Below are positions 1-64,000 of a stretch of 64,000 bases of DNA, piece after piece. How positions within the stretch are numbered: position 1 is the first letter of the stretch; each line of letters begins with the position of its first letter. The notes under the pieces were generated by a model that was not told the origin of the DNA, did not search any database, and saw only the letters and a program-made list of their open reading frames with translations. The position numbers were made by a program, and so were the translations under genes. Source of the DNA: an uncultured Acidobacteriota bacterium (GTDB lineage Bacteria > Acidobacteriota > Thermoanaerobaculia > UBA5066 > DATFVB01); assembly GCA_963813155.1 (NCBI GenBank), contig CAWEYG010000003.1:896001-960000 (forward strand). The letters are read 5' to 3'.

Positions 1-1309
1 GGACCACGGCGAATCCCTCGGCGAGCACGGAGAAAAGACGCACGGCATTTTCGTGTACGACTCGACGACGCGCGTTCCGTTGCTGTTTGCGGGGCCCGGC
101 GTGCCGCAAATGCGCGTCGATCGGCTCGTCAGCAACCTGGACATTCCCGCGACCGTATTGGATCTTCTGGGCTATCCCCCGCCTTCAAGCGGGGACGGGT
201 TCAGCCTGCGCAGGATCTGGAACGGGGAAAGCCGAGCCCCCGTCTTTCTCGAGTCATTCGAGCCCCGGCTGTCCGACAGCTGGTCGGAGCTGCGGGCCGT
301 GAGGGCGCAGGCCTACAAGGTCATCCGGGCGCCGAGATCGGAGGCCTACGACCTGGAACGGGATCCCGGGGAACGCGACAACGAGCTCAAGCCCGGCAGG
401 CCGCTGCCCGGCAACGCGCGGTCGCTGTTTGTCGCCCTTGATGCGGCGATCAAGGAGGACCCCTTCTCGCGCGGCGACCAGCAGCCCGGCACCGTCTCGC
501 AGGAGACCGGAAAGAAGCTCGCCGCCCTCGGGTACCTCGCGGCCGGCACCCACCCGCCTTCCGGTGCCCTTCCCGATCCCAAAGATCGCATCGAGCTCCG
601 GGAATCAGAGCAGGAAGCACTTGCGCAGATCCGGCCCGGAAGATTCCGCGAGGGCGCCGATCGGCTCGAGGAGATCCTCCGTCGCGACCCGAGCAACGTG
701 TACCTCCTCGGGACGCTGGCGTACGCCCGGCTTCGCACCGGCGAACTCGACCGGGCCGCGGTCCTGTTCCGGCGGGTGCTCGAGCTCGAGCCAAACGACC
801 TCCGCGCCCATTTCGGCCTCGCGCGGATCCTCGCGGCGCGGGGCCGGTTCGCCGACGCGGAATCGTTCGTCCGCGAGACAATCGCCTCCCACCCGGAGAA
901 TTCCGCGGGCTACGAGCAGCTCGGGGAGATCCTCGAAACTCGCCACAACTGCGCAGGAGCCGTGCCCTGGTTCCGGAAAGCCCTCCAGATCGAGCCGCAC
1001 TCCGAGGGAGCCGCATGCGAGCTCGCACACTGTCTGATCCAGCTCGGCGCGTCGCGTGAGGCTCTGTCGCTCCTGGAGGCGGAATTCGCGCACGCTCCCG
1101 GTTCGCACGCGATTGCGTTGAACCTCGGTCTGCTCCGCCTGCAGGCGGGCGACGCCGTCGGAGCGGTCGAGGCCCTGCGGACGGCGACGCGCACCGAGTC
1201 CACGGACCCGCAAGCCTGGTCGGCCCTCGGTCGGGCGCTCGAATCGCTCGGCGACGTCGCCGGCGCACGGGAGTCCCGGGATCGGGCGGCGCGACTCTCG
1301 CCGCCCTGA
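1..1309 (+). CDS. Sulfatase family protein with C-terminal TPR repeats (5' truncated by window edge)
   Basis: Frame open from base 2: DHGESLGEHGE..HG (sulfatase DHG motif), VPLLFAGPG, DIPATVLDLLG, YDLERDPGE, LAALGY, followed by TPR-like helical repeats. Confidence 0.85.
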   Translation, partial: DHGESLGEHGEKTHGIFVYDSTTRVPLLFAGPGVPQMRVDRLVSNLDIPATVLDLLGYPPPSSGDGFSLRRIWNGESRAPVFLESFEPRLSDSWSELRAVRAQAYKVIRAPRSEAYDLERDPGERDNELKPGRPLPGNARSLFVALDAAIKEDPFSRGDQQPGTVSQETGKKLAALGYLAAGTHPPSGALPDPKDRIELRESEQEALAQIRPGRFREGADRLEEILRRDPSNVYLLGTLAYARLRTGELDRAAVLFRRVLELEPNDLRAHFGLARILAARGRFADAESFVRETIASHPENSAGYEQLGEILETRHNCAGAVPWFRKALQIEPHSEGAACELAHCLIQLGASREALSLLEAEFAHAPGSHAIALNLGLLRLQAGDAVGAVEALRTATRTESTDPQAWSALGRALESLGDVAGARESRDRAARLSPP

Positions 1310-1315
1310 TGCCGG

Positions 1316-1359
1316 GACTCCGATTGCATCAGGCGGGAACCGGCGCCGCCCGATACAAT
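1316..1359 (+). promoter_or_regulatory. Candidate operator (one good half-site) plus -10 box for a probably leaderless transcript
   Basis: GACTCCGATTGCATCA (1316-1331), 22 nt spacer, TACAAT (1354-1359), ATG at 1366. Confidence 0.45.
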
Positions 1360-1365
1360 CACGCG

Positions 1366-4300
1366 ATGAGCTTGAACCTGCGAATTCTCGGCTTCTCGTT
1401 TTCCGACCTCTACGACCCGCGGCGCCTCGCCGCGCTCGACGGCGAGTTCGTGAGCGAGCTCGAGAGCTCCGACCCGGCGCTCGCCGAGGTGCTGAAGGCT
1501 GGCCGGTCCGATCCGGACGCCCTTTCGCCGCTTCAGCTCTCCGACTTTCTCGTTCGTCTCGCCCCGCACGTTTCCCGCTTCCTGGAGAAGATCTTTCCCA
1601 TCTCCGGCGAGCTCGACGCTCTCCGAGAGCGCGCCGCCGACGAAGCGGTTCTCTCGCGATTCAAGCGCGACTTTCTCGTGCGTCGCGTCGCGAAGGCCGC
1701 CCTGCCGGATCTCGCGTCCGTCGATCCTGCAGCCGCCGGCGCCGAGCTCCGGCGCTTCGAGCGCACGCTTTTTCCCGAGCTTCCGTGGGAATCCGACGAA
1801 GAAATCGCGACCGCGCGCATGGGCATCGAGCTCCTCGAGCTCGAGAGCGCGTACGTCGAGGTGCTGAAACAGAAGAAGAAGCCCGAAGTCGCGCCGGAGC
1901 TTCGCGCGAGGTCGGCGGCCCTCGCCCGGCTCGACGGCGAACCCGCCGGGAACACGGCGGAAGCCGAGCTCGACTGGCTGGAGCGGCGCCTTCGATACCT
2001 CGAATCGGCCCTTCGCCTGAGGATGGCGCATCCGGCCTGGCGCAAAGACATCGCGAAATGGTCCTCGTTCCGGCTTCCCGAAAAGATCGTCTACGAATCG
2101 CTTGTCGAGACGGTTCGCCCCGATTCTCTGCTGAACGAACGCCGGGAAGGTCCACCCGCTCACCGCCGCCGCCGCGACGGGTTCAAGCTCACCGACAACC
2201 GGATGAATTCGAGGGAGGTCAGCGCGGAAACCCATTACTGCCTCCTCTGCCACGAGCGCGAAAAAGACTCCTGCTCGAAGGGCTTCGTCGACTCGAAGAC
2301 CGAGACTTTTCAGAAGAATCCCCTCGGGGTCTCGCTCTCCGGCTGTCCGCTCGACGAAAAGATCTCCGAAATGCACCAGCTGCGCCGGATCGGCGATTCG
2401 GTCGCGGCTCTCGCGATCATCTGCGTGGACAACCCGATGTGTCCCGGAACGGGCCACCGGATCTGCAACGACTGCATGAAGGGATGCATCTTCCAGAAGC
2501 AAACCCCCGTGAACATCCCCCAGGCCGAGACCGGCGTGCTGACGGACGTTCTCGATCTTCCGTTCGGGTTCGAGATCTACTCCCTGCTGACCCGCTGGAA
2601 CCCCCTGAACTTGCGCCGCCCGTACGCGCTCCCCTACAACGGCAAGAACGTGCTCGTCGTCGGCCTCGGGCCGGCCGGCTACACGCTCGCCCACTATCTT
2701 CTGAACGAGGGATTCGGCGTCGCGGGCGTCGATGGCCTCAAGATCGAGCCGCTGGATCCCGCCCTGCGGCCCATCGAGAGCTTCAGCGAGCTCAAAAGGG
2801 AGCTGGACGAAAGACCGCTGGGCGGATTCGGCGGAGTCTCCGAGTACGGCATCACGGTGCGCTGGGACAAGAACTTCCTGACGGTCATCCAGCTGACGCT
2901 CGTTCGCCGAAAGACGTTCCGCGCCTACGGCGGCGTCCGGTTCGGCGGAACGGTCACCGCGGAGCAGGCGTTTTCGATGGGCTTCGACCACGTCGCCATC
3001 GCCGCCGGAGCCGGACGGCCGACGATCGTCGGCATGAAGAACAACATGATTCGAGGCATCCGCCAGGCGTCCGACTTCCTCATGGCGCTGCAGCTGACGG
3101 GGGCGTTCAAGAAGAACGGCCTCGCGAACCTGCAGGCGGAGCTGCCGGCCGTCGTCATCGGCGGCGGCCTGACGGCGATCGACACGGCGACCGAGCTCCT
3201 CGCGTACTACCCGCTCGAAGCCGAGAAGACCCTCCGGCAGTACGAGGCGCTCGCGGCCGCCCGGGGAGACGAGCACCTGCGCCAGCACTTCGACGACGAA
3301 GAACGGGAGATCCTCGACCGCCTTCTCGCGCACGGCACGGCCGTGCGAAACGAGAGAGCCCGGGCCGCGGCGGCGGGAGAGACACCTGATCTCGCGAAAC
3401 TCTCCCGCGAATGGGGAGGGGTCACGATCGTCTATCGACGGACGCTCGAGGAGTCGCCCGCCTACCGGCTGAACCACGAGGAGATCATCAAGGCCCTGGA
3501 GGAGGGAATTTCTTTCGTCGAGACGCTCGATCCCCTGGAGGCGGTGCCCGACGAGTTCGGAAAGCTCCGGGCATTGCGCTTCCGGAAGCCCTCCGGCGAG
3601 GTGACGGAGTTTCCGGCGAGGAGCTGCTTCGTGGCGGCCGGGACGACGCCGAATATCACGTACGCGAAGGAACGCCCGGCCTCGATCCCGCTCGACGAAA
3701 AGAAGCGCTTCTTCGAGCCGCACCGCCTGCAGGTCCGTCCGGACGGCGGCCGCGAGCTCGTGGCCTGCCAGGCCAACGATCCGGGCGGGATCTTCACGGG
3801 ATTCCAGCGCGACGGAAAATTCACGACTTTCTTCGGCGACAACCATCCCCGCTACAACGGAAACGTCGTCAAGGCGATGGCTTCCGCGAGGGACGGGTAT
3901 CCCTGGATCGCCGGGCTGTTCGCGGGCGAACTCTCCGCGCTCGACCCCGCCGGACAGCCCGCCCGCGACGGCGCGTGGCGAGACTTTGCGAGCCTGCTCG
4001 ACGACGAATGGGTCGCCCGCGTCGTTCGAGTGGACCGGCTCACGCCGACGATCGTGGAAGTCATCGTTCGCGCGCCGGCGGCCGCCCGCGGATTCCGCCC
4101 GGGCCAGTTCTACCGGCTCCAGAACTTCGAGGCGTCTTCGCCGAAAATCGACGGCGCGCCGCTCCTCATGGAGCCGCTCGCCCTGACGGGGGCCTCGACC
4201 GACCCGAGCCGGGGGCTTCTCTCGATGATCGCGCTCGAGCTCGGCGTCTCGTCGCGGCTCTGCGCGGCCCTGAAGCCCGGCGAGCCCGTCATCGTGATGG

Positions 4301-4986
4301 GTCCGACCGGCTCGCCGACGGAGATCCCCGAAGGGTCCACCGTGATGCTCTGCGGCGGCGGCCTCGGAAATGCCGTTCTGTTCTCCATCGGAAAGGCCTG
4401 CCGGGAGCGCGGAAACCGCGTGATCTACTTCGCCGGCTACAAGAAAGCCGAAGATTTCTACAAGCGCGACGATATCGAAGCCGCGGCCGACGTCGTCGTC
4501 TACTCCGTCGACCGCGGCGAGGGGATCCCTCCCCGGCGCCCGCAGGACCGCTCCCTCGTCGGGAACATCCTCGAGGCGATCGTCGCCTACGCGAAGGGAA
4601 CGCTCGGTGAGCCGCCGATCGACCTCAAACGCGTGGAGAGGATCATCGCGATCGGCTCCGACAGGATGATGGCGGCCGTCACGAAGGCGCGGCACGAGGT
4701 CCTTGCGCCCTTCCTTTCGAAGGCCCACATCGGCATTGCGTCGATCAATTCTCCGATGCAGTGCATGATGAAAGAAGTCTGCGCGCAGTGCCTCCAGAAG
4801 CACCGGGACCCCGCGACGGGAGCCACGAAGGAGATCGTCTTTTCCTGCTACAACCAGGATCAGCTGATGGACGAGATGGACTGGGGACACCTCGCGGCCC
4901 GACTGCGCCAGAACACGGTCGCCGAGAAACTCTCCGGGGGATGGTTCGACCTGATGCTGCAGAAGCAGGACGTCCGGCTCGTCTAA
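1366..4986 (+). CDS. Large FAD/FeS oxidoreductase: GltD/NfnB-like module fused to a C-terminal FNR/PyrK/NfnA-like module
   Basis: N-terminal Cys clusters (CLLCH..C, GCPLDEKI, GHRICNDCMKGC), GLGPAG and GGGLTAID Rossmann motifs, PGQFYRL, GPTG, GGGLG, and C-terminal SPMQCMMKEVCAQC..C [2Fe-2S] motif; an alternative start at 1309 overlaps the upstream stop. Confidence 0.85.
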   Translation: MSLNLRILGFSFSDLYDPRRLAALDGEFVSELESSDPALAEVLKAGRSDPDALSPLQLSDFLVRLAPHVSRFLEKIFPISGELDALRERAADEAVLSRFKRDFLVRRVAKAALPDLASVDPAAAGAELRRFERTLFPELPWESDEEIATARMGIELLELESAYVEVLKQKKKPEVAPELRARSAALARLDGEPAGNTAEAELDWLERRLRYLESALRLRMAHPAWRKDIAKWSSFRLPEKIVYESLVETVRPDSLLNERREGPPAHRRRRDGFKLTDNRMNSREVSAETHYCLLCHEREKDSCSKGFVDSKTETFQKNPLGVSLSGCPLDEKISEMHQLRRIGDSVAALAIICVDNPMCPGTGHRICNDCMKGCIFQKQTPVNIPQAETGVLTDVLDLPFGFEIYSLLTRWNPLNLRRPYALPYNGKNVLVVGLGPAGYTLAHYLLNEGFGVAGVDGLKIEPLDPALRPIESFSELKRELDERPLGGFGGVSEYGITVRWDKNFLTVIQLTLVRRKTFRAYGGVRFGGTVTAEQAFSMGFDHVAIAAGAGRPTIVGMKNNMIRGIRQASDFLMALQLTGAFKKNGLANLQAELPAVVIGGGLTAIDTATELLAYYPLEAEKTLRQYEALAAARGDEHLRQHFDDEEREILDRLLAHGTAVRNERARAAAAGETPDLAKLSREWGGVTIVYRRTLEESPAYRLNHEEIIKALEEGISFVETLDPLEAVPDEFGKLRALRFRKPSGEVTEFPARSCFVAAGTTPNITYAKERPASIPLDEKKRFFEPHRLQVRPDGGRELVACQANDPGGIFTGFQRDGKFTTFFGDNHPRYNGNVVKAMASARDGYPWIAGLFAGELSALDPAGQPARDGAWRDFASLLDDEWVARVVRVDRLTPTIVEVIVRAPAAARGFRPGQFYRLQNFEASSPKIDGAPLLMEPLALTGASTDPSRGLLSMIALELGVSSRLCAALKPGEPVIVMGPTGSPTEIPEGSTVMLCGGGLGNAVLFSIGKACRERGNRVIYFAGYKKAEDFYKRDDIEAAADVVVYSVDRGEGIPPRRPQDRSLVGNILEAIVAYAKGTLGEPPIDLKRVERIIAIGSDRMMAAVTKARHEVLAPFLSKAHIGIASINSPMQCMMKEVCAQCLQKHRDPATGATKEIVFSCYNQDQLMDEMDWGHLAARLRQNTVAEKLSGGWFDLMLQKQDVRLV

Positions 4987-5000
4987 CGCGCGAGCGAAGG

Positions 5001-5132
5001 CTCTGAAGGGGTGACGGCGGCCAGGGACCCAGCGGAACCCGCAGGCCGCCCGACACACCAACTCACAAAGGAGCCGAAGTGACCCGTGCCGAGGATTTCC
5101 GCGGGGTGGCCGCCGGCAGGACCCCGGAAGAG
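5001..5132. other. Structured intergenic element (long imperfect inverted repeat) between convergent genes
   Basis: CGGCGGCCA 5015-5023 pairs with TGGCCGCCG 5107-5115; GGGGT/ACCCC, GCGGAA/TTCCGC and CTCT/AGAG extend the rod. Confidence 0.5.
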
Positions 5133-5142
5133 TCGAGCGACC

Positions 5143-6087
5143 CTACGGCCCGAAGAGGAAGACCAGGTAGGGGTTCACGGCGAGGCCGCGGTGGAAGTCG
5201 GGGATGTCTTCGGGAAGGCGGGTCACCGAGAAGTGCAGGTGGGCTCCGTGGGCGTTGCCCGTCGCGCCGACGTAACCGAGCAGCTCGCCCTTGCGGACCT
5301 TCTCCCCCGCCGCGAGACCGCGAGCAAACCGGGTCAGGTGGCAGTAGTAGAACAGGTACCGGTTCGAGGCGTCCCGAAGGTAGATCGCGTTGCCGCCCCT
5401 CTTCTCCCGAGCGGCCCGGACCACTTCTCCGTCGGCCACCGCGAGCACGGGCGTGCCCTTCGGGGCTCCGATGTCGAGCGCCAGATGCTGGCGGGAATGC
5501 CGGCGGGTGCCGCGGGGGTCGAGGAACGAATCCCGCAGCTCGTCGCGCGTGACGCCCTCGACCGGGATCTGAAGGTTCATCGAGATCAGCTCCTCGAGGT
5601 ACCCGTCTTCCGGCAGGAGGCTCGTCTGCGTGGACTTGGGCCGGAACAGATCCCCGACGTTCTTCACGGCCGTCATCAGGTGATTCAGGGGCGTCGGTTT
5701 CTTCGAAAGGCTCTCCGCCGGAACTTCCTCCAGGTTCGCCCCGTCGTCCCCGTCTTCCTCGCAGGTTCCTGCGGCAATCTCCTGGGGCGTGCACTCCCGG
5801 TCCTCCTCGTGGACGTCCACGACGGCAATCTGCTCGATCACGTCATCCTTCGGGACGGCCTTCGGAACGGGCGCTTCCTTCAAACCGGCGGGGCGGCTGG
5901 GGCCGAACGGCTCGAAAGTGGAGATGCCATCCGGCCGCGGCTCGCCAAGAGCGGCCCTCGACCGCTTCAAATTCAGAGATTTGGATTTCTTGGACCGCGA
6001 AACACGGGATTTCGAAGCGGATGCCGCAACCGGGAGGGCGAGGAAAATAATGAGTATGGGGGCGAGAACGACTCGTCTCGTCTGCAC
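5143..6087 (-). CDS. M23 family metallopeptidase (LytM-like), secreted
   Basis: Signal-like N-terminus from GTG 6087; HLALDIGAPKGTPV (HxxxD), YCHL, VGATGNA..HLHF (HxH). Confidence 0.85.
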   Translation of the reverse strand: MQTRRVVLAPILIIFLALPVAASASKSRVSRSKKSKSLNLKRSRAALGEPRPDGISTFEPFGPSRPAGLKEAPVPKAVPKDDVIEQIAVVDVHEEDRECTPQEIAAGTCEEDGDDGANLEEVPAESLSKKPTPLNHLMTAVKNVGDLFRPKSTQTSLLPEDGYLEELISMNLQIPVEGVTRDELRDSFLDPRGTRRHSRQHLALDIGAPKGTPVLAVADGEVVRAAREKRGGNAIYLRDASNRYLFYYCHLTRFARGLAAGEKVRKGELLGYVGATGNAHGAHLHFSVTRLPEDIPDFHRGLAVNPYLVFLFGP

Positions 6088-6169
6088 TCGGGGATTATGG
6101 CGAACCAACAGCCGCCGATCAACAAAAAACGACCCCCAAGTGGTGTTTTTTTGAATGCAAAAAGGATGC

Positions 6170-6730
6170 CTAGGCCCGTTCGAGGTAGGTGTCTTCCCGC
6201 GTATCGATCTTGACGACGGTCCCGGCCTCGACGAACTGGGGAACATTGACGACGAGCCCGGTCTCGAGCTTCGCCGGCTTGTACGAGGCGGAGGCGGTCG
6301 CGCCCTTCATTCCCGGCTGGGTCTCCACGACCCGGAGATTCACCGTGTTCGGCAGCTCGACGCCGACGGGATTTCCCTCGTAGAAGTCGACCGAGATCGC
6401 CGTGTTCGGAAGAAGGTATTTCATCGAGTCGCCGACGACGTCGTCCGGAAGAGTGATCTGGTCGTAGGACTCCTGGTTCATGAAGTGATGCCCCGACGGA
6501 TCGGAGTACAGGTACTCCATCTCGTGGGTGTCGAGCGAGGCCTTTTCGAGCCGGTCGCTCGAGGAAAAACGGTGGTCGATCATCGAGCCGTTTCGAAGGT
6601 TCCGCATCCGAACCTGCATGAAGGCCCGGAGGTTCCCGGGGGTCCGGTGGGAAGCCTCGTGCACTCGGTGAAGCTCGCCGTTGTAGATGACGATCATGCC
6701 GTTGCGAATCTGCGTTGCGGGTATATTCAT
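6170..6730 (-). CDS. efp: Elongation factor P
   Basis: HRTPGNLRA loop, YLYSD, HFMNQESYDQ, KPAKLETG..V.VPQF, IDTR..YLERA. Confidence 0.95.
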   Translation of the reverse strand: MNIPATQIRNGMIVIYNGELHRVHEASHRTPGNLRAFMQVRMRNLRNGSMIDHRFSSSDRLEKASLDTHEMEYLYSDPSGHHFMNQESYDQITLPDDVVGDSMKYLLPNTAISVDFYEGNPVGVELPNTVNLRVVETQPGMKGATASASYKPAKLETGLVVNVPQFVEAGTVVKIDTREDTYLERA

Positions 6731-6760
6731 CTCAGCTCCAAAGGGGCGCCAATCTAACAC

Positions 6761-6790
6761 AAAAAAAGGCCCGCCGAAGCGGGCCGCTTT
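6761..6790 (-). terminator. Rho-independent terminator after the lipase gene
   Basis: GGCCCGC-TTCG-GCGGGCC followed by a T run on the minus strand. Confidence 0.85.
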
Positions 6791-6811
6791 GGATTCGGTG
6801 ACGAGAAACTC

Positions 6812-8365
6812 TCAGCGCTGCCGCTCCCGCGTCGGAGAGGTCCGATCCCCCGAGTCGAGCAGCTCCCGGACCGGCGCCACCCTCAGCTGCGGATCGACCG
6901 GAGGGAAAACGTTCATCAGGGACTGCCAGACATCGATCGGAAACAGGCTCGCACCGGCCGTCGGAGCCAGGCTCCGCCGGATCGTGTCGGCGCTCGACGG
7001 GACGTCGGGCTCGAACATGACCGCGGCGACGTCGATTCGCGGGATCTTCGTTCCGTACGTCGCATTGAGGAACTGCACGATCTCGTCGGCGACGATCGCG
7101 TAGCCGGTGTTGGTCGGGTGAACGCCGTCGTAGGAGAAGATGCCTCCCGTGAGGAATTTCGTCGTGAGCGTGATTCCGCCGTAGGTTCGTCCATGTGCGA
7201 CGATGTCTTTGAAGATCGCGTTCATGTCGACGACGGGCGCTCCGATCGACGCCGCGGCCGTCGCGATCGCGGAGTTGTAGGCGGCGTTCCTCGCCAGAAG
7301 CGCAGCGACTTCGTCGCCGTACAGAAGGACACCCGGGTGAAGTCCGTCGAGGCCGATGCTGCCGTCGGGCAAAGGATGGTCGCAAGCCGGGAGACTGGGG
7401 GCGACCGCGCAGGGAATTCCGAAACCCTGCGCTTCCAGGGAAAGAGCTCCGAGAGTGACAAGGGTGCTCGTCGGGTCGACCTGCGCGACGCTTCCGTCGT
7501 GCTTCTCCCCGATCAAAGGAATGACATGACCGGCGGGATCGAGCACCGGCTGCTGGGTGGCCGGATTGATGACGACCGGCGGGACCGTCGTCGTGAACGG
7601 GAGCGACGTCACGTCGGGAAGATTGATCACGACAATCGCCGCGTTCGGGAGGGCCGCGTGCAACGTCTGAAGGATCTGGGTGTACTTCGACGTGAACTTG
7701 TCGATCGTGGTCAGCGTGATCCCGTCACAAAGTCCGTTCTCCGCGGGATTCAACGCGAGGCACGAATCGCTGATCACGGTGCCCGAGCCTGCCGCGTCGA
7801 GGTCGTCGTTGTTCCCGGCCCACACGGTCACGAAGGAGGGCGACAGTGCGATCGCCTGCTCGACCGAGTTCGTCCCGTTCAGCGGCGACCCGGGAAAGTT
7901 CCGGAGGACCAGCGAAAGAATGTCGGTTCCGTTCGACGTGGTCTTGTCGATCTGATCGTAGCTGTGGGAGCCGGGAATCCCGAGGTTGTTGTAAGGCCTG
8001 GGAAGCAGCGAGTTCTCGGGCTGCCCGCCCGACTCTCCGGCGTGGACGTCGATCCCGAAGGATCCGTTCGAAAACGTGAGCGAATAGCAGGGCTGGGGGA
8101 GCCCCGGCTCGGTCACGAGCGGCTGCTGAAATTTTCCGGGCGAGGCATCGGAATCGCCCTCCCGGGCCACCGTCATTCCGAACTGGCCGGCGAGCTGCGC
8201 CGGATAGGACTTCAACTGATGTCGCGCAACGAGGCAACCCGATTCCCAGCCCGCGGTCAGTGAATCGCCGATCGCGACGTAGTTCGAGAAACTCGGCGCG
8301 GCCGCAAAGACGCTCGACGCGGCGAAAATCATGGCCGCGAGGGGAAACACGTGAATTCGTTTCAT
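6812..8365 (-). CDS. Secreted SGNH/GDSL lipase/esterase
   Basis: Signal peptide; AIGDSLTAG, NLGIPG, WAGNND, DGVHP blocks; GGAGG RBS upstream of ATG 8365. Confidence 0.9.
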   Translation of the reverse strand: MKRIHVFPLAAMIFAASSVFAAAPSFSNYVAIGDSLTAGWESGCLVARHQLKSYPAQLAGQFGMTVAREGDSDASPGKFQQPLVTEPGLPQPCYSLTFSNGSFGIDVHAGESGGQPENSLLPRPYNNLGIPGSHSYDQIDKTTSNGTDILSLVLRNFPGSPLNGTNSVEQAIALSPSFVTVWAGNNDDLDAAGSGTVISDSCLALNPAENGLCDGITLTTIDKFTSKYTQILQTLHAALPNAAIVVINLPDVTSLPFTTTVPPVVINPATQQPVLDPAGHVIPLIGEKHDGSVAQVDPTSTLVTLGALSLEAQGFGIPCAVAPSLPACDHPLPDGSIGLDGLHPGVLLYGDEVAALLARNAAYNSAIATAAASIGAPVVDMNAIFKDIVAHGRTYGGITLTTKFLTGGIFSYDGVHPTNTGYAIVADEIVQFLNATYGTKIPRIDVAAVMFEPDVPSSADTIRRSLAPTAGASLFPIDVWQSLMNVFPPVDPQLRVAPVRELLDSGDRTSPTRERQR

Positions 8366-8396
8366 CTCGAAATCCTCCATTTCTTCTCAGCCGCGC

Positions 8397-9701
8397 TCAA
8401 AACGAGAGACGAATATTGAGACCGACGAGGTTCGCGGTCAGCTTGTACGAGCCGTTGAAATTGTCCGAGCTCTGTCCCTTCGTGCTCCGGTCCTGAAACG
8501 GCAGGTACATGTCGGCGAGATCCACGCCGAAGTGATCGCCGTTGTAGCCGAAACCGAGGCAATAGCCGCGCCGGATCGAATCGGGCAGGATCGGCCCGGC
8601 GTCGCTGTCGGGCTGCGGCGACTCGTCATAAACGAAGCCGGCGCGGACGGCGAACGAATGGAACTTCTGTTCGACGCCCACCCGATACGACCAGACGTTC
8701 TTCCACCCGTTGTCCCGGTGAACGTTCGGCGCCTCGCCGTTCGGAAAGACGATGTCCAGCGAAGAAAAGCGGGACCACTCTGTCCAGACAGCGTCCGCGG
8801 AAAGCGTGAACGTGTTGTTCGGACAATGGTACGCGACGCCGATGTCGCCGATGGCCGGCGTGTCGATCGACGTCGTCGCCCGAGCACTGGCCGGCAACTG
8901 GGCGGCGACGAGCGCGTCGAAGATCGGATCGCCCGACGACCGCTGCGTGAACTTCGCGTTGGCATCGAAGTCGGTCTTGAGGTGCGACCGATAGGAGCCG
9001 CCCAGAGAGAACATCGGCACGGGTTTCCAGAGAAAGCCAGCGTTCCAGCCCCATCCGTGCGCGTTGTCCGACTTGAGCTTCACATGGGCGATCTCGGCCT
9101 GCGACAGCGTGAACGGGTCCGTCATCGCCTCGTCGCGTTCCAGCGTCACGTTCGAGATCCGGTATTCAGCGCCCGCGGCGACCGAAAAAGTCGGCGTCGC
9201 GCGAAACGCGAGAACCGGCTCGAGGCTGACGGTCTTGATCGCGGCGTTCTGCGAGATGAACCGGCCGGACCAGGTCTCCGCGTCCTTCCAACGGGAGGAA
9301 AGGCCGAACGGCGAGAAAGATCCGAATCCGAACTTCAGGTTCGAGGTGATCGGCGCCACGATGTAGAGCGTGCTCGGAAAAAACCACGTCTTGTGGTACG
9401 TCCCGGTGGCTCCCGCGCCCGGGAAAGGGTTGTCTCCGGTGAACTCCGACTTCGTGAACGTCGTCACGGTCGTGCCGGCCATCACCGAGAAATGATCCTG
9501 GAAGCCGAGCCCCGAGGGGTTGTAGAAGATCGCCGACGGATCGTCCGCGACCGCGCTGAAAGCGCCGCCCATGGCCGTTGCTTTCGCGCCCTGTTCGAAA
9601 AAGCCGAAGCCGGCCGGAAGCGCCGGCGACGCCACGAAGAGAGCCGCGCAAGCGAGCCACAGGAAACGAACCGGGAGGGACCGGAGTCGCGGATTCGCCA
9701 C
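8397..9701 (-). CDS. OmpP1/FadL long-chain fatty acid outer membrane transporter
   Basis: AGF..EQG.KA..MGGA..A.ADDPSAIFYNPSG N-terminal signature, ILPDS near the C-terminus, terminal Phe. Confidence 0.9.
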   Translation of the reverse strand: MANPRLRSLPVRFLWLACAALFVASPALPAGFGFFEQGAKATAMGGAFSAVADDPSAIFYNPSGLGFQDHFSVMAGTTVTTFTKSEFTGDNPFPGAGATGTYHKTWFFPSTLYIVAPITSNLKFGFGSFSPFGLSSRWKDAETWSGRFISQNAAIKTVSLEPVLAFRATPTFSVAAGAEYRISNVTLERDEAMTDPFTLSQAEIAHVKLKSDNAHGWGWNAGFLWKPVPMFSLGGSYRSHLKTDFDANAKFTQRSSGDPIFDALVAAQLPASARATTSIDTPAIGDIGVAYHCPNNTFTLSADAVWTEWSRFSSLDIVFPNGEAPNVHRDNGWKNVWSYRVGVEQKFHSFAVRAGFVYDESPQPDSDAGPILPDSIRRGYCLGFGYNGDHFGVDLADMYLPFQDRSTKGQSSDNFNGSYKLTANLVGLNIRLSF

Positions 9702-9807
9702 AAATCCTCCTATTGCAAAAGTTAGAGACGCTTCGAAAATCTACGCTCCGGCCGACCCCCTGTCAACAGGGCGTTTGAATCATCTGCTGCTACACTGTCC
9801 GGGAGCA

Positions 9808-11901
9808 ATGCCTCGCGTGACTGACCGACCGACGGGGCCTCTCGACGAAGCCCCCGGCATTGGTGCCGTCGAAAAGACGCTTTCTCCGGGCGCGATGCTC
9901 GGCTCGCGGTACAGGATCCTCTCGGTGCTCGGGTTTGGAGGAATGGGCGTCGTCTATCGGGCGCTCGACCTGACTCTCGATCTCGAGATCGCGCTCAAAC
10001 GCCTGCGGCCGGACAAGATGTCCACGGAGAAGCGCGCCGTGCTGCGGCACGAGATCATCCTCTCGCGCAAGGTGACGCACGAGAACGTCTGCCGGATCTA
10101 CGACCTCCAGGAGATCGACGGCGTCGAATACGTCTCGATGGAATACCTCGCCGGAAAGTCGTTGAAGGACATCGAGGAACACGAGGGCGTCCTCCCGCTG
10201 GGACGCGGGCTGTCGATCGCGAAGGGGATCTGCCGCGGCCTCGCGGCCGCCCACAACATCGGAGTGCTTCACCGCGACCTGAAGCCCGAGAACGTCATTG
10301 TCGACGACGCCGGCCGTCCCCGGCTGATGGATTTCGGGATCGCGATCGAACAGAACCGGACCTCCACGGAGAAATCGGGGACGGTCCCCGGTACTCCCCA
10401 GTTCCTCGCGCCGGAGCTCCTGCGGGGCGCCGCGCCCGACGCCCGCACCGACATCTACGCGCTGGGAGTCCTCCTCTTCGAAATGTTCACGGGTCGCGTT
10501 CCGTTCGACGACGGCGACACGACGAAACTGGTCCGAAAGGTTCTTCACGAGACCGCGCCCGAAATCTCCTCACTTCGCCCCGATCTGCCTCCCGAGCTCG
10601 CCTCGATCCTCCAGCGCGCGATCGCGAAGGATCCCGCCGCCCGATTCGGGTCGGCCGAGGACGTCGCTTCCGCCATCGAGGGCTACGAGGGGTCATTCCT
10701 CGACAAGGCGCTTCGCGAAGTCTCGGTGGCCCGCGCAAAGTCGGTCCGGCTGCTCGTCATGCTCGAAGCGAACAAGGCGCTGGCCGCCACCTTCGATCCG
10801 ACGGAAATCCTGCGGATCATCCTCAAGACCGCGACCGCCGAGACCGACGCGGAGCGGGGAACGATCTTTCTCGTGGAGCCGGAAACCCGCGTCCTCGTCT
10901 CGCAGATCCTCGAGGGAGGTGCGGTCAGCCCGATCCGCGTTCCCTGGGGGCAGGGAATCGCGGGAGCCTGCGCGGCCGAAGGCAAGCCGATCCTCACGAC
11001 GAACGTCGAATCCGACCCCCGGCACGACCGGGGCCCGGACTCGACCTCGGGATTCAAGACCCTGTCTCTGCTCGCGGCGCCGATGAAGACGCCGTCGGGA
11101 GAAGTCGTCGGCGTCATCGAGGTGCTCAACAAGAGGAAAAACGCGTTCTCGCGGGAGGACGAGGAGTTCCTTGGCGCGGTGGCGGAACACGCCGCCCTTG
11201 CCGTCTCGAGCTCCCGCCAACATCAGAGCGCGGTCGACGAAGCGGCGGAGACCGCGCGCGCGGAGATGTTGAGCGCTCTGCGGCCGATGCTTTCGCCGAC
11301 GCAATGGCCGGAAACGCCGGGGTTCGAGTCGGAGCCGCTGCGCTGGCGCTCCCCGACGCCCCACCTCCTCGGCTACGAGGCGGCCTACCGCGACGAGTTC
11401 CTCACTCTCGCCCTCGCCGAAGATTCCCGGCCGCTGGCCGACGGCATCTTCGATCTTCTCTCCGCGATCTCGGATCTGCGCAACCGCGGCACCGGCCCCG
11501 CGCTCGGGCCCGTGGTGGCTTCGATCGGCCAGCGCGTCGAGCGCGTCGTCGCCGCCCGGCTCGGAAAGGACGCGATCGAGCTCTACGCGTCGGGGGCAAC
11601 ACTCCCTTTCCTGTTCCGGAACGGCCGGCCCTGCCCGTTCGAATCGGAACGCGACGGCGACCTGCGCCGGGCGAGAGTGCCGCTGGCGCCGGGCGATCTC
11701 GTGCTGATCCCTTCGGAGGGACTCGTGTCGGTTCTCGGCGACCGGACCGGAGAGCTCGAGAGCCATCTCCAGAGGGCCGCAAAGCTCGCCGCGACCGGGA
11801 CGATTGCCGGCACGTTCACCGACCTCGTCGCTCGATGGAAGGCCGAGGGAAAGAGCCCGGGGACGAAGGATCTCCTTCTTCTGGGCGCCCGAAAACTCTG
11901 A
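9808..11901 (+). CDS. Ser/Thr protein kinase with GAF domain and degenerate SpoIIE/PP2C-like C-terminus
   Basis: LGFGGMGVVY, ALK, HRDLKPEN, MDFG, GTPQFLAPE; GAF with GIAG and LNKR..F..ED; tail LAPGDLVLIPSEGL...DLLLL. Confidence 0.85.
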   Translation: MPRVTDRPTGPLDEAPGIGAVEKTLSPGAMLGSRYRILSVLGFGGMGVVYRALDLTLDLEIALKRLRPDKMSTEKRAVLRHEIILSRKVTHENVCRIYDLQEIDGVEYVSMEYLAGKSLKDIEEHEGVLPLGRGLSIAKGICRGLAAAHNIGVLHRDLKPENVIVDDAGRPRLMDFGIAIEQNRTSTEKSGTVPGTPQFLAPELLRGAAPDARTDIYALGVLLFEMFTGRVPFDDGDTTKLVRKVLHETAPEISSLRPDLPPELASILQRAIAKDPAARFGSAEDVASAIEGYEGSFLDKALREVSVARAKSVRLLVMLEANKALAATFDPTEILRIILKTATAETDAERGTIFLVEPETRVLVSQILEGGAVSPIRVPWGQGIAGACAAEGKPILTTNVESDPRHDRGPDSTSGFKTLSLLAAPMKTPSGEVVGVIEVLNKRKNAFSREDEEFLGAVAEHAALAVSSSRQHQSAVDEAAETARAEMLSALRPMLSPTQWPETPGFESEPLRWRSPTPHLLGYEAAYRDEFLTLALAEDSRPLADGIFDLLSAISDLRNRGTGPALGPVVASIGQRVERVVAARLGKDAIELYASGATLPFLFRNGRPCPFESERDGDLRRARVPLAPGDLVLIPSEGLVSVLGDRTGELESHLQRAAKLAATGTIAGTFTDLVARWKAEGKSPGTKDLLLLGARKL

Positions 11902-11907
11902 CCGGGC

Positions 11908-11940
11908 AAAGAAAAAGGGCGGAGACGAAAGTCTCCGCCC
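11908..11940 (-). terminator. Rho-independent terminator between convergent genes
   Basis: GGGCGGAGAC-GAAA-GTCTCCGCCC 10-bp stem with an A run on its left (U-tract on the minus strand). Confidence 0.85.
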
Positions 11941-11964
11941 GAGTGAACGCTCCGATCTCGCCGA

Positions 11965-12273
11965 TCAGTACCGGCTGCCTCCTCGAAACCCGCCGCGGCT
12001 GCGACCTTCGCCGCCGCCCCGCGGCCGGTCGGTCTGGGGCCGCGCTTCGTTGACGGTGAGATTTCGCCCCTTGAAGTCGGTGCCGTTCAAAGCGGACATT
12101 GCCTTGCGGGCGGAGTCGTCGTCGTTGAACTCCACGAAACCGAATCCTTTGGAGCGGCCGGTGTCGCGGTCCATGATGACCTTGGCGGACGCGACTTCGC
12201 CGTACTCGGAAAAAGCGTCTCTCAGGTCGTTTTCGGAGGTTTCGTAGGAGAGGTTACCCACATAGAGCTTCAT
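11965..12273 (-). CDS. RRM RNA-binding protein with Gly/Arg-rich tail
   Basis: KLYVGNL (RNP2), KGFGFVEF (RNP1), VNEAR. Confidence 0.95.
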   Translation of the reverse strand: MKLYVGNLSYETSENDLRDAFSEYGEVASAKVIMDRDTGRSKGFGFVEFNDDDSARKAMSALNGTDFKGRNLTVNEARPQTDRPRGGGEGRSRGGFRGGSRY

Positions 12274-12373
12274 CGAATCAATCCTTTCAGAGGGGTGACG
12301 ACATGTCATCCCTGTCCCGCTTCAGGGGGACCAATTCGATAACTTTTCCGATTCAGGGGTTATTCCAGGAAGG

Positions 12374-12733
12374 TCAGCGGCCTGTTCCCCCGGCCAGGAT
12401 CTGGTTGACCCGCGTGATACTCATCTCAAGGGCCTCTCGGGTCGCCTCGTAGTCTTTCTCCTGGGCGTTGAAAACGACCTCGTCTCCCTGAAATTCGATC
12501 CTCGACGCCAGGACGGCCCGGGCCGGGGGAAGGCCGAACAGCGACGCGCGAAAGGCGCGAGTCCAGGAGGGAGAAACCGCTTCTTCGAGGCGGAAGCTGT
12601 AGCGGCGCCGGCCCGGCTCATTGCCTTCGGAGACGGTCGGCGGACCGGGGCGAAGCCGGACGTTCGGGCCCGCAACGGGATCGCCGGTCCGGCGGAATTT
12701 CTTTCGGTACACGACTCTGCGAGCGATAGACAC
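12374..12733 (-). CDS. Hypothetical protein
   Basis: ORF fills the intergenic space and has a purine-rich upstream region; no recognisable motif. Confidence 0.4.
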   Translation of the reverse strand: MSIARRVVYRKKFRRTGDPVAGPNVRLRPGPPTVSEGNEPGRRRYSFRLEEAVSPSWTRAFRASLFGLPPARAVLASRIEFQGDEVVFNAQEKDYEATREALEMSITRVNQILAGGTGR

Positions 12734-12825
12734 CTCCCCTTCCGGGGCATTTTGACTCGAAGACGCGGAGTTGTAAAGTCAACCCGGACGGCCGGACGGT
12801 CGTCCAAACGGAGAGGAGGCAACCG

Positions 12826-13131
12826 ATGAAAGGCATTTTCCGATGGCTGGTCTCCGCGGGATTCGCGGCATTGCTCGTTCTAGCGTCGCCGGCGAGCGCC
12901 GCGCGCGTCGTCATCCGCGTCGATCCGCCGGCACTGCGCCATGAAGTGATCATCACGCGGCCCGGGCCGAACCACGTGTGGGTCCCCGGGTACTGGCGCT
13001 GGAGCGGGCGGGAGTACGTGTGGGTCGGAGGCGTCTGGCAGCTTCCCCCGCGGGTGCACGCGAGATGGGTGCCGGGCCACTACCGCCGCGTTCCGGGCGG
13101 ACACGTCTGGATCGAGGGGCACTGGCGCTGA
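12826..13131 (+). CDS. Secreted YXWGXW/WXXGXW-repeat protein
   Basis: Signal peptide; repeats WVPGYW, WVGGVW, WVPGHY, WIEGHW. Confidence 0.9.
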   Translation: MKGIFRWLVSAGFAALLVLASPASAARVVIRVDPPALRHEVIITRPGPNHVWVPGYWRWSGREYVWVGGVWQLPPRVHARWVPGHYRRVPGGHVWIEGHWR

Positions 13132-13156
13132 AGTTTCGCGGCAAGCAAAATCGCGG

Positions 13157-14947
13157 CTAAGGTAAGACCGCGACTCCGAGCGCTCCCGGGCCGCCGTGCG
13201 CTCCGAGCACGGGCGAGCATTCCAGGATGAGCACGTCGGACGAGGGGTAGCGCGATCGGATCTCGCGCGCGAGCCGCTCCGCGGCTTCGAGCGCGTCGGC
13301 ATGCACGACCCCAAACCGCTGCCCGCCGCCGTTTCCCGCGGCTTCGAAGAGCAGGGCCATCATCTTTTGCACGGCGGAGACGTGGCCGAACGCCTTGGCC
13401 GCCTCGTGCGCCTTCCCGTCGCGGCCGATCGTGAGAACGGGCAGGATGCGCAACCATCGCGCAATCCTTCCCTTTCCGGCGGACACGCGGCCTCCCCGCA
13501 CGAGGTGCTCGATCGTCGGGACAGCGACGAAGAGCCGGACCTTCTCGGCCGCCCGGCGGGCCTCGTCCGCCGCCTCTTCGGCCGTCGCGCCCCGCCGGAT
13601 CGCCTCCGCCGCCGCGCGAACGACGAGCCCCTCGGCAATCGAGGCCCCCTTCGAATCGACGGTGACAACCCGGGTCTCGGGAACCGCGCGGGACGCCGTC
13701 ATCGCCGCCTGAAGCGTGCCCGAGAGAGCGCCGGAGAGATGGATCGACACGATCGACCCGTGGTGAACGGCGAGCGACTCGTAGACCTGACGGAAGTCGG
13801 CCGGCGGGGGCTGCGAAGTCTTCGGATATTCGTCGCAGACCGCAAACCTCGCGTAGAACTCGGAAGCGCGGATCGTCACGCGGTCGAGATAGTTCTCGCG
13901 GCCGAAGTGAACGCGCATCGGAACCATCTGGATCTCGAGCTCTTCGAGAAGCGAATCGGGCAGGTCGCAGGCGGAGTCCGTGACGATGCCGACGCGCCCC
14001 TTCCGGCTCTCGTCGAAACGCTTCTCGTGCTGGTGCCGCATGTCCTCGACCTTCGTCTGCTCCACGGTCGCGAGCTCGGCGAGCTGCGAAAAGACGATCT
14101 CGGGCTCGTTCGTGTGGACGTGCACGCGCATCTTCGAGGCGCCGCCCGCGATGACGAGCGAATCCCCCAGGAGAGCCATCCTCTGCCTCAACGCGTCGCG
14201 GTCGAGCGAGATCCCCTCGAGCAGCGCCTCGGTGCAGAACCGAAACAGGATCGACTCGGGAGATCGGTCGAAGGTGGCGGCGGCGACGTCCGGCGGAGGC
14301 TCCGGGATCGCGCGGCGCGCGGCCTCGCGGATGTAGCGCACGATCCCCTCGAGCAGGTACACGAACCCCTGCGCCCCGGCGTCGACGACGCCGGATTTCT
14401 TCAAAAGGGCGAGCTTTTCCGGCGTCCGGGCGAGCGACGCCGACGCCGCCTGCAGCGAGCGGTCGAGGAGGGCGCCGAAGTCTTTCACGTTCGAGGCCTG
14501 CGCGACGACGTCCTGGGCCCAGTCGCGGAGAACCGTGAGGATCGTTCCCTCCTGGGGCCTCTGGATCGCCGCTCGGGCCGACTCGGCCCCCTTCAGGACC
14601 GCCTGTCCGAATTCGTTCGTGTCGATTCGCTGCTTCTCGGGAACGCCTTCCGAGAAACCCGTGAAGAACTGGGCCAGGATCGCGCCCGAATTTCCCCGCG
14701 CGCCGGACACCGCCTCGTCGGCGATCGCGAGCGCCGCCTGGCGCGCGCCGATCTCTTTTCCGAACGCCGCGCGGTGGGCGATGCGGGAGAGGGTCATCGC
14801 CATGTTGGTTCCCGTGTCCCCGTCGGGAACGGGATAGACGTTGATCCGGTTGAGCGGTTCCGCCCGATCGGTGACGAAACGCGCGCCCGCAATCAGGGCG
14901 CGGCGCAGCCTTCGCCCGTCGAGGTAGCGGATTCCGGATTTTTTCAT
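13157..14947 (-). CDS. DAK2 (FakA-like) plus DegV (FakB-like) fusion, fatty acid kinase family
   Basis: INVYPVPDGDTGTNM, GARGNSG, EGTILTV, GVVDAG, FCTE, VHVHT; then DSACDLP, PKTSQP, SGT, GGR, GAHGGPG. Confidence 0.9.
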   Translation of the reverse strand: MKKSGIRYLDGRRLRRALIAGARFVTDRAEPLNRINVYPVPDGDTGTNMAMTLSRIAHRAAFGKEIGARQAALAIADEAVSGARGNSGAILAQFFTGFSEGVPEKQRIDTNEFGQAVLKGAESARAAIQRPQEGTILTVLRDWAQDVVAQASNVKDFGALLDRSLQAASASLARTPEKLALLKKSGVVDAGAQGFVYLLEGIVRYIREAARRAIPEPPPDVAAATFDRSPESILFRFCTEALLEGISLDRDALRQRMALLGDSLVIAGGASKMRVHVHTNEPEIVFSQLAELATVEQTKVEDMRHQHEKRFDESRKGRVGIVTDSACDLPDSLLEELEIQMVPMRVHFGRENYLDRVTIRASEFYARFAVCDEYPKTSQPPPADFRQVYESLAVHHGSIVSIHLSGALSGTLQAAMTASRAVPETRVVTVDSKGASIAEGLVVRAAAEAIRRGATAEEAADEARRAAEKVRLFVAVPTIEHLVRGGRVSAGKGRIARWLRILPVLTIGRDGKAHEAAKAFGHVSAVQKMMALLFEAAGNGGGQRFGVVHADALEAAERLAREIRSRYPSSDVLILECSPVLGAHGGPGALGVAVLP

Positions 14948-14987
14948 GTTCGCCGGGAAGGGACGATATCAGATGGCGCGGGGAGGA

Positions 14988-15272
14988 TTACGGTTTGAGC
15001 GGCTCCCGCGAGGCGGAATTCGAGACCGCGCCCGACAGCTCGCCGTGGCCCTGTTCGGTTCGCTTGTACTCGCCGGCGAGCACCTGGACCTTGTCGAGGT
15101 AGAGAAGAACGACGCCGCAGCTCATGCACGCCCACGGGTACGCGCGGTTGTGCGGCGCCGCCATCTTCAGGAATCCCGACCAGGGGGGCGTGTACACGAT
15201 GTGCCAGCTGGGCTTGGAGCGCAGCATGTCTCCGGAGCAGAACGGACACTTGCGGACGAAGAATTTTCCCAT
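14988..15272 (-). CDS. Small Zn-ribbon-like hypothetical protein
   Basis: CPFC and CMSC pairs. Confidence 0.55.
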   Translation of the reverse strand: MGKFFVRKCPFCSGDMLRSKPSWHIVYTPPWSGFLKMAAPHNRAYPWACMSCGVVLLYLDKVQVLAGEYKRTEQGHGELSGAVSNSASREPLKP

Positions 15273-15312
15273 CGCGTTCAGGCGAAAGATACCAGACTCC
15301 CGGGGCGAGCCG

Positions 15313-16766
15313 TCAGGGACCGGGCTTCCACCGAAGGATCGGGTTCTTCGCCGCGCGGACTTCGTCGACCCGGCGAACCGGAGTCGTGTACGGCGCGTCG
15401 GCGAACATCTCGGGCTTCTCCTCCGCTTCCTTCGCGATCGCGCGCATCGCGTCCACGAACGCGTCGAGCTCGGGCTTGCCTTCGGTTTCCGTCGGCTCGA
15501 TCATGAGCGCTCCCGCGACGATCAGCGGAAAGGACACCGTCGGAGGCGGAAACCCGTAGTCCATCAGCCGCTTCGCGATGTCGCCGTTGTGCACTCCGTG
15601 CTCGGCCTGTCGCTTGTCGGAGAAGACGACCTCGTGCATCGTCGGAGCGTCGTATTTCAGGTGGTAGAGGTCCGCCAGGCGCGCGCGGATGTAGTTCGCG
15701 TTGAGAACGGCGTCCCTCGCGACCTCGCCGATCTCCCGCCCGTACGTCAGGATGTACGAGACCGCGCGCACGAGGACGCCGAACTGCGACGAAAACGACC
15801 TCAGGCGGCCGACCGATTCCGGACGGTCCGCGTCGAGCCGGAACGTGCCGTCCGGGTTGCGCTCGACCGTCGGGACCGGAAGGTGCGGGACGAGCGCTTC
15901 GCAGACCGCGACCGGGCCGGCGCCGGGGCCGCCCCCGCCGTGGGGGGTCGAAAACGTCTTGTGCAGGTTCATGTGCATCACGTCGATCCCCATCGCGCCG
16001 GGATTGGCGAGACCGACGAACGCGTTGAAATTCGCGCCGTCGCCGTACAGGAATCCGCCCTTTCCGTGGACGATCTCCGCGATCTCGGTGATCCGGCGCT
16101 CGAAGATGCCCGAGAGTGTTCGGGACGGTCATCATCAGGGCCGCGACCTCGCCGGTCATCGCCTCTTCGAGAACGTGGAGGTCGAGGCGGCCGTTCGCGT
16201 TGGACTTCAGCTCCTTCACCTCGTAGCCGGCGAAGCTCGCCGTGGCCGGATTCGTTCCGTGCGCGGAGTCGGGAATGAGCACGTACTTGCGCGGGTCTCC
16301 GCGTTTTTCGAGGGCCTTGCGCACCATCAGAATGCCGGCGAGCTCTCCCTGGGCTCCGGCGCACGGCGTGAGCGTCACGCGCGGCAGGCCCGTCAGTTCC
16401 GACAGGAAACGCTCGAGCATCCACATCAATTCGAGGTTCCCCTGGGCGAGCGCTTCCGGCGCGCAGGGATGCGTCGCCGCGAAGCCCGGGAGCCGCGCCA
16501 TCTCCTCGTTGATCCTCGGGTTGTGCTTCATCGTGCACGAACCGAGCGGATACAGGCCGTCCTCGATTCCGAGGTTCAGGCGCGAGAGCCGGGTGAAATG
16601 CCGCGCGACGTCGACCTCCGAGACCTCCGTTTCCCCTTCGATCTCGCCTCGGAGCAGCTCCGGAAGGAATCGCGAGCTTCTCTTCGACGTCCAGCGGCGG
16701 AAGGGAATAACCCCTCTTTCCCGGCCGGGACCGCTCGAAAATCAGGGGCTCTTCGCGAATTTTCAT
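15313..16766 (-). CDS. gcvPB: Glycine dehydrogenase subunit 2 (two frameshifts, near 16650 and 16110)
   Basis: EPLIFERS, PLGSCTMKHNP, AGAQGE, SAHGTNPA, NLHKTFSTPHGGGGPG, IEPTETE across three frames. Confidence 0.9.
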
Positions 16767-18089
16767 GAGATCTTCGCGAGCTCCGCGGCGTAGAGATCCA
16801 TTTCTTCTTTCGTGTTCATTTCCGTCACGGCGACGAGCATTTCGCGGGTCCCGGCCCGGGAACCAGCGCGTCAGCGGGACCCCGGCGAGGATTCCGCGCG
16901 CGCCGAGAAGCGCGACGACTTCTTCCGCGGGCCGCGGGCAGCGCACGCAGAACTCGTTGAACACGGGCCCGCGGGTCTCGATCGAGAATCCGCGCGTCGC
17001 CGCGATCCGGGTCTTCAGGTAGTCGGCCTTCGAGGCGCACTGAACCGCCGTCTCCCGCAGCCCGGCCTTTCCGAGAAGGGAGAGGTACACGTTGGAGCAG
17101 AGCGCCATGAGGCCCTGGTTCGTGCAGATGTTCGACGTCGCCTTCTCGCGGCGGATGTGCTGCTCTCGGGTGGAAAGGGTGAGGCAGAACGCGCGTTTGC
17201 CTTCGGAATCGACCGATTGGCCGGCGAGCCGGCCGGGCATCTGGCGCTTGTGCGCGTCGCGGCAGGCGAGAAAACCGAGCGCGGGAGCGCCGAACGACAT
17301 CGGAACGCCGAGGGAACGCGCTTCCCCGCACGCGATGTCGAGACCGCATTCTCCCGGCGACTTCAGCAGCGCCAGGGAAGCCGCCTCGGCGACGACCGCG
17401 ACGGCGGCCGCGCCGCTCGATTGCGCCGCCGTTCGCGCGAGCTCCCAGCTCCGGACGGCGCCGAAGAAGTCCGGCGACTGCATGGCGACGGCGAAGGTCT
17501 GCGAATCGACGGCCGCGCCGAAGTCTTCGTCCTCGACTTCGACGAGGTCGAGCGACAGGTTGTGAAAATACGTCTTCGCCGTGTCGAGATAGTCCGGATG
17601 GATGTTCTTCGACACGACGGCGCGCCGCCGGCCCTTGACGAGGCGGCTCGCCATCAGCAGGGCTTCGACGAGCGCGGTCGCGCCCTCGTAAAGGGAGGCG
17701 TTCGCCACTTCCATCCCCGTCAGCAGGGCGAGGTGGGTCTGCCATTCGAAGATCGACTGGAGCGTGCCCTGCGAAATCTCGGGCTGGTAGGGGGTATAGG
17801 ACGAGAGCCATTCCTCGCGGTACAGCGTCTGGTCCGCGATCGCGGGCACGTAGTGGTGGTAACAGCCGGCTCCGAGAAAATGCGCATGGCTCTTCGCGTC
17901 GGCGTTTCGCGCGGCGAGCCGGCCGAGCTCGCGGCGGATTTCGATCTCGGACCTGGGAGCCGGCAGATCGGGCTTTCCTCGCAATCGGACCGCGGAAGGC
18001 ACGTCGCGAAACAGATCTTCGACGGAGTCGACACCGATCGCGGCGAGCATGTCGCGGCGCTCGTCGTCCGAAGAGGGGAGAAATTTCAT
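16763..18089 (-). CDS. gcvPA: Glycine dehydrogenase subunit 1 (frameshift near 16850)
   Basis: FLGAG.Y, YTPYQPEISQG, NASLYEG, REQHIRREKATSNICTNQ; C-terminus VAVTEMNT..* in an alternate frame. Confidence 0.9.
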
Positions 18090-18090
18090 C

Positions 18091-18483
18091 TCAGTGTTCT
18101 TGCGATTCTTCCTTGACGAAAGCTTCGTATCCCTTCGCGTCCATCAAGTCGGTCACGTCGTCGGTCGAGAGCTTGAGTTTGATGAGCCACCCGTCTCCGT
18201 AAGAGTCCTCGTTCAGGGCGGCCGGATCTTCCACCGCCTGCTTGTTGATTTCGGTCACCTCGCCGGCAACGGGGGAAAAGAGCTCCGAGACCGCCTTGAC
18301 GGACTCGACCGTGCCGAATTCCTGCCCCGAATCGAAGACGTGCCCGACTTCGGGCAGTTCGACGTACACGATCTCGCCGAGCTCTTTCTGGGCGTACTCG
18401 GTGATGCCGACCGTCGCCGTGTCGCCGTCGACCCGAACCCACTCGTGGCTTCGCGAATAATGCAGATCGTCGGGAAATTTCAT
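18091..18483 (-). CDS. gcvH: Glycine cleavage H protein
   Basis: HEWV, GITEYAQ..LG, VESVKAVSE lipoyl-Lys motif, YGDGW. Confidence 0.95.
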   Translation of the reverse strand: MKFPDDLHYSRSHEWVRVDGDTATVGITEYAQKELGEIVYVELPEVGHVFDSGQEFGTVESVKAVSELFSPVAGEVTEINKQAVEDPAALNEDSYGDGWLIKLKLSTDDVTDLMDAKGYEAFVKEESQEH

Positions 18484-18503
18484 TTCTCTCTTCCTCTCGC
18501 CCG

Positions 18504-19613
18504 TCACTTGGCTTTCTTGTAAAACGGCGTCTCGACGACCCGGGCCCGGGCCGGGCGGCCGCGAAGATCCACCTGAAATTCCGTTCCGACCGCCGCGTCG
18601 GCGATCGGGAGGTAGGCGAGGCCGATCGATTTGCCCAGGGTGGGCGAGGGAATTCCCGACGTCACGACACCCGGGCCCGAAGCCGATTGGGTCTCGTAGC
18701 CGTGCCGCGCGATTCCGCGGTCGAGCAGCTCGAAGCCGGAGAGCTTGCGGCGAAGGCCCTCCGACTTCTGGCGCGCGAGCGCCTCCCGCCCCTGGAACTC
18801 GCCTTTCTTCATCTTCACGATCCACCCGAGATCGGCCTCGAGCGGAGTCACGGTGTCGTCGATGTCGTTGCCGTACAGCGCCATCTTCGCCTCGAGCCTC
18901 AGCGTGTCGCGCGCGCCGAGCCCGCAGGGCAGCACGTCGAATCGACGCCCCGTTTCGAGGATCTCGCGGAAGAGCCGCGCGGCGTCTCCCGGATCGCAGT
19001 AGATCTCGAACCCGCTCTCGCCCGTGTACCCGGTTCGGGAGACGATCGCCCGGGCTCCGGAGACCTCGGCCTCCACGAAACCGTAGTACGGGATGCGGGA
19101 GAGATCGGCGGCGGTCATCGGCGACAGCACCTCTTCCGCGCGCGGGCCCTGGAGCGCGAGCAGGGCGAAGTCGTCGCTTCGGTCCTCGACCCGGACCCGA
19201 AACGCCTTCGAGACCGAGAGCGCGTGCGCGAAGTCCTTCGGCGTGTTGCCGGCGTTGACGACGAGGAGGTACTTCTCCGGGCCGAACCGGTAGACCAGGA
19301 GATCGTCGATGAAGGTTCCCGCCGGAGTCAGCATCGCGGAGTACTGGCATCGCCCGTCCTCGAGAGCGGAAACGTCGTTGCAGGTGAGCCGCTGCAGAAA
19401 GGCGAGGGCGTCCGGGCCCTCGACCGCGAATTCCCCCATGTGCGAAACGTCGAACAGGCCCGCGCGCTCCCGGACGGCCCGGTGCTCGTCGCGGATTCCC
19501 CCGTATTCGACGGGCATTTCCCATCCGCCGAAATCGACCATCTTCGCGCCGAGCTCTCTGTGCACGGAATACAGCGGCGTTCGCTTCAAACCGGGTGCCG
19601 TTTCCGTCGCCAT
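18504..19613 (-). CDS. gcvT: Glycine cleavage aminomethyltransferase T
   Basis: KRTPL, FGGWEMP, FDVSHMG, SRTGYTGE.GFE, GLGARDTLRLEA. Confidence 0.95.
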   Translation of the reverse strand: MATETAPGLKRTPLYSVHRELGAKMVDFGGWEMPVEYGGIRDEHRAVRERAGLFDVSHMGEFAVEGPDALAFLQRLTCNDVSALEDGRCQYSAMLTPAGTFIDDLLVYRFGPEKYLLVVNAGNTPKDFAHALSVSKAFRVRVEDRSDDFALLALQGPRAEEVLSPMTAADLSRIPYYGFVEAEVSGARAIVSRTGYTGESGFEIYCDPGDAARLFREILETGRRFDVLPCGLGARDTLRLEAKMALYGNDIDDTVTPLEADLGWIVKMKKGEFQGREALARQKSEGLRRKLSGFELLDRGIARHGYETQSASGPGVVTSGIPSPTLGKSIGLAYLPIADAAVGTEFQVDLRGRPARARVVETPFYKKAK

Positions 19614-19681
19614 CGAAGGCGCAAAATTACATCGCGCCCCCCCGCGAGTCAAACCGCGTTGATAGAATCGCCGAAAGCGAC

Positions 19682-21263
19682 ATGCCCGGACCTCCCGACT
19701 TCTCCGAGCGCCTCCAGCGAGCCGCGCGCGCGGCCGAAAAGGCCCGGCTGACCGCCGAAGCCGACGATCTGTACCGGCTCGGGTTCGAGATCGACCATTA
19801 CATCCGGGCAAACGGCTTTCCCGGGCGCGATGGATCGCTCGCCCGAATCGCCCGGGCTTCGAAAAATCCGGGAACCGCCGCGGAGCTCGCCGCGCGGGCC
19901 GGAGATCACCTTCTCCTCGGCATTCTTCACCTCGAGGCCGGCCGGCTGGACGAGGCCCGCCGGGAGCTGGACCTCTGCCGGAGCGAGAACCCGTTCGACG
20001 CGGAGGCCGCCGCCTGGCGCGGAAAGCTGAATTTTCTGGAGCACCGGCTGCCCGAAGCCCTGAAAGACTTTCTCGACGCGGAATGGCTCTCCCGCGAGCC
20101 GGGCGCTCCGGCGCCGCAGCAGCTCCGCGCGATCGTCGCCCTGCTGAACCTGTCGCGGGCGCAGCTCGACGCCGCGACACACGAAGCGTGGGAGCGCCTT
20201 TCGCAGGAGGCGATCGGATCCGGCAGCGACTTTCCGGAGGGGAAACGCGGCCTGCGGATCGCCGAGGCGGTCCTGGGCGGCGCCGAGCCCGAGCCGCCCG
20301 GCGAGGTGATCGACCGCGCCGCGCGTTTGAGATCGCTCTCGAGCCTGGCCGATCTCGACGATCGAGCGCTCGTGGAGATCGCCGGAATTGCGGAGATGCG
20401 CCGGTTTCGCGGGGGCGAGCGCGTCTTTCGGGCGCAGGACCCGGCGGCCGAGTTCTTCCTCGTCGTCGAGGGAAGAGTGCAACTCGAGCGGGTCACGCCG
20501 GTCGGCCCTCAGTCCCTCGGCGAAGCGGCGACGGGGGAATTCTTCGGCGTCGCCGAAGCTCTTCTCTCCTCCCGGCGGCTCGCGGAAGCGGTCGCGGCCG
20601 TGGACGCGGTCCTGTTTTCGTTCCCCGCAGACGCGATTTTCGACCGGGCGGGTTCCGCGCCCCTCGCGCCGCGGCTCGTGCGCGATCTGGGCCGCACGCT
20701 CCGGGGCCTCAACGAGATGTTCAAGACCTTCTTCCCGTCCGCCGCCGCGCCCGACGCGATCGCCGCCCCCGCGGAGGCCGGCGAGGCGAAAATCTCGTCT
20801 CACGAGAAAGCGCGCGTGCTTTCGCGGGAGGGGCTCGCGGCCGAAGACCTCGTGCTGTTCGCCACGTTCAGCGCGGAACAGACCTTTGCCGAAGGCGCGG
20901 TGATCTTCCGCGAGGGAGACCCGGGGCCGTGCCTCTACGTCGTGGCGGAGGGAAAGGTCCGCATTTCGCGCCGCCTCCCCGGGCGCGGGAGAGGAGGCGC
21001 TCGCGATCCTCGAGCCCGGAGCGATCTTCGGCGAGACGTCGGTCTTCGACCCGGAACAGCCCCATCGCTCGGCCGACGCCATCGCCCATGAGTCCTGCAC
21101 GCTGCTCGCCCTCGGGCGCGACGTCCTCGAACGCCTTCGCCGCAGCGCCCCCGAGAGCGGCGCCGCTCTGGCCGCCGTGCTCTGCCGCGAGGCGGCCCGC
21201 CGCGTCGTGGACACTTCGGAACGGCTCGTCCACTGGCGAGTGATGGCCGGGCCGTTCGGATGA
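19682..21263 (+). CDS. TPR-like plus tandem cNMP-binding domain protein (frameshift near 20985)
   Basis: Two cNMP folds (VFRAQD..EFFLVVEGRV..GEFFG; IFREGD..LYVVAEGKV..GAIFGE..RSADA); the corrected stop overlaps the next ATG. Confidence 0.75.
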
Positions 21264-23254
21264 GGCTTCGCCTTCCGATTCTCGTCCTGTTCGCCGCGCT
21301 CCCGCTGCGCGCCGAGACGATTCCCGAGGCGGTCGGGCGCTACGAGAACCTCAAGACCGGCGGCGCCGTCGAAGTCTTCGACGCGGAGGTCGGCCTCGGA
21401 CATCTGAAACTCTCCCTGAAACGCGGCGTCGCCGTCACCGTCCTCGCCGGCGACGAACCCGTCGGATTTTTCTTCCGCGGAGAGGGAAGGTTCACCTACG
21501 TCTCCGAAACGCCGGAGGAATTTCCCGTCCTGAAGAACAACCTCTCCGAAGTCTCGCGCTGGAAACCCGTCGAGGAGGCGGGACGCGTGTCCGTCTCGGA
21601 CGCCTTCGCGGAGCTGCTCTGGATCGCTCCCGGAACGCCGCCGCTTCCCGGGAAGCCGTCGACCGCCGGCCTCGATTCGGAATTTCGCCGCCACCGGGAA
21701 AGGTTCGGACGGCTGAAGTCCGACAGCCTCTCCCAGCGGCTCGCCTACCGGCGGGCCGAGAGCCCCGCCGCGAAGCTCGGCTGGGCCGAGATGACGGGCG
21801 GAAAGCACGACGTGCTGTGGCTGTTCGACGGCAGCGAGAGCAGCGACGAGCTGCTGACCGTCCTCAAGAAGCTCGAATTCGACAGCGCCAACTCCCCTTG
21901 GGAATGGGCTCCCCAGGTCGTGTCGGAACAGCCGGTCGGGCGGAAAATCCGGGACGGCGGCCCGAGGCCGCGAATCGCGCTTCTGCGCGTCGAACCGACG
22001 ATCGAGGCGGATGGAGAGGACGCGAAGTTCACCGTCGACGAGACGATCGAAACCCGCGACCGGCCGTCGAAGGTCCTCGGCTTCGATCTTCGCAGCCGCG
22101 TTTTCGCGGGGTCCGCCCTGGACATCCGGCCGCAGCGGCTTCTGCGGGTGCTGTCGGAGGCCGGCAAACCGCTTCCGTTCGACCACCGGCAGGAGCGCCT
22201 CCTCGTCGAGCTCCCGGAGCCGCTCGAGCCGGGCCGCTCCATCGTTCTCCGCTTCGAGATGGAGGGAAAAGTCCTTCATCCCCCGTCGGGGGACAGCTAC
22301 TGGATCCTCTCGTTCGACCCCTGGTTCCCGCGGCCGGCGGTCGGGCGCTCGGAGTTCACGTGGAAGTGCAGCGTGAGAGTCAAGAAGCCGTTCGTGCCGA
22401 TCGTCAGCGGGAAAACAACCGCCCGCCATGAAGAAGGCGCGTGGAACAGCGTGACCGCGGAATTCGACAAGCCGGTTTCCCTGCCGGTCGTCCTCGCGGG
22501 GCGATACAGCATCGAAGAGAAGAGCGTGGACGGCCGAACGATCCGAGTCGCGAGCTACGCTTACACGAACCACCGGGCATCGGAACACCTCGTCACTCTC
22601 GCCTCGCAGATCATCAAGTTCTACGAGCCCTTCCTCGGACCGTTTCCGTTCCCGGAGTTCACGATCGTCGAGATCAACTCTTACGGGTTCGGAGTCGCGC
22701 CCCCGGCGACGATGTTCATCACGCAGGAAGCGTTCTCTCCCCATCGCGACGACGTGACGAAATATTTCTCGAAGAGCCTGAACGCCCGCTTCGCCCACGA
22801 AATCGCGCATCAGTACTGGGGAAATCAGGTCTCGTGGGCGCGGGACGAAGACGAGTGGCTCTCCGAATCGTTCGCAGAGTACTGCTCGGCCGTTCAGGTC
22901 CGGAAAGAAAAGGGCGAATCCTGGTACCGCACGATCGTCGACGACTGGCGAGGCGCGATGAAAGAGGCGGACGGCCACGCGACGCTGCCCACGGCCGACC
23001 GGATCGAGGGAGAGCGGGCGTTTCGCGACCGGACCAACCTGCTGTACGGGCGAGGACCCTACCTTCTCTATGCGCTCCACAGGAAGCTCGGCGACGAGAC
23101 CTTCTTCACGTTTCTGAAGACGTATCAGCGGAACCTGAAATGGAAGGCCGGCTCCACCGCTCTCGTCGAAGATCTCCTTCATTTCCTGACGAAGGAGTCG
23201 TACGCCGGGTTCTTCGACCGCTATTTCTGGGGAACGGAGATGCCTACTCCTTGA
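21260..23254 (+). CDS. Secreted M1 family (gluzincin) metallopeptidase
   Basis: Signal peptide; AHEIAHQYWG..WLSESFAEY; LYGRG. Confidence 0.85.
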   Translation: MRLRLPILVLFAALPLRAETIPEAVGRYENLKTGGAVEVFDAEVGLGHLKLSLKRGVAVTVLAGDEPVGFFFRGEGRFTYVSETPEEFPVLKNNLSEVSRWKPVEEAGRVSVSDAFAELLWIAPGTPPLPGKPSTAGLDSEFRRHRERFGRLKSDSLSQRLAYRRAESPAAKLGWAEMTGGKHDVLWLFDGSESSDELLTVLKKLEFDSANSPWEWAPQVVSEQPVGRKIRDGGPRPRIALLRVEPTIEADGEDAKFTVDETIETRDRPSKVLGFDLRSRVFAGSALDIRPQRLLRVLSEAGKPLPFDHRQERLLVELPEPLEPGRSIVLRFEMEGKVLHPPSGDSYWILSFDPWFPRPAVGRSEFTWKCSVRVKKPFVPIVSGKTTARHEEGAWNSVTAEFDKPVSLPVVLAGRYSIEEKSVDGRTIRVASYAYTNHRASEHLVTLASQIIKFYEPFLGPFPFPEFTIVEINSYGFGVAPPATMFITQEAFSPHRDDVTKYFSKSLNARFAHEIAHQYWGNQVSWARDEDEWLSESFAEYCSAVQVRKEKGESWYRTIVDDWRGAMKEADGHATLPTADRIEGERAFRDRTNLLYGRGPYLLYALHRKLGDETFFTFLKTYQRNLKWKAGSTALVEDLLHFLTKESYAGFFDRYFWGTEMPTP

Positions 23255-25153
23255 TCTCCACGATGTCCTTCCCGGCGGTCGACGCGCAGAGGACGCGGAC
23301 GATCCTGTCGGGTCGGGCCACGCGCCGGATCACGATCTCGTGCACCATCGGTCCCGAGAGCTTGAGGGGCGACGACGGCGTGTACTGCGCAGCGGTTCCC
23401 GCCGGTTTCTCGTCGAGGGTGATTTCCGCAGCCCCGAACTTCGGCGAGAAGTTCACCCCGGCGGTTGTCGCGTAGTCCACCTTCGCGACTTTCTGATACG
23501 CCTCTTTCGTGAGCCGCGTCATGTCGTCGCTGGAGGATTCGACTTCCTTCGGGGCCGACGGATCGGCGACGATCTGAAGGTTCAGGTCTTTGTATCCGGG
23601 CAGCTTCGCATGGACGGCGTGCGTGCCGGCGGAGAAAGGAAAGGCCTTCCCGCCCCCGTGATCGTCCCAATCGTCCGCGACGCCGACGTAGATGCCGTCG
23701 ATGAAGAGCCGCGCCTGGTCCGGGCTGATCTGGAATTTCATTGCGCTGCGCGTGCGATAGACGTGGTCGACCGCCGCGGAAGCATCCGGCGCGGGCCGGG
23801 GGACCGCCGCGGCGGGCGTCTCCGGCGGCGGTTTTCGCGGAACTGGAGGAACGCGCCGTGTCTCTCGAGACGGGAGGCTTCGCATTCGGACGCGGCTCTC
23901 CGATCGCCGGCGACGCGGACACCGGCGCCGTGGTCGGGGACGCGGGCGCCGCGGACGCCACAAGGGTTTCGGACGTCGTCGCCGCCGCCGGCGGAGCGGA
24001 TGCCGACTTCGCCGCGGAGGCCTCCGGCTTCCGGGCCTTCTGGGAGAACTCGCCCGCGAGATACCGCGTGCGCAGCGGCTGGAGAACGACGTACAGAAAC
24101 GCCGCAGCCGCGAGAACGAGCGCGGCCGTTCCAAACAGCAGCGCGCCTCCCCTCTTCTGGACGATCACCGTGGGAGCGGAAGCGCCCGGAGGCGCCGTCG
24201 CCGACCCGGACGCGGCGCGCACCCCGGAGGAACGGGAGAGCAGCCGGTCGCCGGAGCCCGACTCGAGCGCCGGGAAGGGAACGACCGCCGTCGGCAGCGC
24301 ATCGCCGGTGTCCGGGACGAGCCGATCCAGCTCGCGAACGAACTCCCGCGCGTCGAAATGCCGATCTTCGCGCTTCTTGGCGAGCGCCTTTCGCAGCAGG
24401 TCCGCCGCCGCCGGGGAAAGATCCGGTCGAAGCTGGAGCGGATCGCGCGGCTCCGTATGCAGGATCTGGTACATCAGGCTGCTGACGGTGTCCCCGGGAA
24501 ACGGTCGGGAACCGGTGAAGAGCTCGTAGGCGACGACGCCGAGGGAAAACAGGTCGCTTCGGCCGTCGAGAACCTCGCCGCGGATCTGTTCGGGCGACAT
24601 GTAGGAAGGGCTGCCCACGAGCTGGCCCGCCTGCGTGAGCTCGGAGGAGCCGGGCAGCAGACAGTTTTCCGATCCCGAAATCGGACACTTTCGCGACGCC
24701 GTCGGTGCGGATCAGGATGTTTCCCGGTTTCACGTCCCGGTGGATGACGCTGCGCTCGTGGGCGTGCGAAAGCGCCTCGGCCGTCTGGCGAAGGACGAGC
24801 AGCCGCTGCCCGTCGGACAGCGCGACTTCCGGCCGGAGGAACCGCGCGAGCGGGCGCCCCTCGACGTATTCCATCGCGATGAACAGGGTCTCCGCGTCCC
24901 TCCCCACGTCGTAGATCGTGACGATGTTCGGGTGCTGGAGACGCCCGGCGATTTTCGCTTCTTTGAGGAAGCGCGCCTCGACGGCCGCCTGCTGGTCGGG
25001 ATCGGCCGTCGCATCCCTCCGGATGATCTTGATCGCGACGTGCCGCTCGATTTCCGGGTCGATCGCGAGATAGACGGCGCCCATCGCTCCCTGGCCGAGC
25101 GGCCGCTCGAGGCGGAACCGGCCGACGGTCGCGCCGGAGGAAAAGTCCGCCAT
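23244..25153 (-). CDS. Membrane Ser/Thr kinase with C-terminal PEGA-like domain (two frameshifts, near 24655 and 23850)
   Basis: LGQGAMGAVY, HPNIV, HRDVKPGN, SDFG, GSPSYMSPE, TM helix, Pro/Ala linker, PDQARLFIDG..PGY. Confidence 0.85.
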
Positions 25154-25154
25154 C

Positions 25155-25469
25155 CTAGTCCCGCTCCGGCGGGTCCGCCGGCCCGGAATCGGTCAGGATC
25201 GAATCGTCGGCGCCTCCCTTTTTCAGCAGCGCGAACTCCCGCCGTCTCGTTTCCAGCAGCGCGCGGGCCCGCTCCGCGTCGGCGGGGCGCGTGAGAATCC
25301 GAACTCCCGTCATGTCGCCGAAATTCACCGGCTCCATGTGGAAGGTCCGGTTGTCGATCTCAACGTCGATTCCCTCCGACTCCAGGAACCCGCGGATCAG
25401 CCCCGCCTCGGCGTCCTGGGCGACGACCGCGACCTCGACCCACTCTTCTTCAGAACTTCCTTTCGACAT
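25155..25469 (-). CDS. DUF2007 family protein
   Basis: EAGLIRGFLESEGI..DAERARALL pattern. Confidence 0.7.
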   Translation of the reverse strand: MSKGSSEEEWVEVAVVAQDAEAGLIRGFLESEGIDVEIDNRTFHMEPVNFGDMTGVRILTRPADAERARALLETRRREFALLKKGGADDSILTDSGPADPPERD

Positions 25470-25505
25470 TGGAGCTCCTTATCTCACGTTCGGCGCCCTC
25501 GCGCA

Positions 25506-26591
25506 TCAGGATTCCACGGCAAGAGCGGCCGCCCCGCGCGGAACGACGCCGCCCACGACCGCCGCCTCCGGCGCCCCGTTCTCGCGGCAGCGGGCCGCGT
25601 ATTCTTCTCCCCGGCCTTCCGGAACGCACACGAGGAGGCCCCCCGAGGTCTGGGCGTCCGACAGCAGGAGAAATTCGTCGTCGCTCCAGGCCCCGCGCCA
25701 TTCGGTCTTCGCCCGGAAGTTCCGGAAGTTCTTTCTCGAGCCATCGGGCGCGACCCCCTTTCGCGCGATCTCGCGCGCCCCATCGAAGACCGGGATCTTC
25801 GACAGCCGGAACACCGCCGTCGTTCCGGAGGATTCCATGAGGTTCCAGGCATGGCCGAGCAGACCGAACCCGGTGACGTCGGTCGCCGCGCGGACCGAGA
25901 AGGAGGGCATCAGCCGCGACGGTCCGGCGTTCAGCTCCGCCATCTGGTCGGCGAGCTTCTCCAGGACCTCGTCGGTCAGCAGGCGCCGGTGAAACAGCCC
26001 CCCGAGCGAATCGGCCCGCCCCGCGGAGACCATCACGCCGACGCCGAGCGGCTTCGTCAGGACGATCTCGTCGCCGGGCTTCGCGGCTCCGTGCTTCGTC
26101 AACTCGTCCTCGCGCGCAAACCCGGTCGCCGCGAGGCCGTAAATCGGAACGTCGTGGTCGATCGTGTGGCCGCCCGTCACGACCGCTCCCGCCTCGGCCA
26201 CCTTGTCGGCTCCCCCGCGAAGGATCTTTTCCAGGACCGAGAGCGGCAGGACTTCGGAGGGAAACGCGGCGAGCGCCAGCGCGACGGCCGGCCGGGCCCC
26301 CGCGGCGTAGAGGTCCGAAAGGGCGTTCGCCGCGGCAATCTGGCCAAAGCGATAGGGGTCGTCGATGACGGGCGTGAAGTAGTCGACCGTCTGGACGAGC
26401 GCCCTCCCGTCTCCGAGCCGGTAGGCCGAAGCGTCTTCCGAGTGGCCGAACCCGGCGATCAGGTTCGGATCCGCGGAAGCGGGCATCGTTTTCAGCAGCG
26501 CGAGTAGGTCGAACTGACCCAGCTTACAGGCTCAACCCGCGCTGCCGGCAAACGTCGAGAGGGCGGGGATTCCGCCCGGCCGGTCGATCAC
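25506..26591 (-). CDS. selD: Selenide, water dikinase; selenoprotein form with in-frame UGA at 26532-26534
   Basis: Read-through gives GSAG-U-ACKLG at the catalytic C/U position; EDA, QTVDYFTP.IDDP, AANALSD, GGHT, TDVTGFGLLGH, DAQTSGGLL. Confidence 0.92.
26505..26531 (-). promoter_or_regulatory. Candidate bacterial SECIS hairpin
   Basis: UGGGUC-AGUUC-GACCUA stem-loop; the apical loop starts 16 nt after the UGA and has G at loop position 2. Confidence 0.6.
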
Positions 26592-26614
26592 CGGAGCATT
26601 ATAGTTTTTGTGAT

Positions 26615-26794
26615 TTACGGATATTCCTCGCGGAACGTTTCGGAAAGCGCCCGAAGCGCTCGGCCGATGACGTACAGCGAGATCGCTCGCGCGAGAACGC
26701 GGCCCTGCCTTCGCGTCAGGTAGAACCCCAGACCGGCGGCCGCCGTCCAGAGAAACCACCGCCAGGATCGCGTGCCCCGGCGAGAGCGCGGCAT
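26615..26794 (-). CDS. Small 59-aa membrane protein (YqjK-like position); not in the ORF track
   Basis: MPRSRRGTRSWRWFLWTAAAGLGFYLTRR...EEYP*, starting 10 nt after the ElaB-like stop. Confidence 0.55.
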   Translation of the reverse strand: MPRSRRGTRSWRWFLWTAAAGLGFYLTRRQGRVLARAISLYVIGRALRALSETFREEYP

Positions 26795-26804
26795 CCCGGC
26801 GCGC

Positions 26805-27089
26805 TCAGTCGCGCCGCGAGAAGAGCAGCCCGACGAGAAACCCGACGCCGGCGGCGATCGCGAGCGAGGCGACCGGATTCTTCTTCACGTACTTCTTCAC
26901 TTCGCCGGAAACGTCTTCCCACTGGTCGGGCAGCTGGTCGCTCACGCCCTTCCACTGCTTTCTCGCGTCGCCGAGAAAGTCGTCCACGCGTTCCCGCGTC
27001 TTCTTGTAGGAATCTCCGAGATACTCCTTCGTCTGGCCGAGCTTCTCGTCGACGAAATCCTTGGTCTTTTCGAACGTGTCCTTCGCCAT
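26805..27089 (-). CDS. DUF883/ElaB/YqjD family tail-anchored membrane protein
   Basis: YVKKNPVASLAIAAGVGFLVGLLFSRR C-terminus; GGAGG RBS. Confidence 0.9.
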   Translation of the reverse strand: MAKDTFEKTKDFVDEKLGQTKEYLGDSYKKTRERVDDFLGDARKQWKGVSDQLPDQWEDVSGEVKKYVKKNPVASLAIAAGVGFLVGLLFSRRD

Positions 27090-27182
27090 GTCGAAACCTC
27101 CGTAAGAGATCAAGTTTATAGCAAGTCCCTGGCCAGAAAATTCGCTCGTCCATGCTATTTTCGCGTCTCGGAGAGTGCCCCA

Positions 27183-28562
27183 ATGCAAAAGCTGAGCTTC
27201 TTCGGAGCCTGCGGAACGGTGACGGGCTCCAAGTACCTGCTGGAATCGGACGGAAAGAAGATCCTCGTCGACTGCGGCCTCTTCCAGGGAGGGGCGGCAC
27301 TCCGTCAGCTCAACTGGGAACGGCCCCCGGTGGACGCCCGGACCGTCGACGCGATCGTTCTGACGCACGCCCACATCGACCACACCGGCTACCTTCCCCG
27401 TTTCGTCAAGGACGGCTTCAAAGGGCCGGTCTACTGCTCCGCGCCGACCCGGGCCCTCCTGAACTATCTCCTTCCCGACGCCGGGAGGCTCCAGGAGGAA
27501 GAAGCCTCGTACGCGAACCGGAAAGGCTATTCGCGCCACAAGCCGGCTCTTCCCCTGTTCGCGGAAGCCGACGCTCTGTCGGCCCTCAAGCTGCTGCGCG
27601 ACGTCCCGTTCGACCAATCCGCAACCCTCTCTCCCGGCATCGAGTTCTCCCTCCACCGGGTGGGCCACATCCTGGGAGCGGGCTTCGTCCGGATGCAGGC
27701 GGGAAACGTCTCGGTGCTCTTTTCGGGGGACGTCGGACGAAAAGACGTCCCGATCCTGAAAGACCCGGAGCCGATCCTGGCGGCCGACTACGTTCTGCTC
27801 GAATCGACCTACGGCGACCGCAGCCACGGCGACGAATCGCCCCTGACGGCTCTCGCGCGCGTCGCGGCCGACGTGATCGCGAGGCGGGGCATCCTCCTGA
27901 TTCCGGCGTTCGCCGTCGGCCGCACCCAGGAGATCCTGTACTACCTGCGCGAGCTCCAGCGCGCCGGAAAGATCCCCGCGGACCTTCCGATTTTCGTCGA
28001 TTCGCCGATGGCCGTTTCCGCGGTCGAGATCTATCGGGAGTTCACGGGCGAACACGACCTCGAGATGACGCAACTCGAAAACTCCCACGAGTCCCCGATC
28101 GGGGGGCCGACCGTCCGGCTCATGCGAAGCGTCGAGGAATCGAAGTCGCTCAATGGGTTGAAGGGCCCGGCGGTGATCATCTCCGCGTCGGGAATGCTGA
28201 GCGGCGGCCGGATCCTCCACCACCTCACCCAGCGTCTGCCGGACCCCGCCACCACGCTCCTCTTCGTCGGCTACCAGGCGGAGGAGACGCTCGGCCGGCT
28301 GATCGAAGACGGCGCGAAGACCGCGAGGATCCACGGAATGAGCGTCGAGATCCGCGCGCGAATCGAGCAGATTCCGGCGTTGTCGGCCCATGCCGACCAG
28401 GGCGAGCTCGTCGAATGGTTCTCGAAGATCCCCGTCAAGCCGCGCCGGACGTACCTCGTGCATGGAGAGGACGCCGCCCGCGAGGCGCTCGCCGGAAAGC
28501 TTCGCGCGCTTTCGATCGACGTCCGGCTGCCCCTGCGAAACCAATCCGAGGCGCTCGGTTGA
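27183..28562 (+). CDS. MBL-fold beta-CASP ribonuclease
   Basis: [53 protein letters not shown]. Confidence 0.92.
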
Positions 28563-29727
28563 CGATCGTCCGCAAGGCGCGCCGGGTCGCGATCCAGACG
28601 GCGAAGGGCTTTTTCGGGGACCGCGGGCCCGACCTGGCGGCTTCGCTCACGTTCTCCACTCTCCTCATGGCGGTCCCGCTCGCCGCGACGTTCGCAATCC
28701 TCCTCGCGACGTTCTTTCGGGAGAACGACCTCGCGATCCTCGACGCGGTCAACATGGCCCTTCCCTACCAGAGCGCGAGGATCACCGCGAACCTTCGCGA
28801 GTTCATCGACTCCGCCAAGACGGTTTCGGGCGTGGGGGTGGCGGTTCTCGTCGCGACCTCGCTCCGGCTGATCTTCATCATCGAGGACACGGTCAACCAC
28901 GTGTGGGGAGCGCCCAAACGCCGCCGCCTTCTCGCCCGAATGATCGTGTACACGGTCGGCCTCTTCGCCGGGGCGCTCCTGCTCGGGGTATTCGTTTCCG
29001 GCATCGGCCAGCTTCGCAAGCAGGCCGCGCTCGAGAACATCCTCGCTTCGGCTCTGTTCGGAAGGCTCTTCGCGGCCCTCGTCGTCGCGGCCGCGCTGAC
29101 GCTCCTCTACCGATTCCTGCCGAACGCGCGCGTCTCCTGGGGATCGGCCGCGCTCGCGGCGGTCATCGTCTCGCTCTCGCTTCGCATCATCAAGATCGGG
29201 TTCGCCCTGTACTTCACCCTCTTCCACACGATCAACATCATCTACGGCTCTCTTTCCCTCATCCTCCTTCTCCTGCTGTCGCTCTTTTTCTTCTGGGAGC
29301 TCGTGCTCGCCGGCGTGGAGCTCACGTTCGTGCTCGACGCCGGCGAAGACGCCTCGGCGGATCGTGCCGGGGAGGGACGAGCGGAATCCGCCCTCCGGCT
29401 CCTGATCGCGCTGGCCGGGCACGCCGATCCGGTCCGCATCGACGATCTCAAGCGCGAGCTCGGCCGTTCCGACCTCGAATCGATCGCGAGGCAACTCGCC
29501 GAGGACAAACTCCTCTCCGAGACCGACGGGCAGGGATGGGCCCTCGCGCGAAAACTCGAATCGATCCCCCTTTCCAGGGTCGTGACCGCCGTTTCTCCGG
29601 ATCTGCTCTCGGTGGCGCCCGACGGCCACGACCGGGTCGCGCGAATCCTTCGGCGGCTCTTCCGGAAACAATCCGCCGAGCAGCAGGTTCTGCTCACCCT
29701 CACGGTTGCGGAGCTTTCCTCGCGAAA

Positions 29728-29731
<4 letters not shown>
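28559..29731 (+). CDS. YihY/virulence factor BrkB family membrane protein with C-terminal wHTH-like extension
   Basis: [32 protein letters not shown]; multiple TM segments. Confidence 0.85.
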
Positions 29732-32106
<2,375 letters not shown>

Positions 32107-32133
32107 ACGAGCGAACCTGATAGAATTCGTGGA

Positions 32134-32664
32134 GTGAATCTTCCCCATCGGATCCAGGAGCTCCTCGCCGAGCTTGCCGTTCGCGTCGAGCGGCCCACTC
32201 CGGAGTCGGTGCTGTTGCCGGTCGCGAAAGAGATGGAGCCCTACCTCGGCTGCGTCCAGTTCAGCACGGAGCGGTACATGCGCCACCCCGTTCTGCTGGC
32301 GCCGGAGTGGGAGGTCATGCTCATCGCCTGGGAGACGGGGCAGAAGACGCCGATCCACGATCACCGCGGCGTGATGGGCTCCATGCTGGTTTTTTCCGGC
32401 AGCCTCGTCGAAGAGGTCTTCGACACGCCGGAGGACAAGCCGGCCCTGGTCGAGCGCGCCGATCGCGCCGAGGGCGACGCGTGCCTCACGAGCCCGACGC
32501 TGCTGCACCGCCTCTTCCCGCGACGCGGTCGCTCCCTCTCGCTCCACATCTACCGCCCGCCCCTGCGCGAAATGGGTATCTGGGAGCCGGAGGGAATGAC
32601 CGAGATTCGGGCTTCCGGGTACGACGTGTCCGCCGAGGCGTTCTCGGAACGCCGGCGCGCCTAG
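32134..32664 (+). CDS. Cysteine dioxygenase-like cupin
   Basis: W..GQ.TPIHDH..LHR..SLHIY.PP. Confidence 0.8.
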   Translation: MNLPHRIQELLAELAVRVERPTPESVLLPVAKEMEPYLGCVQFSTERYMRHPVLLAPEWEVMLIAWETGQKTPIHDHRGVMGSMLVFSGSLVEEVFDTPEDKPALVERADRAEGDACLTSPTLLHRLFPRRGRSLSLHIYRPPLREMGIWEPEGMTEIRASGYDVSAEAFSERRRA

Positions 32665-32677
32665 CCCGGGCGCAACC

Positions 32678-33436
32678 TCAAGGTCCCTTTTTCCCGAGCC
32701 CCTTCTCTCCGAGCAGCGACGAGCGCTCGGGCGTTGCCGCCCTGTGGAGACCGAACGCGTCGATCGCATGCTTTCGGATGTGCTCGATCGCCTCGGGAAT
32801 GGAATCCGTCAGCAGGAGAAGGTTCAAGTCGTTCTCGTCAATCGTTTTCTCGGCGACCATGCCTTTCATCAGAACCACGAGCGGCGCCCAGTAAGCCTTC
32901 TCCATCACGACGACCGGAAAAGACAGGATCTTCTTCGTCTGGATGAGGGTCAGCGCTTCGAACAGCTCGTCCAGGGTCCCGATGCCGCCCGGCATTACGA
33001 CGAACGCGTAGGAATATTTCACCATCATGACCTTACGGACATAGAAGTGATGAAAGGTGACCCAGCGGTCGAGGTACGCGTTGGGCGCCTGCTCTTTCGG
33101 CAGCTCGATGTTGCACCCGACGGATGGTCCGCCCGCTTCCTGTGCGCCACGGTTCGCGGCTTCCATGATCCCCGGGCCTCCTCCCGTGAGGACCGTGAAT
33201 CCGAGGCGAACGAGCGCGGCGCCCATTTCCCGCGCGACGCCGTAGTAGGGGTGGTCCTCGTGGAAACGGGCCGAGCCGAAGACGGTCACGCACGGACCGA
33301 CGAAATGGAGGGCTCGAAATCCCTTGATGAACTCGAGAGCGATTCGGATGACCGAAAAGAGCTCGAGTCCGCGGCGCCGAGGCCCCTGAAGGATTGCCTC
33401 CGGCCGGGGATGCTGGGGCTTGCCGAATCTGTCCAC
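32678..33436 (-). CDS. LOG family (TIGR00730) nucleotide phosphoribohydrolase
   Basis: VTVFGSAR, TGGGPGIMEAANRGA, RK, PGGIGTLDE. Confidence 0.9.
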   Translation of the reverse strand: MDRFGKPQHPRPEAILQGPRRRGLELFSVIRIALEFIKGFRALHFVGPCVTVFGSARFHEDHPYYGVAREMGAALVRLGFTVLTGGGPGIMEAANRGAQEAGGPSVGCNIELPKEQAPNAYLDRWVTFHHFYVRKVMMVKYSYAFVVMPGGIGTLDELFEALTLIQTKKILSFPVVVMEKAYWAPLVVLMKGMVAEKTIDENDLNLLLLTDSIPEAIEHIRKHAIDAFGLHRAATPERSSLLGEKGLGKKGP

Positions 33437-33460
33437 GGTCGGATGATAATCTCCCCCTTC

Positions 33461-34393
33461 ATGCCGAATCCGGAAAACGCCGCAATCCTCTGCCGCGACC
33501 TCAAGAAGGCCTTCGGGTCCGTTCAGGCCGTCGCCGGCGTCGACCTGACGGTGGCGCCGGGCGAGTGCTTCGGCCTACTCGGCCCCAACGGCGCCGGCAA
33601 GACGACGACGATCGAGATCCTCGAGGGGCTCACGCGGCGGGACGGCGGGGACGTGGCGATCCTCGGCCTCCGGTGGGAGGACAACCCCGTCGCCATCCGC
33701 CGCCGGATCGGAGTCTCGCTTCAGGAATCGCGAACCACGGAAAAGCTCTCCGTTTTCGAGACGCTGCGCCTCTTTCGATCCTTCTACGATCGCGGGATCG
33801 ACCCGGAAGAGGCGATGCGCTTTCTTTCGCTCGAGGAGAAACGCGACACGTGGGTCGTCAAGCTCTCCGGGGGACAAAGGCAGAGGCTCGCGGTCGCCTG
33901 CGCGCTCGTGGGCGATCCGGAAGTCCTCTTTCTCGACGAGCCGACGACGGGTCTCGACCCGCAGAGCCGCCTTCAGTTGTGGGACCGCATCCAGGCCCTC
34001 AAGGACCGCGGCAAGACCGTGCTGCTGACGACACACTACATGGAAGAGGCCGAGCGTCTCTGCGAACGGGTCGCGATCATGGATCACGGAAAGATCATCG
34101 CGGAGGGAACGCCCCCGGAGCTCATCGGCCGGCTCCAGGCGTCGAATATCCTGGAGTTCTCCACCGAGCCCGCGATGGCGGAGGCCGACGTGCACGGGAT
34201 CGCGGGCGCCCGCGAGGCGCGCGCGCGCGACGCCGGGTGGCTCGTCTCGGTCGATTCCCTCGTCGAAGCGATTCCCTCGCTCTTTCCGATCCTCGACCGA
34301 GCGGGAACGCGGCTCGTCACGCTCTCGACCCACCGCGCGACGCTCGAGGACGTGTTCGTGAGCATGACGGGAAGGGAGTTGAGAGATGAGTAA
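33461..34393 (+). CDS. ABC-2 exporter ATP-binding protein
   Basis: GPNGAGKTT, LSGGQRQR, LDEPTTGLD, TTHYMEEA. Confidence 0.95.
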   Translation: MPNPENAAILCRDLKKAFGSVQAVAGVDLTVAPGECFGLLGPNGAGKTTTIEILEGLTRRDGGDVAILGLRWEDNPVAIRRRIGVSLQESRTTEKLSVFETLRLFRSFYDRGIDPEEAMRFLSLEEKRDTWVVKLSGGQRQRLAVACALVGDPEVLFLDEPTTGLDPQSRLQLWDRIQALKDRGKTVLLTTHYMEEAERLCERVAIMDHGKIIAEGTPPELIGRLQASNILEFSTEPAMAEADVHGIAGAREARARDAGWLVSVDSLVEAIPSLFPILDRAGTRLVTLSTHRATLEDVFVSMTGRELRDE

Positions 34394-35429
34394 CCGTCCC
34401 GCCTCTCCGCTCCTCGAGCTGACCCGCATCCGCCTCCTCGCGTTCTTCCGCGAGCCCGGCGCCGTGTTCTGGGTGTTCGTCTTCCCCGTCCTCATGGGCC
34501 TTGCCCTCGGTTTCGCGTTTCGCGAGAAACCGCCCGAGAGAATTCCCGTGGGAATCGAGGCGGGGTCGCTTTCTTCCGCCGCGATGGAGTCCGTTTCGAA
34601 AGACCCGGATCTCGCGGTCCAGCAGTTCCTCGACGAGACGGAGGCGCGCCGCGCGCTCACGTTCGGAAAGATCGCCCTGCTCGTCGAGCCGGGGAATCCG
34701 CTGCGATACCGCTACGACCCTACGCGTCCGGACGCCAGAACCGCCCGGCTCGCGCTCGACCGCGCCGTGCAGCGCGCCGCGGGCTCCCGCGATCCCGTCG
34801 CGACCGCGCCGGAGCTCGTGCGGGAGAAGGGCTCCCGCTACATCGATTTCCTCCTGCCCGGCATCCTCGGGTTGAACCTGATGGGCACGGGAATGTGGGG
34901 AATCGGCTTCTCGGTGCTCACTTCGCGAATCAAGAAGACGCTGAAGCTGCTCGCGGCGACGCCGATGAGCAAGCGCGACTACCTCGCGAGCCATCTCCTC
35001 GGCCGCATGGCCTTCCTCGCGTTCGAGGTGCCGCTCATTCTTCTCTTCGGCGTGCTCGTCTTCGGCGTGCCGATCCGCGGGTCTCTGCTGACCCTGGCGG
35101 CGGTCTGTGTCCTCGGCGCGATTTCGTTCTCCGGGATCGGCCTCCTGACGACGGCCCGGGCGACGACGCTCGAGACCGGATCGGGGCTCATGAACCTCGT
35201 CATGATTCCGATGTGGCTGCTCTCGGGTTCGTTCTTTTCCGCCGACCGGTTTCCCCGGGCGATTCAACCGTTCATCCAGGCCCTCCCCCTGACCGCCCTG
35301 AACAACGCGCTTCGGGCGATCATGCTCGAGGGTAGGGGAATCTCCGCGATCGCCGGAGAGTGCGCGATCCTCGCGGCGTGGGGCGTCGTCACGTTCGTCG
35401 TTGCGCTGAAGATCTTCCGCTGGCAATGA
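34386..35429 (+). CDS. ABC-2 type permease
   Basis: FFREP, YIDFLLPG, LSGSFF, LPLT; six TM segments. Confidence 0.9.
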   Translation: MSNRPASPLLELTRIRLLAFFREPGAVFWVFVFPVLMGLALGFAFREKPPERIPVGIEAGSLSSAAMESVSKDPDLAVQQFLDETEARRALTFGKIALLVEPGNPLRYRYDPTRPDARTARLALDRAVQRAAGSRDPVATAPELVREKGSRYIDFLLPGILGLNLMGTGMWGIGFSVLTSRIKKTLKLLAATPMSKRDYLASHLLGRMAFLAFEVPLILLFGVLVFGVPIRGSLLTLAAVCVLGAISFSGIGLLTTARATTLETGSGLMNLVMIPMWLLSGSFFSADRFPRAIQPFIQALPLTALNNALRAIMLEGRGISAIAGECAILAAWGVVTFVVALKIFRWQ

Positions 35430-36439
35430 GCGCGCCCGAGACGCTCGTTCTCGATTCCGCGGCCGTGAAACAGCTGCTCCCGATGAACGAGTGCATCGAC
35501 GCGATGGAGGCCGCGTTCCGCGCGCTGGCGGAGGGCCGGGCTCTGCTTCCGCTGCGGTCGATCCTCTGGGCCCCCGACAAGGCGGGTGCGATCGGGCTCA
35601 TGCCCGGCTATCTCGGAACGACCGCGGGCGGCCTGCTCGGCCTGAAGGCGGTGACGGTCTTCCCCGGAAATCACGGGACGGAGCTGGACTCGCACCAGGG
35701 CGTCGTCCTGCTCTTCGAGGCGCGGAACGGGCGGCTCCTCGCCGTCGTGGACGCGACGCAGATCACCTCCGTTCGAACCGCCGCCGTGAGCGCGCTCGCG
35801 ACGAAGCTCCTCTCCCGGAAGGACGCGTCCGATCTCGCGATCTTCGGCTCCGGGACCCAGGCGCGCACCCATCTCGAGGCGATGCGCGCCGTGCGCGGCA
35901 TCCGGCGCATCCGCGTCTGGAGCCGCAATCCGGACAACGCCCGCGCATTCGCCGAGCGGGAGTCGCAGAGGCACGGAGTGAGGATCGAGACGGCCGAAAC
36001 GCCGAAAAAGGCGGCGCTCGGCGCCGACATCCTCTGCACGGTGACCTCCTCCCGCGAGCCGTTCCTGCGGGGCGAGTGGCTCTCTCCCGGCGCGCACGTG
36101 AACGCCGCCGGGTCGAGCGTCGCGACTTCCCGCGAGCTCGACTCTTCGGCTGTCGCAGGTGCGCGCTATTTCTGCGACCGGCGCGAATCGACGTACGCGG
36201 AGTCGGGGGACTTCCTGTTCGCGAAGCGCGAGGGCGCCGTGACCGACGAGCATGTCCTCGGCGAAATCGGCGAGCTGCTCACGGGTCGTTGCGAGGGAAG
36301 GACGTCGCCGCTGGACGTCACGCTTTTCAAGTCGCTCGGTCTCGCGATCGAAGATCTCGCGGCCGCCGGCCACGTCTACGAGAAGGCGCGAGCGAGCGGG
36401 GCGGGCACCGCTCTTCCGATCGGCGGCGCCCGGGAATGA
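35426..36439 (+). CDS. Ornithine cyclodeaminase/mu-crystallin family protein
   Basis: MPG, LK.VTVFPGN, RTAAVS, GSGTQA, FKSLGLAIED. Confidence 0.9.
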   Translation: MSAPETLVLDSAAVKQLLPMNECIDAMEAAFRALAEGRALLPLRSILWAPDKAGAIGLMPGYLGTTAGGLLGLKAVTVFPGNHGTELDSHQGVVLLFEARNGRLLAVVDATQITSVRTAAVSALATKLLSRKDASDLAIFGSGTQARTHLEAMRAVRGIRRIRVWSRNPDNARAFAERESQRHGVRIETAETPKKAALGADILCTVTSSREPFLRGEWLSPGAHVNAAGSSVATSRELDSSAVAGARYFCDRRESTYAESGDFLFAKREGAVTDEHVLGEIGELLTGRCEGRTSPLDVTLFKSLGLAIEDLAAAGHVYEKARASGAGTALPIGGARE

Positions 36440-37405
36440 AACCCCTCGGCCCGATTCCCCTCGGGGAGATCCGGGCGGCGGCCGAAAGGATCCGGGGATT
36501 CGCCGTCCGAACGCCGGCCGTGCGCCTGAACGCCGACATCTCGGATCGAGACGTCGAGATCTACCTGAAGCTCGAAAACCTCCAGCCCATCGGGTCGTTC
36601 AAGATCCGGGGAGCCTCGAACGCGATGACACTCGCGCCGCGCGAGGCTCTGGCCCGAGGCGTCTACACCGCGAGCGCCGGCAACATGGCCCAGGGCGTCG
36701 CCTACGGCGCGCGGCGGCTCGGACGTCCCGTGCACGGTGATCGTTCCGGAGCACGCGCCCGAGGCGAAGCTCGCGGCGATCACCCGGCTCGGCGGAAAAA
36801 TCGAAAAACTCCCGTTCGACCGGTGGTGGCAGGTGCTCGTCGACCACGGGACTTCCGGCCGCAAAGAGTTCTTCGTGCATCCCGTCAGCGATCCCGCCGT
36901 GATCGCGGGAAACGGAACGATCGGGCTCGAAATTCTCGAAGACGTGCCGGACGCCGACACGATCCTCGTGCCGTACGGCGGCGGAGGGTTGAGCTGCGGA
37001 ATCGCGTCGGCCGTTCGCGCGTTGAAGCCCGACGTCCGCGTCTACGGCTGCGAGGTCGAGACGGCCGCGCCGCTTGCCGCTTCTCTCCCGGCCGGCGAGC
37101 CCCGGGATGTCTCCTACACGCCGAGCTTCGTCGACGGGATCGGGGCGCGCGGCCTTCTGGCCGAGATGTGGCCCCTCGTTCGCGAGCTCCTCTCCGGATC
37201 GATCGTCTCGAGCGTTTCGGACATTGCCGCGGCCGTGAAACTCGTGGCCGAGCGCAACCGAGTGATTGCCGAAGGCGCCGCCGGCGCGGCCGTCGCGGCG
37301 GCCCTGTCCGGAAAGGTCCCGGGAAGGAAGATCGTGTGCGTCGTCTCGGGAGGAAACATCGACTCCGCGAAGCTCGCGGACATCCTGAACGGAGAGATCC
37401 CCTAG
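36436..37405 (+). CDS. PLP-dependent threonine/serine dehydratase family (frameshift near 36725)
   Basis: KLENLQPIGSFKIRG, SAGNMAQG, GNGTIGLE, PYGGGGL, SGGNID. Confidence 0.88.
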
Positions 37406-37412
37406 GGAGGGA

Positions 37413-37799
37413 TCAGCCGAACAGGACCCACCGTCCGCCGCCGGTCGCGATGACGACGAGGTTCATGACGACGAGCATCAGGTCGTAGTGCCAGCCGTTC
37501 CCCTTTTTGCCCCAGAAACCCGTGTGCCAGACGAAGATTTTCTTCTGGATCGCGCCGAGCATCACGAGGATCAGGCCGGCCGCCGCGAATTGAGAGAGCA
37601 CGCCGAACGCGACACCGAGGCTGCCCGCGAGCTCGGCGACGCCGAGAAACCGCGTGAAATTCGGGCTCATGCCAATGTTCTCGGCTCGTTTCACGGGATC
37701 GCTCGCGTGGCCCCATCCGCTCCAGCCGAACACGATCGCGATCATGAGCCGCAGCGCCAGGAGGGCAGCGTCGGCGCAGGCGGCCGGAAGGTGGATCAT
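37413..37799 (-). CDS. DoxX family membrane protein
   Basis: LRL..F..SG..H, AELAGSL, GGGRW. Confidence 0.8.
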   Translation of the reverse strand: MIHLPAACADAALLALRLMIAIVFGWSGWGHASDPVKRAENIGMSPNFTRFLGVAELAGSLGVAFGVLSQFAAAGLILVMLGAIQKKIFVWHTGFWGKKGNGWHYDLMLVVMNLVVIATGGGRWVLFG

Positions 37800-37808
37800 C
37801 GATCCAGT

Positions 37809-38723
37809 CTATCTCCCCTCGCCCGAACTCCCCTTGCGCTCCTCCAGCTCCTCGAGAGTCTTCGGCCAGTCGGCGCGCAGGAGCCGGGAGAGCGCGCGGT
37901 CGGCGAGCAGCCGCCCTCCGGTCTGACATTGCGGGCAATAGTTCGCCTCGTTCTCCGCGTACACGATTCGCTGGACGGGAGTTCCGCACGCGGGACACGG
38001 CTTTCCATACCGGCCATGGACCGCCATTCCCTCCCGAAACGCCGTGACCTTTTCCGGCAGGCTTCCGCCGGACTCGCGGCGCAGGCGGTCGGTCCACTGT
38101 TCGAGCGTTTGCCGCGCCGCGTCTCCGAGACGGCCGGCCTCCTCCGGCGAGAGCTTCGAGGTCAGCTTCAGGGGCGAGAGACGCGCGGCGTGGAGGATCT
38201 CGTCCGAATACGCGTTTCCGATCCCGGAAAAAAGACGCGGGTCGGTGAGCGCGCGCTTGAGCGTGTGGTTTTCCGAACGGAGCGCGGCCTCGAACTCCTT
38301 CGGAGTGGCGCCGAGCGGCTCGATCCCGCCGCGCGACAACGCGGCGAGGGACTCGCCTCCCGAGACGAGGTGAATCGACGCGCGCTTCTTCTGGCTCGCC
38401 TCCGTCAGGAGGAGCGTGCCGCGCTCGAAATCGAGCGCGGCCAGGTGGATCCGGCCGCCGATCTTCGCGCCGCGCGGCTTCCAATGGAAGCGGCCGGCGA
38501 TCATCAGGTGGACAACGAGGAAGAGATCCCCCTCCAGAGCGAACACGATCCGCTTCCCGAGCCTCGAGACGGACAGGATCTTCTTCCCTTCGGCGGACCC
38601 GATGGGAGGATCGAACGAACGCACGACGAACGGGCTCTTGATCCGGATTTTCTCGAGGATCTTCCCTGCGAGCATTTTGTCGAGGGTCTCGACGTAGACG
38701 ACGACGTCCGGCAACTCCGGCAT
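37809..38723 (-). CDS. Fpg/Nei family DNA glycosylase
   Basis: MPELPDV, RLGK, HLMIAG, GIGNAYSDE, C-terminal CPAC..CPQCQ Zn finger. Confidence 0.9.
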   Translation of the reverse strand: MPELPDVVVYVETLDKMLAGKILEKIRIKSPFVVRSFDPPIGSAEGKKILSVSRLGKRIVFALEGDLFLVVHLMIAGRFHWKPRGAKIGGRIHLAALDFERGTLLLTEASQKKRASIHLVSGGESLAALSRGGIEPLGATPKEFEAALRSENHTLKRALTDPRLFSGIGNAYSDEILHAARLSPLKLTSKLSPEEAGRLGDAARQTLEQWTDRLRRESGGSLPEKVTAFREGMAVHGRYGKPCPACGTPVQRIVYAENEANYCPQCQTGGRLLADRALSRLLRADWPKTLEELEERKGSSGEGR

Positions 38724-38779
38724 GTGGAGAATGCTGTCACAAGAGAGCCTTGATGGAATAATCGAGTCATGGTGCGTCC

Positions 38780-39555
38780 ATGAGCCCCTGGCAAATCGGG
38801 ACGATGCTCGCTTCCGCGGCCGCGGCGGGAATGATGAACGCGATGGCGGGCGGCGGCACGATCCTGACGTTCCCGGTCCTCCTTCTTCTCGGCGAATCGG
38901 CGATCACCGCGAACGCGACCTCGACCGTCGCACTCCTGCCGGGAGCGGCCGCGAGCATGGCGGGTTACCGCCGCGAGGTCGCCGACCACCGCCGCTGGCT
39001 GAAGACGCTTCTCCTTCCGAGCCTCATCGGCGGCGCGATCGGCTCGGTGCTGCTGCTCCGGACGCCCGAGCATGCGTTCGAGAAAGCTCGCTCCGTTTCT
39101 CATCCTCTTCGCGACGCTGCTTTTCCTCGTCCAGGGAGTGATTTCCCGCTGGAGCCGGGCTCACCATCCCGAGCGGCCGTCGCGCGCGCGGTTCGTTGCG
39201 ATCTCGCTCGTGCAGTTCGGGGTCGCGATCTACGGCGGATACTTCGGCGCGGGGATCGGCATTCTGATGCTGGCGGCGCTGGGGTTCCTCGGGCTCTCCG
39301 ACATCCATGCGATGAACGGCCTCAAGAACTTCTTCGGCATGTGCGTCAACGCCGTCGCCGCGGCGCTACTTCATCTTTCGCGGCGCGGTCGACTGGCCCG
39401 CGGCTCTCCTCATGGCGGGCGCGGCGATCGCGGGAGGCTACGGCGGGGCGAGATTCGCCCGCCGGATCGGCCGCGATCGCGCGAGGAAGGCCGTCGTCGT
39501 CATCGGTTTCGCGATCACCGCGCTTCTGCTCCTTCGAAGAGGGCTATGGAAATAA
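38780..39555 (+). CDS. TSUP/TauE sulfite exporter family (two frameshifts, near 39090 and 39370)
   Basis: NAMAGGGTILTFP, ANATST, YGGYFGAGIG, NGLKN. Confidence 0.85.
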
Positions 39556-39594
39556 CGACAGCGGCGATGGATCTCGAACGGAGGACGCCGGCCT

Positions 39595-40353
39595 TCAGTA
39601 TCCGAGCGCTCTGGGCACGAAGGTTCCCAGGAGATAGCCGCCGCCTCCGGTGAATGCTCCAACGGCGAGGACCTCGATCGCGCTTCGCACAAGGTTGATT
39701 TTTGCCAGCTGCCCTCGAACGCATCCAATGCCGGCCAGCACGAGAAAGGTCAATCCGACCGAGACGGGAAGGGCCGCGTGGACCGGAAGGAGAAAATACG
39801 GCAAGAGCGGGACGAGCGAGCCGATGAGATACGACGTGCCGATGGTGATCCCTTCGGCGATCTGAACGGTTTTCGGCTCGGAGTCGATCCCGAGCTCTTT
39901 TTCCATCATCGTCCTCGCAAAAGCGGTGGGACTCGCCTGAAGTTTTCCCGCGATCAGTTGGGCGTCTGCTTTTTGCACCCCTTCGTTCTCGAAAAGAAGC
40001 GCGAGCTCCTCCCGCTCGTATTCAGGATTTTCCCGGATGCTGCGGTGTTCTGCCTGGATTTCCGACTGCTGGACCTGCGCTTCGGCACGGTTCGAGAGAA
40101 ACTCGCCGGCTCCCATCGAGAGCGCCCCGGCGAACGCTTCCGCGAGGCCGGCGGCGATGACGGCCCGGATGCTCCCGGTGCCCCCCGCCATGGCACTGAC
40201 AACCCCGAGCGGGACCAATAACCCGTCCATTGAGCCGAAAACGAATTGCCGAATCCGGCCTCGACGTTCGACCCGAGCCCTTTCGCCGAGAATCTTTCTC
40301 TTCTCGGCGGCTGATATCTCCGCCATGTTCATCCCCCGTTCAAGACAGTCCAT
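39595..40353 (-). CDS. VIT1/CCC1 family Fe2+/Mn2+ transporter
   Basis: FVFGSMDG, AGALSMGAGEFLS, E..E cytosolic segment, EKELG, GSLVPLLPY. Confidence 0.9.
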   Translation of the reverse strand: MDCLERGMNMAEISAAEKRKILGERARVERRGRIRQFVFGSMDGLLVPLGVVSAMAGGTGSIRAVIAAGLAEAFAGALSMGAGEFLSNRAEAQVQQSEIQAEHRSIRENPEYEREELALLFENEGVQKADAQLIAGKLQASPTAFARTMMEKELGIDSEPKTVQIAEGITIGTSYLIGSLVPLLPYFLLPVHAALPVSVGLTFLVLAGIGCVRGQLAKINLVRSAIEVLAVGAFTGGGGYLLGTFVPRALGY

Positions 40354-40379
40354 TTCACACCCGGCGCGGAAACGCGCCT

Positions 40380-40423
40380 CGATGTATTTGCATCAGGCAA
40401 GGGCAGGACGGCGTGGCTATGGT
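40380..40423 (+). promoter_or_regulatory. 7-2-7 palindromic operator plus -10 box
   Basis: CGATGTATTTGCATCA (40380-40395), 22 nt spacer, TATGGT (40418-40423). Confidence 0.6.
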
Positions 40424-40442
40424 CGGAGGCGGAGGAAACGCC

Positions 40443-41702
40443 ATGATGTCAGCCGTCGAGCTCGAGATCGAGCTCTTTTGCCGCGGAATTCGCGTTCGTC
40501 TGGAGGATCTCCGGGGCGAGGACGCCCGCCGCATCGCGCGGACAAGAGCCGGCCTCGGCTCGGGTCTCGAGCTCGTGATCCCGAACCGGAAAAAGAAGAT
40601 ATGGGTCAACGTTCCCGTCGCCGAGCCGTTCGCCGGGAAATCGCCGTTCCTCCTGGTCACGACGGGGAAGGTCCCGTTCGTCCACGACGAGCGGAACGGA
40701 GCCGAGTATCCCGTCGAAATCCCTTCTGAGCCGGCCTGGTACTCGCGAAGCACTGCTTCCGGGGTCGAAATGAGCCGAATCGGCGTGCTACAGGGGAACT
40801 ATCTCGGCATTTACGTTTCCAACGCGTGCCTCTACTGGGCCTCGAGCCCTTCCCGCGCGTGCAAGTTCTGCACGACGGGAAGAAACCTCGGGGTCTCGGA
40901 ACAATCGCGAAAGAAGGTCGAAGACGTCGTCGAGGTGGCCCGAGCGGCTCGGAAAGAATCCGGCTCGATTTTCACCCACTTCAACACCGGCTACCACTAC
41001 GAAGAGGTCGACCGGCTCGAGCCCATCCACGGCCTCCGGCAGGCGGAACCGTTCGTTCGCGCCGTTCGTCGGGAGGTCGGTGGATTCATCGGAGTGCAGG
41101 CGCATCCGGTGCCCCGTCGCAAGTTCGGCGAGTATGACGCGTTGATCGAGGCCGGCACGGACCACTTCTCGTTCTGCTATGAATTCGAAGACCCGGAAAC
41201 GTTTGCGCGGCTGTGCCCCGGCAAGGCGCAGACCGTCGGCCAGAAGGGTTTCTTCGAAGCGATGGAGTACACGGCGGCCGCGCTCGGCCGCGGACGCGTG
41301 TCGGGGGAGATCATCGCGGGTCCCGAGTCGATCGACGCGACCAAGCGCGGCATCGACCGGATCGTCGACGCGGGAGCTTTCCCGACCGTCTGCATCTTCC
41401 GCCCGACGCTCGGGAGCGAAATGGAGAACGTTCCGCCGCCGGATCCCGAGGCGATGAAAGAAGTCTTCGCATACCTGTATTCCGCCTGCCGCCGCGCCGG
41501 ACTGCCGATCGGCATCCTCCCGATCGAAGTTTCCCTCGTCGTTCAGCCGGAGGAGGCCGTCGAGCTCGTCAAAGACGGATTTTCGACGCGAGTGTACGAG
41601 GCAAAGCTTTCGTTGATTCGGACCCTCGCGAAGCCCTACATCGCTTGGAAGACGAGGCTCCGCGCTGCGTCGAGCCCTCGAGCTAATTCCCCGGCCTCCT
41701 GA
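40443..41702 (+). CDS. Radical SAM protein with non-canonical CX10CX2C motif
   Basis: CLYWASSPSRACKFC, TIM-barrel-like core, CPGK, IIAGPES, FRPT.GS. Confidence 0.8.
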   Translation: MMSAVELEIELFCRGIRVRLEDLRGEDARRIARTRAGLGSGLELVIPNRKKKIWVNVPVAEPFAGKSPFLLVTTGKVPFVHDERNGAEYPVEIPSEPAWYSRSTASGVEMSRIGVLQGNYLGIYVSNACLYWASSPSRACKFCTTGRNLGVSEQSRKKVEDVVEVARAARKESGSIFTHFNTGYHYEEVDRLEPIHGLRQAEPFVRAVRREVGGFIGVQAHPVPRRKFGEYDALIEAGTDHFSFCYEFEDPETFARLCPGKAQTVGQKGFFEAMEYTAAALGRGRVSGEIIAGPESIDATKRGIDRIVDAGAFPTVCIFRPTLGSEMENVPPPDPEAMKEVFAYLYSACRRAGLPIGILPIEVSLVVQPEEAVELVKDGFSTRVYEAKLSLIRTLAKPYIAWKTRLRAASSPRANSPAS

Positions 41703-42132
41703 GCGTCCTCATGTAACGCACGACTTCCAGGATCTGGCGATCCGAAAGTGTGCGTCCGTACGGAGGCATAAGCGGAGAAAGGCCGATGCCGTTGCCACCG
41801 CGTCGGACCGCGTCCTCGAGCTGCTCGTCGAGGCGGCTCTTCTGGAACGCGGGGTCCGAGAGATCCTTTGGCTTCGGATCGAGGTTGAACGCATTGAAGC
41901 CGTCGCCCGCCCCGGTCTCGCCATGGCAGGTCTGGCAGTAGTAGGCAAAGACCATTTTCGCCAGCCGCAGCTCGTAGGAGGCCGAAGGGGCGGGGGATGG
42001 GGCCTCGGGGCTCTGCAGGTTGTTCGCGACGTTGGCAGCCACGTTTTTCGAGACCCGCGCGCCGACCGACCGCCGGCCGCATCCGGAGCCGGAAATCAGG
42101 ATGAGCGCGGCCGCGAGAAGTCGCGCCTTCAT
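41683..42132 (-). CDS. Monoheme c-type cytochrome, probable lipoprotein
   Basis: Lipobox-like SGSGC; CQTCH..G.GDG..PKPKDLSD..MPPYG. Confidence 0.88.
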   Translation of the reverse strand: MKARLLAAALILISGSGCGRRSVGARVSKNVAANVANNLQSPEAPSPAPSASYELRLAKMVFAYYCQTCHGETGAGDGFNAFNLDPKPKDLSDPAFQKSRLDEQLEDAVRRGGNGIGLSPLMPPYGRTLSDRQILEVVRYMRTLRRPGN

Positions 42133-44132
42133 TTCGAAGCCTGCGCCGCGGCCGTCGGGGGAAGGCTCTCGAGGTACGACGTGATCCTCAGCGCGTCTGT
42201 GTCGGACAGGCCGTAGTTCGGGCAACGGACGTCGGCCCTCCAGCGTTGCGGCCCCTTCATCCAGTAGTAGACCCACCCCGGCCGGAGCCGCTTCGGGGTA
42301 TCCGTGAGAGGGGGTCCGACGTACCCGCCCGAAGCCCCGAGGATGTGGCAGCCCCGGCAACCGAGAGTGATGTAGAGACGCGATCCCTCGGAGGCGTCCG
42401 AGTCGCCCGCCGGCCGGCCGGCGAAGGGGTCCTCGGCGATCGCGGGATCGACGTAGAAATTCTGGATCGCGTCGGCGAGCAGCGCGGCCTGCTCGCGCGT
42501 GATCCGGAGCGACGGCATCCGTTCTTCGAGGATCGGGCGCAGCGTGTACGGCGCCGCGAGGTAGTCGACGAGCCACTCTCGTTTCACCTTGCTTCCCTCG
42601 AAGGTCAGAGGCGCCGTCGAGATGTCCTCGCCCCGGTCGCCAATCCGGTGGCAGGAGAGACAGCGGTAGCTTTCGACGAGCTTGCCGATCTGCCCGCCCG
42701 GGAGGAGGGCCGGCGCCGCCGTCGATTCCACGCGATAGCGTTCGGGAGGCGGCTCGGAGCCGAGCGAGAGAAGCGCCGTGACGACTGCGCGCGCATCCTC
42801 CGCATTCAAGCCGTAAGACGGCATCTTCAGACCCTGCGCGAAGGACCGGGGCGCGTCGATTTTCGCCGCGAGCCAGGCGGGAAGCGTCCTCGGAATGTCG
42901 GTTCGGCGCCCGAAGTCCAGGGACGAAGCCTTCTTGTCGCCAATCCCAGCGAGGTCCGGGCCGAACTTCTCGCCCCGGCCCGAAACCGACGGGTCATGGC
43001 ACGAGAGACATCCGGAAGTCCGAAAGACCTTCTCGCCCTTCTCGGCGAGAGTTTGATTGACCCGGATCGGCTCGAGGACGTTGGCCGGAGCTTCGAAATC
43101 GCGAAAGTCCTGCTCGAGGTAGGCCACGACATCGCGCGATTCGGCCTCGGAGAAGTTGAAGCGGGGCATCCGCGTCCTCGGATTGAACGCCTGGGGATTG
43201 CGGAGGAAGGCGAGCAGCCACCCGCGGGTCGCCGCGGTGGCGACGTGCGAGAGCTCCGGCGCCGCGCCCTTTCCTTTTCCTTCCACGGTATGGCAGGTGA
43301 TGCAGCGCGATTCGGAAAAGAGCTTCTTTCCGGCCGCGGGATCGCCCGGGGCCTCCTGTTCCGCGGCCCGAATCTGTCGCGCGAGCAGGTCGGGAGCGGC
43401 GAGACTGAACACATAGTGCGCCAGCTCCTCGACGCTGTCGCCCGCCAGATGGAAGTTCGGCATCGTGGCATTGGGATCGACGCCATGCGGGTCCCTGAGC
43501 CACTGGCGCAGCCAGATCCCTCCCGTTTTCATCGACTCCGCCGCGAGCGGCGGGGCTTCGGACACGAAATCTCCGTGACCGGGAACCGAGTGGCAGGCAT
43601 AGCAGCCCTTCCGGGCCATCAGCTCGCGGCCGCGGGAGAGGGTCGGCGCCTCCGGCACGGCCGCGGTGAAATGGCAACGGCCGCATCCTCCTTCGAGAAA
43701 GGAAAGGGGCAGCATCGGCGGCCCGGCGTCCCGCGCGGTCCCGTGGGCGTCCTCGAGATCGGTTGCGAGCCCCTGCCCTCCGTGGCACGACGTGCAGCCG
43801 AATCGGTCGAAATCTGCGGGCGTGTGGGCGGTTCGGGAATGAAAACCGTACGGTTCGGGAGCGCCGGCCAAGACCGCGTCGGCCGCCCCGAGGTGGCAGG
43901 TCGTGCACCTGTCCACGCGATCGTTGAAGTCGCGCAGCCAGAATTGCTGAATGGCCACCGGACGGCTCGAATACTCGCGCGCCGACTTGAGGTTTTTCGC
44001 CCGGGACGCCGCGAGCGCGAAATAACGGCGCTGAATCCCGCGATACGGCCGCAGGACGTTCTTGACCGGCGAGACCGCGAGGACCGCGAGGAAGATCACG
44101 CTGGTCGCGGCGAAGATTCGTCGGAGCGGCAC
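42129..44132 (-). CDS. Membrane-anchored octaheme c-type cytochrome
   Basis: Eight CxxCH motifs (CTTCH, CTSCH, CGRCH, CYACH, CITCH, CLSCH twice, CRGCH); N-terminal TM helix. Confidence 0.92.
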   Translation of the reverse strand: MPLRRIFAATSVIFLAVLAVSPVKNVLRPYRGIQRRYFALAASRAKNLKSAREYSSRPVAIQQFWLRDFNDRVDRCTTCHLGAADAVLAGAPEPYGFHSRTAHTPADFDRFGCTSCHGGQGLATDLEDAHGTARDAGPPMLPLSFLEGGCGRCHFTAAVPEAPTLSRGRELMARKGCYACHSVPGHGDFVSEAPPLAAESMKTGGIWLRQWLRDPHGVDPNATMPNFHLAGDSVEELAHYVFSLAAPDLLARQIRAAEQEAPGDPAAGKKLFSESRCITCHTVEGKGKGAAPELSHVATAATRGWLLAFLRNPQAFNPRTRMPRFNFSEAESRDVVAYLEQDFRDFEAPANVLEPIRVNQTLAEKGEKVFRTSGCLSCHDPSVSGRGEKFGPDLAGIGDKKASSLDFGRRTDIPRTLPAWLAAKIDAPRSFAQGLKMPSYGLNAEDARAVVTALLSLGSEPPPERYRVESTAAPALLPGGQIGKLVESYRCLSCHRIGDRGEDISTAPLTFEGSKVKREWLVDYLAAPYTLRPILEERMPSLRITREQAALLADAIQNFYVDPAIAEDPFAGRPAGDSDASEGSRLYITLGCRGCHILGASGGYVGPPLTDTPKRLRPGWVYYWMKGPQRWRADVRCPNYGLSDTDALRITSYLESLPPTAAAQASK

Positions 44133-44141
44133 GTTTCCTCC

Positions 44142-44846
44142 CTAGAACCCGGTTCCCGCGTTCCAGGGCCAGACGAACGACCAGCCGGGGCCGCGAAAGA
44201 AAGTCCCGATGGCCGTGAGGATCGTGGCGATCATCACGAACCAGGTCATGATCCATTCGGGCAGCGTCACGCCCGAGAGAACGCGCCGGAGGCGGCCCCC
44301 CTGCTCCCCTCCGCGCGCGGCGAACATCGCGGCCGCGACGAGAACCGTGGGCACCACGACCGGCCAGCAACCTGAGGCTCCGAAGGCCACGACAAGTGCT
44401 CCGGTGGCGGCGACCAGCGCGATCGCCTGCTTCCTGCCTTTTCCAGCCCAGAGCGGGCCCGCCGTCAGGTTGATCCGGGCATAGGGAATGACGACGAGGG
44501 AGATCACGACGAGAGCCGGCAGCAGAACGCCGGCGACGATCGGCGGAAAATAGTGGAGAAGCTCCTGAAGTCCGAGAAAGTACCAGGGGGCCTTCGCGGG
44601 ATTCGGCGTCTCGAGCGGATTGGCGATTCCTTCCAGCGGCGCGTCGAACGCGAATGCCGCGACTGCTAGCGCGATTACCACGACCTGGAACAGGATGATC
44701 TCGCGAAGGATCAGGTGGGGAAAGGTCATCACGTATCGCTCGTCGTCCCGGCGGACGGCCGGCCGCATCTGCGGGTTCAGGAGCGCGACCCGGATCGGAA
44801 CGGCGAGCGGGTCGTTGGATTCGACGAGGTCGATCTCGCGGCTCAT
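44142..44846 (-). CDS. Cytochrome b C-terminal part (subunit IV / PetD-like)
   Basis: [38 protein letters not shown]. Confidence 0.88.
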
Positions 44847-45628
44847 GGAAGATCCTCCTCTCGTAGCTCATCTTCCGGCGGGCCGCCGTCTTCTTCGGGG
44901 GGACCCTGCACCCCGCCGTCCTTGCGGACTCGCCAAACGTGAACCGAGACGAACAGGAGCAGCGCAACCGGAAGCACGACGCAGTGGAGGACGTAGAAGC
45001 GGAGCAGGGCGTTTTCCGACACGACGTTTCCGCCCAGCAGCAGGAAGCGAACCTTGTCGCCGATGAAAGGCGCCTGTTTCGCCATGTTCGTCCCGACCGA
45101 GACGCCCCAGAAGGCGAGCTGGTCCCACGGCAGGAGATAGCCCGTGTACGAGAGAAGAAGAGTCAGGATCAGGAGGACGACGCCGATGACCCAGTTGAAT
45201 TGGCGCGGCGGCCGATAGGCCCGGTGGTAGAAGACGCGGAGCATGTGGAGAATCGCCGCGAAGACCATCGCGTGCGCGGCCCATCGGTGGAGGTTTCTCA
45301 GGAAGAGCCCGTTGTCCACGACGTAGTGGAGCTCTTTCATGTCCTTGTAGGCCTGGGGAACGGAGGGATGATAGTAGAACATCAGCAGGACGCCCGTCGC
45401 GACGAGAATGGCCGAGCAGGCGAGCGCGATTCCCCCGAGCCAGTAGGTGTGCCGGAAGAGGAGGGTCTTTTCGCGGACCTTGACCGGATGAACGTGGAGA
45501 AACAGGTTCCCGAAGATGATGAGCGATCGGTTCAGGTTCGTGTCGGCTACGCCGTGCCGCACGATCGAGCGATAGACCGAAGTCTCGCGAATTCTGCGCC
45601 AGAGCATTTCCATCGTCGATTCCTTCAT
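44843..45628 (-). CDS. Cytochrome b6-like N-terminal subunit
   Basis: [43 protein letters not shown]. Confidence 0.92.
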
Positions 45629-46080
45629 GCTTTGAACAGCTTTCCGTGCGGAATCACGATGCTCGTGTCGACCAGGAGATTCCCCGCCGCGTCGGAAGTC
45701 ACCTCGAGCCAGGGAAGCGGACGGGGAGCGGGGCCGTGGGAGACGTTGCCCTCCAGATCGAAGCGGCTCCCGTGGCAGGGGCAGGCGATCGCTCCCTCGT
45801 CGGAAACGAATCGCGTAATGCAGCCGAGATGCGTGCAAACGGCGGAAAGGGCGTAGATCCCGCCCGGCCCCCCAATGACGTAGGCCTTCTGCTCCTTGTT
45901 GAAACGGACCGTGCCTTCCGGATAGTCGCCCGAGCCTCCCGCGCGAAACGTGGTCGGCGGTTCGAACAGGACCTTCGGCTTGAGGTAGTCGAGCGTCACC
46001 ACGCCGGAACCGAGCGCAGCCGCCGCGCAAGCGCCGACTCCGATGCGAGCGAGAAAGTCCCGCCGGCTCGACTCGTCCAT
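45625..46080 (-). CDS. Rieske [2Fe-2S] protein with Tat signal
   Basis: SRRDFL; CTHLGC; CPCHGSRF; GPAPRPL. Confidence 0.95.
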
Positions 46081-46108
46081 CTCGCGCAGATTCGGATCTC
46101 TCGCGCCG

Positions 46109-47938
46109 TCAGGCAACAGCGTCCCCCTTCCTCCCAAAACTCTGCATCGTGATCGTTCCGGCCGGACACCGGGCGGCGCACAGGCCGCAGCGAATGCAGA
46201 CGGTCTCGTCCTTCAGAAAAATCGCCCCCTCGCGCCGGCCCTCGATGACGATCGGCGCGATTTCGCGCGCGGCCGGCGACCCTCGCCGGATTAAGGCCTG
46301 CGGAAGGATCTCGATGCAGTTCTCCGGGCAGATGTCCTGGCATCCGCCGCAGAGGATGCATTCCGTTCCCTGGGAGGCGCTCTCTTCGAAGATCGTGTTC
46401 GTCCAGCAATGGAGGCAGCGGGAGCCCTCGAGCCGAGCCTGCTTCTCGGAAAAGCACTCCTCGACCTCCGCGATTCCGATCCGGCGGGCGATCGGCCGGG
46501 TCGGAGGCTTCTGGCGCGGGAGGCCCTCGAAATCCAGAGGTTTGGCATAGCGGCCATGGACGTCGATCTCGACCTCGATCTCGGGCTCGTTGCGCGGACG
46601 GCCGCGCAGGAATTCGTCGATCGACCGCGCCGCCTTCTTTCCGTCCGCGATCGCGTTGATCGCGATCCGGGGACCGAACGCCGCGTCGCCGCCGGTGTAC
46701 ACGCCCGGCGCCGTCGTCGCGAGCGTGTCGGGGTTCATCGTGATCCGGCCCCCTTTGATCGCAATACCGTCTTCCGGGCGGAGAAACGAGAAGTCACCCG
46801 TCTGGCCGATCGCCATGATCGCGGTATCGGCCTCCAAAACGGTTTCCGAACCCTCCAGAAATTGAGGTGAAAAACGGCCAGACTCGTCGAAAACCCGCGA
46901 GACCTTCCGGAATTCGATTCCCGTCAGGCCGGACGGTCCGCCGAGAAAACGGCTGGGCCCGAGCCGATGTCGGAAACGAATCCCCTCCGAGGAAGCCTCT
47001 TCGATCTCGTCGCCGGCGGCGGGCATCTCCGCCTCGGATTCGAGGCAGCAGACCGTCACCTCGCGGGCGCCGAACCGGACGGCGCTCCTGGCGACGTCGA
47101 GCGCCTGCACGATCGACAGATTGCGCTCCGTGTTGACCTGCTCCCCGGCCCGGGCCGCCGTGCGGGCGACGTCGAGGGCGACGTTGCCGCCGCCGATCAC
47201 GACGACGCGCCGGCCCATTTCGAGCTTGTAGCCGAGGTTGATGTTCAAGAGATAGTCGATCCCCCGGAGCACGCCGTCGAGTTCGACGCCCGGGATCGTC
47301 AGGTCCCGGCTCCGCATCGCCCCCACGCCGAGAAAGACGGACCGAAATCCCTGCGCCTGCAGGTCCGAGATCGTGAAGTCGGTCCCCAGTCTGGTGTTGG
47401 TCTTCAGCTCGACGCCCAGGGAAAGGATCGCGTTGATCTCGAGCTGGATGATCGCCCGCGGCAAGCGATACTCGGGCACGCCGAGGCGGAGCATGCCCCC
47501 GGCCACGGGAGCTCCTTCGAAGATCGTCACCGGATACCCCATGATCGCCAGGTCATGCGCGCACGCGAGGCCCGCCGGGCCCGATCCGATCACCGCGACT
47601 TTCTCCGCATAGCGGTCACGTCGGGCTCCGAAGATCTCCGTCAGTACCGAAAAGTCCATCATGCTTTCGACACCGAACTTTTCCGTGACGAAGCGCTTGA
47701 GGGCGCGGATCGAGATCGGAGCGTCGAGCTCCCCCCTTCGGCAGACGCTCTCGCAGGGCGCCGCGCAGATCCTTCCGCAGATCGAGGCGAGCGGGTTGGG
47801 CTTTCGAGCCACCGCGTAGGCTTCCCGGAACTTCCCCTGCGCGATCAGGGCCACATACTTCCCCGCTTCGGTGTGGACCGGGCAGGCCCACTTGCAGGGA
47901 AAGTTCCGTTCCAGCCATTCGACGTTGACGCCGGTCAC
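46109..47938 (-). CDS. NAD(P)/FAD-dependent FeS oxidoreductase (GltD/NfnB-like) with C-terminal 2[4Fe-4S] domain
   Basis: PCKWACP, CGRICAAPCESVC, GSGPAG, GVPEYRLP, GGGNVALD, GGD, RCLHC, CILCGGCQDICP, CIRCGLCAARCP; probable GTG start at 47938. Confidence 0.9.
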   Translation of the reverse strand: MTGVNVEWLERNFPCKWACPVHTEAGKYVALIAQGKFREAYAVARKPNPLASICGRICAAPCESVCRRGELDAPISIRALKRFVTEKFGVESMMDFSVLTEIFGARRDRYAEKVAVIGSGPAGLACAHDLAIMGYPVTIFEGAPVAGGMLRLGVPEYRLPRAIIQLEINAILSLGVELKTNTRLGTDFTISDLQAQGFRSVFLGVGAMRSRDLTIPGVELDGVLRGIDYLLNINLGYKLEMGRRVVVIGGGNVALDVARTAARAGEQVNTERNLSIVQALDVARSAVRFGAREVTVCCLESEAEMPAAGDEIEEASSEGIRFRHRLGPSRFLGGPSGLTGIEFRKVSRVFDESGRFSPQFLEGSETVLEADTAIMAIGQTGDFSFLRPEDGIAIKGGRITMNPDTLATTAPGVYTGGDAAFGPRIAINAIADGKKAARSIDEFLRGRPRNEPEIEVEIDVHGRYAKPLDFEGLPRQKPPTRPIARRIGIAEVEECFSEKQARLEGSRCLHCWTNTIFEESASQGTECILCGGCQDICPENCIEILPQALIRRGSPAAREIAPIVIEGRREGAIFLKDETVCIRCGLCAARCPAGTITMQSFGRKGDAVA

Positions 47939-47949
47939 ACGATGTCCCG

Positions 47950-49299
47950 TCAGAACACGAATCTCGCCAGGACGTACAGGGTATTGTTGTCGCTCGCATT
48001 GCGCCCGGAACCGTCGTAATTCGTCTTCGCGCCGTTGAACTTCGTATAGACCGTGTACTGCGCGGCGAGCTGGCAGTTCTGAACCGGCCACCAGGATACG
48101 TTCGCGATGTAACCCGAGCTGTTCGGGCTGCCGGTCGCGCTTCCGCTGAGATCCGCCGGGGCGAAGAGAAGCGTGTCCGGAGTCCCGGTGACGTTGAACA
48201 AGCCGATTCCTGCCGAGTAGCGGTTCCCCAGATGGTAGTTGGCGCTGGCCGCCACCGAGCTCAGGTGGTGCTTCTCCCGATCGGCACCGCCCTGGTCGAA
48301 GCTCCCGGTCAGGGTCGAATTCTCGCGGATGTATGTCCCGCGCAGCGAGAGAACGTCCGTTCGGAACAGCGTTTGGTCGTATTGCGTGTCTGCTCCCCAA
48401 TCGGTGAACTCGTCCTCGGGGCCCGAGACGGAATTCGGGTTGGACTTCACGCGCATGCCGAAGCCTCCGACCTCCAGGAAATTGTTTCCCGCGATCGTCT
48501 GCTGCCACGCGACCCGCCAGTAGGGAGCGACACCGCGAATGTTGACGGCAAAGCCCTCGCCCGACGTCGGGGCAGGACTCCCCACGTGATCCGAGCGGTA
48601 GAGCGTTCCCGCGAGGTAGAGATGGTCATCCCACATCGCATAAGCACCGAGGCCCGCCACATCCTGGCCGAGACTCGCGATGATCGGAGCCGCTGTCGGG
48701 GTCGGTGCGGAGTCGCTCGCCATGAACGGATAGCCCCAGGCCGGTGTCGTGTTCCAGAGATCCTCGACGGTCGGATTGTTGTTGAGCGTCAAACCGTAAA
48801 CGAGCTCTTTGCCTCCCATCTTCGTCAAGTTGGCATAGCGCACGTCGCTATTGTCGATGCTGAAGTGATCGTCCTGCTTGGTGTAGGTCACCTGCACGAA
48901 GCTGCCAATGTGCGTCGTCCAGGCGCCGGAAAGAAAGAGCGAGATGTCCTGCGGGAATTCGACGTTCCCATTCTGCGTGCCGGGTTGAGTCTTGTTTGTG
49001 TGCGTGTAAGAGGTTTCCAACCACGCGGAAAGAGGAAGGGTCTTGAGCAGGTTGAGGCCGGCATGGGTTTCCTTCGGCTCGTTTACGACCGCTGGCGTCT
49101 CCTGGGCGCGGTCCGTGTAGCCCAGCAGCTTGAACCGCCGGCCAGCGCTGTTGAGCTCGGGAGGAGTGGTATGGCAGCCGTTACACGCAAGTCCCGTCTG
49201 TCGAGCGAAGCTCGGGACAGATTGCGCGGTCGAGCGAAACAAGACGGCGACGGCAAAGGACACGGCGACGACGAACAGGAACGAATAGCGGTTCTTCAT
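47950..49299 (-). CDS. Cyc2-like outer-membrane monoheme cytochrome-porin fusion
   Basis: Signal peptide followed by VPSFARQTGLACNGCH..PELN..GR.FK..GY (Cyc2 heme-domain signature), beta-strand-rich body, terminal Phe. Confidence 0.85.
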   Translation of the reverse strand: MKNRYSFLFVVAVSFAVAVLFRSTAQSVPSFARQTGLACNGCHTTPPELNSAGRRFKLLGYTDRAQETPAVVNEPKETHAGLNLLKTLPLSAWLETSYTHTNKTQPGTQNGNVEFPQDISLFLSGAWTTHIGSFVQVTYTKQDDHFSIDNSDVRYANLTKMGGKELVYGLTLNNNPTVEDLWNTTPAWGYPFMASDSAPTPTAAPIIASLGQDVAGLGAYAMWDDHLYLAGTLYRSDHVGSPAPTSGEGFAVNIRGVAPYWRVAWQQTIAGNNFLEVGGFGMRVKSNPNSVSGPEDEFTDWGADTQYDQTLFRTDVLSLRGTYIRENSTLTGSFDQGGADREKHHLSSVAASANYHLGNRYSAGIGLFNVTGTPDTLLFAPADLSGSATGSPNSSGYIANVSWWPVQNCQLAAQYTVYTKFNGAKTNYDGSGRNASDNNTLYVLARFVF

Positions 49300-49301
49300 C
49301 T

Positions 49302-49877
49302 CTACCTCGCGATTTCAAAGTCCGCCGTCGTGGCGCCTTTCACCGTGACGGCCTTCTGGGTTCCTTTCGCTTTCGGATGCCAGACCTTGACCGTGTAAGC
49401 ACCATCGGGAACGTCGGCAATCCGGAACGAACCGTCCGCCTTTGTGACCGCAAAATACGGAGTCGGAACCGCTGCGACAAAGCCTTCCATCTCGGGATGG
49501 ACCTTGCAGAGGAGTGTGGCGACGCACTCTTTCTTGAACGTGTAGCTCTTGGTCTGCCCCTTGGGCCACGTGCCGAGATTGAACTTGTCGGCGCAGGCAT
49601 CCGGGGAGTACACGTTGTGCAGGACGGCGTCGGAATTGAGAAAATCCACGGTCGTTCCGACGAGCACTGGGACGACGTGCGGACTGAAGATCAGGTTCGC
49701 CTGGTCCATCTTCGCGTGAGCGGTCGGCGCGGGAAACGTCTTCCCCGACTCGACGGCGTAAACCACCGCGTCGGCGCTGTCGCGGGTCCCCTTCACCTTC
49801 ACTTTTCCCTGGATCTCACCCGCGAGAAGGGGTGCGCCAACGCTCAGAATCACTACTGCGATCAAATTATTCTTCAT
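49302..49877 (-). CDS. Periplasmic type-1 copper (cupredoxin) protein with carboxypeptidase-regulatory-like beta domain
   Basis: Signal peptide; F.P..V.F.NSD..HNVYS..CKVHPEM (His, Cys, His, Met); DGSFRI..VP.G.Y.V.VWH. Confidence 0.8.
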   Translation of the reverse strand: MKNNLIAVVILSVGAPLLAGEIQGKVKVKGTRDSADAVVYAVESGKTFPAPTAHAKMDQANLIFSPHVVPVLVGTTVDFLNSDAVLHNVYSPDACADKFNLGTWPKGQTKSYTFKKECVATLLCKVHPEMEGFVAAVPTPYFAVTKADGSFRIADVPDGAYTVKVWHPKAKGTQKAVTVKGATTADFEIAR

Positions 49878-49959
49878 TGAGACCAACTCCTTTCAACACC
49901 ACAGATTCTGTCGCCCCGGGAGGTCCGATCCCATCCCGCAAGCTCACCGAATTACGTAG

Positions 49960-50652
49960 TTAAACCTCACCAGGCAAGAGGATGCGTTTCTGGAACGCGA
50001 AGGCGACTGCCTCGGCCTTCGAGTGGAGCTCGAGCTTGTCGAGGATGTTCTGGATGTGGTTGCGTGCCGTCAGGTGCGAGATATGGAGCCGATCCGCGAT
50101 CTCGGGCGTTGCCCGGCCGGCCGCGAGCATGCCGAGCACTTCGACTTCACGGGCCGTGAGCTTCCGGGCACGAGCGTCGGGCGACTCCCGGACGACGGAG
50201 AGCATCGATCGCGGCGGTATGGCAGGTTCTTCCGAGTCCTTCGGCTCCCTCCGGTCGGAGAGCTGAGGTTGAAGGATATGAGCGAGATAGAAGCGATCGG
50301 GAGGCCCGGATCCGACATTGAGGATGCTCACGTCCGCGACGATGCTCGCGCCTCCCTTCGCTTGGAGAGTCAGGCCGAAATGTCGGACAGGCTCGCCGCG
50401 GAAGGCCATCTGCGTGACCGGACAGGTCTCGGCGCAGTAGCGGTTCCCGTGGACGTCGCTGCCCTCCAACATCCCGGCGCAGCTGGCCCCCAGGGCTTCC
50501 TCCTCGCTGTAACCGAAGAGGTGCTCTGCGCTGTGGTTCCAGAAAACGATCCGGTTGCGCCGGTCGGTGGCGAAAACGGGCTCGGGCGAATGCTCGAGCG
50601 CCGAGAAAAGAGCGGCGACGTCGCCCGGGAGCTGAGCGGTGCCGAACCTCAT
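49960..50652 (-). CDS. PAS-LuxR(NarL-type HTH) transcription regulator, copy 1
   Basis: IVFWN.SAE.LFGY PAS; C-X14-C-X3-CP; LTAREVEVL..IA..L.IS..T.RNH..NI..KL. Confidence 0.9.
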   Translation of the reverse strand: MRFGTAQLPGDVAALFSALEHSPEPVFATDRRNRIVFWNHSAEHLFGYSEEEALGASCAGMLEGSDVHGNRYCAETCPVTQMAFRGEPVRHFGLTLQAKGGASIVADVSILNVGSGPPDRFYLAHILQPQLSDRREPKDSEEPAIPPRSMLSVVRESPDARARKLTAREVEVLGMLAAGRATPEIADRLHISHLTARNHIQNILDKLELHSKAEAVAFAFQKRILLPGEV

Positions 50653-51038
50653 CCGATTTTCGCGTTCTTGTTCAGGATCTCCCGGCAAAATCCTTCGAGC
50701 TCCTGATTCGTGAACTCGTTCCAGCCGTCGCAGGTGTCGTGCTCGCGCAGCTGTGCGTCGCAGGAGAGCGGAACGCGGTCCACGATCTGGCGCGCGAGCT
50801 GCCACTTGTTGGCGAGGTCCTCGATCTCCTCCCGGCTCGCCTTCGGGTTCCGGCGAGTGAGCCAGTCATGACGGTCGCGGAACTCCTCGTCCGAAAGGCG
50901 GCGAAATCCCCGGCAGAAGACGCCTTTCTCGGTCGCGACCTGACACATCGAGTGTTCGTCGTCCGTCATCGCGAGCAGGGTCTCGCGCAAGCGGCGAATC
51001 GCTTCGGCGCGCGATATCGAAGTTGTGATTGGCCCCAT
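50649..51038 (-). CDS. Hypothetical Cys/His-rich protein, translationally coupled to the regulator
   Basis: HSMC..FC.GF..SCD..HDTC.GW; ATGA overlap with the PAS-LuxR gene. Confidence 0.7.
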   Translation of the reverse strand: MGPITTSISRAEAIRRLRETLLAMTDDEHSMCQVATEKGVFCRGFRRLSDEEFRDRHDWLTRRNPKASREEIEDLANKWQLARQIVDRVPLSCDAQLREHDTCDGWNEFTNQELEGFCREILNKNAKIG

Positions 51039-51079
51039 AAAAACCTCCTCGGCTCGAAGGAACGCTGTTCCCGTCTTCG

Positions 51080-51181
51080 ATGATGCGAGAGGCCTGGCAC
51101 GGGGGCATGATGTGAACTCATCAAATGTCTCCGAAACTGATGCGTTTGCAGGAGGCGCCCGCGATCGGATCGCGCGACGAT
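51080..51181. promoter_or_regulatory. Divergent promoter region with two 7-2-7 operators
   Basis: TGATGTGAACTCATCA (51108-51123; minus-strand CATCAT 22 nt away) and TGATGCGTTTGCAGGA (51138-51153; GACGAT 22 nt downstream, ATG at 51188). Confidence 0.6.
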
Positions 51182-51187
51182 CGCGTC

Positions 51188-52126
51188 ATGAACGAAGAAC
51201 CGAAAATCCGCGTATTGCTCCCCATGGTGCCGGAAGAGGCGACCGCCAACGTCGGTCGGCTCGTTCGCGCGTTTTTCCGCCCCGACCTGGCCGTGCTTCG
51301 GCCCTTCTACGCCGCGCGCCCGCTGCAGGCGGAAGTCTTCCTTCCCGAAGCGTCGGCGGCTCTGCCGGAGCTCTACCGTCTCGACCTCGAGGCAAGGCTG
51401 GCCGCCGGAGATCAGCTGAAGAAGGCGGTGGCTCCTCTGGCCGAGGCGGGCTACACGACGGAGCCGGACGTCGTCTCGGCAGCGCCGATCGAGGCGGTCA
51501 TGAACGAGATCGGGGCCTGGCGCGCCGATATGACCGTCCTCCGGACGAGCCGGGTCTCGCGGCAGGAAGGCCGAATCGGACACATGACGTCGAGCCTCGC
51601 GCGAAGCGCGAGCTGCCCCATTCTGACGTACCGCGACGTTCCCGAATCGTACCGGGTGAGAAGAGTCCTCATCGCGACGGATTTCTCGGAAAGCTCGCGG
51701 GCGAGCGCCGACTGGGGAATGGCCATGGCGGAACTGGCGCAGGCCGAAGCGCACCTGCTCTACGTCGTCGCGCGGCACGGAACGCGAAAGCTCGACTCCG
51801 CGCTCGTGCTCAGGGAAGGGACCGACGAAATCGCCCGCTGGAGGAAGCGGATAAATCCCGCGTTTCCCCGCCCGTTGACCGACGCCCACGTGATCTCGGC
51901 CGAATACCCGGCGGAGGGAATTCTGAACTTTGCGACGGATTCCGCGTTCGACCTGGTCGTTCTCGCCGGCACGGGCCGGACGGCCCTGGGCGGGATGCTC
52001 CTCGGCTCCAACGCCCGGGCAGTCGTCCGCTGGAGCGATCGCCCGGTGCTCCTTGTCCCCAATTCGAACCGTATTTCGGCAGCCTTGGTCCTCGGAAAGA
52101 TGCTCGTCGGTGTCTCGAGCCGCTGA
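51188..52126 (+). CDS. Tandem universal stress protein
   Basis: VLIATDFSESS, DLVVLAGTGRT..LLGSNA..V..PVL. Confidence 0.85.
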   Translation: MNEEPKIRVLLPMVPEEATANVGRLVRAFFRPDLAVLRPFYAARPLQAEVFLPEASAALPELYRLDLEARLAAGDQLKKAVAPLAEAGYTTEPDVVSAAPIEAVMNEIGAWRADMTVLRTSRVSRQEGRIGHMTSSLARSASCPILTYRDVPESYRVRRVLIATDFSESSRASADWGMAMAELAQAEAHLLYVVARHGTRKLDSALVLREGTDEIARWRKRINPAFPRPLTDAHVISAEYPAEGILNFATDSAFDLVVLAGTGRTALGGMLLGSNARAVVRWSDRPVLLVPNSNRISAALVLGKMLVGVSSR

Positions 52127-52131
52127 GCCCC

Positions 52132-52147
52132 TAATTCATTCGCATCA
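52132..52147 (+). promoter_or_regulatory. Degenerate 7-2-7 operator
   Basis: TAATTCATTCGCATCA upstream of the DUF4136 gene. Confidence 0.35.
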
Positions 52148-52182
52148 TGACTCCGGGCAGCACGAGCGAGGAAGATCCCATT

Positions 52183-52707
52183 ATGAGAGCTCTTCGAATC
52201 GTTTCTCGTCTGGGACTCCTGGCACTCACCCTGAACGCCTGCTCGACGCTCCGGATCGCCGTGGATTACGACAAGTCGGTCGATTTCGCGAAATACCGGA
52301 CCTACAAATGGATCGAGAACGCGCCTCCGCCGGAAAACGCATTGGTGATGAAGAGATTCCGCGCGGTGATCGAGCACCGGCTGGTCGCGAAGGGCTTCAC
52401 GAAGTCCGATCGCCCGGATCTGCTGATCGCGCTTCAGACGCATCGAGCTCTGGAAACTGTCTTTCGAACCGATGTTGAGCGCTGGGGTTACGGACCGGGA
52501 TGGTGGAGGGGAAACATCGCCTTTACGCGGCCCGAACAGATCCCCGTCGGGACCCTCGTCCTCGATCTCGTCGACGCCCGCTCCAACGAGCTGGTCTGGC
52601 GGGGAGTCGCGCGTCGCCTGATCGATCCCGAGGCGTCCTCTGAAAAAAGAGACCGCCACGCTGAAGAAACGATCGATCGGCTCCTCGAGAACTTCCCGCC
52701 GCGATGA
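52183..52707 (+). CDS. DUF4136 family lipoprotein
   Basis: LNAC lipobox, DF.KYRTY.W, GTLVLDLVDA..LVWRG, FPP end. Confidence 0.85.
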   Translation: MRALRIVSRLGLLALTLNACSTLRIAVDYDKSVDFAKYRTYKWIENAPPPENALVMKRFRAVIEHRLVAKGFTKSDRPDLLIALQTHRALETVFRTDVERWGYGPGWWRGNIAFTRPEQIPVGTLVLDLVDARSNELVWRGVARRLIDPEASSEKRDRHAEETIDRLLENFPPR

Positions 52708-53027
52708 CGGTCGCCGTTCAGCCCTCGCGATGCTCAGTCGCCTTGATGAAAGCGGATCTGAACCCGGTGCACGCCAACATCCTCCTCGCCTGCCCTGGCT
52801 GCGGTCATTCGACCGGACTCCTCACGCTCCATCCCTCCTGGCGCTGCGCCCGATGCCGGGTGCACTGGCAATTGAAAATGTGCCGGCACTGCCACCGGCA
52901 TCTCGCGATGGGAGAGGACGGCCCCTTCTGTACGGACGGGCTCCGGCGCGGGACAGGCCGCGCGGCAACGGCTTCGCCCACCGCTCACGACAAGGTGTTG
53001 CAACAAGCTAAACGCTTGCGATCTTGA
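52704..53027 (+). CDS. Possible small Cys-rich (Zn-finger) protein
   Basis: CPGC, CARC, CRHC motifs; ATGA overlap with the upstream gene. Confidence 0.35.
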   Translation: MTVAVQPSRCSVALMKADLNPVHANILLACPGCGHSTGLLTLHPSWRCARCRVHWQLKMCRHCHRHLAMGEDGPFCTDGLRRGTGRAATASPTAHDKVLQQAKRLRS

Positions 53028-53061
53028 GAAAACTCAGTTTGACCCAGAAGGAGAGTTCGTC

Positions 53062-53454
53062 ATGAAAGGTTTTGTGGAAGACATCGAGAGTCTCGCTGTC
53101 ACAAACGGTGAGTTTCGCCGGGTGCTTTACACGGCAAAGCACTGCCAGCTCGTCCTCATGTCGCTAAAACCCAAGGAAGAGATCGGGGCGGAAGTCCACC
53201 ATCTCGACCAGTTCTTTCGCGTGGAGGAAGGAAGCGGTCAGGCGATTCTCGATGGCGTTCGGACGGCGATCCGAGCGGGCTTCGCGGTCGTCGTTCCGGC
53301 CGGAGCGAATCACAACATCATCAATACCGGCAGCGTTCCGCTGAAGCTCTACACGCTCTACGCGCGCCCAAATCATCGCGACGGCGTCGTCCACCATACG
53401 CGCGACGACGCGGAAGCCGACAACGAGCACTTCGACGGCAGGACCACAGAATAG
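53062..53454 (+). CDS. Cupin domain protein
   Basis: FRRVLYT, QLVLM, EEIGAEVH..DQFFRVE.G, PAG..HN; AAGGAG RBS. Confidence 0.88.
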   Translation: MKGFVEDIESLAVTNGEFRRVLYTAKHCQLVLMSLKPKEEIGAEVHHLDQFFRVEEGSGQAILDGVRTAIRAGFAVVVPAGANHNIINTGSVPLKLYTLYARPNHRDGVVHHTRDDAEADNEHFDGRTTE

Positions 53455-53615
53455 AGAGCCAAATCGGGCGACCGCCTCCACGGCGGACCGCAGGAGGCGC
53501 AACCCACCGGGCGGCCGAGGACCGATCGATGCCCTGGGGTGTGAGACCGGCGAAGCTGTGAGAAATCGGTCGGTGGATCGCGGGCTCCCGCGAGGGGCGT
53601 CTCTTGCCGAACTCG

Positions 53616-54062
53616 TTAACGGGGAGAGCCCGATTTTCTCCGCGGTCCGCGCCCTTTCATGATCCACCTTTTCGATTTCGTGACCGGGCGCTCCGCGCCC
53701 TTACCGATCAACGTCAACAAATCGGTCGTCGTCACGATACCGACGAGCTTGCCGTTCTCAACGACCGGAAGGCTGCCGATCGATCGCCCTCGCATCAGGT
53801 TTGCGGCTTCCCGGAGCGTCGTTTCCTTTCGCGCGGTCACGACCGACGAGGTCATCACGTCGGCAACCGTCCGGTTCTTCCGATACTCGGGATCAGCGAA
53901 ACCGCCCATGTCGCGGTCGGAGAGAATCCCCACGATTTCCGAACCGCGTGTGACGACCAGATGGTGGATTCGACTCTGTGTCAGCCGGTTCCATGCCTGT
54001 TCCGCCGACATCCCGGCATCGACGGTCTCGACCTTCTTGTTCATGACCTCTTCGAGTCTCAT
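53616..54062 (-). CDS. CBS domain pair protein
   Basis: IHHLVV..GILSDRD; V.DVM; IGSLPVV..LVGIVT..DLL. Confidence 0.88.
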   Translation of the reverse strand: MRLEEVMNKKVETVDAGMSAEQAWNRLTQSRIHHLVVTRGSEIVGILSDRDMGGFADPEYRKNRTVADVMTSSVVTARKETTLREAANLMRGRSIGSLPVVENGKLVGIVTTTDLLTLIGKGAERPVTKSKRWIMKGRGPRRKSGSPR

Positions 54063-54155
54063 TCCTCGCGCTCCCTTCCGTATGGAATTCCCTGTATATT
54101 CAAAGACCTTGGAAACACATTCGGAATCGCCTTTCGAGAACAAGCGGGAGGCCCG

Positions 54156-54611
54156 GTGAGAGTCGAACAACTGATGCGAAAGCGGGTGGAAACAATCCGC
54201 GAGGACGGCTCGACCGAGGAAGCCCTGAAACGGATGCGCCTTCGCAAGCTCCGGCACCTCGTTGTCGTCCGAGAGGGTGAGGTCGTCGGGATCGTATCGG
54301 ACCGCGATCTTGCCGGCCTGCTCGTGGGAGACCTTCGACTGGACCGATCGATTTCGCAGGTCATGAGCCTTGGAGTCGCTGTCGTTGGACCGGAGACCAA
54401 GATCGAAGACGCCGCGCGTCTCATGCGTCGGCGAAAGATTGGCGCCTTGCCGGTCGTGTATGGTCGAAAACTCATCGGAATCCTCACTGCGTCTGACCTT
54501 CTTGAACTGTTGAGCCGCGTCATGACAAAGCCTCGTCAAAAACGACGCCCGCGGCATCATCCCAAGAGGTCTCGAGACTCCACAACTCGCCGCATCGCAG
54601 CGAAAAGATGA
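54156..54611 (+). CDS. CBS domain pair protein, divergent paralog of the previous gene
   Basis: LRHLVV..GIVSDRD; KIGALPVV..LIGILT..DLL. Confidence 0.8.
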   Translation: MRVEQLMRKRVETIREDGSTEEALKRMRLRKLRHLVVVREGEVVGIVSDRDLAGLLVGDLRLDRSISQVMSLGVAVVGPETKIEDAARLMRRRKIGALPVVYGRKLIGILTASDLLELLSRVMTKPRQKRRPRHHPKRSRDSTTRRIAAKR

Positions 54612-54659
54612 AAAAAGAGCGTGGCCGTCGCGGGGGCGACAGCCACGCGCCTGCCGGGC

Positions 54660-55340
54660 TCAGAAGTACGGCTCGATTCTGAGCCGATCGACGACCTGCT
54701 GCACTCCGGAAGCGTGTTGAACAGCTCCGAGAACGGCGTCCTTTTCCGGCCAGGAGTGAACCCTTCCCTCGAGGACCACCTTTCCGTCGTCGACGTCCGC
54801 GTCGATCCGATCCGCTTCGCGCTCGGCTCGGCGCTCGAGCGTGTCTTCGATCGCTTTCCGGAGCTTCACGGGATCCGCGCTCTTCCTCGCGACCGTGATG
54901 TTGTTGATCACGCCCCGAACGCCGAGAAGCCTCCGGACGGCGCTCTCGACCTCGTCGCGGTCGAAAAGAGACTCGACGCCTCCTTCGAGCGTCACCCATC
55001 CACTGGCGACGGTCGATCGGACCTTCGTGTCATCGACAAACGAGTCCCACTCGAGAGCGCGTCGGACCGCGAGAGCGATGTCCGGGTCAGTCCGAACGAG
55101 GCTCCCGGGGATCTGAACCTGGATGTCGTCGGCGACATCCAGCACGCCGCTCACCCGGTGCGCCGCCTGGCGCGCCGCGAGCTTCTTCGCGTAGCTGTCG
55201 ACGTTGCCTGTCAGGGCCACGATCCCGTTCTTGACGGACACACCGATCTCCGTTTGTTTGACTCTCGTGTCCCAACGCAACTCTGCCAGAACGTCCTGCT
55301 GAACTTGTGAATCGGTCCGAGTCATTGTCATGGTTGCCAT
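54660..55340 (-). CDS. Triple BON (OsmY-like) domain protein
   Basis: Three repeats of G.V.L.G.V..GV..V.(D/N); AAAGGAGG RBS. Confidence 0.9.
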   Translation of the reverse strand: MATMTMTRTDSQVQQDVLAELRWDTRVKQTEIGVSVKNGIVALTGNVDSYAKKLAARQAAHRVSGVLDVADDIQVQIPGSLVRTDPDIALAVRRALEWDSFVDDTKVRSTVASGWVTLEGGVESLFDRDEVESAVRRLLGVRGVINNITVARKSADPVKLRKAIEDTLERRAEREADRIDADVDDGKVVLEGRVHSWPEKDAVLGAVQHASGVQQVVDRLRIEPYF

Positions 55341-55395
55341 ATCGGCCTCCTTTCGATTACGCCGCCAGTTTTCCCCCGTGCAAACCGGCTCACAA

Positions 55396-55411
55396 TGATG
55401 CAAACGCTTCA
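55396..55411. promoter_or_regulatory. 7-2-7 operator in the BON/ABC divergent region
   Basis: TGATGCAAACGCTTCA; a second half-site TGATGCAAT lies at 55439. Confidence 0.6.
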
Positions 55412-55491
55412 ATTTCGCCATTTCGCAAATTCCACATCTGATGCAATTGGAGGATTGTTCATCGGCGGGTCGAGGCGGCATTCTCATCGTC

Positions 55492-56751
55492 ATGGAGTCG
55501 GTTCATGCCGCCAGGCCGGTCCGCGGGGCCGTTGGGGTTCACGACCTGGGGACTCTGTTCGACCTGGCTTTCCGGGCGCTTTTCCAGAACAAGATGCGAT
55601 CGGCGCTGACGATGCTCGGGATCATCATCGGCGTGGGTTGCGTCATCGCGATGATGGGGATCGGAGAAGGCGCCTCCCGATCGATTCAGTCGCAAATCAG
55701 TTCCCTGGGCTCGAATTTCATCATGCTCATGCCCGGAGCCTCGACTCAGGGGGGTGCCCGCATCTTCACGGGGCAATCGACGATTACGGAGGAGGATGCG
55801 GCGGCCATCCGGCAGGAATGTCCCTCGGTCGCCTACGTCTCCCCGACGGTTCGAGGCGCGGCGCAGCTGATCGCCGGAGAGACCAACTGGGGGACTCGCA
55901 TCCAGGGCGCCGGAGTCGAATGGCCTTACGTGCGCTCGTGGAACACCGTGAAGGGAGCGTTCTTCGCGGATTCCGACGTTCGCGCGGCGACGAAGGTCTG
56001 CGTGCTCGGGGCGACCGTCTCCGACAACCTCTTTCCGGACGCCGAGGCTGTCGAACAGATCGTTCGGATCAACCATGTTCCCTTCAAGGTCGTCGGCATC
56101 CTCGACCGGAAGGGAGCGACGATGATGGGCGACCAGGATGATGTGGTTATCGCTCCTTACACGACAGTCATGAAGCGGCTGACCGGGGCCACGAAACTCG
56201 ACATGATCTTTGTTTCCGCGGCATCGGCTAACCTCGTGGGGCAGGCGCAAAAGGAGATCGAAATCCTCCTGAGACAGCGGCATCACCTTGCGGCGGGTCA
56301 GGACTCCGATTTCACGATGCGGTCGCAGGAGGAGTTCGCACAGATGACCCAGGAATCCTCCCGGACTCTCTCGCTGCTGCTCGCGTGCTCCGCGGCGATC
56401 TCGTTGCTCGTCGGCGGCATCGGGATCATGAACATCATGCTCGTCGCCGTCAGCGAGCGGACGCACGAGATCGGTCTCCGCCGGGCTCTCGGAGCGCGCT
56501 CTCGACAGGTTCTCCTCCAGTTCCTGATCGAGGCGGTGACCCTTTCCGCGTTGGGAGGGATCGTCGGCGTCGCGCTCGGAATTGGCGCATCGCGAATCAT
56601 CGGGCGGCGGGGCGGCTTGCCGGTCGAGCTCAACGCCGCCGCAATTCTGGTGGCTTTCGGATTCTCGGCTGCCGTCGGGATTTTCTTCGGTTTCTATCCC
56701 GCCCGCAAAGCGTCGCGACTGAACCCCGTGGAAGCGCTGCGATACGAATGA
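55492..56751 (+). CDS. MacB/FtsX family ABC permease with no adjacent ATPase
   Basis: NKMRSALTMLGIIIGV, VGGIGIMNIML..V.ERT.EIG.R.ALGA, FYPARKAS.L.P.EALRYE. Confidence 0.92.
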   Translation: MESVHAARPVRGAVGVHDLGTLFDLAFRALFQNKMRSALTMLGIIIGVGCVIAMMGIGEGASRSIQSQISSLGSNFIMLMPGASTQGGARIFTGQSTITEEDAAAIRQECPSVAYVSPTVRGAAQLIAGETNWGTRIQGAGVEWPYVRSWNTVKGAFFADSDVRAATKVCVLGATVSDNLFPDAEAVEQIVRINHVPFKVVGILDRKGATMMGDQDDVVIAPYTTVMKRLTGATKLDMIFVSAASANLVGQAQKEIEILLRQRHHLAAGQDSDFTMRSQEEFAQMTQESSRTLSLLLACSAAISLLVGGIGIMNIMLVAVSERTHEIGLRRALGARSRQVLLQFLIEAVTLSALGGIVGVALGIGASRIIGRRGGLPVELNAAAILVAFGFSAAVGIFFGFYPARKASRLNPVEALRYE

Positions 56752-56812
56752 CGGACCTCGCGGTCGAAACCTTCCGCCTGAGCCCAAATTTCCGCGAAAC
56801 GGAGGAGTGCCA

Positions 56813-57581
<769 letters not shown>

Positions 57582-57642
57582 TTCGAAAATGATGAATCTG
57601 AGGGATTCCTCCAACCGCGCCCGATGAGAAAGGGTGACGTCC

Positions 57643-57795
57643 ATGAATGACGCAAAGATTCGAGTTTTGCTTCCCCTGGTGCCCGAAGCGGCGTTCGCCG
57701 ACGTCAGTCGTCTCGCTCGGGCGTCGGCCGGCCCGAACGGAGTCCCGGCGGCTTCGATCCTGGAAAAGGCTAACGCCACCGCGATGACCCATTGA
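57643..57795 (+). pseudogene. Internally deleted remnant of a USP paralog
   Basis: MNDAKIRVLLPLVPEAAFADVSRLARA aligns with MNEEPKIRVLLPMVPEEATANVGRLVRA at 51188. Confidence 0.65.
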
Positions 57796-57840
57796 GTCGA
57801 TGATCCGGTCGATGACCGGTCACCTGTTATGCTGAGCGCC

Positions 57841-58503
57841 ATGTCGTCCGCTGTCCACGAAGCGATCGATCTGCTCTCCAAGAGCGGCGAAGCCGCTTTT
57901 GCGATCGACTCCGGCGACCGGATCGTCTACTGGAACCGCGGCTGCGAGGAGCTTCTCGGCTTCGAACCGCAGAAGGTCCTGGGAAAGCACTGCTACGACG
58001 TCATGGGCGGTCGCGACGAGAACGGAAACGTCTATTGCTACCGAAACTGCCCCGTCGCCGACCAGGCGCGGAACGACCACTTGCCGGAAGTGCATCCCTT
58101 CCACCTGCTCGTCAAGGACAAGGCCGGGAAGGAAAAGCGGCTCGCCGTTTCGATGTTTTCCGTTCCGGCCGTCCGGCCGACCCTCTCCGCCGTCATTCAC
58201 GTCATCCGCGAGGAGGGATCCGCGCCTTCGCCGCTCGAGAAGAGCCTCGCGAAAGCCTCGGAGGGTATGCCCGCGCCCCGCTGGCCGTTGACGACCTCGG
58301 AAGGCCAGAAGGTCGAGCTGACCGCGCGCGAGAAGGAGATCCTTCGCTGCCTCGCGGAAGGCCTGTCGACTCCCGCGATCTCGGACCGGCTCTTCATCGC
58401 GCCAGTGACCGTTCGAAACCACGTCCAGAACCTCCTGCACAAGCTCGACGTCCACACGAAGCTCGCCGCGGTCGTCTTCGCCTACCGCAACCAGCTGATC
58501 TGA
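57841..58503 (+). CDS. PAS-LuxR(NarL-type HTH) transcription regulator, copy 2
   Basis: IVYWN PAS; C-X14-C-X3-CP; LTAREKEIL..TVRNHVQNLL.KL. Confidence 0.9.
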   Translation: MSSAVHEAIDLLSKSGEAAFAIDSGDRIVYWNRGCEELLGFEPQKVLGKHCYDVMGGRDENGNVYCYRNCPVADQARNDHLPEVHPFHLLVKDKAGKEKRLAVSMFSVPAVRPTLSAVIHVIREEGSAPSPLEKSLAKASEGMPAPRWPLTTSEGQKVELTAREKEILRCLAEGLSTPAISDRLFIAPVTVRNHVQNLLHKLDVHTKLAAVVFAYRNQLI

Positions 58504-58604
58504 CCACTGGCGAGGGCCGCCGAGCGGGTGACCGGCGGCGAATGCCTTCCGCCTGCCCGCTGGAGTGACACTGCCTCCTCTCGCTGCGAGATATTCTCGG
58601 CTCG

Positions 58605-60293
58605 GTGAATCCGACTCCCGGCCCAACGCCGGCATTTCTGCCGAAATCGTTCGTCGCCCTCCGGGGCTACTCGCGCCGTCAATTCCTGGCCGACCTTCAG
58701 GCGGGACTCGTCGTCGGCATCGTCGCGATCCCCCTCGCGCTCGCGTTCGCGATCGCTTCCGGAGTCTCCCCGGAGAAAGGTCTCGTCACGGCCGTCGTCG
58801 CCGGCTTCCTGATCTCGCTCCTCGGCGGAAGCCGGGTTCAGATCGGAGGCCCCACCGGAGCGTTCGTGGTGATCGTCTACGGCATCGTCCAGAAATACGG
58901 CGTGGACGGGCTCGCCGTCTGCACTCTCCTTGCGGGCATTCTGCTCGTCGCGATGGGGTTCGCCCGGTTCGGCGGGGCAATCAAGTTCATTCCCTATCCG
59001 GTCGTCACCGGATTCACGAGCGGCATCGCCGTCATCATTTTTTCTTCGGAAGTGAAGGACCTGTTCGGCCTCCGGATGGGGGCCGTTCCCTCGCCGTTTC
59101 TCGAGAAGTGGGCGGCATTCGGCAAGGCGTTCGCCTCGTTCTCCCCCGCCGCCGTAGGCGTTTCCACGGGATCGCTCGCGATCCTGATCTTCTGGCCGCG
59201 GATTTCGAAGAAGATTCCGGGACCGATCGTCGCGATTCTCGCCGCGACGGCCGCCGTCGCCGTATTCAAGATCCCGGTCGAGACGATCGGGTCGCGGTTC
59301 GGGGGGTTCCACGCGTCGATCCCGGCGCCGCGCTTTCCGCCCCTGAGCCTCTCGCGGGTGCGGGAGCTGTTTTCTCCCGCGGTGACCGTCGCCCTCCTCG
59401 CGGGGATCGAGTCGCTTCTCTCGGCCGTCGTCGCCGACGGCATGATCGGCAGCCGCCACAAGTCGAACCTGGAGCTCGTCGCGCAGGGCGTCGGGAACAT
59501 CGCGTCGTCGCTTTTCGGCGGCATACCGGCCGCGGGCGCAATCGCCCGCACCGCGACGAACGTCAAGAACGGGGGACGCACTCCCGTCGCCGGCATGATT
59601 CATTCGGCCACCCTGCTGTTCGTGCTTCTCCTCTTCGGCCGGTGGGCCAGTCTCATTCCGCTCGCGACGCTCGCCGCGGTCCTCGCGGTTGTCGCCTACC
59701 ACATGAGCGAATGGCGGTCCTTCGCGACTCTCCTGCGGACGCCGCGAAGCGATGTCCTGGTCCTGTTGACCACGTTCCTCCTGACCGTGCTCGTCGACCT
59801 CTCGGTCGCCGTGCAGGTGGGGGTCGTTCTCGCCGCCTTCCTTTTCATGAAGCGGATGGCCGACGTCACCAACGTCGGGGCGATTACCCGCGAGTTCGAG
59901 GAGTCGCCCGACGGCATGATGTCGGCGGACCCGGGCGGCGTCGCCCGGCGCACGATTCCCCCGGGAGTCGAGGTTTACGAGATCAACGGCCCTTTCTTCT
60001 TCGGAGCCGCCGACAAAATCAAAGACGTGCTCCAGTTCGTGGCAAAGAAACCGAAGGTCTTCATCCTCCGGCTGAGGAACGTTCCCGCCATCGACGCAAC
60101 CGGGATCCACGTGCTCGACGACCTGCATGAGAGCTTCGTGCGAAAGGGGATCGTGTTCCTGATCGCCGGCCTCCAGGCCCAGCCCTTCGCCGCGCTCGAC
60201 CGCGCGGGCCGGCTCGACCGGTACGGCCGCGAGAACCTCGCAGGCGACCTCGACGAAGCTCTTGAAAAGGCCAGGGCTTCCACCGCGAAATGA
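58605..60293 (+). CDS. SulP/SLC26 anion transporter with STAS domain
   Basis: AGLVVGIVAIPLALAFAIASG, QIGGPTGAF, ESLLSA, IARTATN, GPFFFGAA, IDATG. Confidence 0.93.
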   Translation: MNPTPGPTPAFLPKSFVALRGYSRRQFLADLQAGLVVGIVAIPLALAFAIASGVSPEKGLVTAVVAGFLISLLGGSRVQIGGPTGAFVVIVYGIVQKYGVDGLAVCTLLAGILLVAMGFARFGGAIKFIPYPVVTGFTSGIAVIIFSSEVKDLFGLRMGAVPSPFLEKWAAFGKAFASFSPAAVGVSTGSLAILIFWPRISKKIPGPIVAILAATAAVAVFKIPVETIGSRFGGFHASIPAPRFPPLSLSRVRELFSPAVTVALLAGIESLLSAVVADGMIGSRHKSNLELVAQGVGNIASSLFGGIPAAGAIARTATNVKNGGRTPVAGMIHSATLLFVLLLFGRWASLIPLATLAAVLAVVAYHMSEWRSFATLLRTPRSDVLVLLTTFLLTVLVDLSVAVQVGVVLAAFLFMKRMADVTNVGAITREFEESPDGMMSADPGGVARRTIPPGVEVYEINGPFFFGAADKIKDVLQFVAKKPKVFILRLRNVPAIDATGIHVLDDLHESFVRKGIVFLIAGLQAQPFAALDRAGRLDRYGRENLAGDLDEALEKARASTAK

Positions 60294-60334
60294 ATCGTTT
60301 GCATCAGGGCGCGCTATGAGAGAATTGCCACAAT
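60291..60334 (+). promoter_or_regulatory. 7-2-7 operator plus -10 box upstream of the cytochrome genes
   Basis: TGAATCGTTTGCATCA (60291-60306), 22 nt spacer, CACAAT (60329-60334). Confidence 0.6.
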
Positions 60335-60350
60335 CGCGAAGGAGGTTCCC

Positions 60351-60647
60351 ATGAACTCGACACGAAAGATGGCGGTGGCGTTTGCGGCGCTTTACGTCGC
60401 GCTCGCGCTGCTGCAGGGCCCGGCGTGGGGAAAGCCCCTCTGGGTGAAAAAAGTCAAGGACCTGGGCTATCCGGCGCAGAATTGCCTCTATTGCCACTCC
60501 GAAAAACTTCCGAAGAAGGATTCGTTCAAGCCGGATCAGTTGAACGACCGCGGAAAATGGCTCTTCGCGAAGAAGCAGGAGCTGAAGGCGAACGAAGTCG
60601 ACGTGGAATGGTTGAAGGACTATCCCGGAGGTAAGGAGCAGAAGTGA
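60351..60647 (+). CDS. Small secreted monoheme c-type cytochrome
   Basis: Signal peptide; NCLYCH..LNDRG; AAGGAGG RBS. Confidence 0.75.
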   Translation: MNSTRKMAVAFAALYVALALLQGPAWGKPLWVKKVKDLGYPAQNCLYCHSEKLPKKDSFKPDQLNDRGKWLFAKKQELKANEVDVEWLKDYPGGKEQK

Positions 60648-61285
60648 GCCTGGGCGCGGTCCACCCCACCGGGTGGATTGGAACGTCCACGGAGTGGGCG
60701 CAAGGCCTCGGCATCGCGCTCGTTCTCATCGACCTCGGCCTTGCTCCTGGGAACGTGGATCGCTTCCCACCGTCGGGGGCTCACGTCGCATCTCAAGCAA
60801 AACCTCGTTCTGGGAATCGCGGTCCTTCCGATCGCCGTCGTCTTTCTCGGTTACTCGTACGGGCTCGAGAAATCCAAGAGCGTCGAAGCCTGCGGCGCTT
60901 GCCACGTGATGACCGCCTACGTCGCCGATCTCCGGATCCCGCGAGCGATTCGCTGGCCGCCACCCACTACAAGAACCGTTACATTCAGGAGAATCACTGC
61001 TATACCTGCCACAGCGATTACGGAATGTTCGGGACCGTGAAGGCCAAGTGGGAGGGGCTCGGGCATGTGGTCCATTACACGCTGCACGATTACAAGCTGC
61101 CGTTGAAGATCCATCATCCCTACTCGAACCTGCGTTGCCTCGGTTGCCACGGCGAGTCTCAAAAGTTTCTCGACCCGAAGAAGCATTCCGCCGAAGACCA
61201 GCGAAACCTGATCGCCGGCCAGATGTCCTGTCTCGACTGCCACGGCCCCGCTCATCCCAAGTTCGAGTTGAAGGCATCCCGATGA
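60644..61285 (+). CDS. Membrane-anchored tetraheme cytochrome, NapC/NirT/CymA-like (two frameshifts, near 60745 and 60940)
   Basis: TM helices, then CGACHVM, CYTCH, K..G..H, CLGCH, CLDCH..H across frames. Confidence 0.75.
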   Translation: MSLGAVHPTGWIGTSTEWAQGLGIALVLIDLGLAPGNVDRFPPSGAHVASQAKPRSGNRGPSDRRRLSRLLVRAREIQERRSLRRLPRDDRLRRRSPDPASDSLAATHYKNRYIQENHCYTCHSDYGMFGTVKAKWEGLGHVVHYTLHDYKLPLKIHHPYSNLRCLGCHGESQKFLDPKKHSAEDQRNLIAGQMSCLDCHGPAHPKFELKASR

Positions 61286-61491
61286 CGGAAACTCCCCGTC
61301 CTTCCGCCCTCGATCGCGCGTCGATCGCTTTCACCGTCGCGGGGCTCCTCGTGTGTCTCGCTCTTCTCGTTCGCGAGACTCCCTATACCCTGACGGCGTT
61401 CATGTTCCTGGCGCAGCCGCTCATCGCCGTGGGGTTCCTGCTGTTCGTGGTTCGCGTCGTTCGCGACCTGCGCCGCAAAGACCTGATCTAG
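61282..61491 (+). CDS. Small two-TM membrane protein
   Basis: ATGA-coupled; two hydrophobic helices. Confidence 0.6.
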   Translation: MTETPRPSALDRASIAFTVAGLLVCLALLVRETPYTLTAFMFLAQPLIAVGFLLFVVRVVRDLRRKDLI

Positions 61492-61517
61492 AGATTGCGT
61501 CCCCTGCACCGGGAGCC

Positions 61518-63456
61518 CTACTGGTGCCAGCGCAGGAAAATGCCGTAGCGGTTCGCGTCGTACGAACCGAGGCCGTTCTCCGCGGCCAGGGACTCCCGGT
61601 ACTTGTCCCGTCGCCACTCGGCGATGAACGACGCATTCTTCGTCACGTCGACCGAGGCGCGGATGCTCGCGCGGTCGATCTTGAACGGGAACGAACCGTC
61701 GTTCTCGGAACTGTCCGTACGCGCCGTCGATCGAGACGGGAGATAGCAGGAGCGAGAGGCCGCCCTCGAGGGAACGGCCGTCTTCCTTGTGAATCGAGCG
61801 GTCCGGGGCGAGGGTCTGAGGAACGACGAACAGGATCTTGCTGTCTGCCTGATATTTCTCGGCGGAAAGGTGCAGGCGAATGAACTTTGGCCGGCCACCC
61901 CTCGACGGTCCCCCCGTACTGGCGGATCCGGCCGTCGTAGCCGATCCCCGTCCTGTCGTTCGAGGCGTCGATCTGCTCGGCGGTCGCGCTCAGCTGGAAG
62001 ACCTGCTTCAGGCTCCACGCCGCGCGAAGGCGATACCGATCGCGGTCGAGGAAGTCCGTTCGAAGGACGGGTTCGTCGGCGCGCTCGCGGCGGTAATCGG
62101 CTCCGAGCGTCACGCCGCTCTGCGAAAAGGTCGCCCCGGCGTCGAGTGTCTTGATCTTTCGATGAAACGTCCCGCCCTGTCCGCCGGGAAGGACGATTTC
62201 CGACGGGTCTTCGTCGACGGTGACGTCCTGATTCGTCTGCGACCATCCGGCCCGCACCGCGAAGGGTCCGAATCGGCGAGCCTCGATCCTCGCGTCGAAC
62301 ACCTCGTCGGTCCGTTCGATCGCGGTGTCGGCCTGCAGGACCGAGAGAAGATTCTTCGGGTCCACGCCGCCGAACGTCACCGAGTCGAGATACAGGCTGG
62401 AGACGAGCGCGAAGCCGTCGAGCTCGGTGTGGTTCTTCGAGTAGCCGGCGATGAAGTCGATCCCTTCGGCGAGGTTCGCCTCGACCCGGCCGCTTCCCCG
62501 CCACATCGTGTTGCGGGCGCGGGCGGACGTCGTGTCGGAGAGGCCGCCGAAGAACCGGCTGATCTCGAACGACACGAGGTTTCCGGAGAGATCTTCCGCG
62601 GACGACGTGTCGGCCTCCGCCGCGGCATGGATGTACGAGCCGACGAGCTTGATTCGATCGCCGAGCCTTCCGGTTACGTACGCGCTCGTCACCGGCGTGT
62701 TCGCGTCGTCTTTCGTCGTTCGGTTGAAATCGTTCAGGGAAACGGGCACCCCGAGGACCGTTCCCGGGTCGTTGCCGTTCCCGGCCCCCGCCACGAGACC
62801 CTGGGTCTCGACTTCGTGGAGCTTCCTCCAGCCCTGGATGACCTGCCCCGAGATCGGCCCGGCGTCGAACGCCGCGCCGACCCGGAATTCCTCGTCCCGG
62901 TCGTCGAGCCGGTCGGTGAGACGGAACTCGTCCTCCCCGACATGGTAAGTGTTTCGGCCCGGCCCCTCGTCGCGGTTCCGCGTGTATCCGAGGATCGGCG
63001 TGATCACGGCGCCGGGGAACAGCCTCAACTCGACGTCGAGAACGTTGCGAGTCCGGCTGTACGTCTGTTCGCCCGGCACGATCCCGTCGCCGAGAAGCGG
63101 ATTCGCGAAACCGGGAAGAGCGCTGTAGAGCTCCGTTCGCCGATAGCTCAGTTGAAGGTCGTACTTGCCCGAGAGGCCCGAGCGGACGTTCAGCGACCCG
63201 GCCGGACCCGCGCCGAGGTCGCTCGCGTCGACGCGGAACGTGTCGAAGAATGAGGTCGGTCCGGGTGCGGTCACCAGGAAGGACCGCAGAAGGAATCCTT
63301 CTCGCTCGTTGATCTGGCTGCGGTACATCTGCTCGTTGCCGGAGACGTCGACGAAGCGGTATCCCATCTCGAGGTCGAGAGGAAGGGCCTGCGCGGAGAC
63401 AAAGCGTCCCGCGCGACCGCGACAGCGGCGGCGAAGAGGCGGCGGGCGTTCTTCAT
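61518..63456 (-). CDS. Outer-membrane beta-barrel, MtrB/PioB-like partner of the decaheme cytochrome (several frameshifts)
   Basis: Signal peptide; GYRFVDVSGNEQMYRSQIN..GF N-terminus; alternating beta-strands; lies directly downstream of the DmsE-type gene. Confidence 0.65.
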
Positions 63457-63466
63457 CTGTTCTCTC

Positions 63467-64000
63467 TCACTTCAGGAGCGTCGGCGACCGGTTCGAGCCG
63501 TGGATCGCCGTGTGGCAGGTCGTGCAGTTCTGGTATCGCGGCAGCAGGAGGTTGTGAAACGACGGCGGCTGCGATCCCAGCGTCGTCGCCGTCAGATTCG
63601 AGTGGCACTCGAGGCAGAGCTGGTCGACCCGGGCGCGGATCAGCTGCCGCGGGTTCGACGAGCCGTGCGGCTGATGACAGCTCATGCAGTCTCCGGCCAC
63701 GCCCGAGACGTGCTCGAAGACGAACGGTCCGCGTTTCTCCGCATGGCAGGACACGCACGGCAACTCGTCCGCCCGGGTGCGGCGGAGCGCCGACTCGCCG
63801 CGCTTTCCGTGCGGGTCGTGGCAGGAAGCGCAGTTCATTCCTCCCTCGAGGCGATGCGCGAACGGCTTGTCGCGGAACGACGCGGCCTGGCCCGGATGGC
63901 AGGAGGCGCAGAGAACGACCGATTCCTTCTTGAGAAGAGAGGCCGCCTTCGGTTCCGACGCGTGCAGGGAATGGCAGCTCAGGCAATTGACCGCCGCGGA
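63467..64000 (-). CDS. DmsE/MtrA/MtoA-type multiheme cytochrome (5' truncated; 7 CxxCH visible)
   Basis: Frame open from the window edge: CLSCH, CASCH, CASCHDPHG, CVSCHAEKRGPFVFEH, CMSCHQPHGS, CLECH, CTTCH.AIHGSN. Confidence 0.88.
   Translation of the reverse strand, partial: SAAVNCLSCHSLHASEPKAASLLKKESVVLCASCHPGQAASFRDKPFAHRLEGGMNCASCHDPHGKRGESALRRTRADELPCVSCHAEKRGPFVFEHVSGVAGDCMSCHQPHGSSNPRQLIRARVDQLCLECHSNLTATTLGSQPPSFHNLLLPRYQNCTTCHTAIHGSNRSPTLLK

Follow-up and report, generated by a model that had tools for sequence, protein, structure and literature searches.

Which protein reads the palindrome TGATGCR-NN-YGCATCA, and does the palindrome mark a regulon? The question is raised by a 64,000-nucleotide stretch of DNA (the window) from an uncultured Acidobacteriota genome of the class Thermoanaerobaculia (assembly 90.8% complete, 3.8 Mb). 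Acidobacteriota are among the most abundant bacteria in soils and sediments, and most are uncultured; to our knowledge, almost no transcription-factor regulons have been described in this phylum. Full-text literature searches on Acidobacteria regulons, LuxR, DosR and Usp, and on the letters of the motif, returned no description of this regulon. Two genes for PAS-LuxR proteins, P0001 and P0002, lie among the sites, and an initial annotation took the palindrome to be their operator.

With up to two mismatches allowed, the window contains six matches, whereas 100 shuffles gave 0.46 on average; the largest count in any shuffle was four, and none reached six. These are the six full sites of the initial annotation, whose coordinates are correct (Table 1); each deviates from TGATGCRNNYGCATCA at one or two positions, there being no perfect match to it in the window. 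The consensus here is TGATGCR-WW-YGCATCA. Scored with a weight matrix built solely from other genomes, the full sites reach 13.1-21.7. Three partial sites had been reported as well; those at 1316 and 55439 stand as half-sites, whereas that at 57590 is not a site, and its surroundings look like a decayed copy of the Usp promoter at 51138. Several distal half-sites in this genome are degenerate. All sites are, as originally described, intergenic or at the edge of a gene, once the Usp gene is given a new start at ATG 51188 and the 1225-aa gene one at ATG 1366.

Table 1. Sites, regulators and adjacent genes in the window. Hexamers are of the form nAnnnT; offsets (nt) are counted from the site.
Feature	Sequence	Position	Strand	Score or E-value	Hexamer (offset)	Remarks
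Weak half-site	GACTCCGATTGCATCA	1316..1331	+	5.9	TACAAT 1354-1359 (22)	Promoter-proximal half alone intact; ATG 1366, leaderless geometry; upstream of 1225-aa Pyr_redox_2 protein (Pfam)
469-aa protein		19682..21091				Two cNMP-binding domains
Site	CGATGTATTTGCATCA	40380..40395	+	19.5	TATGGT 40418-40423 (22)	Upstream of radical SAM gene
Radical SAM gene		40443..41702		NCBIfam NF045502, 4.5e-48
P0001, PAS-LuxR regulator		49960..50652	-	GerE 7.4e-17, PAS 2.7e-11		230 aa; second gene of operon
106-aa ORF		50649..50969				No family; precedes P0001 in same operon
Site	TGATGTGAACTCATCA	51108..51123	-	19.0	CATCAT 51080-51085, minus strand (22)	Serves minus-strand promoter of 106-aa ORF and P0001 operon
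Site	TGATGCGTTTGCAGGA	51138..51153	+	13.1	GACGAT 51176-51181 (22)	ATG 51188, leaderless geometry; serves Usp promoter
Tandem-Usp gene		51188..52126		Usp 1.1e-27
Site	TAATTCATTCGCATCA	52132..52147	+	21.7	GAAGAT 52171-52176 (23)	ATG 52183; upstream of DUF4136 gene
DUF4136 gene		52183..52707
BON-domain gene		54660..55340		BON 5.6e-35		Start revised to ATG 55340 behind AGGAGG
Site	TGAAGCGTTTGCATCA (minus-strand reading)	55396..55411	-	20.7	AAAACT 55367-55372, minus side (23)	1 mismatch, best in window
Half-site	TGATGCAATTGGAGGA	55439..55454	+	11.3	CATTCT (24 only)	Distal half alone; weak candidate; upstream of MacB-like permease gene
MacB-like permease gene		55492..56751
Reported partial site, unsupported		57590..57605	+	0.0		Precedes remnant of Usp N-terminus
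Usp remnant		57643..57795				50 aa, N-terminus
P0002, PAS-LuxR regulator		57829..58503	+			224 aa; in clade site-associated across Acidobacteriota
Site	TGAATCGTTTGCATCA	60291..60306	+	19.3	CACAAT 60329-60334 (22)	Overlaps SulP gene end; upstream of three-gene operon
Operon genes		60351..60647; 60644..61285; 61282..61491				First: no family; second: weak cytochrome c matches

The position of the motif relative to the promoter was assessed in other genomes. Among 132 oriented site-gene pairs, an nAnnnT hexamer begins at +22 (49 pairs) or +23 (34 pairs) in 83, and at any other offset from 0 to 49 in at most 18; this bears out the view of the motif as a regulatory site that is conserved and keeps a constant place in the promoter. 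The 16-bp dyad ends 22-23 nt before this -10-like hexamer, a layout like that of PimM-type operators, and the site would reach from about -50 to about -35 and be centred close to -42.5 or -43.5. In the window, an exact 22-nt spacing had been reported for five sites. It is found at 1316, 40380, 51138 and 60291, and at 51108 on the minus strand only, not on the plus strand. At 52132 the offset is instead 23, as it is for 55396 on its minus side; on its plus side, 55396 carries no nAnnnT hexamer at this spacing. At 60291, the orthologous site and its hexamer at +22 are also present in two related genomes, G001 and G002 (the latter unpublished). Predicted start codons lie 34-37 nt past the site in 18 of 156 pairs, and likewise in the window at 1316, 51138 and 52132. 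Several of the targets seem to be transcribed without a leader.

A site that ends at about -35 overlaps the usual position of the -35 hexamer, and some LuxR-type proteins are repressors; a PAS-LuxR protein might occlude the -35 region and be released on signal. This mode of action is very improbable: no -35-like signal is conserved after the site in the 132 pairs, so that the promoters should be weak unaided, and so strict a phasing, at +22/+23, is what activators in contact with RNA polymerase typically show. PimM-type PAS-LuxR proteins with sites in the -35 region are, moreover, described as activators in excerpts of PMC9774167.

The motif is enriched in related genomes. At up to one mismatch, 41 of these contain 549 sites, compared with 40 for the reversed pattern; in the surroundings of PAS-LuxR genes (79 loci, 838.5 kb), the motif is found 120 times and the reversed pattern never (194 and 6 times at up to two mismatches). 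Of the 120 sites, 114 fall outside called genes, while approximately 87% of this locus DNA is called coding. Site density around PAS-LuxR genes is about 40 times the related-genome average and peaks at the regulator gene. Across the 41 relatives, the number of paralogue matches tracks that of sites (Spearman 0.79, with kin not independent of one another). One genome, G026, has neither PAS-LuxR regulator nor sites; another, G008, has five matches without a PAS-LuxR gene, and the one inspected resembles coding DNA.

Scanning of the whole source genome at up to two mismatches gives 22 matches, of which 10 are intergenic by crude gene calls, six of these ten in the window; the site at 51138 was counted as coding because the gene caller had set the Usp start too early. 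A further intergenic match lies 2.6 kb past the window end (C3:962599). By number, the intergenic matches of the genome do not stand out: 10 is ordinary beside 150 control palindromes whose half-sites were permuted, which gave 5.4 on average and 35 at most. Their local clustering is unusual, with six sites in 30 kb against at most four in any control. Six of the seven top matrix matches of the genome fall within 27 kb, and only two sites in the genome have no more than one mismatch. The regulon in this genome would be small, with about 8-10 promoters.

Among 94 site-adjacent ORFs that were scanned, there were 22 Usp, four BON and three CBS proteins, and one each of HSP20, PfkB, P-type ATPase and Ribosomal_S30AE; DUF5335, PFOR, multihaem cytochromes and the PAS-LuxR genes themselves also occur. 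Taken together, Usp, BON, CBS, HSP20, hibernation factor, PfkB, P-type ATPase, PFOR and multihaem cytochromes suggest that the cell is answering low oxygen or a shortage of energy, or is entering dormancy, a function that would parallel that of the actinobacterial DosR/DevR regulon.

P0001 and P0002 share an N-terminal PAS domain and a C-terminal LuxR-type HTH in approximately 200-230 residues, with no receiver domain. Both exceed the GerE (PF00196) cut-off of 23.5 bits by far (61.2 and 61.6 bits, respectively); a PDB profile search matches VraR, LiaR-like, NarL, GerE and DevR chains, and no NCBIfam equivalog that names the acidobacterial PAS-LuxR proteins was found. In the predicted model, a four-helix HTH comes after the PAS fold. 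In the recognition helix, the PAS-LuxR family invariably has T194, R196, N197 and H198; in the PAS domain, C55, C70, C74 and H124 (P0002 numbering) are invariant in 18 of 18 sequences. According to the secondary structure of the model, this Cys3-His set is spread over the E/F-alpha helix region and the final beta-strand; within the PAS domain, model confidence is lowest along the Cys-bearing stretch (pLDDT 56-67).

Association with the motif depends on the clade of the regulator. In relatives, a site lies within 1.5 kb at 51 of 61 P0002-like loci, and a nearby site was found at all seven loci of the Vicinamibacteria type, but at none of 10 loci of the 'GYAALN' clade and none of 14 P0001-like loci. 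The proposal that the palindrome is the operator of the local PAS-LuxR proteins is supported for the clade of P0002; extending it to both proteins exceeds the data, since the P0001-type loci of relatives lack nearby sites. Sites 50-100 nt upstream of the PAS-LuxR gene itself occur at L016-L018, L029 and L113-L119.

Co-location of this kind would also follow if the PAS-LuxR genes merely belonged to the regulon of another dimeric regulator, either a REC-LuxR response regulator, as the output of a DosR-like two-component system, or a factor absent from the 90.8%-complete assembly. The genome encodes five GerE-type HTH proteins only, and the three besides P0001 and P0002 are of the REC type; REC-LuxR proteins such as DevR and OsdR run known Usp-rich hypoxia regulons (PMC5069765, in excerpt). 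PAS-LuxR genes are also no richer in upstream sites than their neighbours (18 of 79 compared with 187 of 759 other genes at the same loci), and 10 of the 61 P0002-type loci lack a nearby site, including that of the closest relative, L061 (91% identical). We nevertheless regard binding by such a regulator as unlikely: the density of sites has its centre at the PAS-LuxR gene and varies with the clade of that gene, no REC-LuxR gene is among the 94 scanned site-adjacent ORFs, the four invariant recognition-helix residues differ in the three REC-type proteins, and G026 lacks regulator and sites alike.

Read as TGATG-N6-CATCA, the site could instead belong to a regulator of the CRP/FNR family. A dyad of 16 bp that is centred at about -41.5 to -42.5 corresponds to the classic class-II layout of these proteins, FNR/Anr regulates Usp genes in other bacteria, and the window encodes a protein with two cNMP-binding domains. 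The latter, however, has no HTH by Pfam, and in the whole genome no CRP/FNR HTH was found above cut-off: the best PF13545 match (22.6 bits, cut-off 27) is an Lrp/AsnC-like protein, and PF00325 gave none, whereas the same searches matched 14 and 11 of 14 control genomes, respectively. By direct reading, the half-site differs from TTGAT and TGTGA, and the initial statement that the motif matches neither FNR (TTGAT-N4-ATCAA) nor CRP (TGTGA-N6-TCACA) is sound. Positions 6-7 and 10-11 are also conserved, and therefore a 7-2-7 reading fits better than a 5-6-5 one. With the genome 90.8% complete, the assembly may lack a CRP/FNR gene that the organism has; all in all, binding by this family is extremely unlikely.

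The palindrome is in our judgement probably the operator of a one-component PAS-LuxR family of Acidobacteriota, recognised chiefly by P0002 and possibly by P0001, and used for class-II activation. What the comparison shows is the motif with its enrichment, conservation and spacing, the genes beside it, and its co-location with particular clades of the regulator gene; the binder, the activation, the signal and the physiology are deduced from these. A dimer of the P0002 type would contact the two TGATGC half-sites, and the bound site would stand in for the -35 element, RNA polymerase being activated in a class-II manner. The Cys3-His set lies in the usual cofactor pocket of PAS domains and probably binds a metal or redox cofactor, through which DNA binding would be gated; EL222 and FG214, a haem protein, serve as models for such gating, and the cofactor itself is a guess.

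A wider reading is put forward tentatively. Acidobacteriota may employ single-protein redox or oxygen sensors, with a metal- or Fe-S-binding Cys3-His PAS domain and a NarL-like HTH, to run a dormancy-type regulon of independent origin that closely mirrors actinobacterial DosRST; several paralogues would share one operator, and many promoters would have no -35 element and yield leaderless transcripts. In that reading, the regulon takes in Usp, BON, CBS, HSP20, hibernation factor, PFOR and cytochromes of extracellular electron transfer. The motif offers a sequence-readable marker of a putative stress or low-oxygen response across Thermoanaerobaculia, Holophagales and Vicinamibacteria, and it singles out a sensor family that lends itself to testing and whose Cys3-His PAS domain is unusual. 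The promoters and their regulator could also serve as redox-responsive expression parts.

Several known systems invite comparison. NarL (at 7-2-7 sites), LuxR and TraR bind inverted repeats as dimers of LuxR-family HTH domains, as is proposed here, and lux-type boxes are centred near -42.5 and bound by class-II activators; their half-sites differ, lux boxes are 18-20 bp long, and REC or autoinducer-binding domains take the place of PAS. The best fold matches are VqmA (6ide, E 3.6e-9), 3clo and EL222 (8a5r and 3p7n), all of which combine PAS with a LuxR-type HTH, at TM-scores of only 0.32-0.40 and 14-19% identity. In EL222, VqmA and FG214, a signal perceived by PAS frees the HTH to dimerise on an inverted repeat. 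Their cofactors or ligands are flavin, DPO and haem b, respectively, and the Cys3-His set is absent from all of them. In FG214 the HTH precedes the PAS domain, the reverse of the order here; the protein, as excerpted from PMC13060918, prefers inverted repeats with a 2-bp spacer.

The Streptomyces regulators PimM, PteF, CfaR and their relatives are one-component proteins that, like those considered here, consist of an N-terminal PAS and a C-terminal LuxR/GerE domain in about 200-230 residues and, according to excerpts of PMC9774167, bind a palindrome-like 16-bp site of 7-2-7 form in the -35 region of promoters that they activate. The operator given there, CTVGGGAWWTCCCBAG, is unrelated to TGATGCR-NN-YGCATCA, and the Streptomyces proteins belong to secondary-metabolite clusters, whereas the acidobacterial ones are found in stress and respiration islands.

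The proposed acidobacterial regulon resembles the dormancy regulon of mycobacteria and other Actinobacteria (DosR/DevR, and OsdR). Both have a regulator with a LuxR/NarL-type HTH (DevR chains match the profile with E about 1e-10), and in both many Usp genes are preceded by a palindrome that serves, here putatively, as operator. Usp, HSP20 (alpha-crystallin), CBS, PfkB, P-type (cation) ATPase and a hibernation-factor-like protein are common to both, as a match at the level of families. The DosR set includes hspX and a hibernation factor. Also part of it are seven Usp genes, ctpF, pfkB and hrp1 (PMC7753917, in excerpt). Box sequence and phylum differ, and DosR, as a response regulator, takes its input from the haem-GAF kinases DosS and DosT, whereas here the sensor would be the fused PAS domain. 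The acidobacterial system may offer a second, independent Usp-centred dormancy regulon to set beside that of DosR.

Across 41 genomes from the same order, the palindrome TGATGCR-NN-YGCATCA occurs 549 times with at most one mismatch (0-39 sites per genome), against 40 matches to the reversed pattern, that is, the motif read backwards. An alignment-based scan with one genome per species gave 79 loci around PAS-LuxR genes (838.5 kb in total); these hold 120 sites at up to one mismatch and 194 at up to two, against 0 and 6 for the reversed pattern. These loci carry about one site per 7 kb, whereas whole genomes of the relatives average about one per 300 kb. Called genes contain no more than 6 of the 120 sites, even though about 87% of the DNA of the 79 loci is called coding, which marks the motif as a conserved signal of intergenic DNA throughout the lineage. 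The reversed-pattern control is misleading where base composition differs as much as in the low-GC Acidobacteriota G095 and G142 (loci L142-L157, 34-48% G+C): these genomes yield 23 and 12 motif matches against 0 reversed, and the 16 matches examined are all in AT-rich, coding-looking DNA. Phylum-wide co-occurrence of motif counts and PAS-LuxR genes proved unusable, the alignment search having scored only 19 of the 30-80 candidates per genome.

In its own genome (a 3.81-Mb assembly of 23 contigs, completeness 90.8%), the motif is a small, partly degenerate surviving form, and only two sites stay within one mismatch. The window, which is C3:896001-960000 in this assembly, contains no perfect match to TGATGCRNNYGCATCA. 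The six full sites reported in the initial annotation (40380, 51108, 51138, 52132, 55396 and 60291) are all present with one or two mismatches each, compared with a mean of 0.46 matches in shuffled versions of the window; none of 100 shuffles reaches six. At up to two mismatches, the whole assembly has 22 matches, of which 10 are intergenic, six of these 10 being in the window; intergenic status here follows from our own crude codon-usage gene calls, by which 51138 was counted as coding through a wrong start call. A further intergenic match lies 2.6 kb beyond the window end. The intergenic matches stand out by local clustering rather than by genome-wide frequency: a count of 10 is unremarkable against 150 half-site-permuted palindromes (mean 5.4, largest 35), whereas six intergenic matches fall within 30 kb and the largest such cluster in any permuted control has four. 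A weight matrix built from the other genomes only places the seven best matches of this genome all on contig C3, six of them within 936-963 kb, and a repeat search of 50900-61000 recovered the motif alone (family D4). Among three partial sites also proposed, two keep one intact half, the gene-proximal one at 1316 (matrix score 5.9) and the distal one at 55439 (11.3); the third, at 57590, was not borne out (0.0). An Rfam scan of the whole window gave no family at gathering score.

The sites stand in fixed phase to a -10-like element. When each is oriented by pairing with a gene start 20-150 nt away (132 pairs), an nAnnnT hexamer begins at an offset of 22 nt from the site in 49 pairs and of 23 nt in another 34, every other offset from 0 to 49 accounting for 18 or fewer. 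Column counts at +22/+23 read T-A-x-x-x-T, and those downstream of the site show no conserved -35-like hexamer in the 132 pairs. Taking the hexamer as the -10 element puts the site at approximately -50 to -35 and its centre at -42.5 or -43.5, in agreement with the centre near -42.5 proposed initially. An exact 22-nt spacing had been claimed for five sites; it holds at 1316, 40380, 51138 and 60291, and at 51108 it is found only on the minus strand. An offset of 23 applies to 52132 and to the minus side of 55396; on the plus side of the latter, the hexamer is absent at the expected spacing. The centres of 51108 and 51138 are 30 bp apart and, given their respective hexamers, the two sites seem to act on divergent promoters, those of the P0001 operon (P0001 being one of the two PAS-LuxR regulators of the window) and of the Usp gene. 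An ATG follows 6 nt after the hexamer at 1316, 51138 and 52132 (starts 1366, 51188 and 52183), and likewise at C1:638275 in the same assembly; in relatives, the predicted start lies 34-37 nt past the site in 18 of 156 pairs, as far as crude start-codon calls allow. Start codons so close behind a -10-like hexamer suggest leaderless mRNAs in the lineage. A search for sequencing runs matching 50800-60700 turned up none of RNA. A sigma-54 promoter was rejected by eye, as the spacing of GG and GC misfits the TTGCA in the site. Rejected, too, was the idea that a sigma factor uses the site as an atypical -35 element: both half-sites are kept as a dyad in relatives, and the distance between TTGCAT and the -10 hexamer would be 24 nt.

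Gene order around the sites in the window, from Pfam and NCBIfam scans
Feature	Position	Strand
Radical-SAM gene	40443-41702	
Respiratory cluster	41683-49877	-
PAS-LuxR gene P0001, behind a 106-aa ORF	49960-50652	-
Tandem Usp gene	51188-52126	
DUF4136 gene	52183-52707	
Cupin gene	between DUF4136 and CBS genes	
CBS-pair gene, ~150 aa, divergent from the next	53616-54062	-
CBS-pair gene, ~150 aa	54156-54611	+
BON gene	54660-55340	-
MacB-like permease gene, then SDR gene	between BON gene and Usp remnant	
Usp remnant, 50 aa	57643-57795	
PAS-LuxR gene P0002	57829-58503	+
SulP gene	between P0002 and small-ORF operon	
Small-ORF and cytochrome c operon	from 60351	

The G+C content of the window is 61-70%. 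Directly downstream of P0001, the respiratory cluster encodes a CarboxypepD_reg-like protein, a 449-aa ORF without family, a GltD-like FAD/Fe-S oxidoreductase, a Rieske protein, a split cytochrome b (N- and C-terminal parts), a 667-aa multi-cytochrome c and a 149-aa cytochrome c. If transcribed together with the P0001 operon, as it may be, the cluster would be under the 51108 site. The CBS region (53616-54611), at first sight a single long CBS ORF with both strands open, consists of the two divergent genes listed; the 93-bp spacer between its genes (54063-54155) holds a GGAATTCC palindrome, and no PAS-LuxR site was found in it.

In G001, a genome of the same genus, the Usp gene, the P0002 orthologue, SulP and the small ORF form one unbroken block, an arrangement that matches the layout common in relatives: site, Usp, PAS-LuxR, site. 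In the genome studied here, about 5.7 kb with the DUF4136, cupin, CBS, BON, MacB and SDR genes separates Usp from P0002. Just upstream of P0002, and accompanied by the decayed site 57590, the 50-aa ORF corresponds in sequence to the N-terminal end of the Usp protein encoded from 51188 and is apparently what remained when a rearrangement split an ancestral Usp/PAS-LuxR pair still contiguous in G001. The 60291 site is kept in G001 and G002 with its proximal half intact and the hexamer at +22 (the G002 half of this statement rests on an unpublished genome). Between P0002 and SulP, a stretch of ~55 bp (58511-58568) has at least eight other matches in G001 at ~85-92% identity and is probably a small dispersed repeat. 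Elsewhere, the window encodes two Ser/Thr protein kinases (9817-11901 and 23738-25153), one of them a GAF fusion, and, at 19682-21091, a protein of 469 aa that has two cNMP-binding domains and in which no HTH was detected.

In 18 aligned acidobacterial PAS-LuxR proteins, T194, R196, N197 and H198 in the recognition helix and C55, C70, C74 and H124 in the PAS domain are invariant. A profile search of solved structures matched the DNA-binding domains of VraR, NarL, GerE and DevR. The folds closest to the AlphaFold model (mean pLDDT 75.2) are VqmA, 3clo and EL222, with TM-scores of 0.32-0.40; like the modelled regulator, all are one-component proteins combining PAS and LuxR-type HTH domains. No NCBIfam equivalog fits the PAS-LuxR proteins, and the Atlas clusters closest to P0002 carry hypothetical or generic labels. 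P0002 has its nearest relative at locus L061, with 91% identity.

A dimer of LuxR-type HTH domains would fit a 16-bp dyad of 7-2-7 layout; for Streptomyces PAS-LuxR regulators, binding to a palindrome of the same length in the -35 region is reported (PMC9774167). Site density is highest at the PAS-LuxR gene and declines with distance, and this co-location is clade-specific: a site lies within 1.5 kb at 51 of 61 P0002-like and 7 of 7 Vicinamibacteria-type loci, at 0 of 10 in the 'GYAALN'-HTH clade and at 0 of 14 P0001-like orthologues in relatives. Across the 41 relatives, P0001 matches per genome correlate with site count (Spearman 0.79, the genomes being kin and a few of the matches HTH-only). 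G026 has neither regulator nor sites; G008, which is unpublished, lacks PAS-LuxR genes and has five motif matches, the single one examined sitting in coding-looking DNA.

This picture is complicated by the autoregulation test, since a site upstream is no commoner at PAS-LuxR genes (18/79) than at their neighbours (187/759). What carries the argument is therefore the clustering of sites at island level rather than strict autoregulation, and the same figures would suit PAS-LuxR genes that are passengers in the regulon of another factor, as they could be in principle. Such a factor is, however, hard to find in this genome: no CRP/FNR-type HTH was detected in the 90.8% complete assembly, and there are only three other GerE-type proteins, all receiver-type and with different recognition helices.

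The preferred reading is control by the PAS-LuxR proteins themselves, with a P0002-type dimer likely to bind the dyad and to act by class-II activation. P0001 may share the same operator, because its recognition helix is nearly the same, and would itself come under this control via site 51108. More speculatively, the Cys3-His set could hold a metal or Fe-S centre through which oxygen or redox state is sensed and the HTH set free; comparable release by a signal is described for EL222 on light and for FG214 on haem reduction (PMC13060918).

Within the 79 loci, 130 ORFs start no more than 200 nt from a site, and 94 were scanned against Pfam; the other 36, queried PAS-LuxR genes and ORFs resembling positional repeats of kept ones, were removed by hand, so that the proportions are approximate. 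Usp is found in 22 of the 94, and 27 have no family. DUF5335 and further GerE or PAS-LuxR proteins account for six each, BON for four, and CBS, GNAT-fused ADP-forming acyl-CoA synthetase, enoyl-CoA hydratase, Pyridox_ox_2 and MtrC-like multihaem cytochrome for three each; PFOR, PTP-like phosphatase and small MerR-like HTH occur twice. Single cases are ferritin, OsmC, hemerythrin, HSP20, Ribosomal_S30AE (hibernation factor), PfkB, P-type ATPase, zinc alcohol dehydrogenase, GGDEF, NTP-transferase, DUF6335 and DUF2238. The best match of the matrix, C3:962599 outside the window, lies upstream of a multihaem MtrC-like cytochrome gene, and the match C1:638224 lies upstream of ccmE. The CcmE-like haem chaperone downstream of the latter (C1:638275-638667) carries CPSKY, which we take to stand at the position of the usual haem-binding His motif; a Cys variant of this motif occurs in some anaerobes and archaea.

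Operators of 16 bp at -35 are already known for PAS-LuxR regulators. A literature search, with most subscription journals and supplements outside its scope, found no description of this operator sequence, of the Cys3-His PAS-LuxR subfamily and its spread across Acidobacteriota classes, or of a Usp-centred regulon. A parallel in gene content comes from Mycobacterium tuberculosis, in which hspX encodes alpha-crystallin, hrp1 a CBS protein, and Rv0079 resembles a hibernation factor. The list of site-adjacent genes resembles the DosR-related set of this organism, which includes seven Usp genes, ctpF (P-type ATPase), pfkB and hrp1 (PMC7753917).
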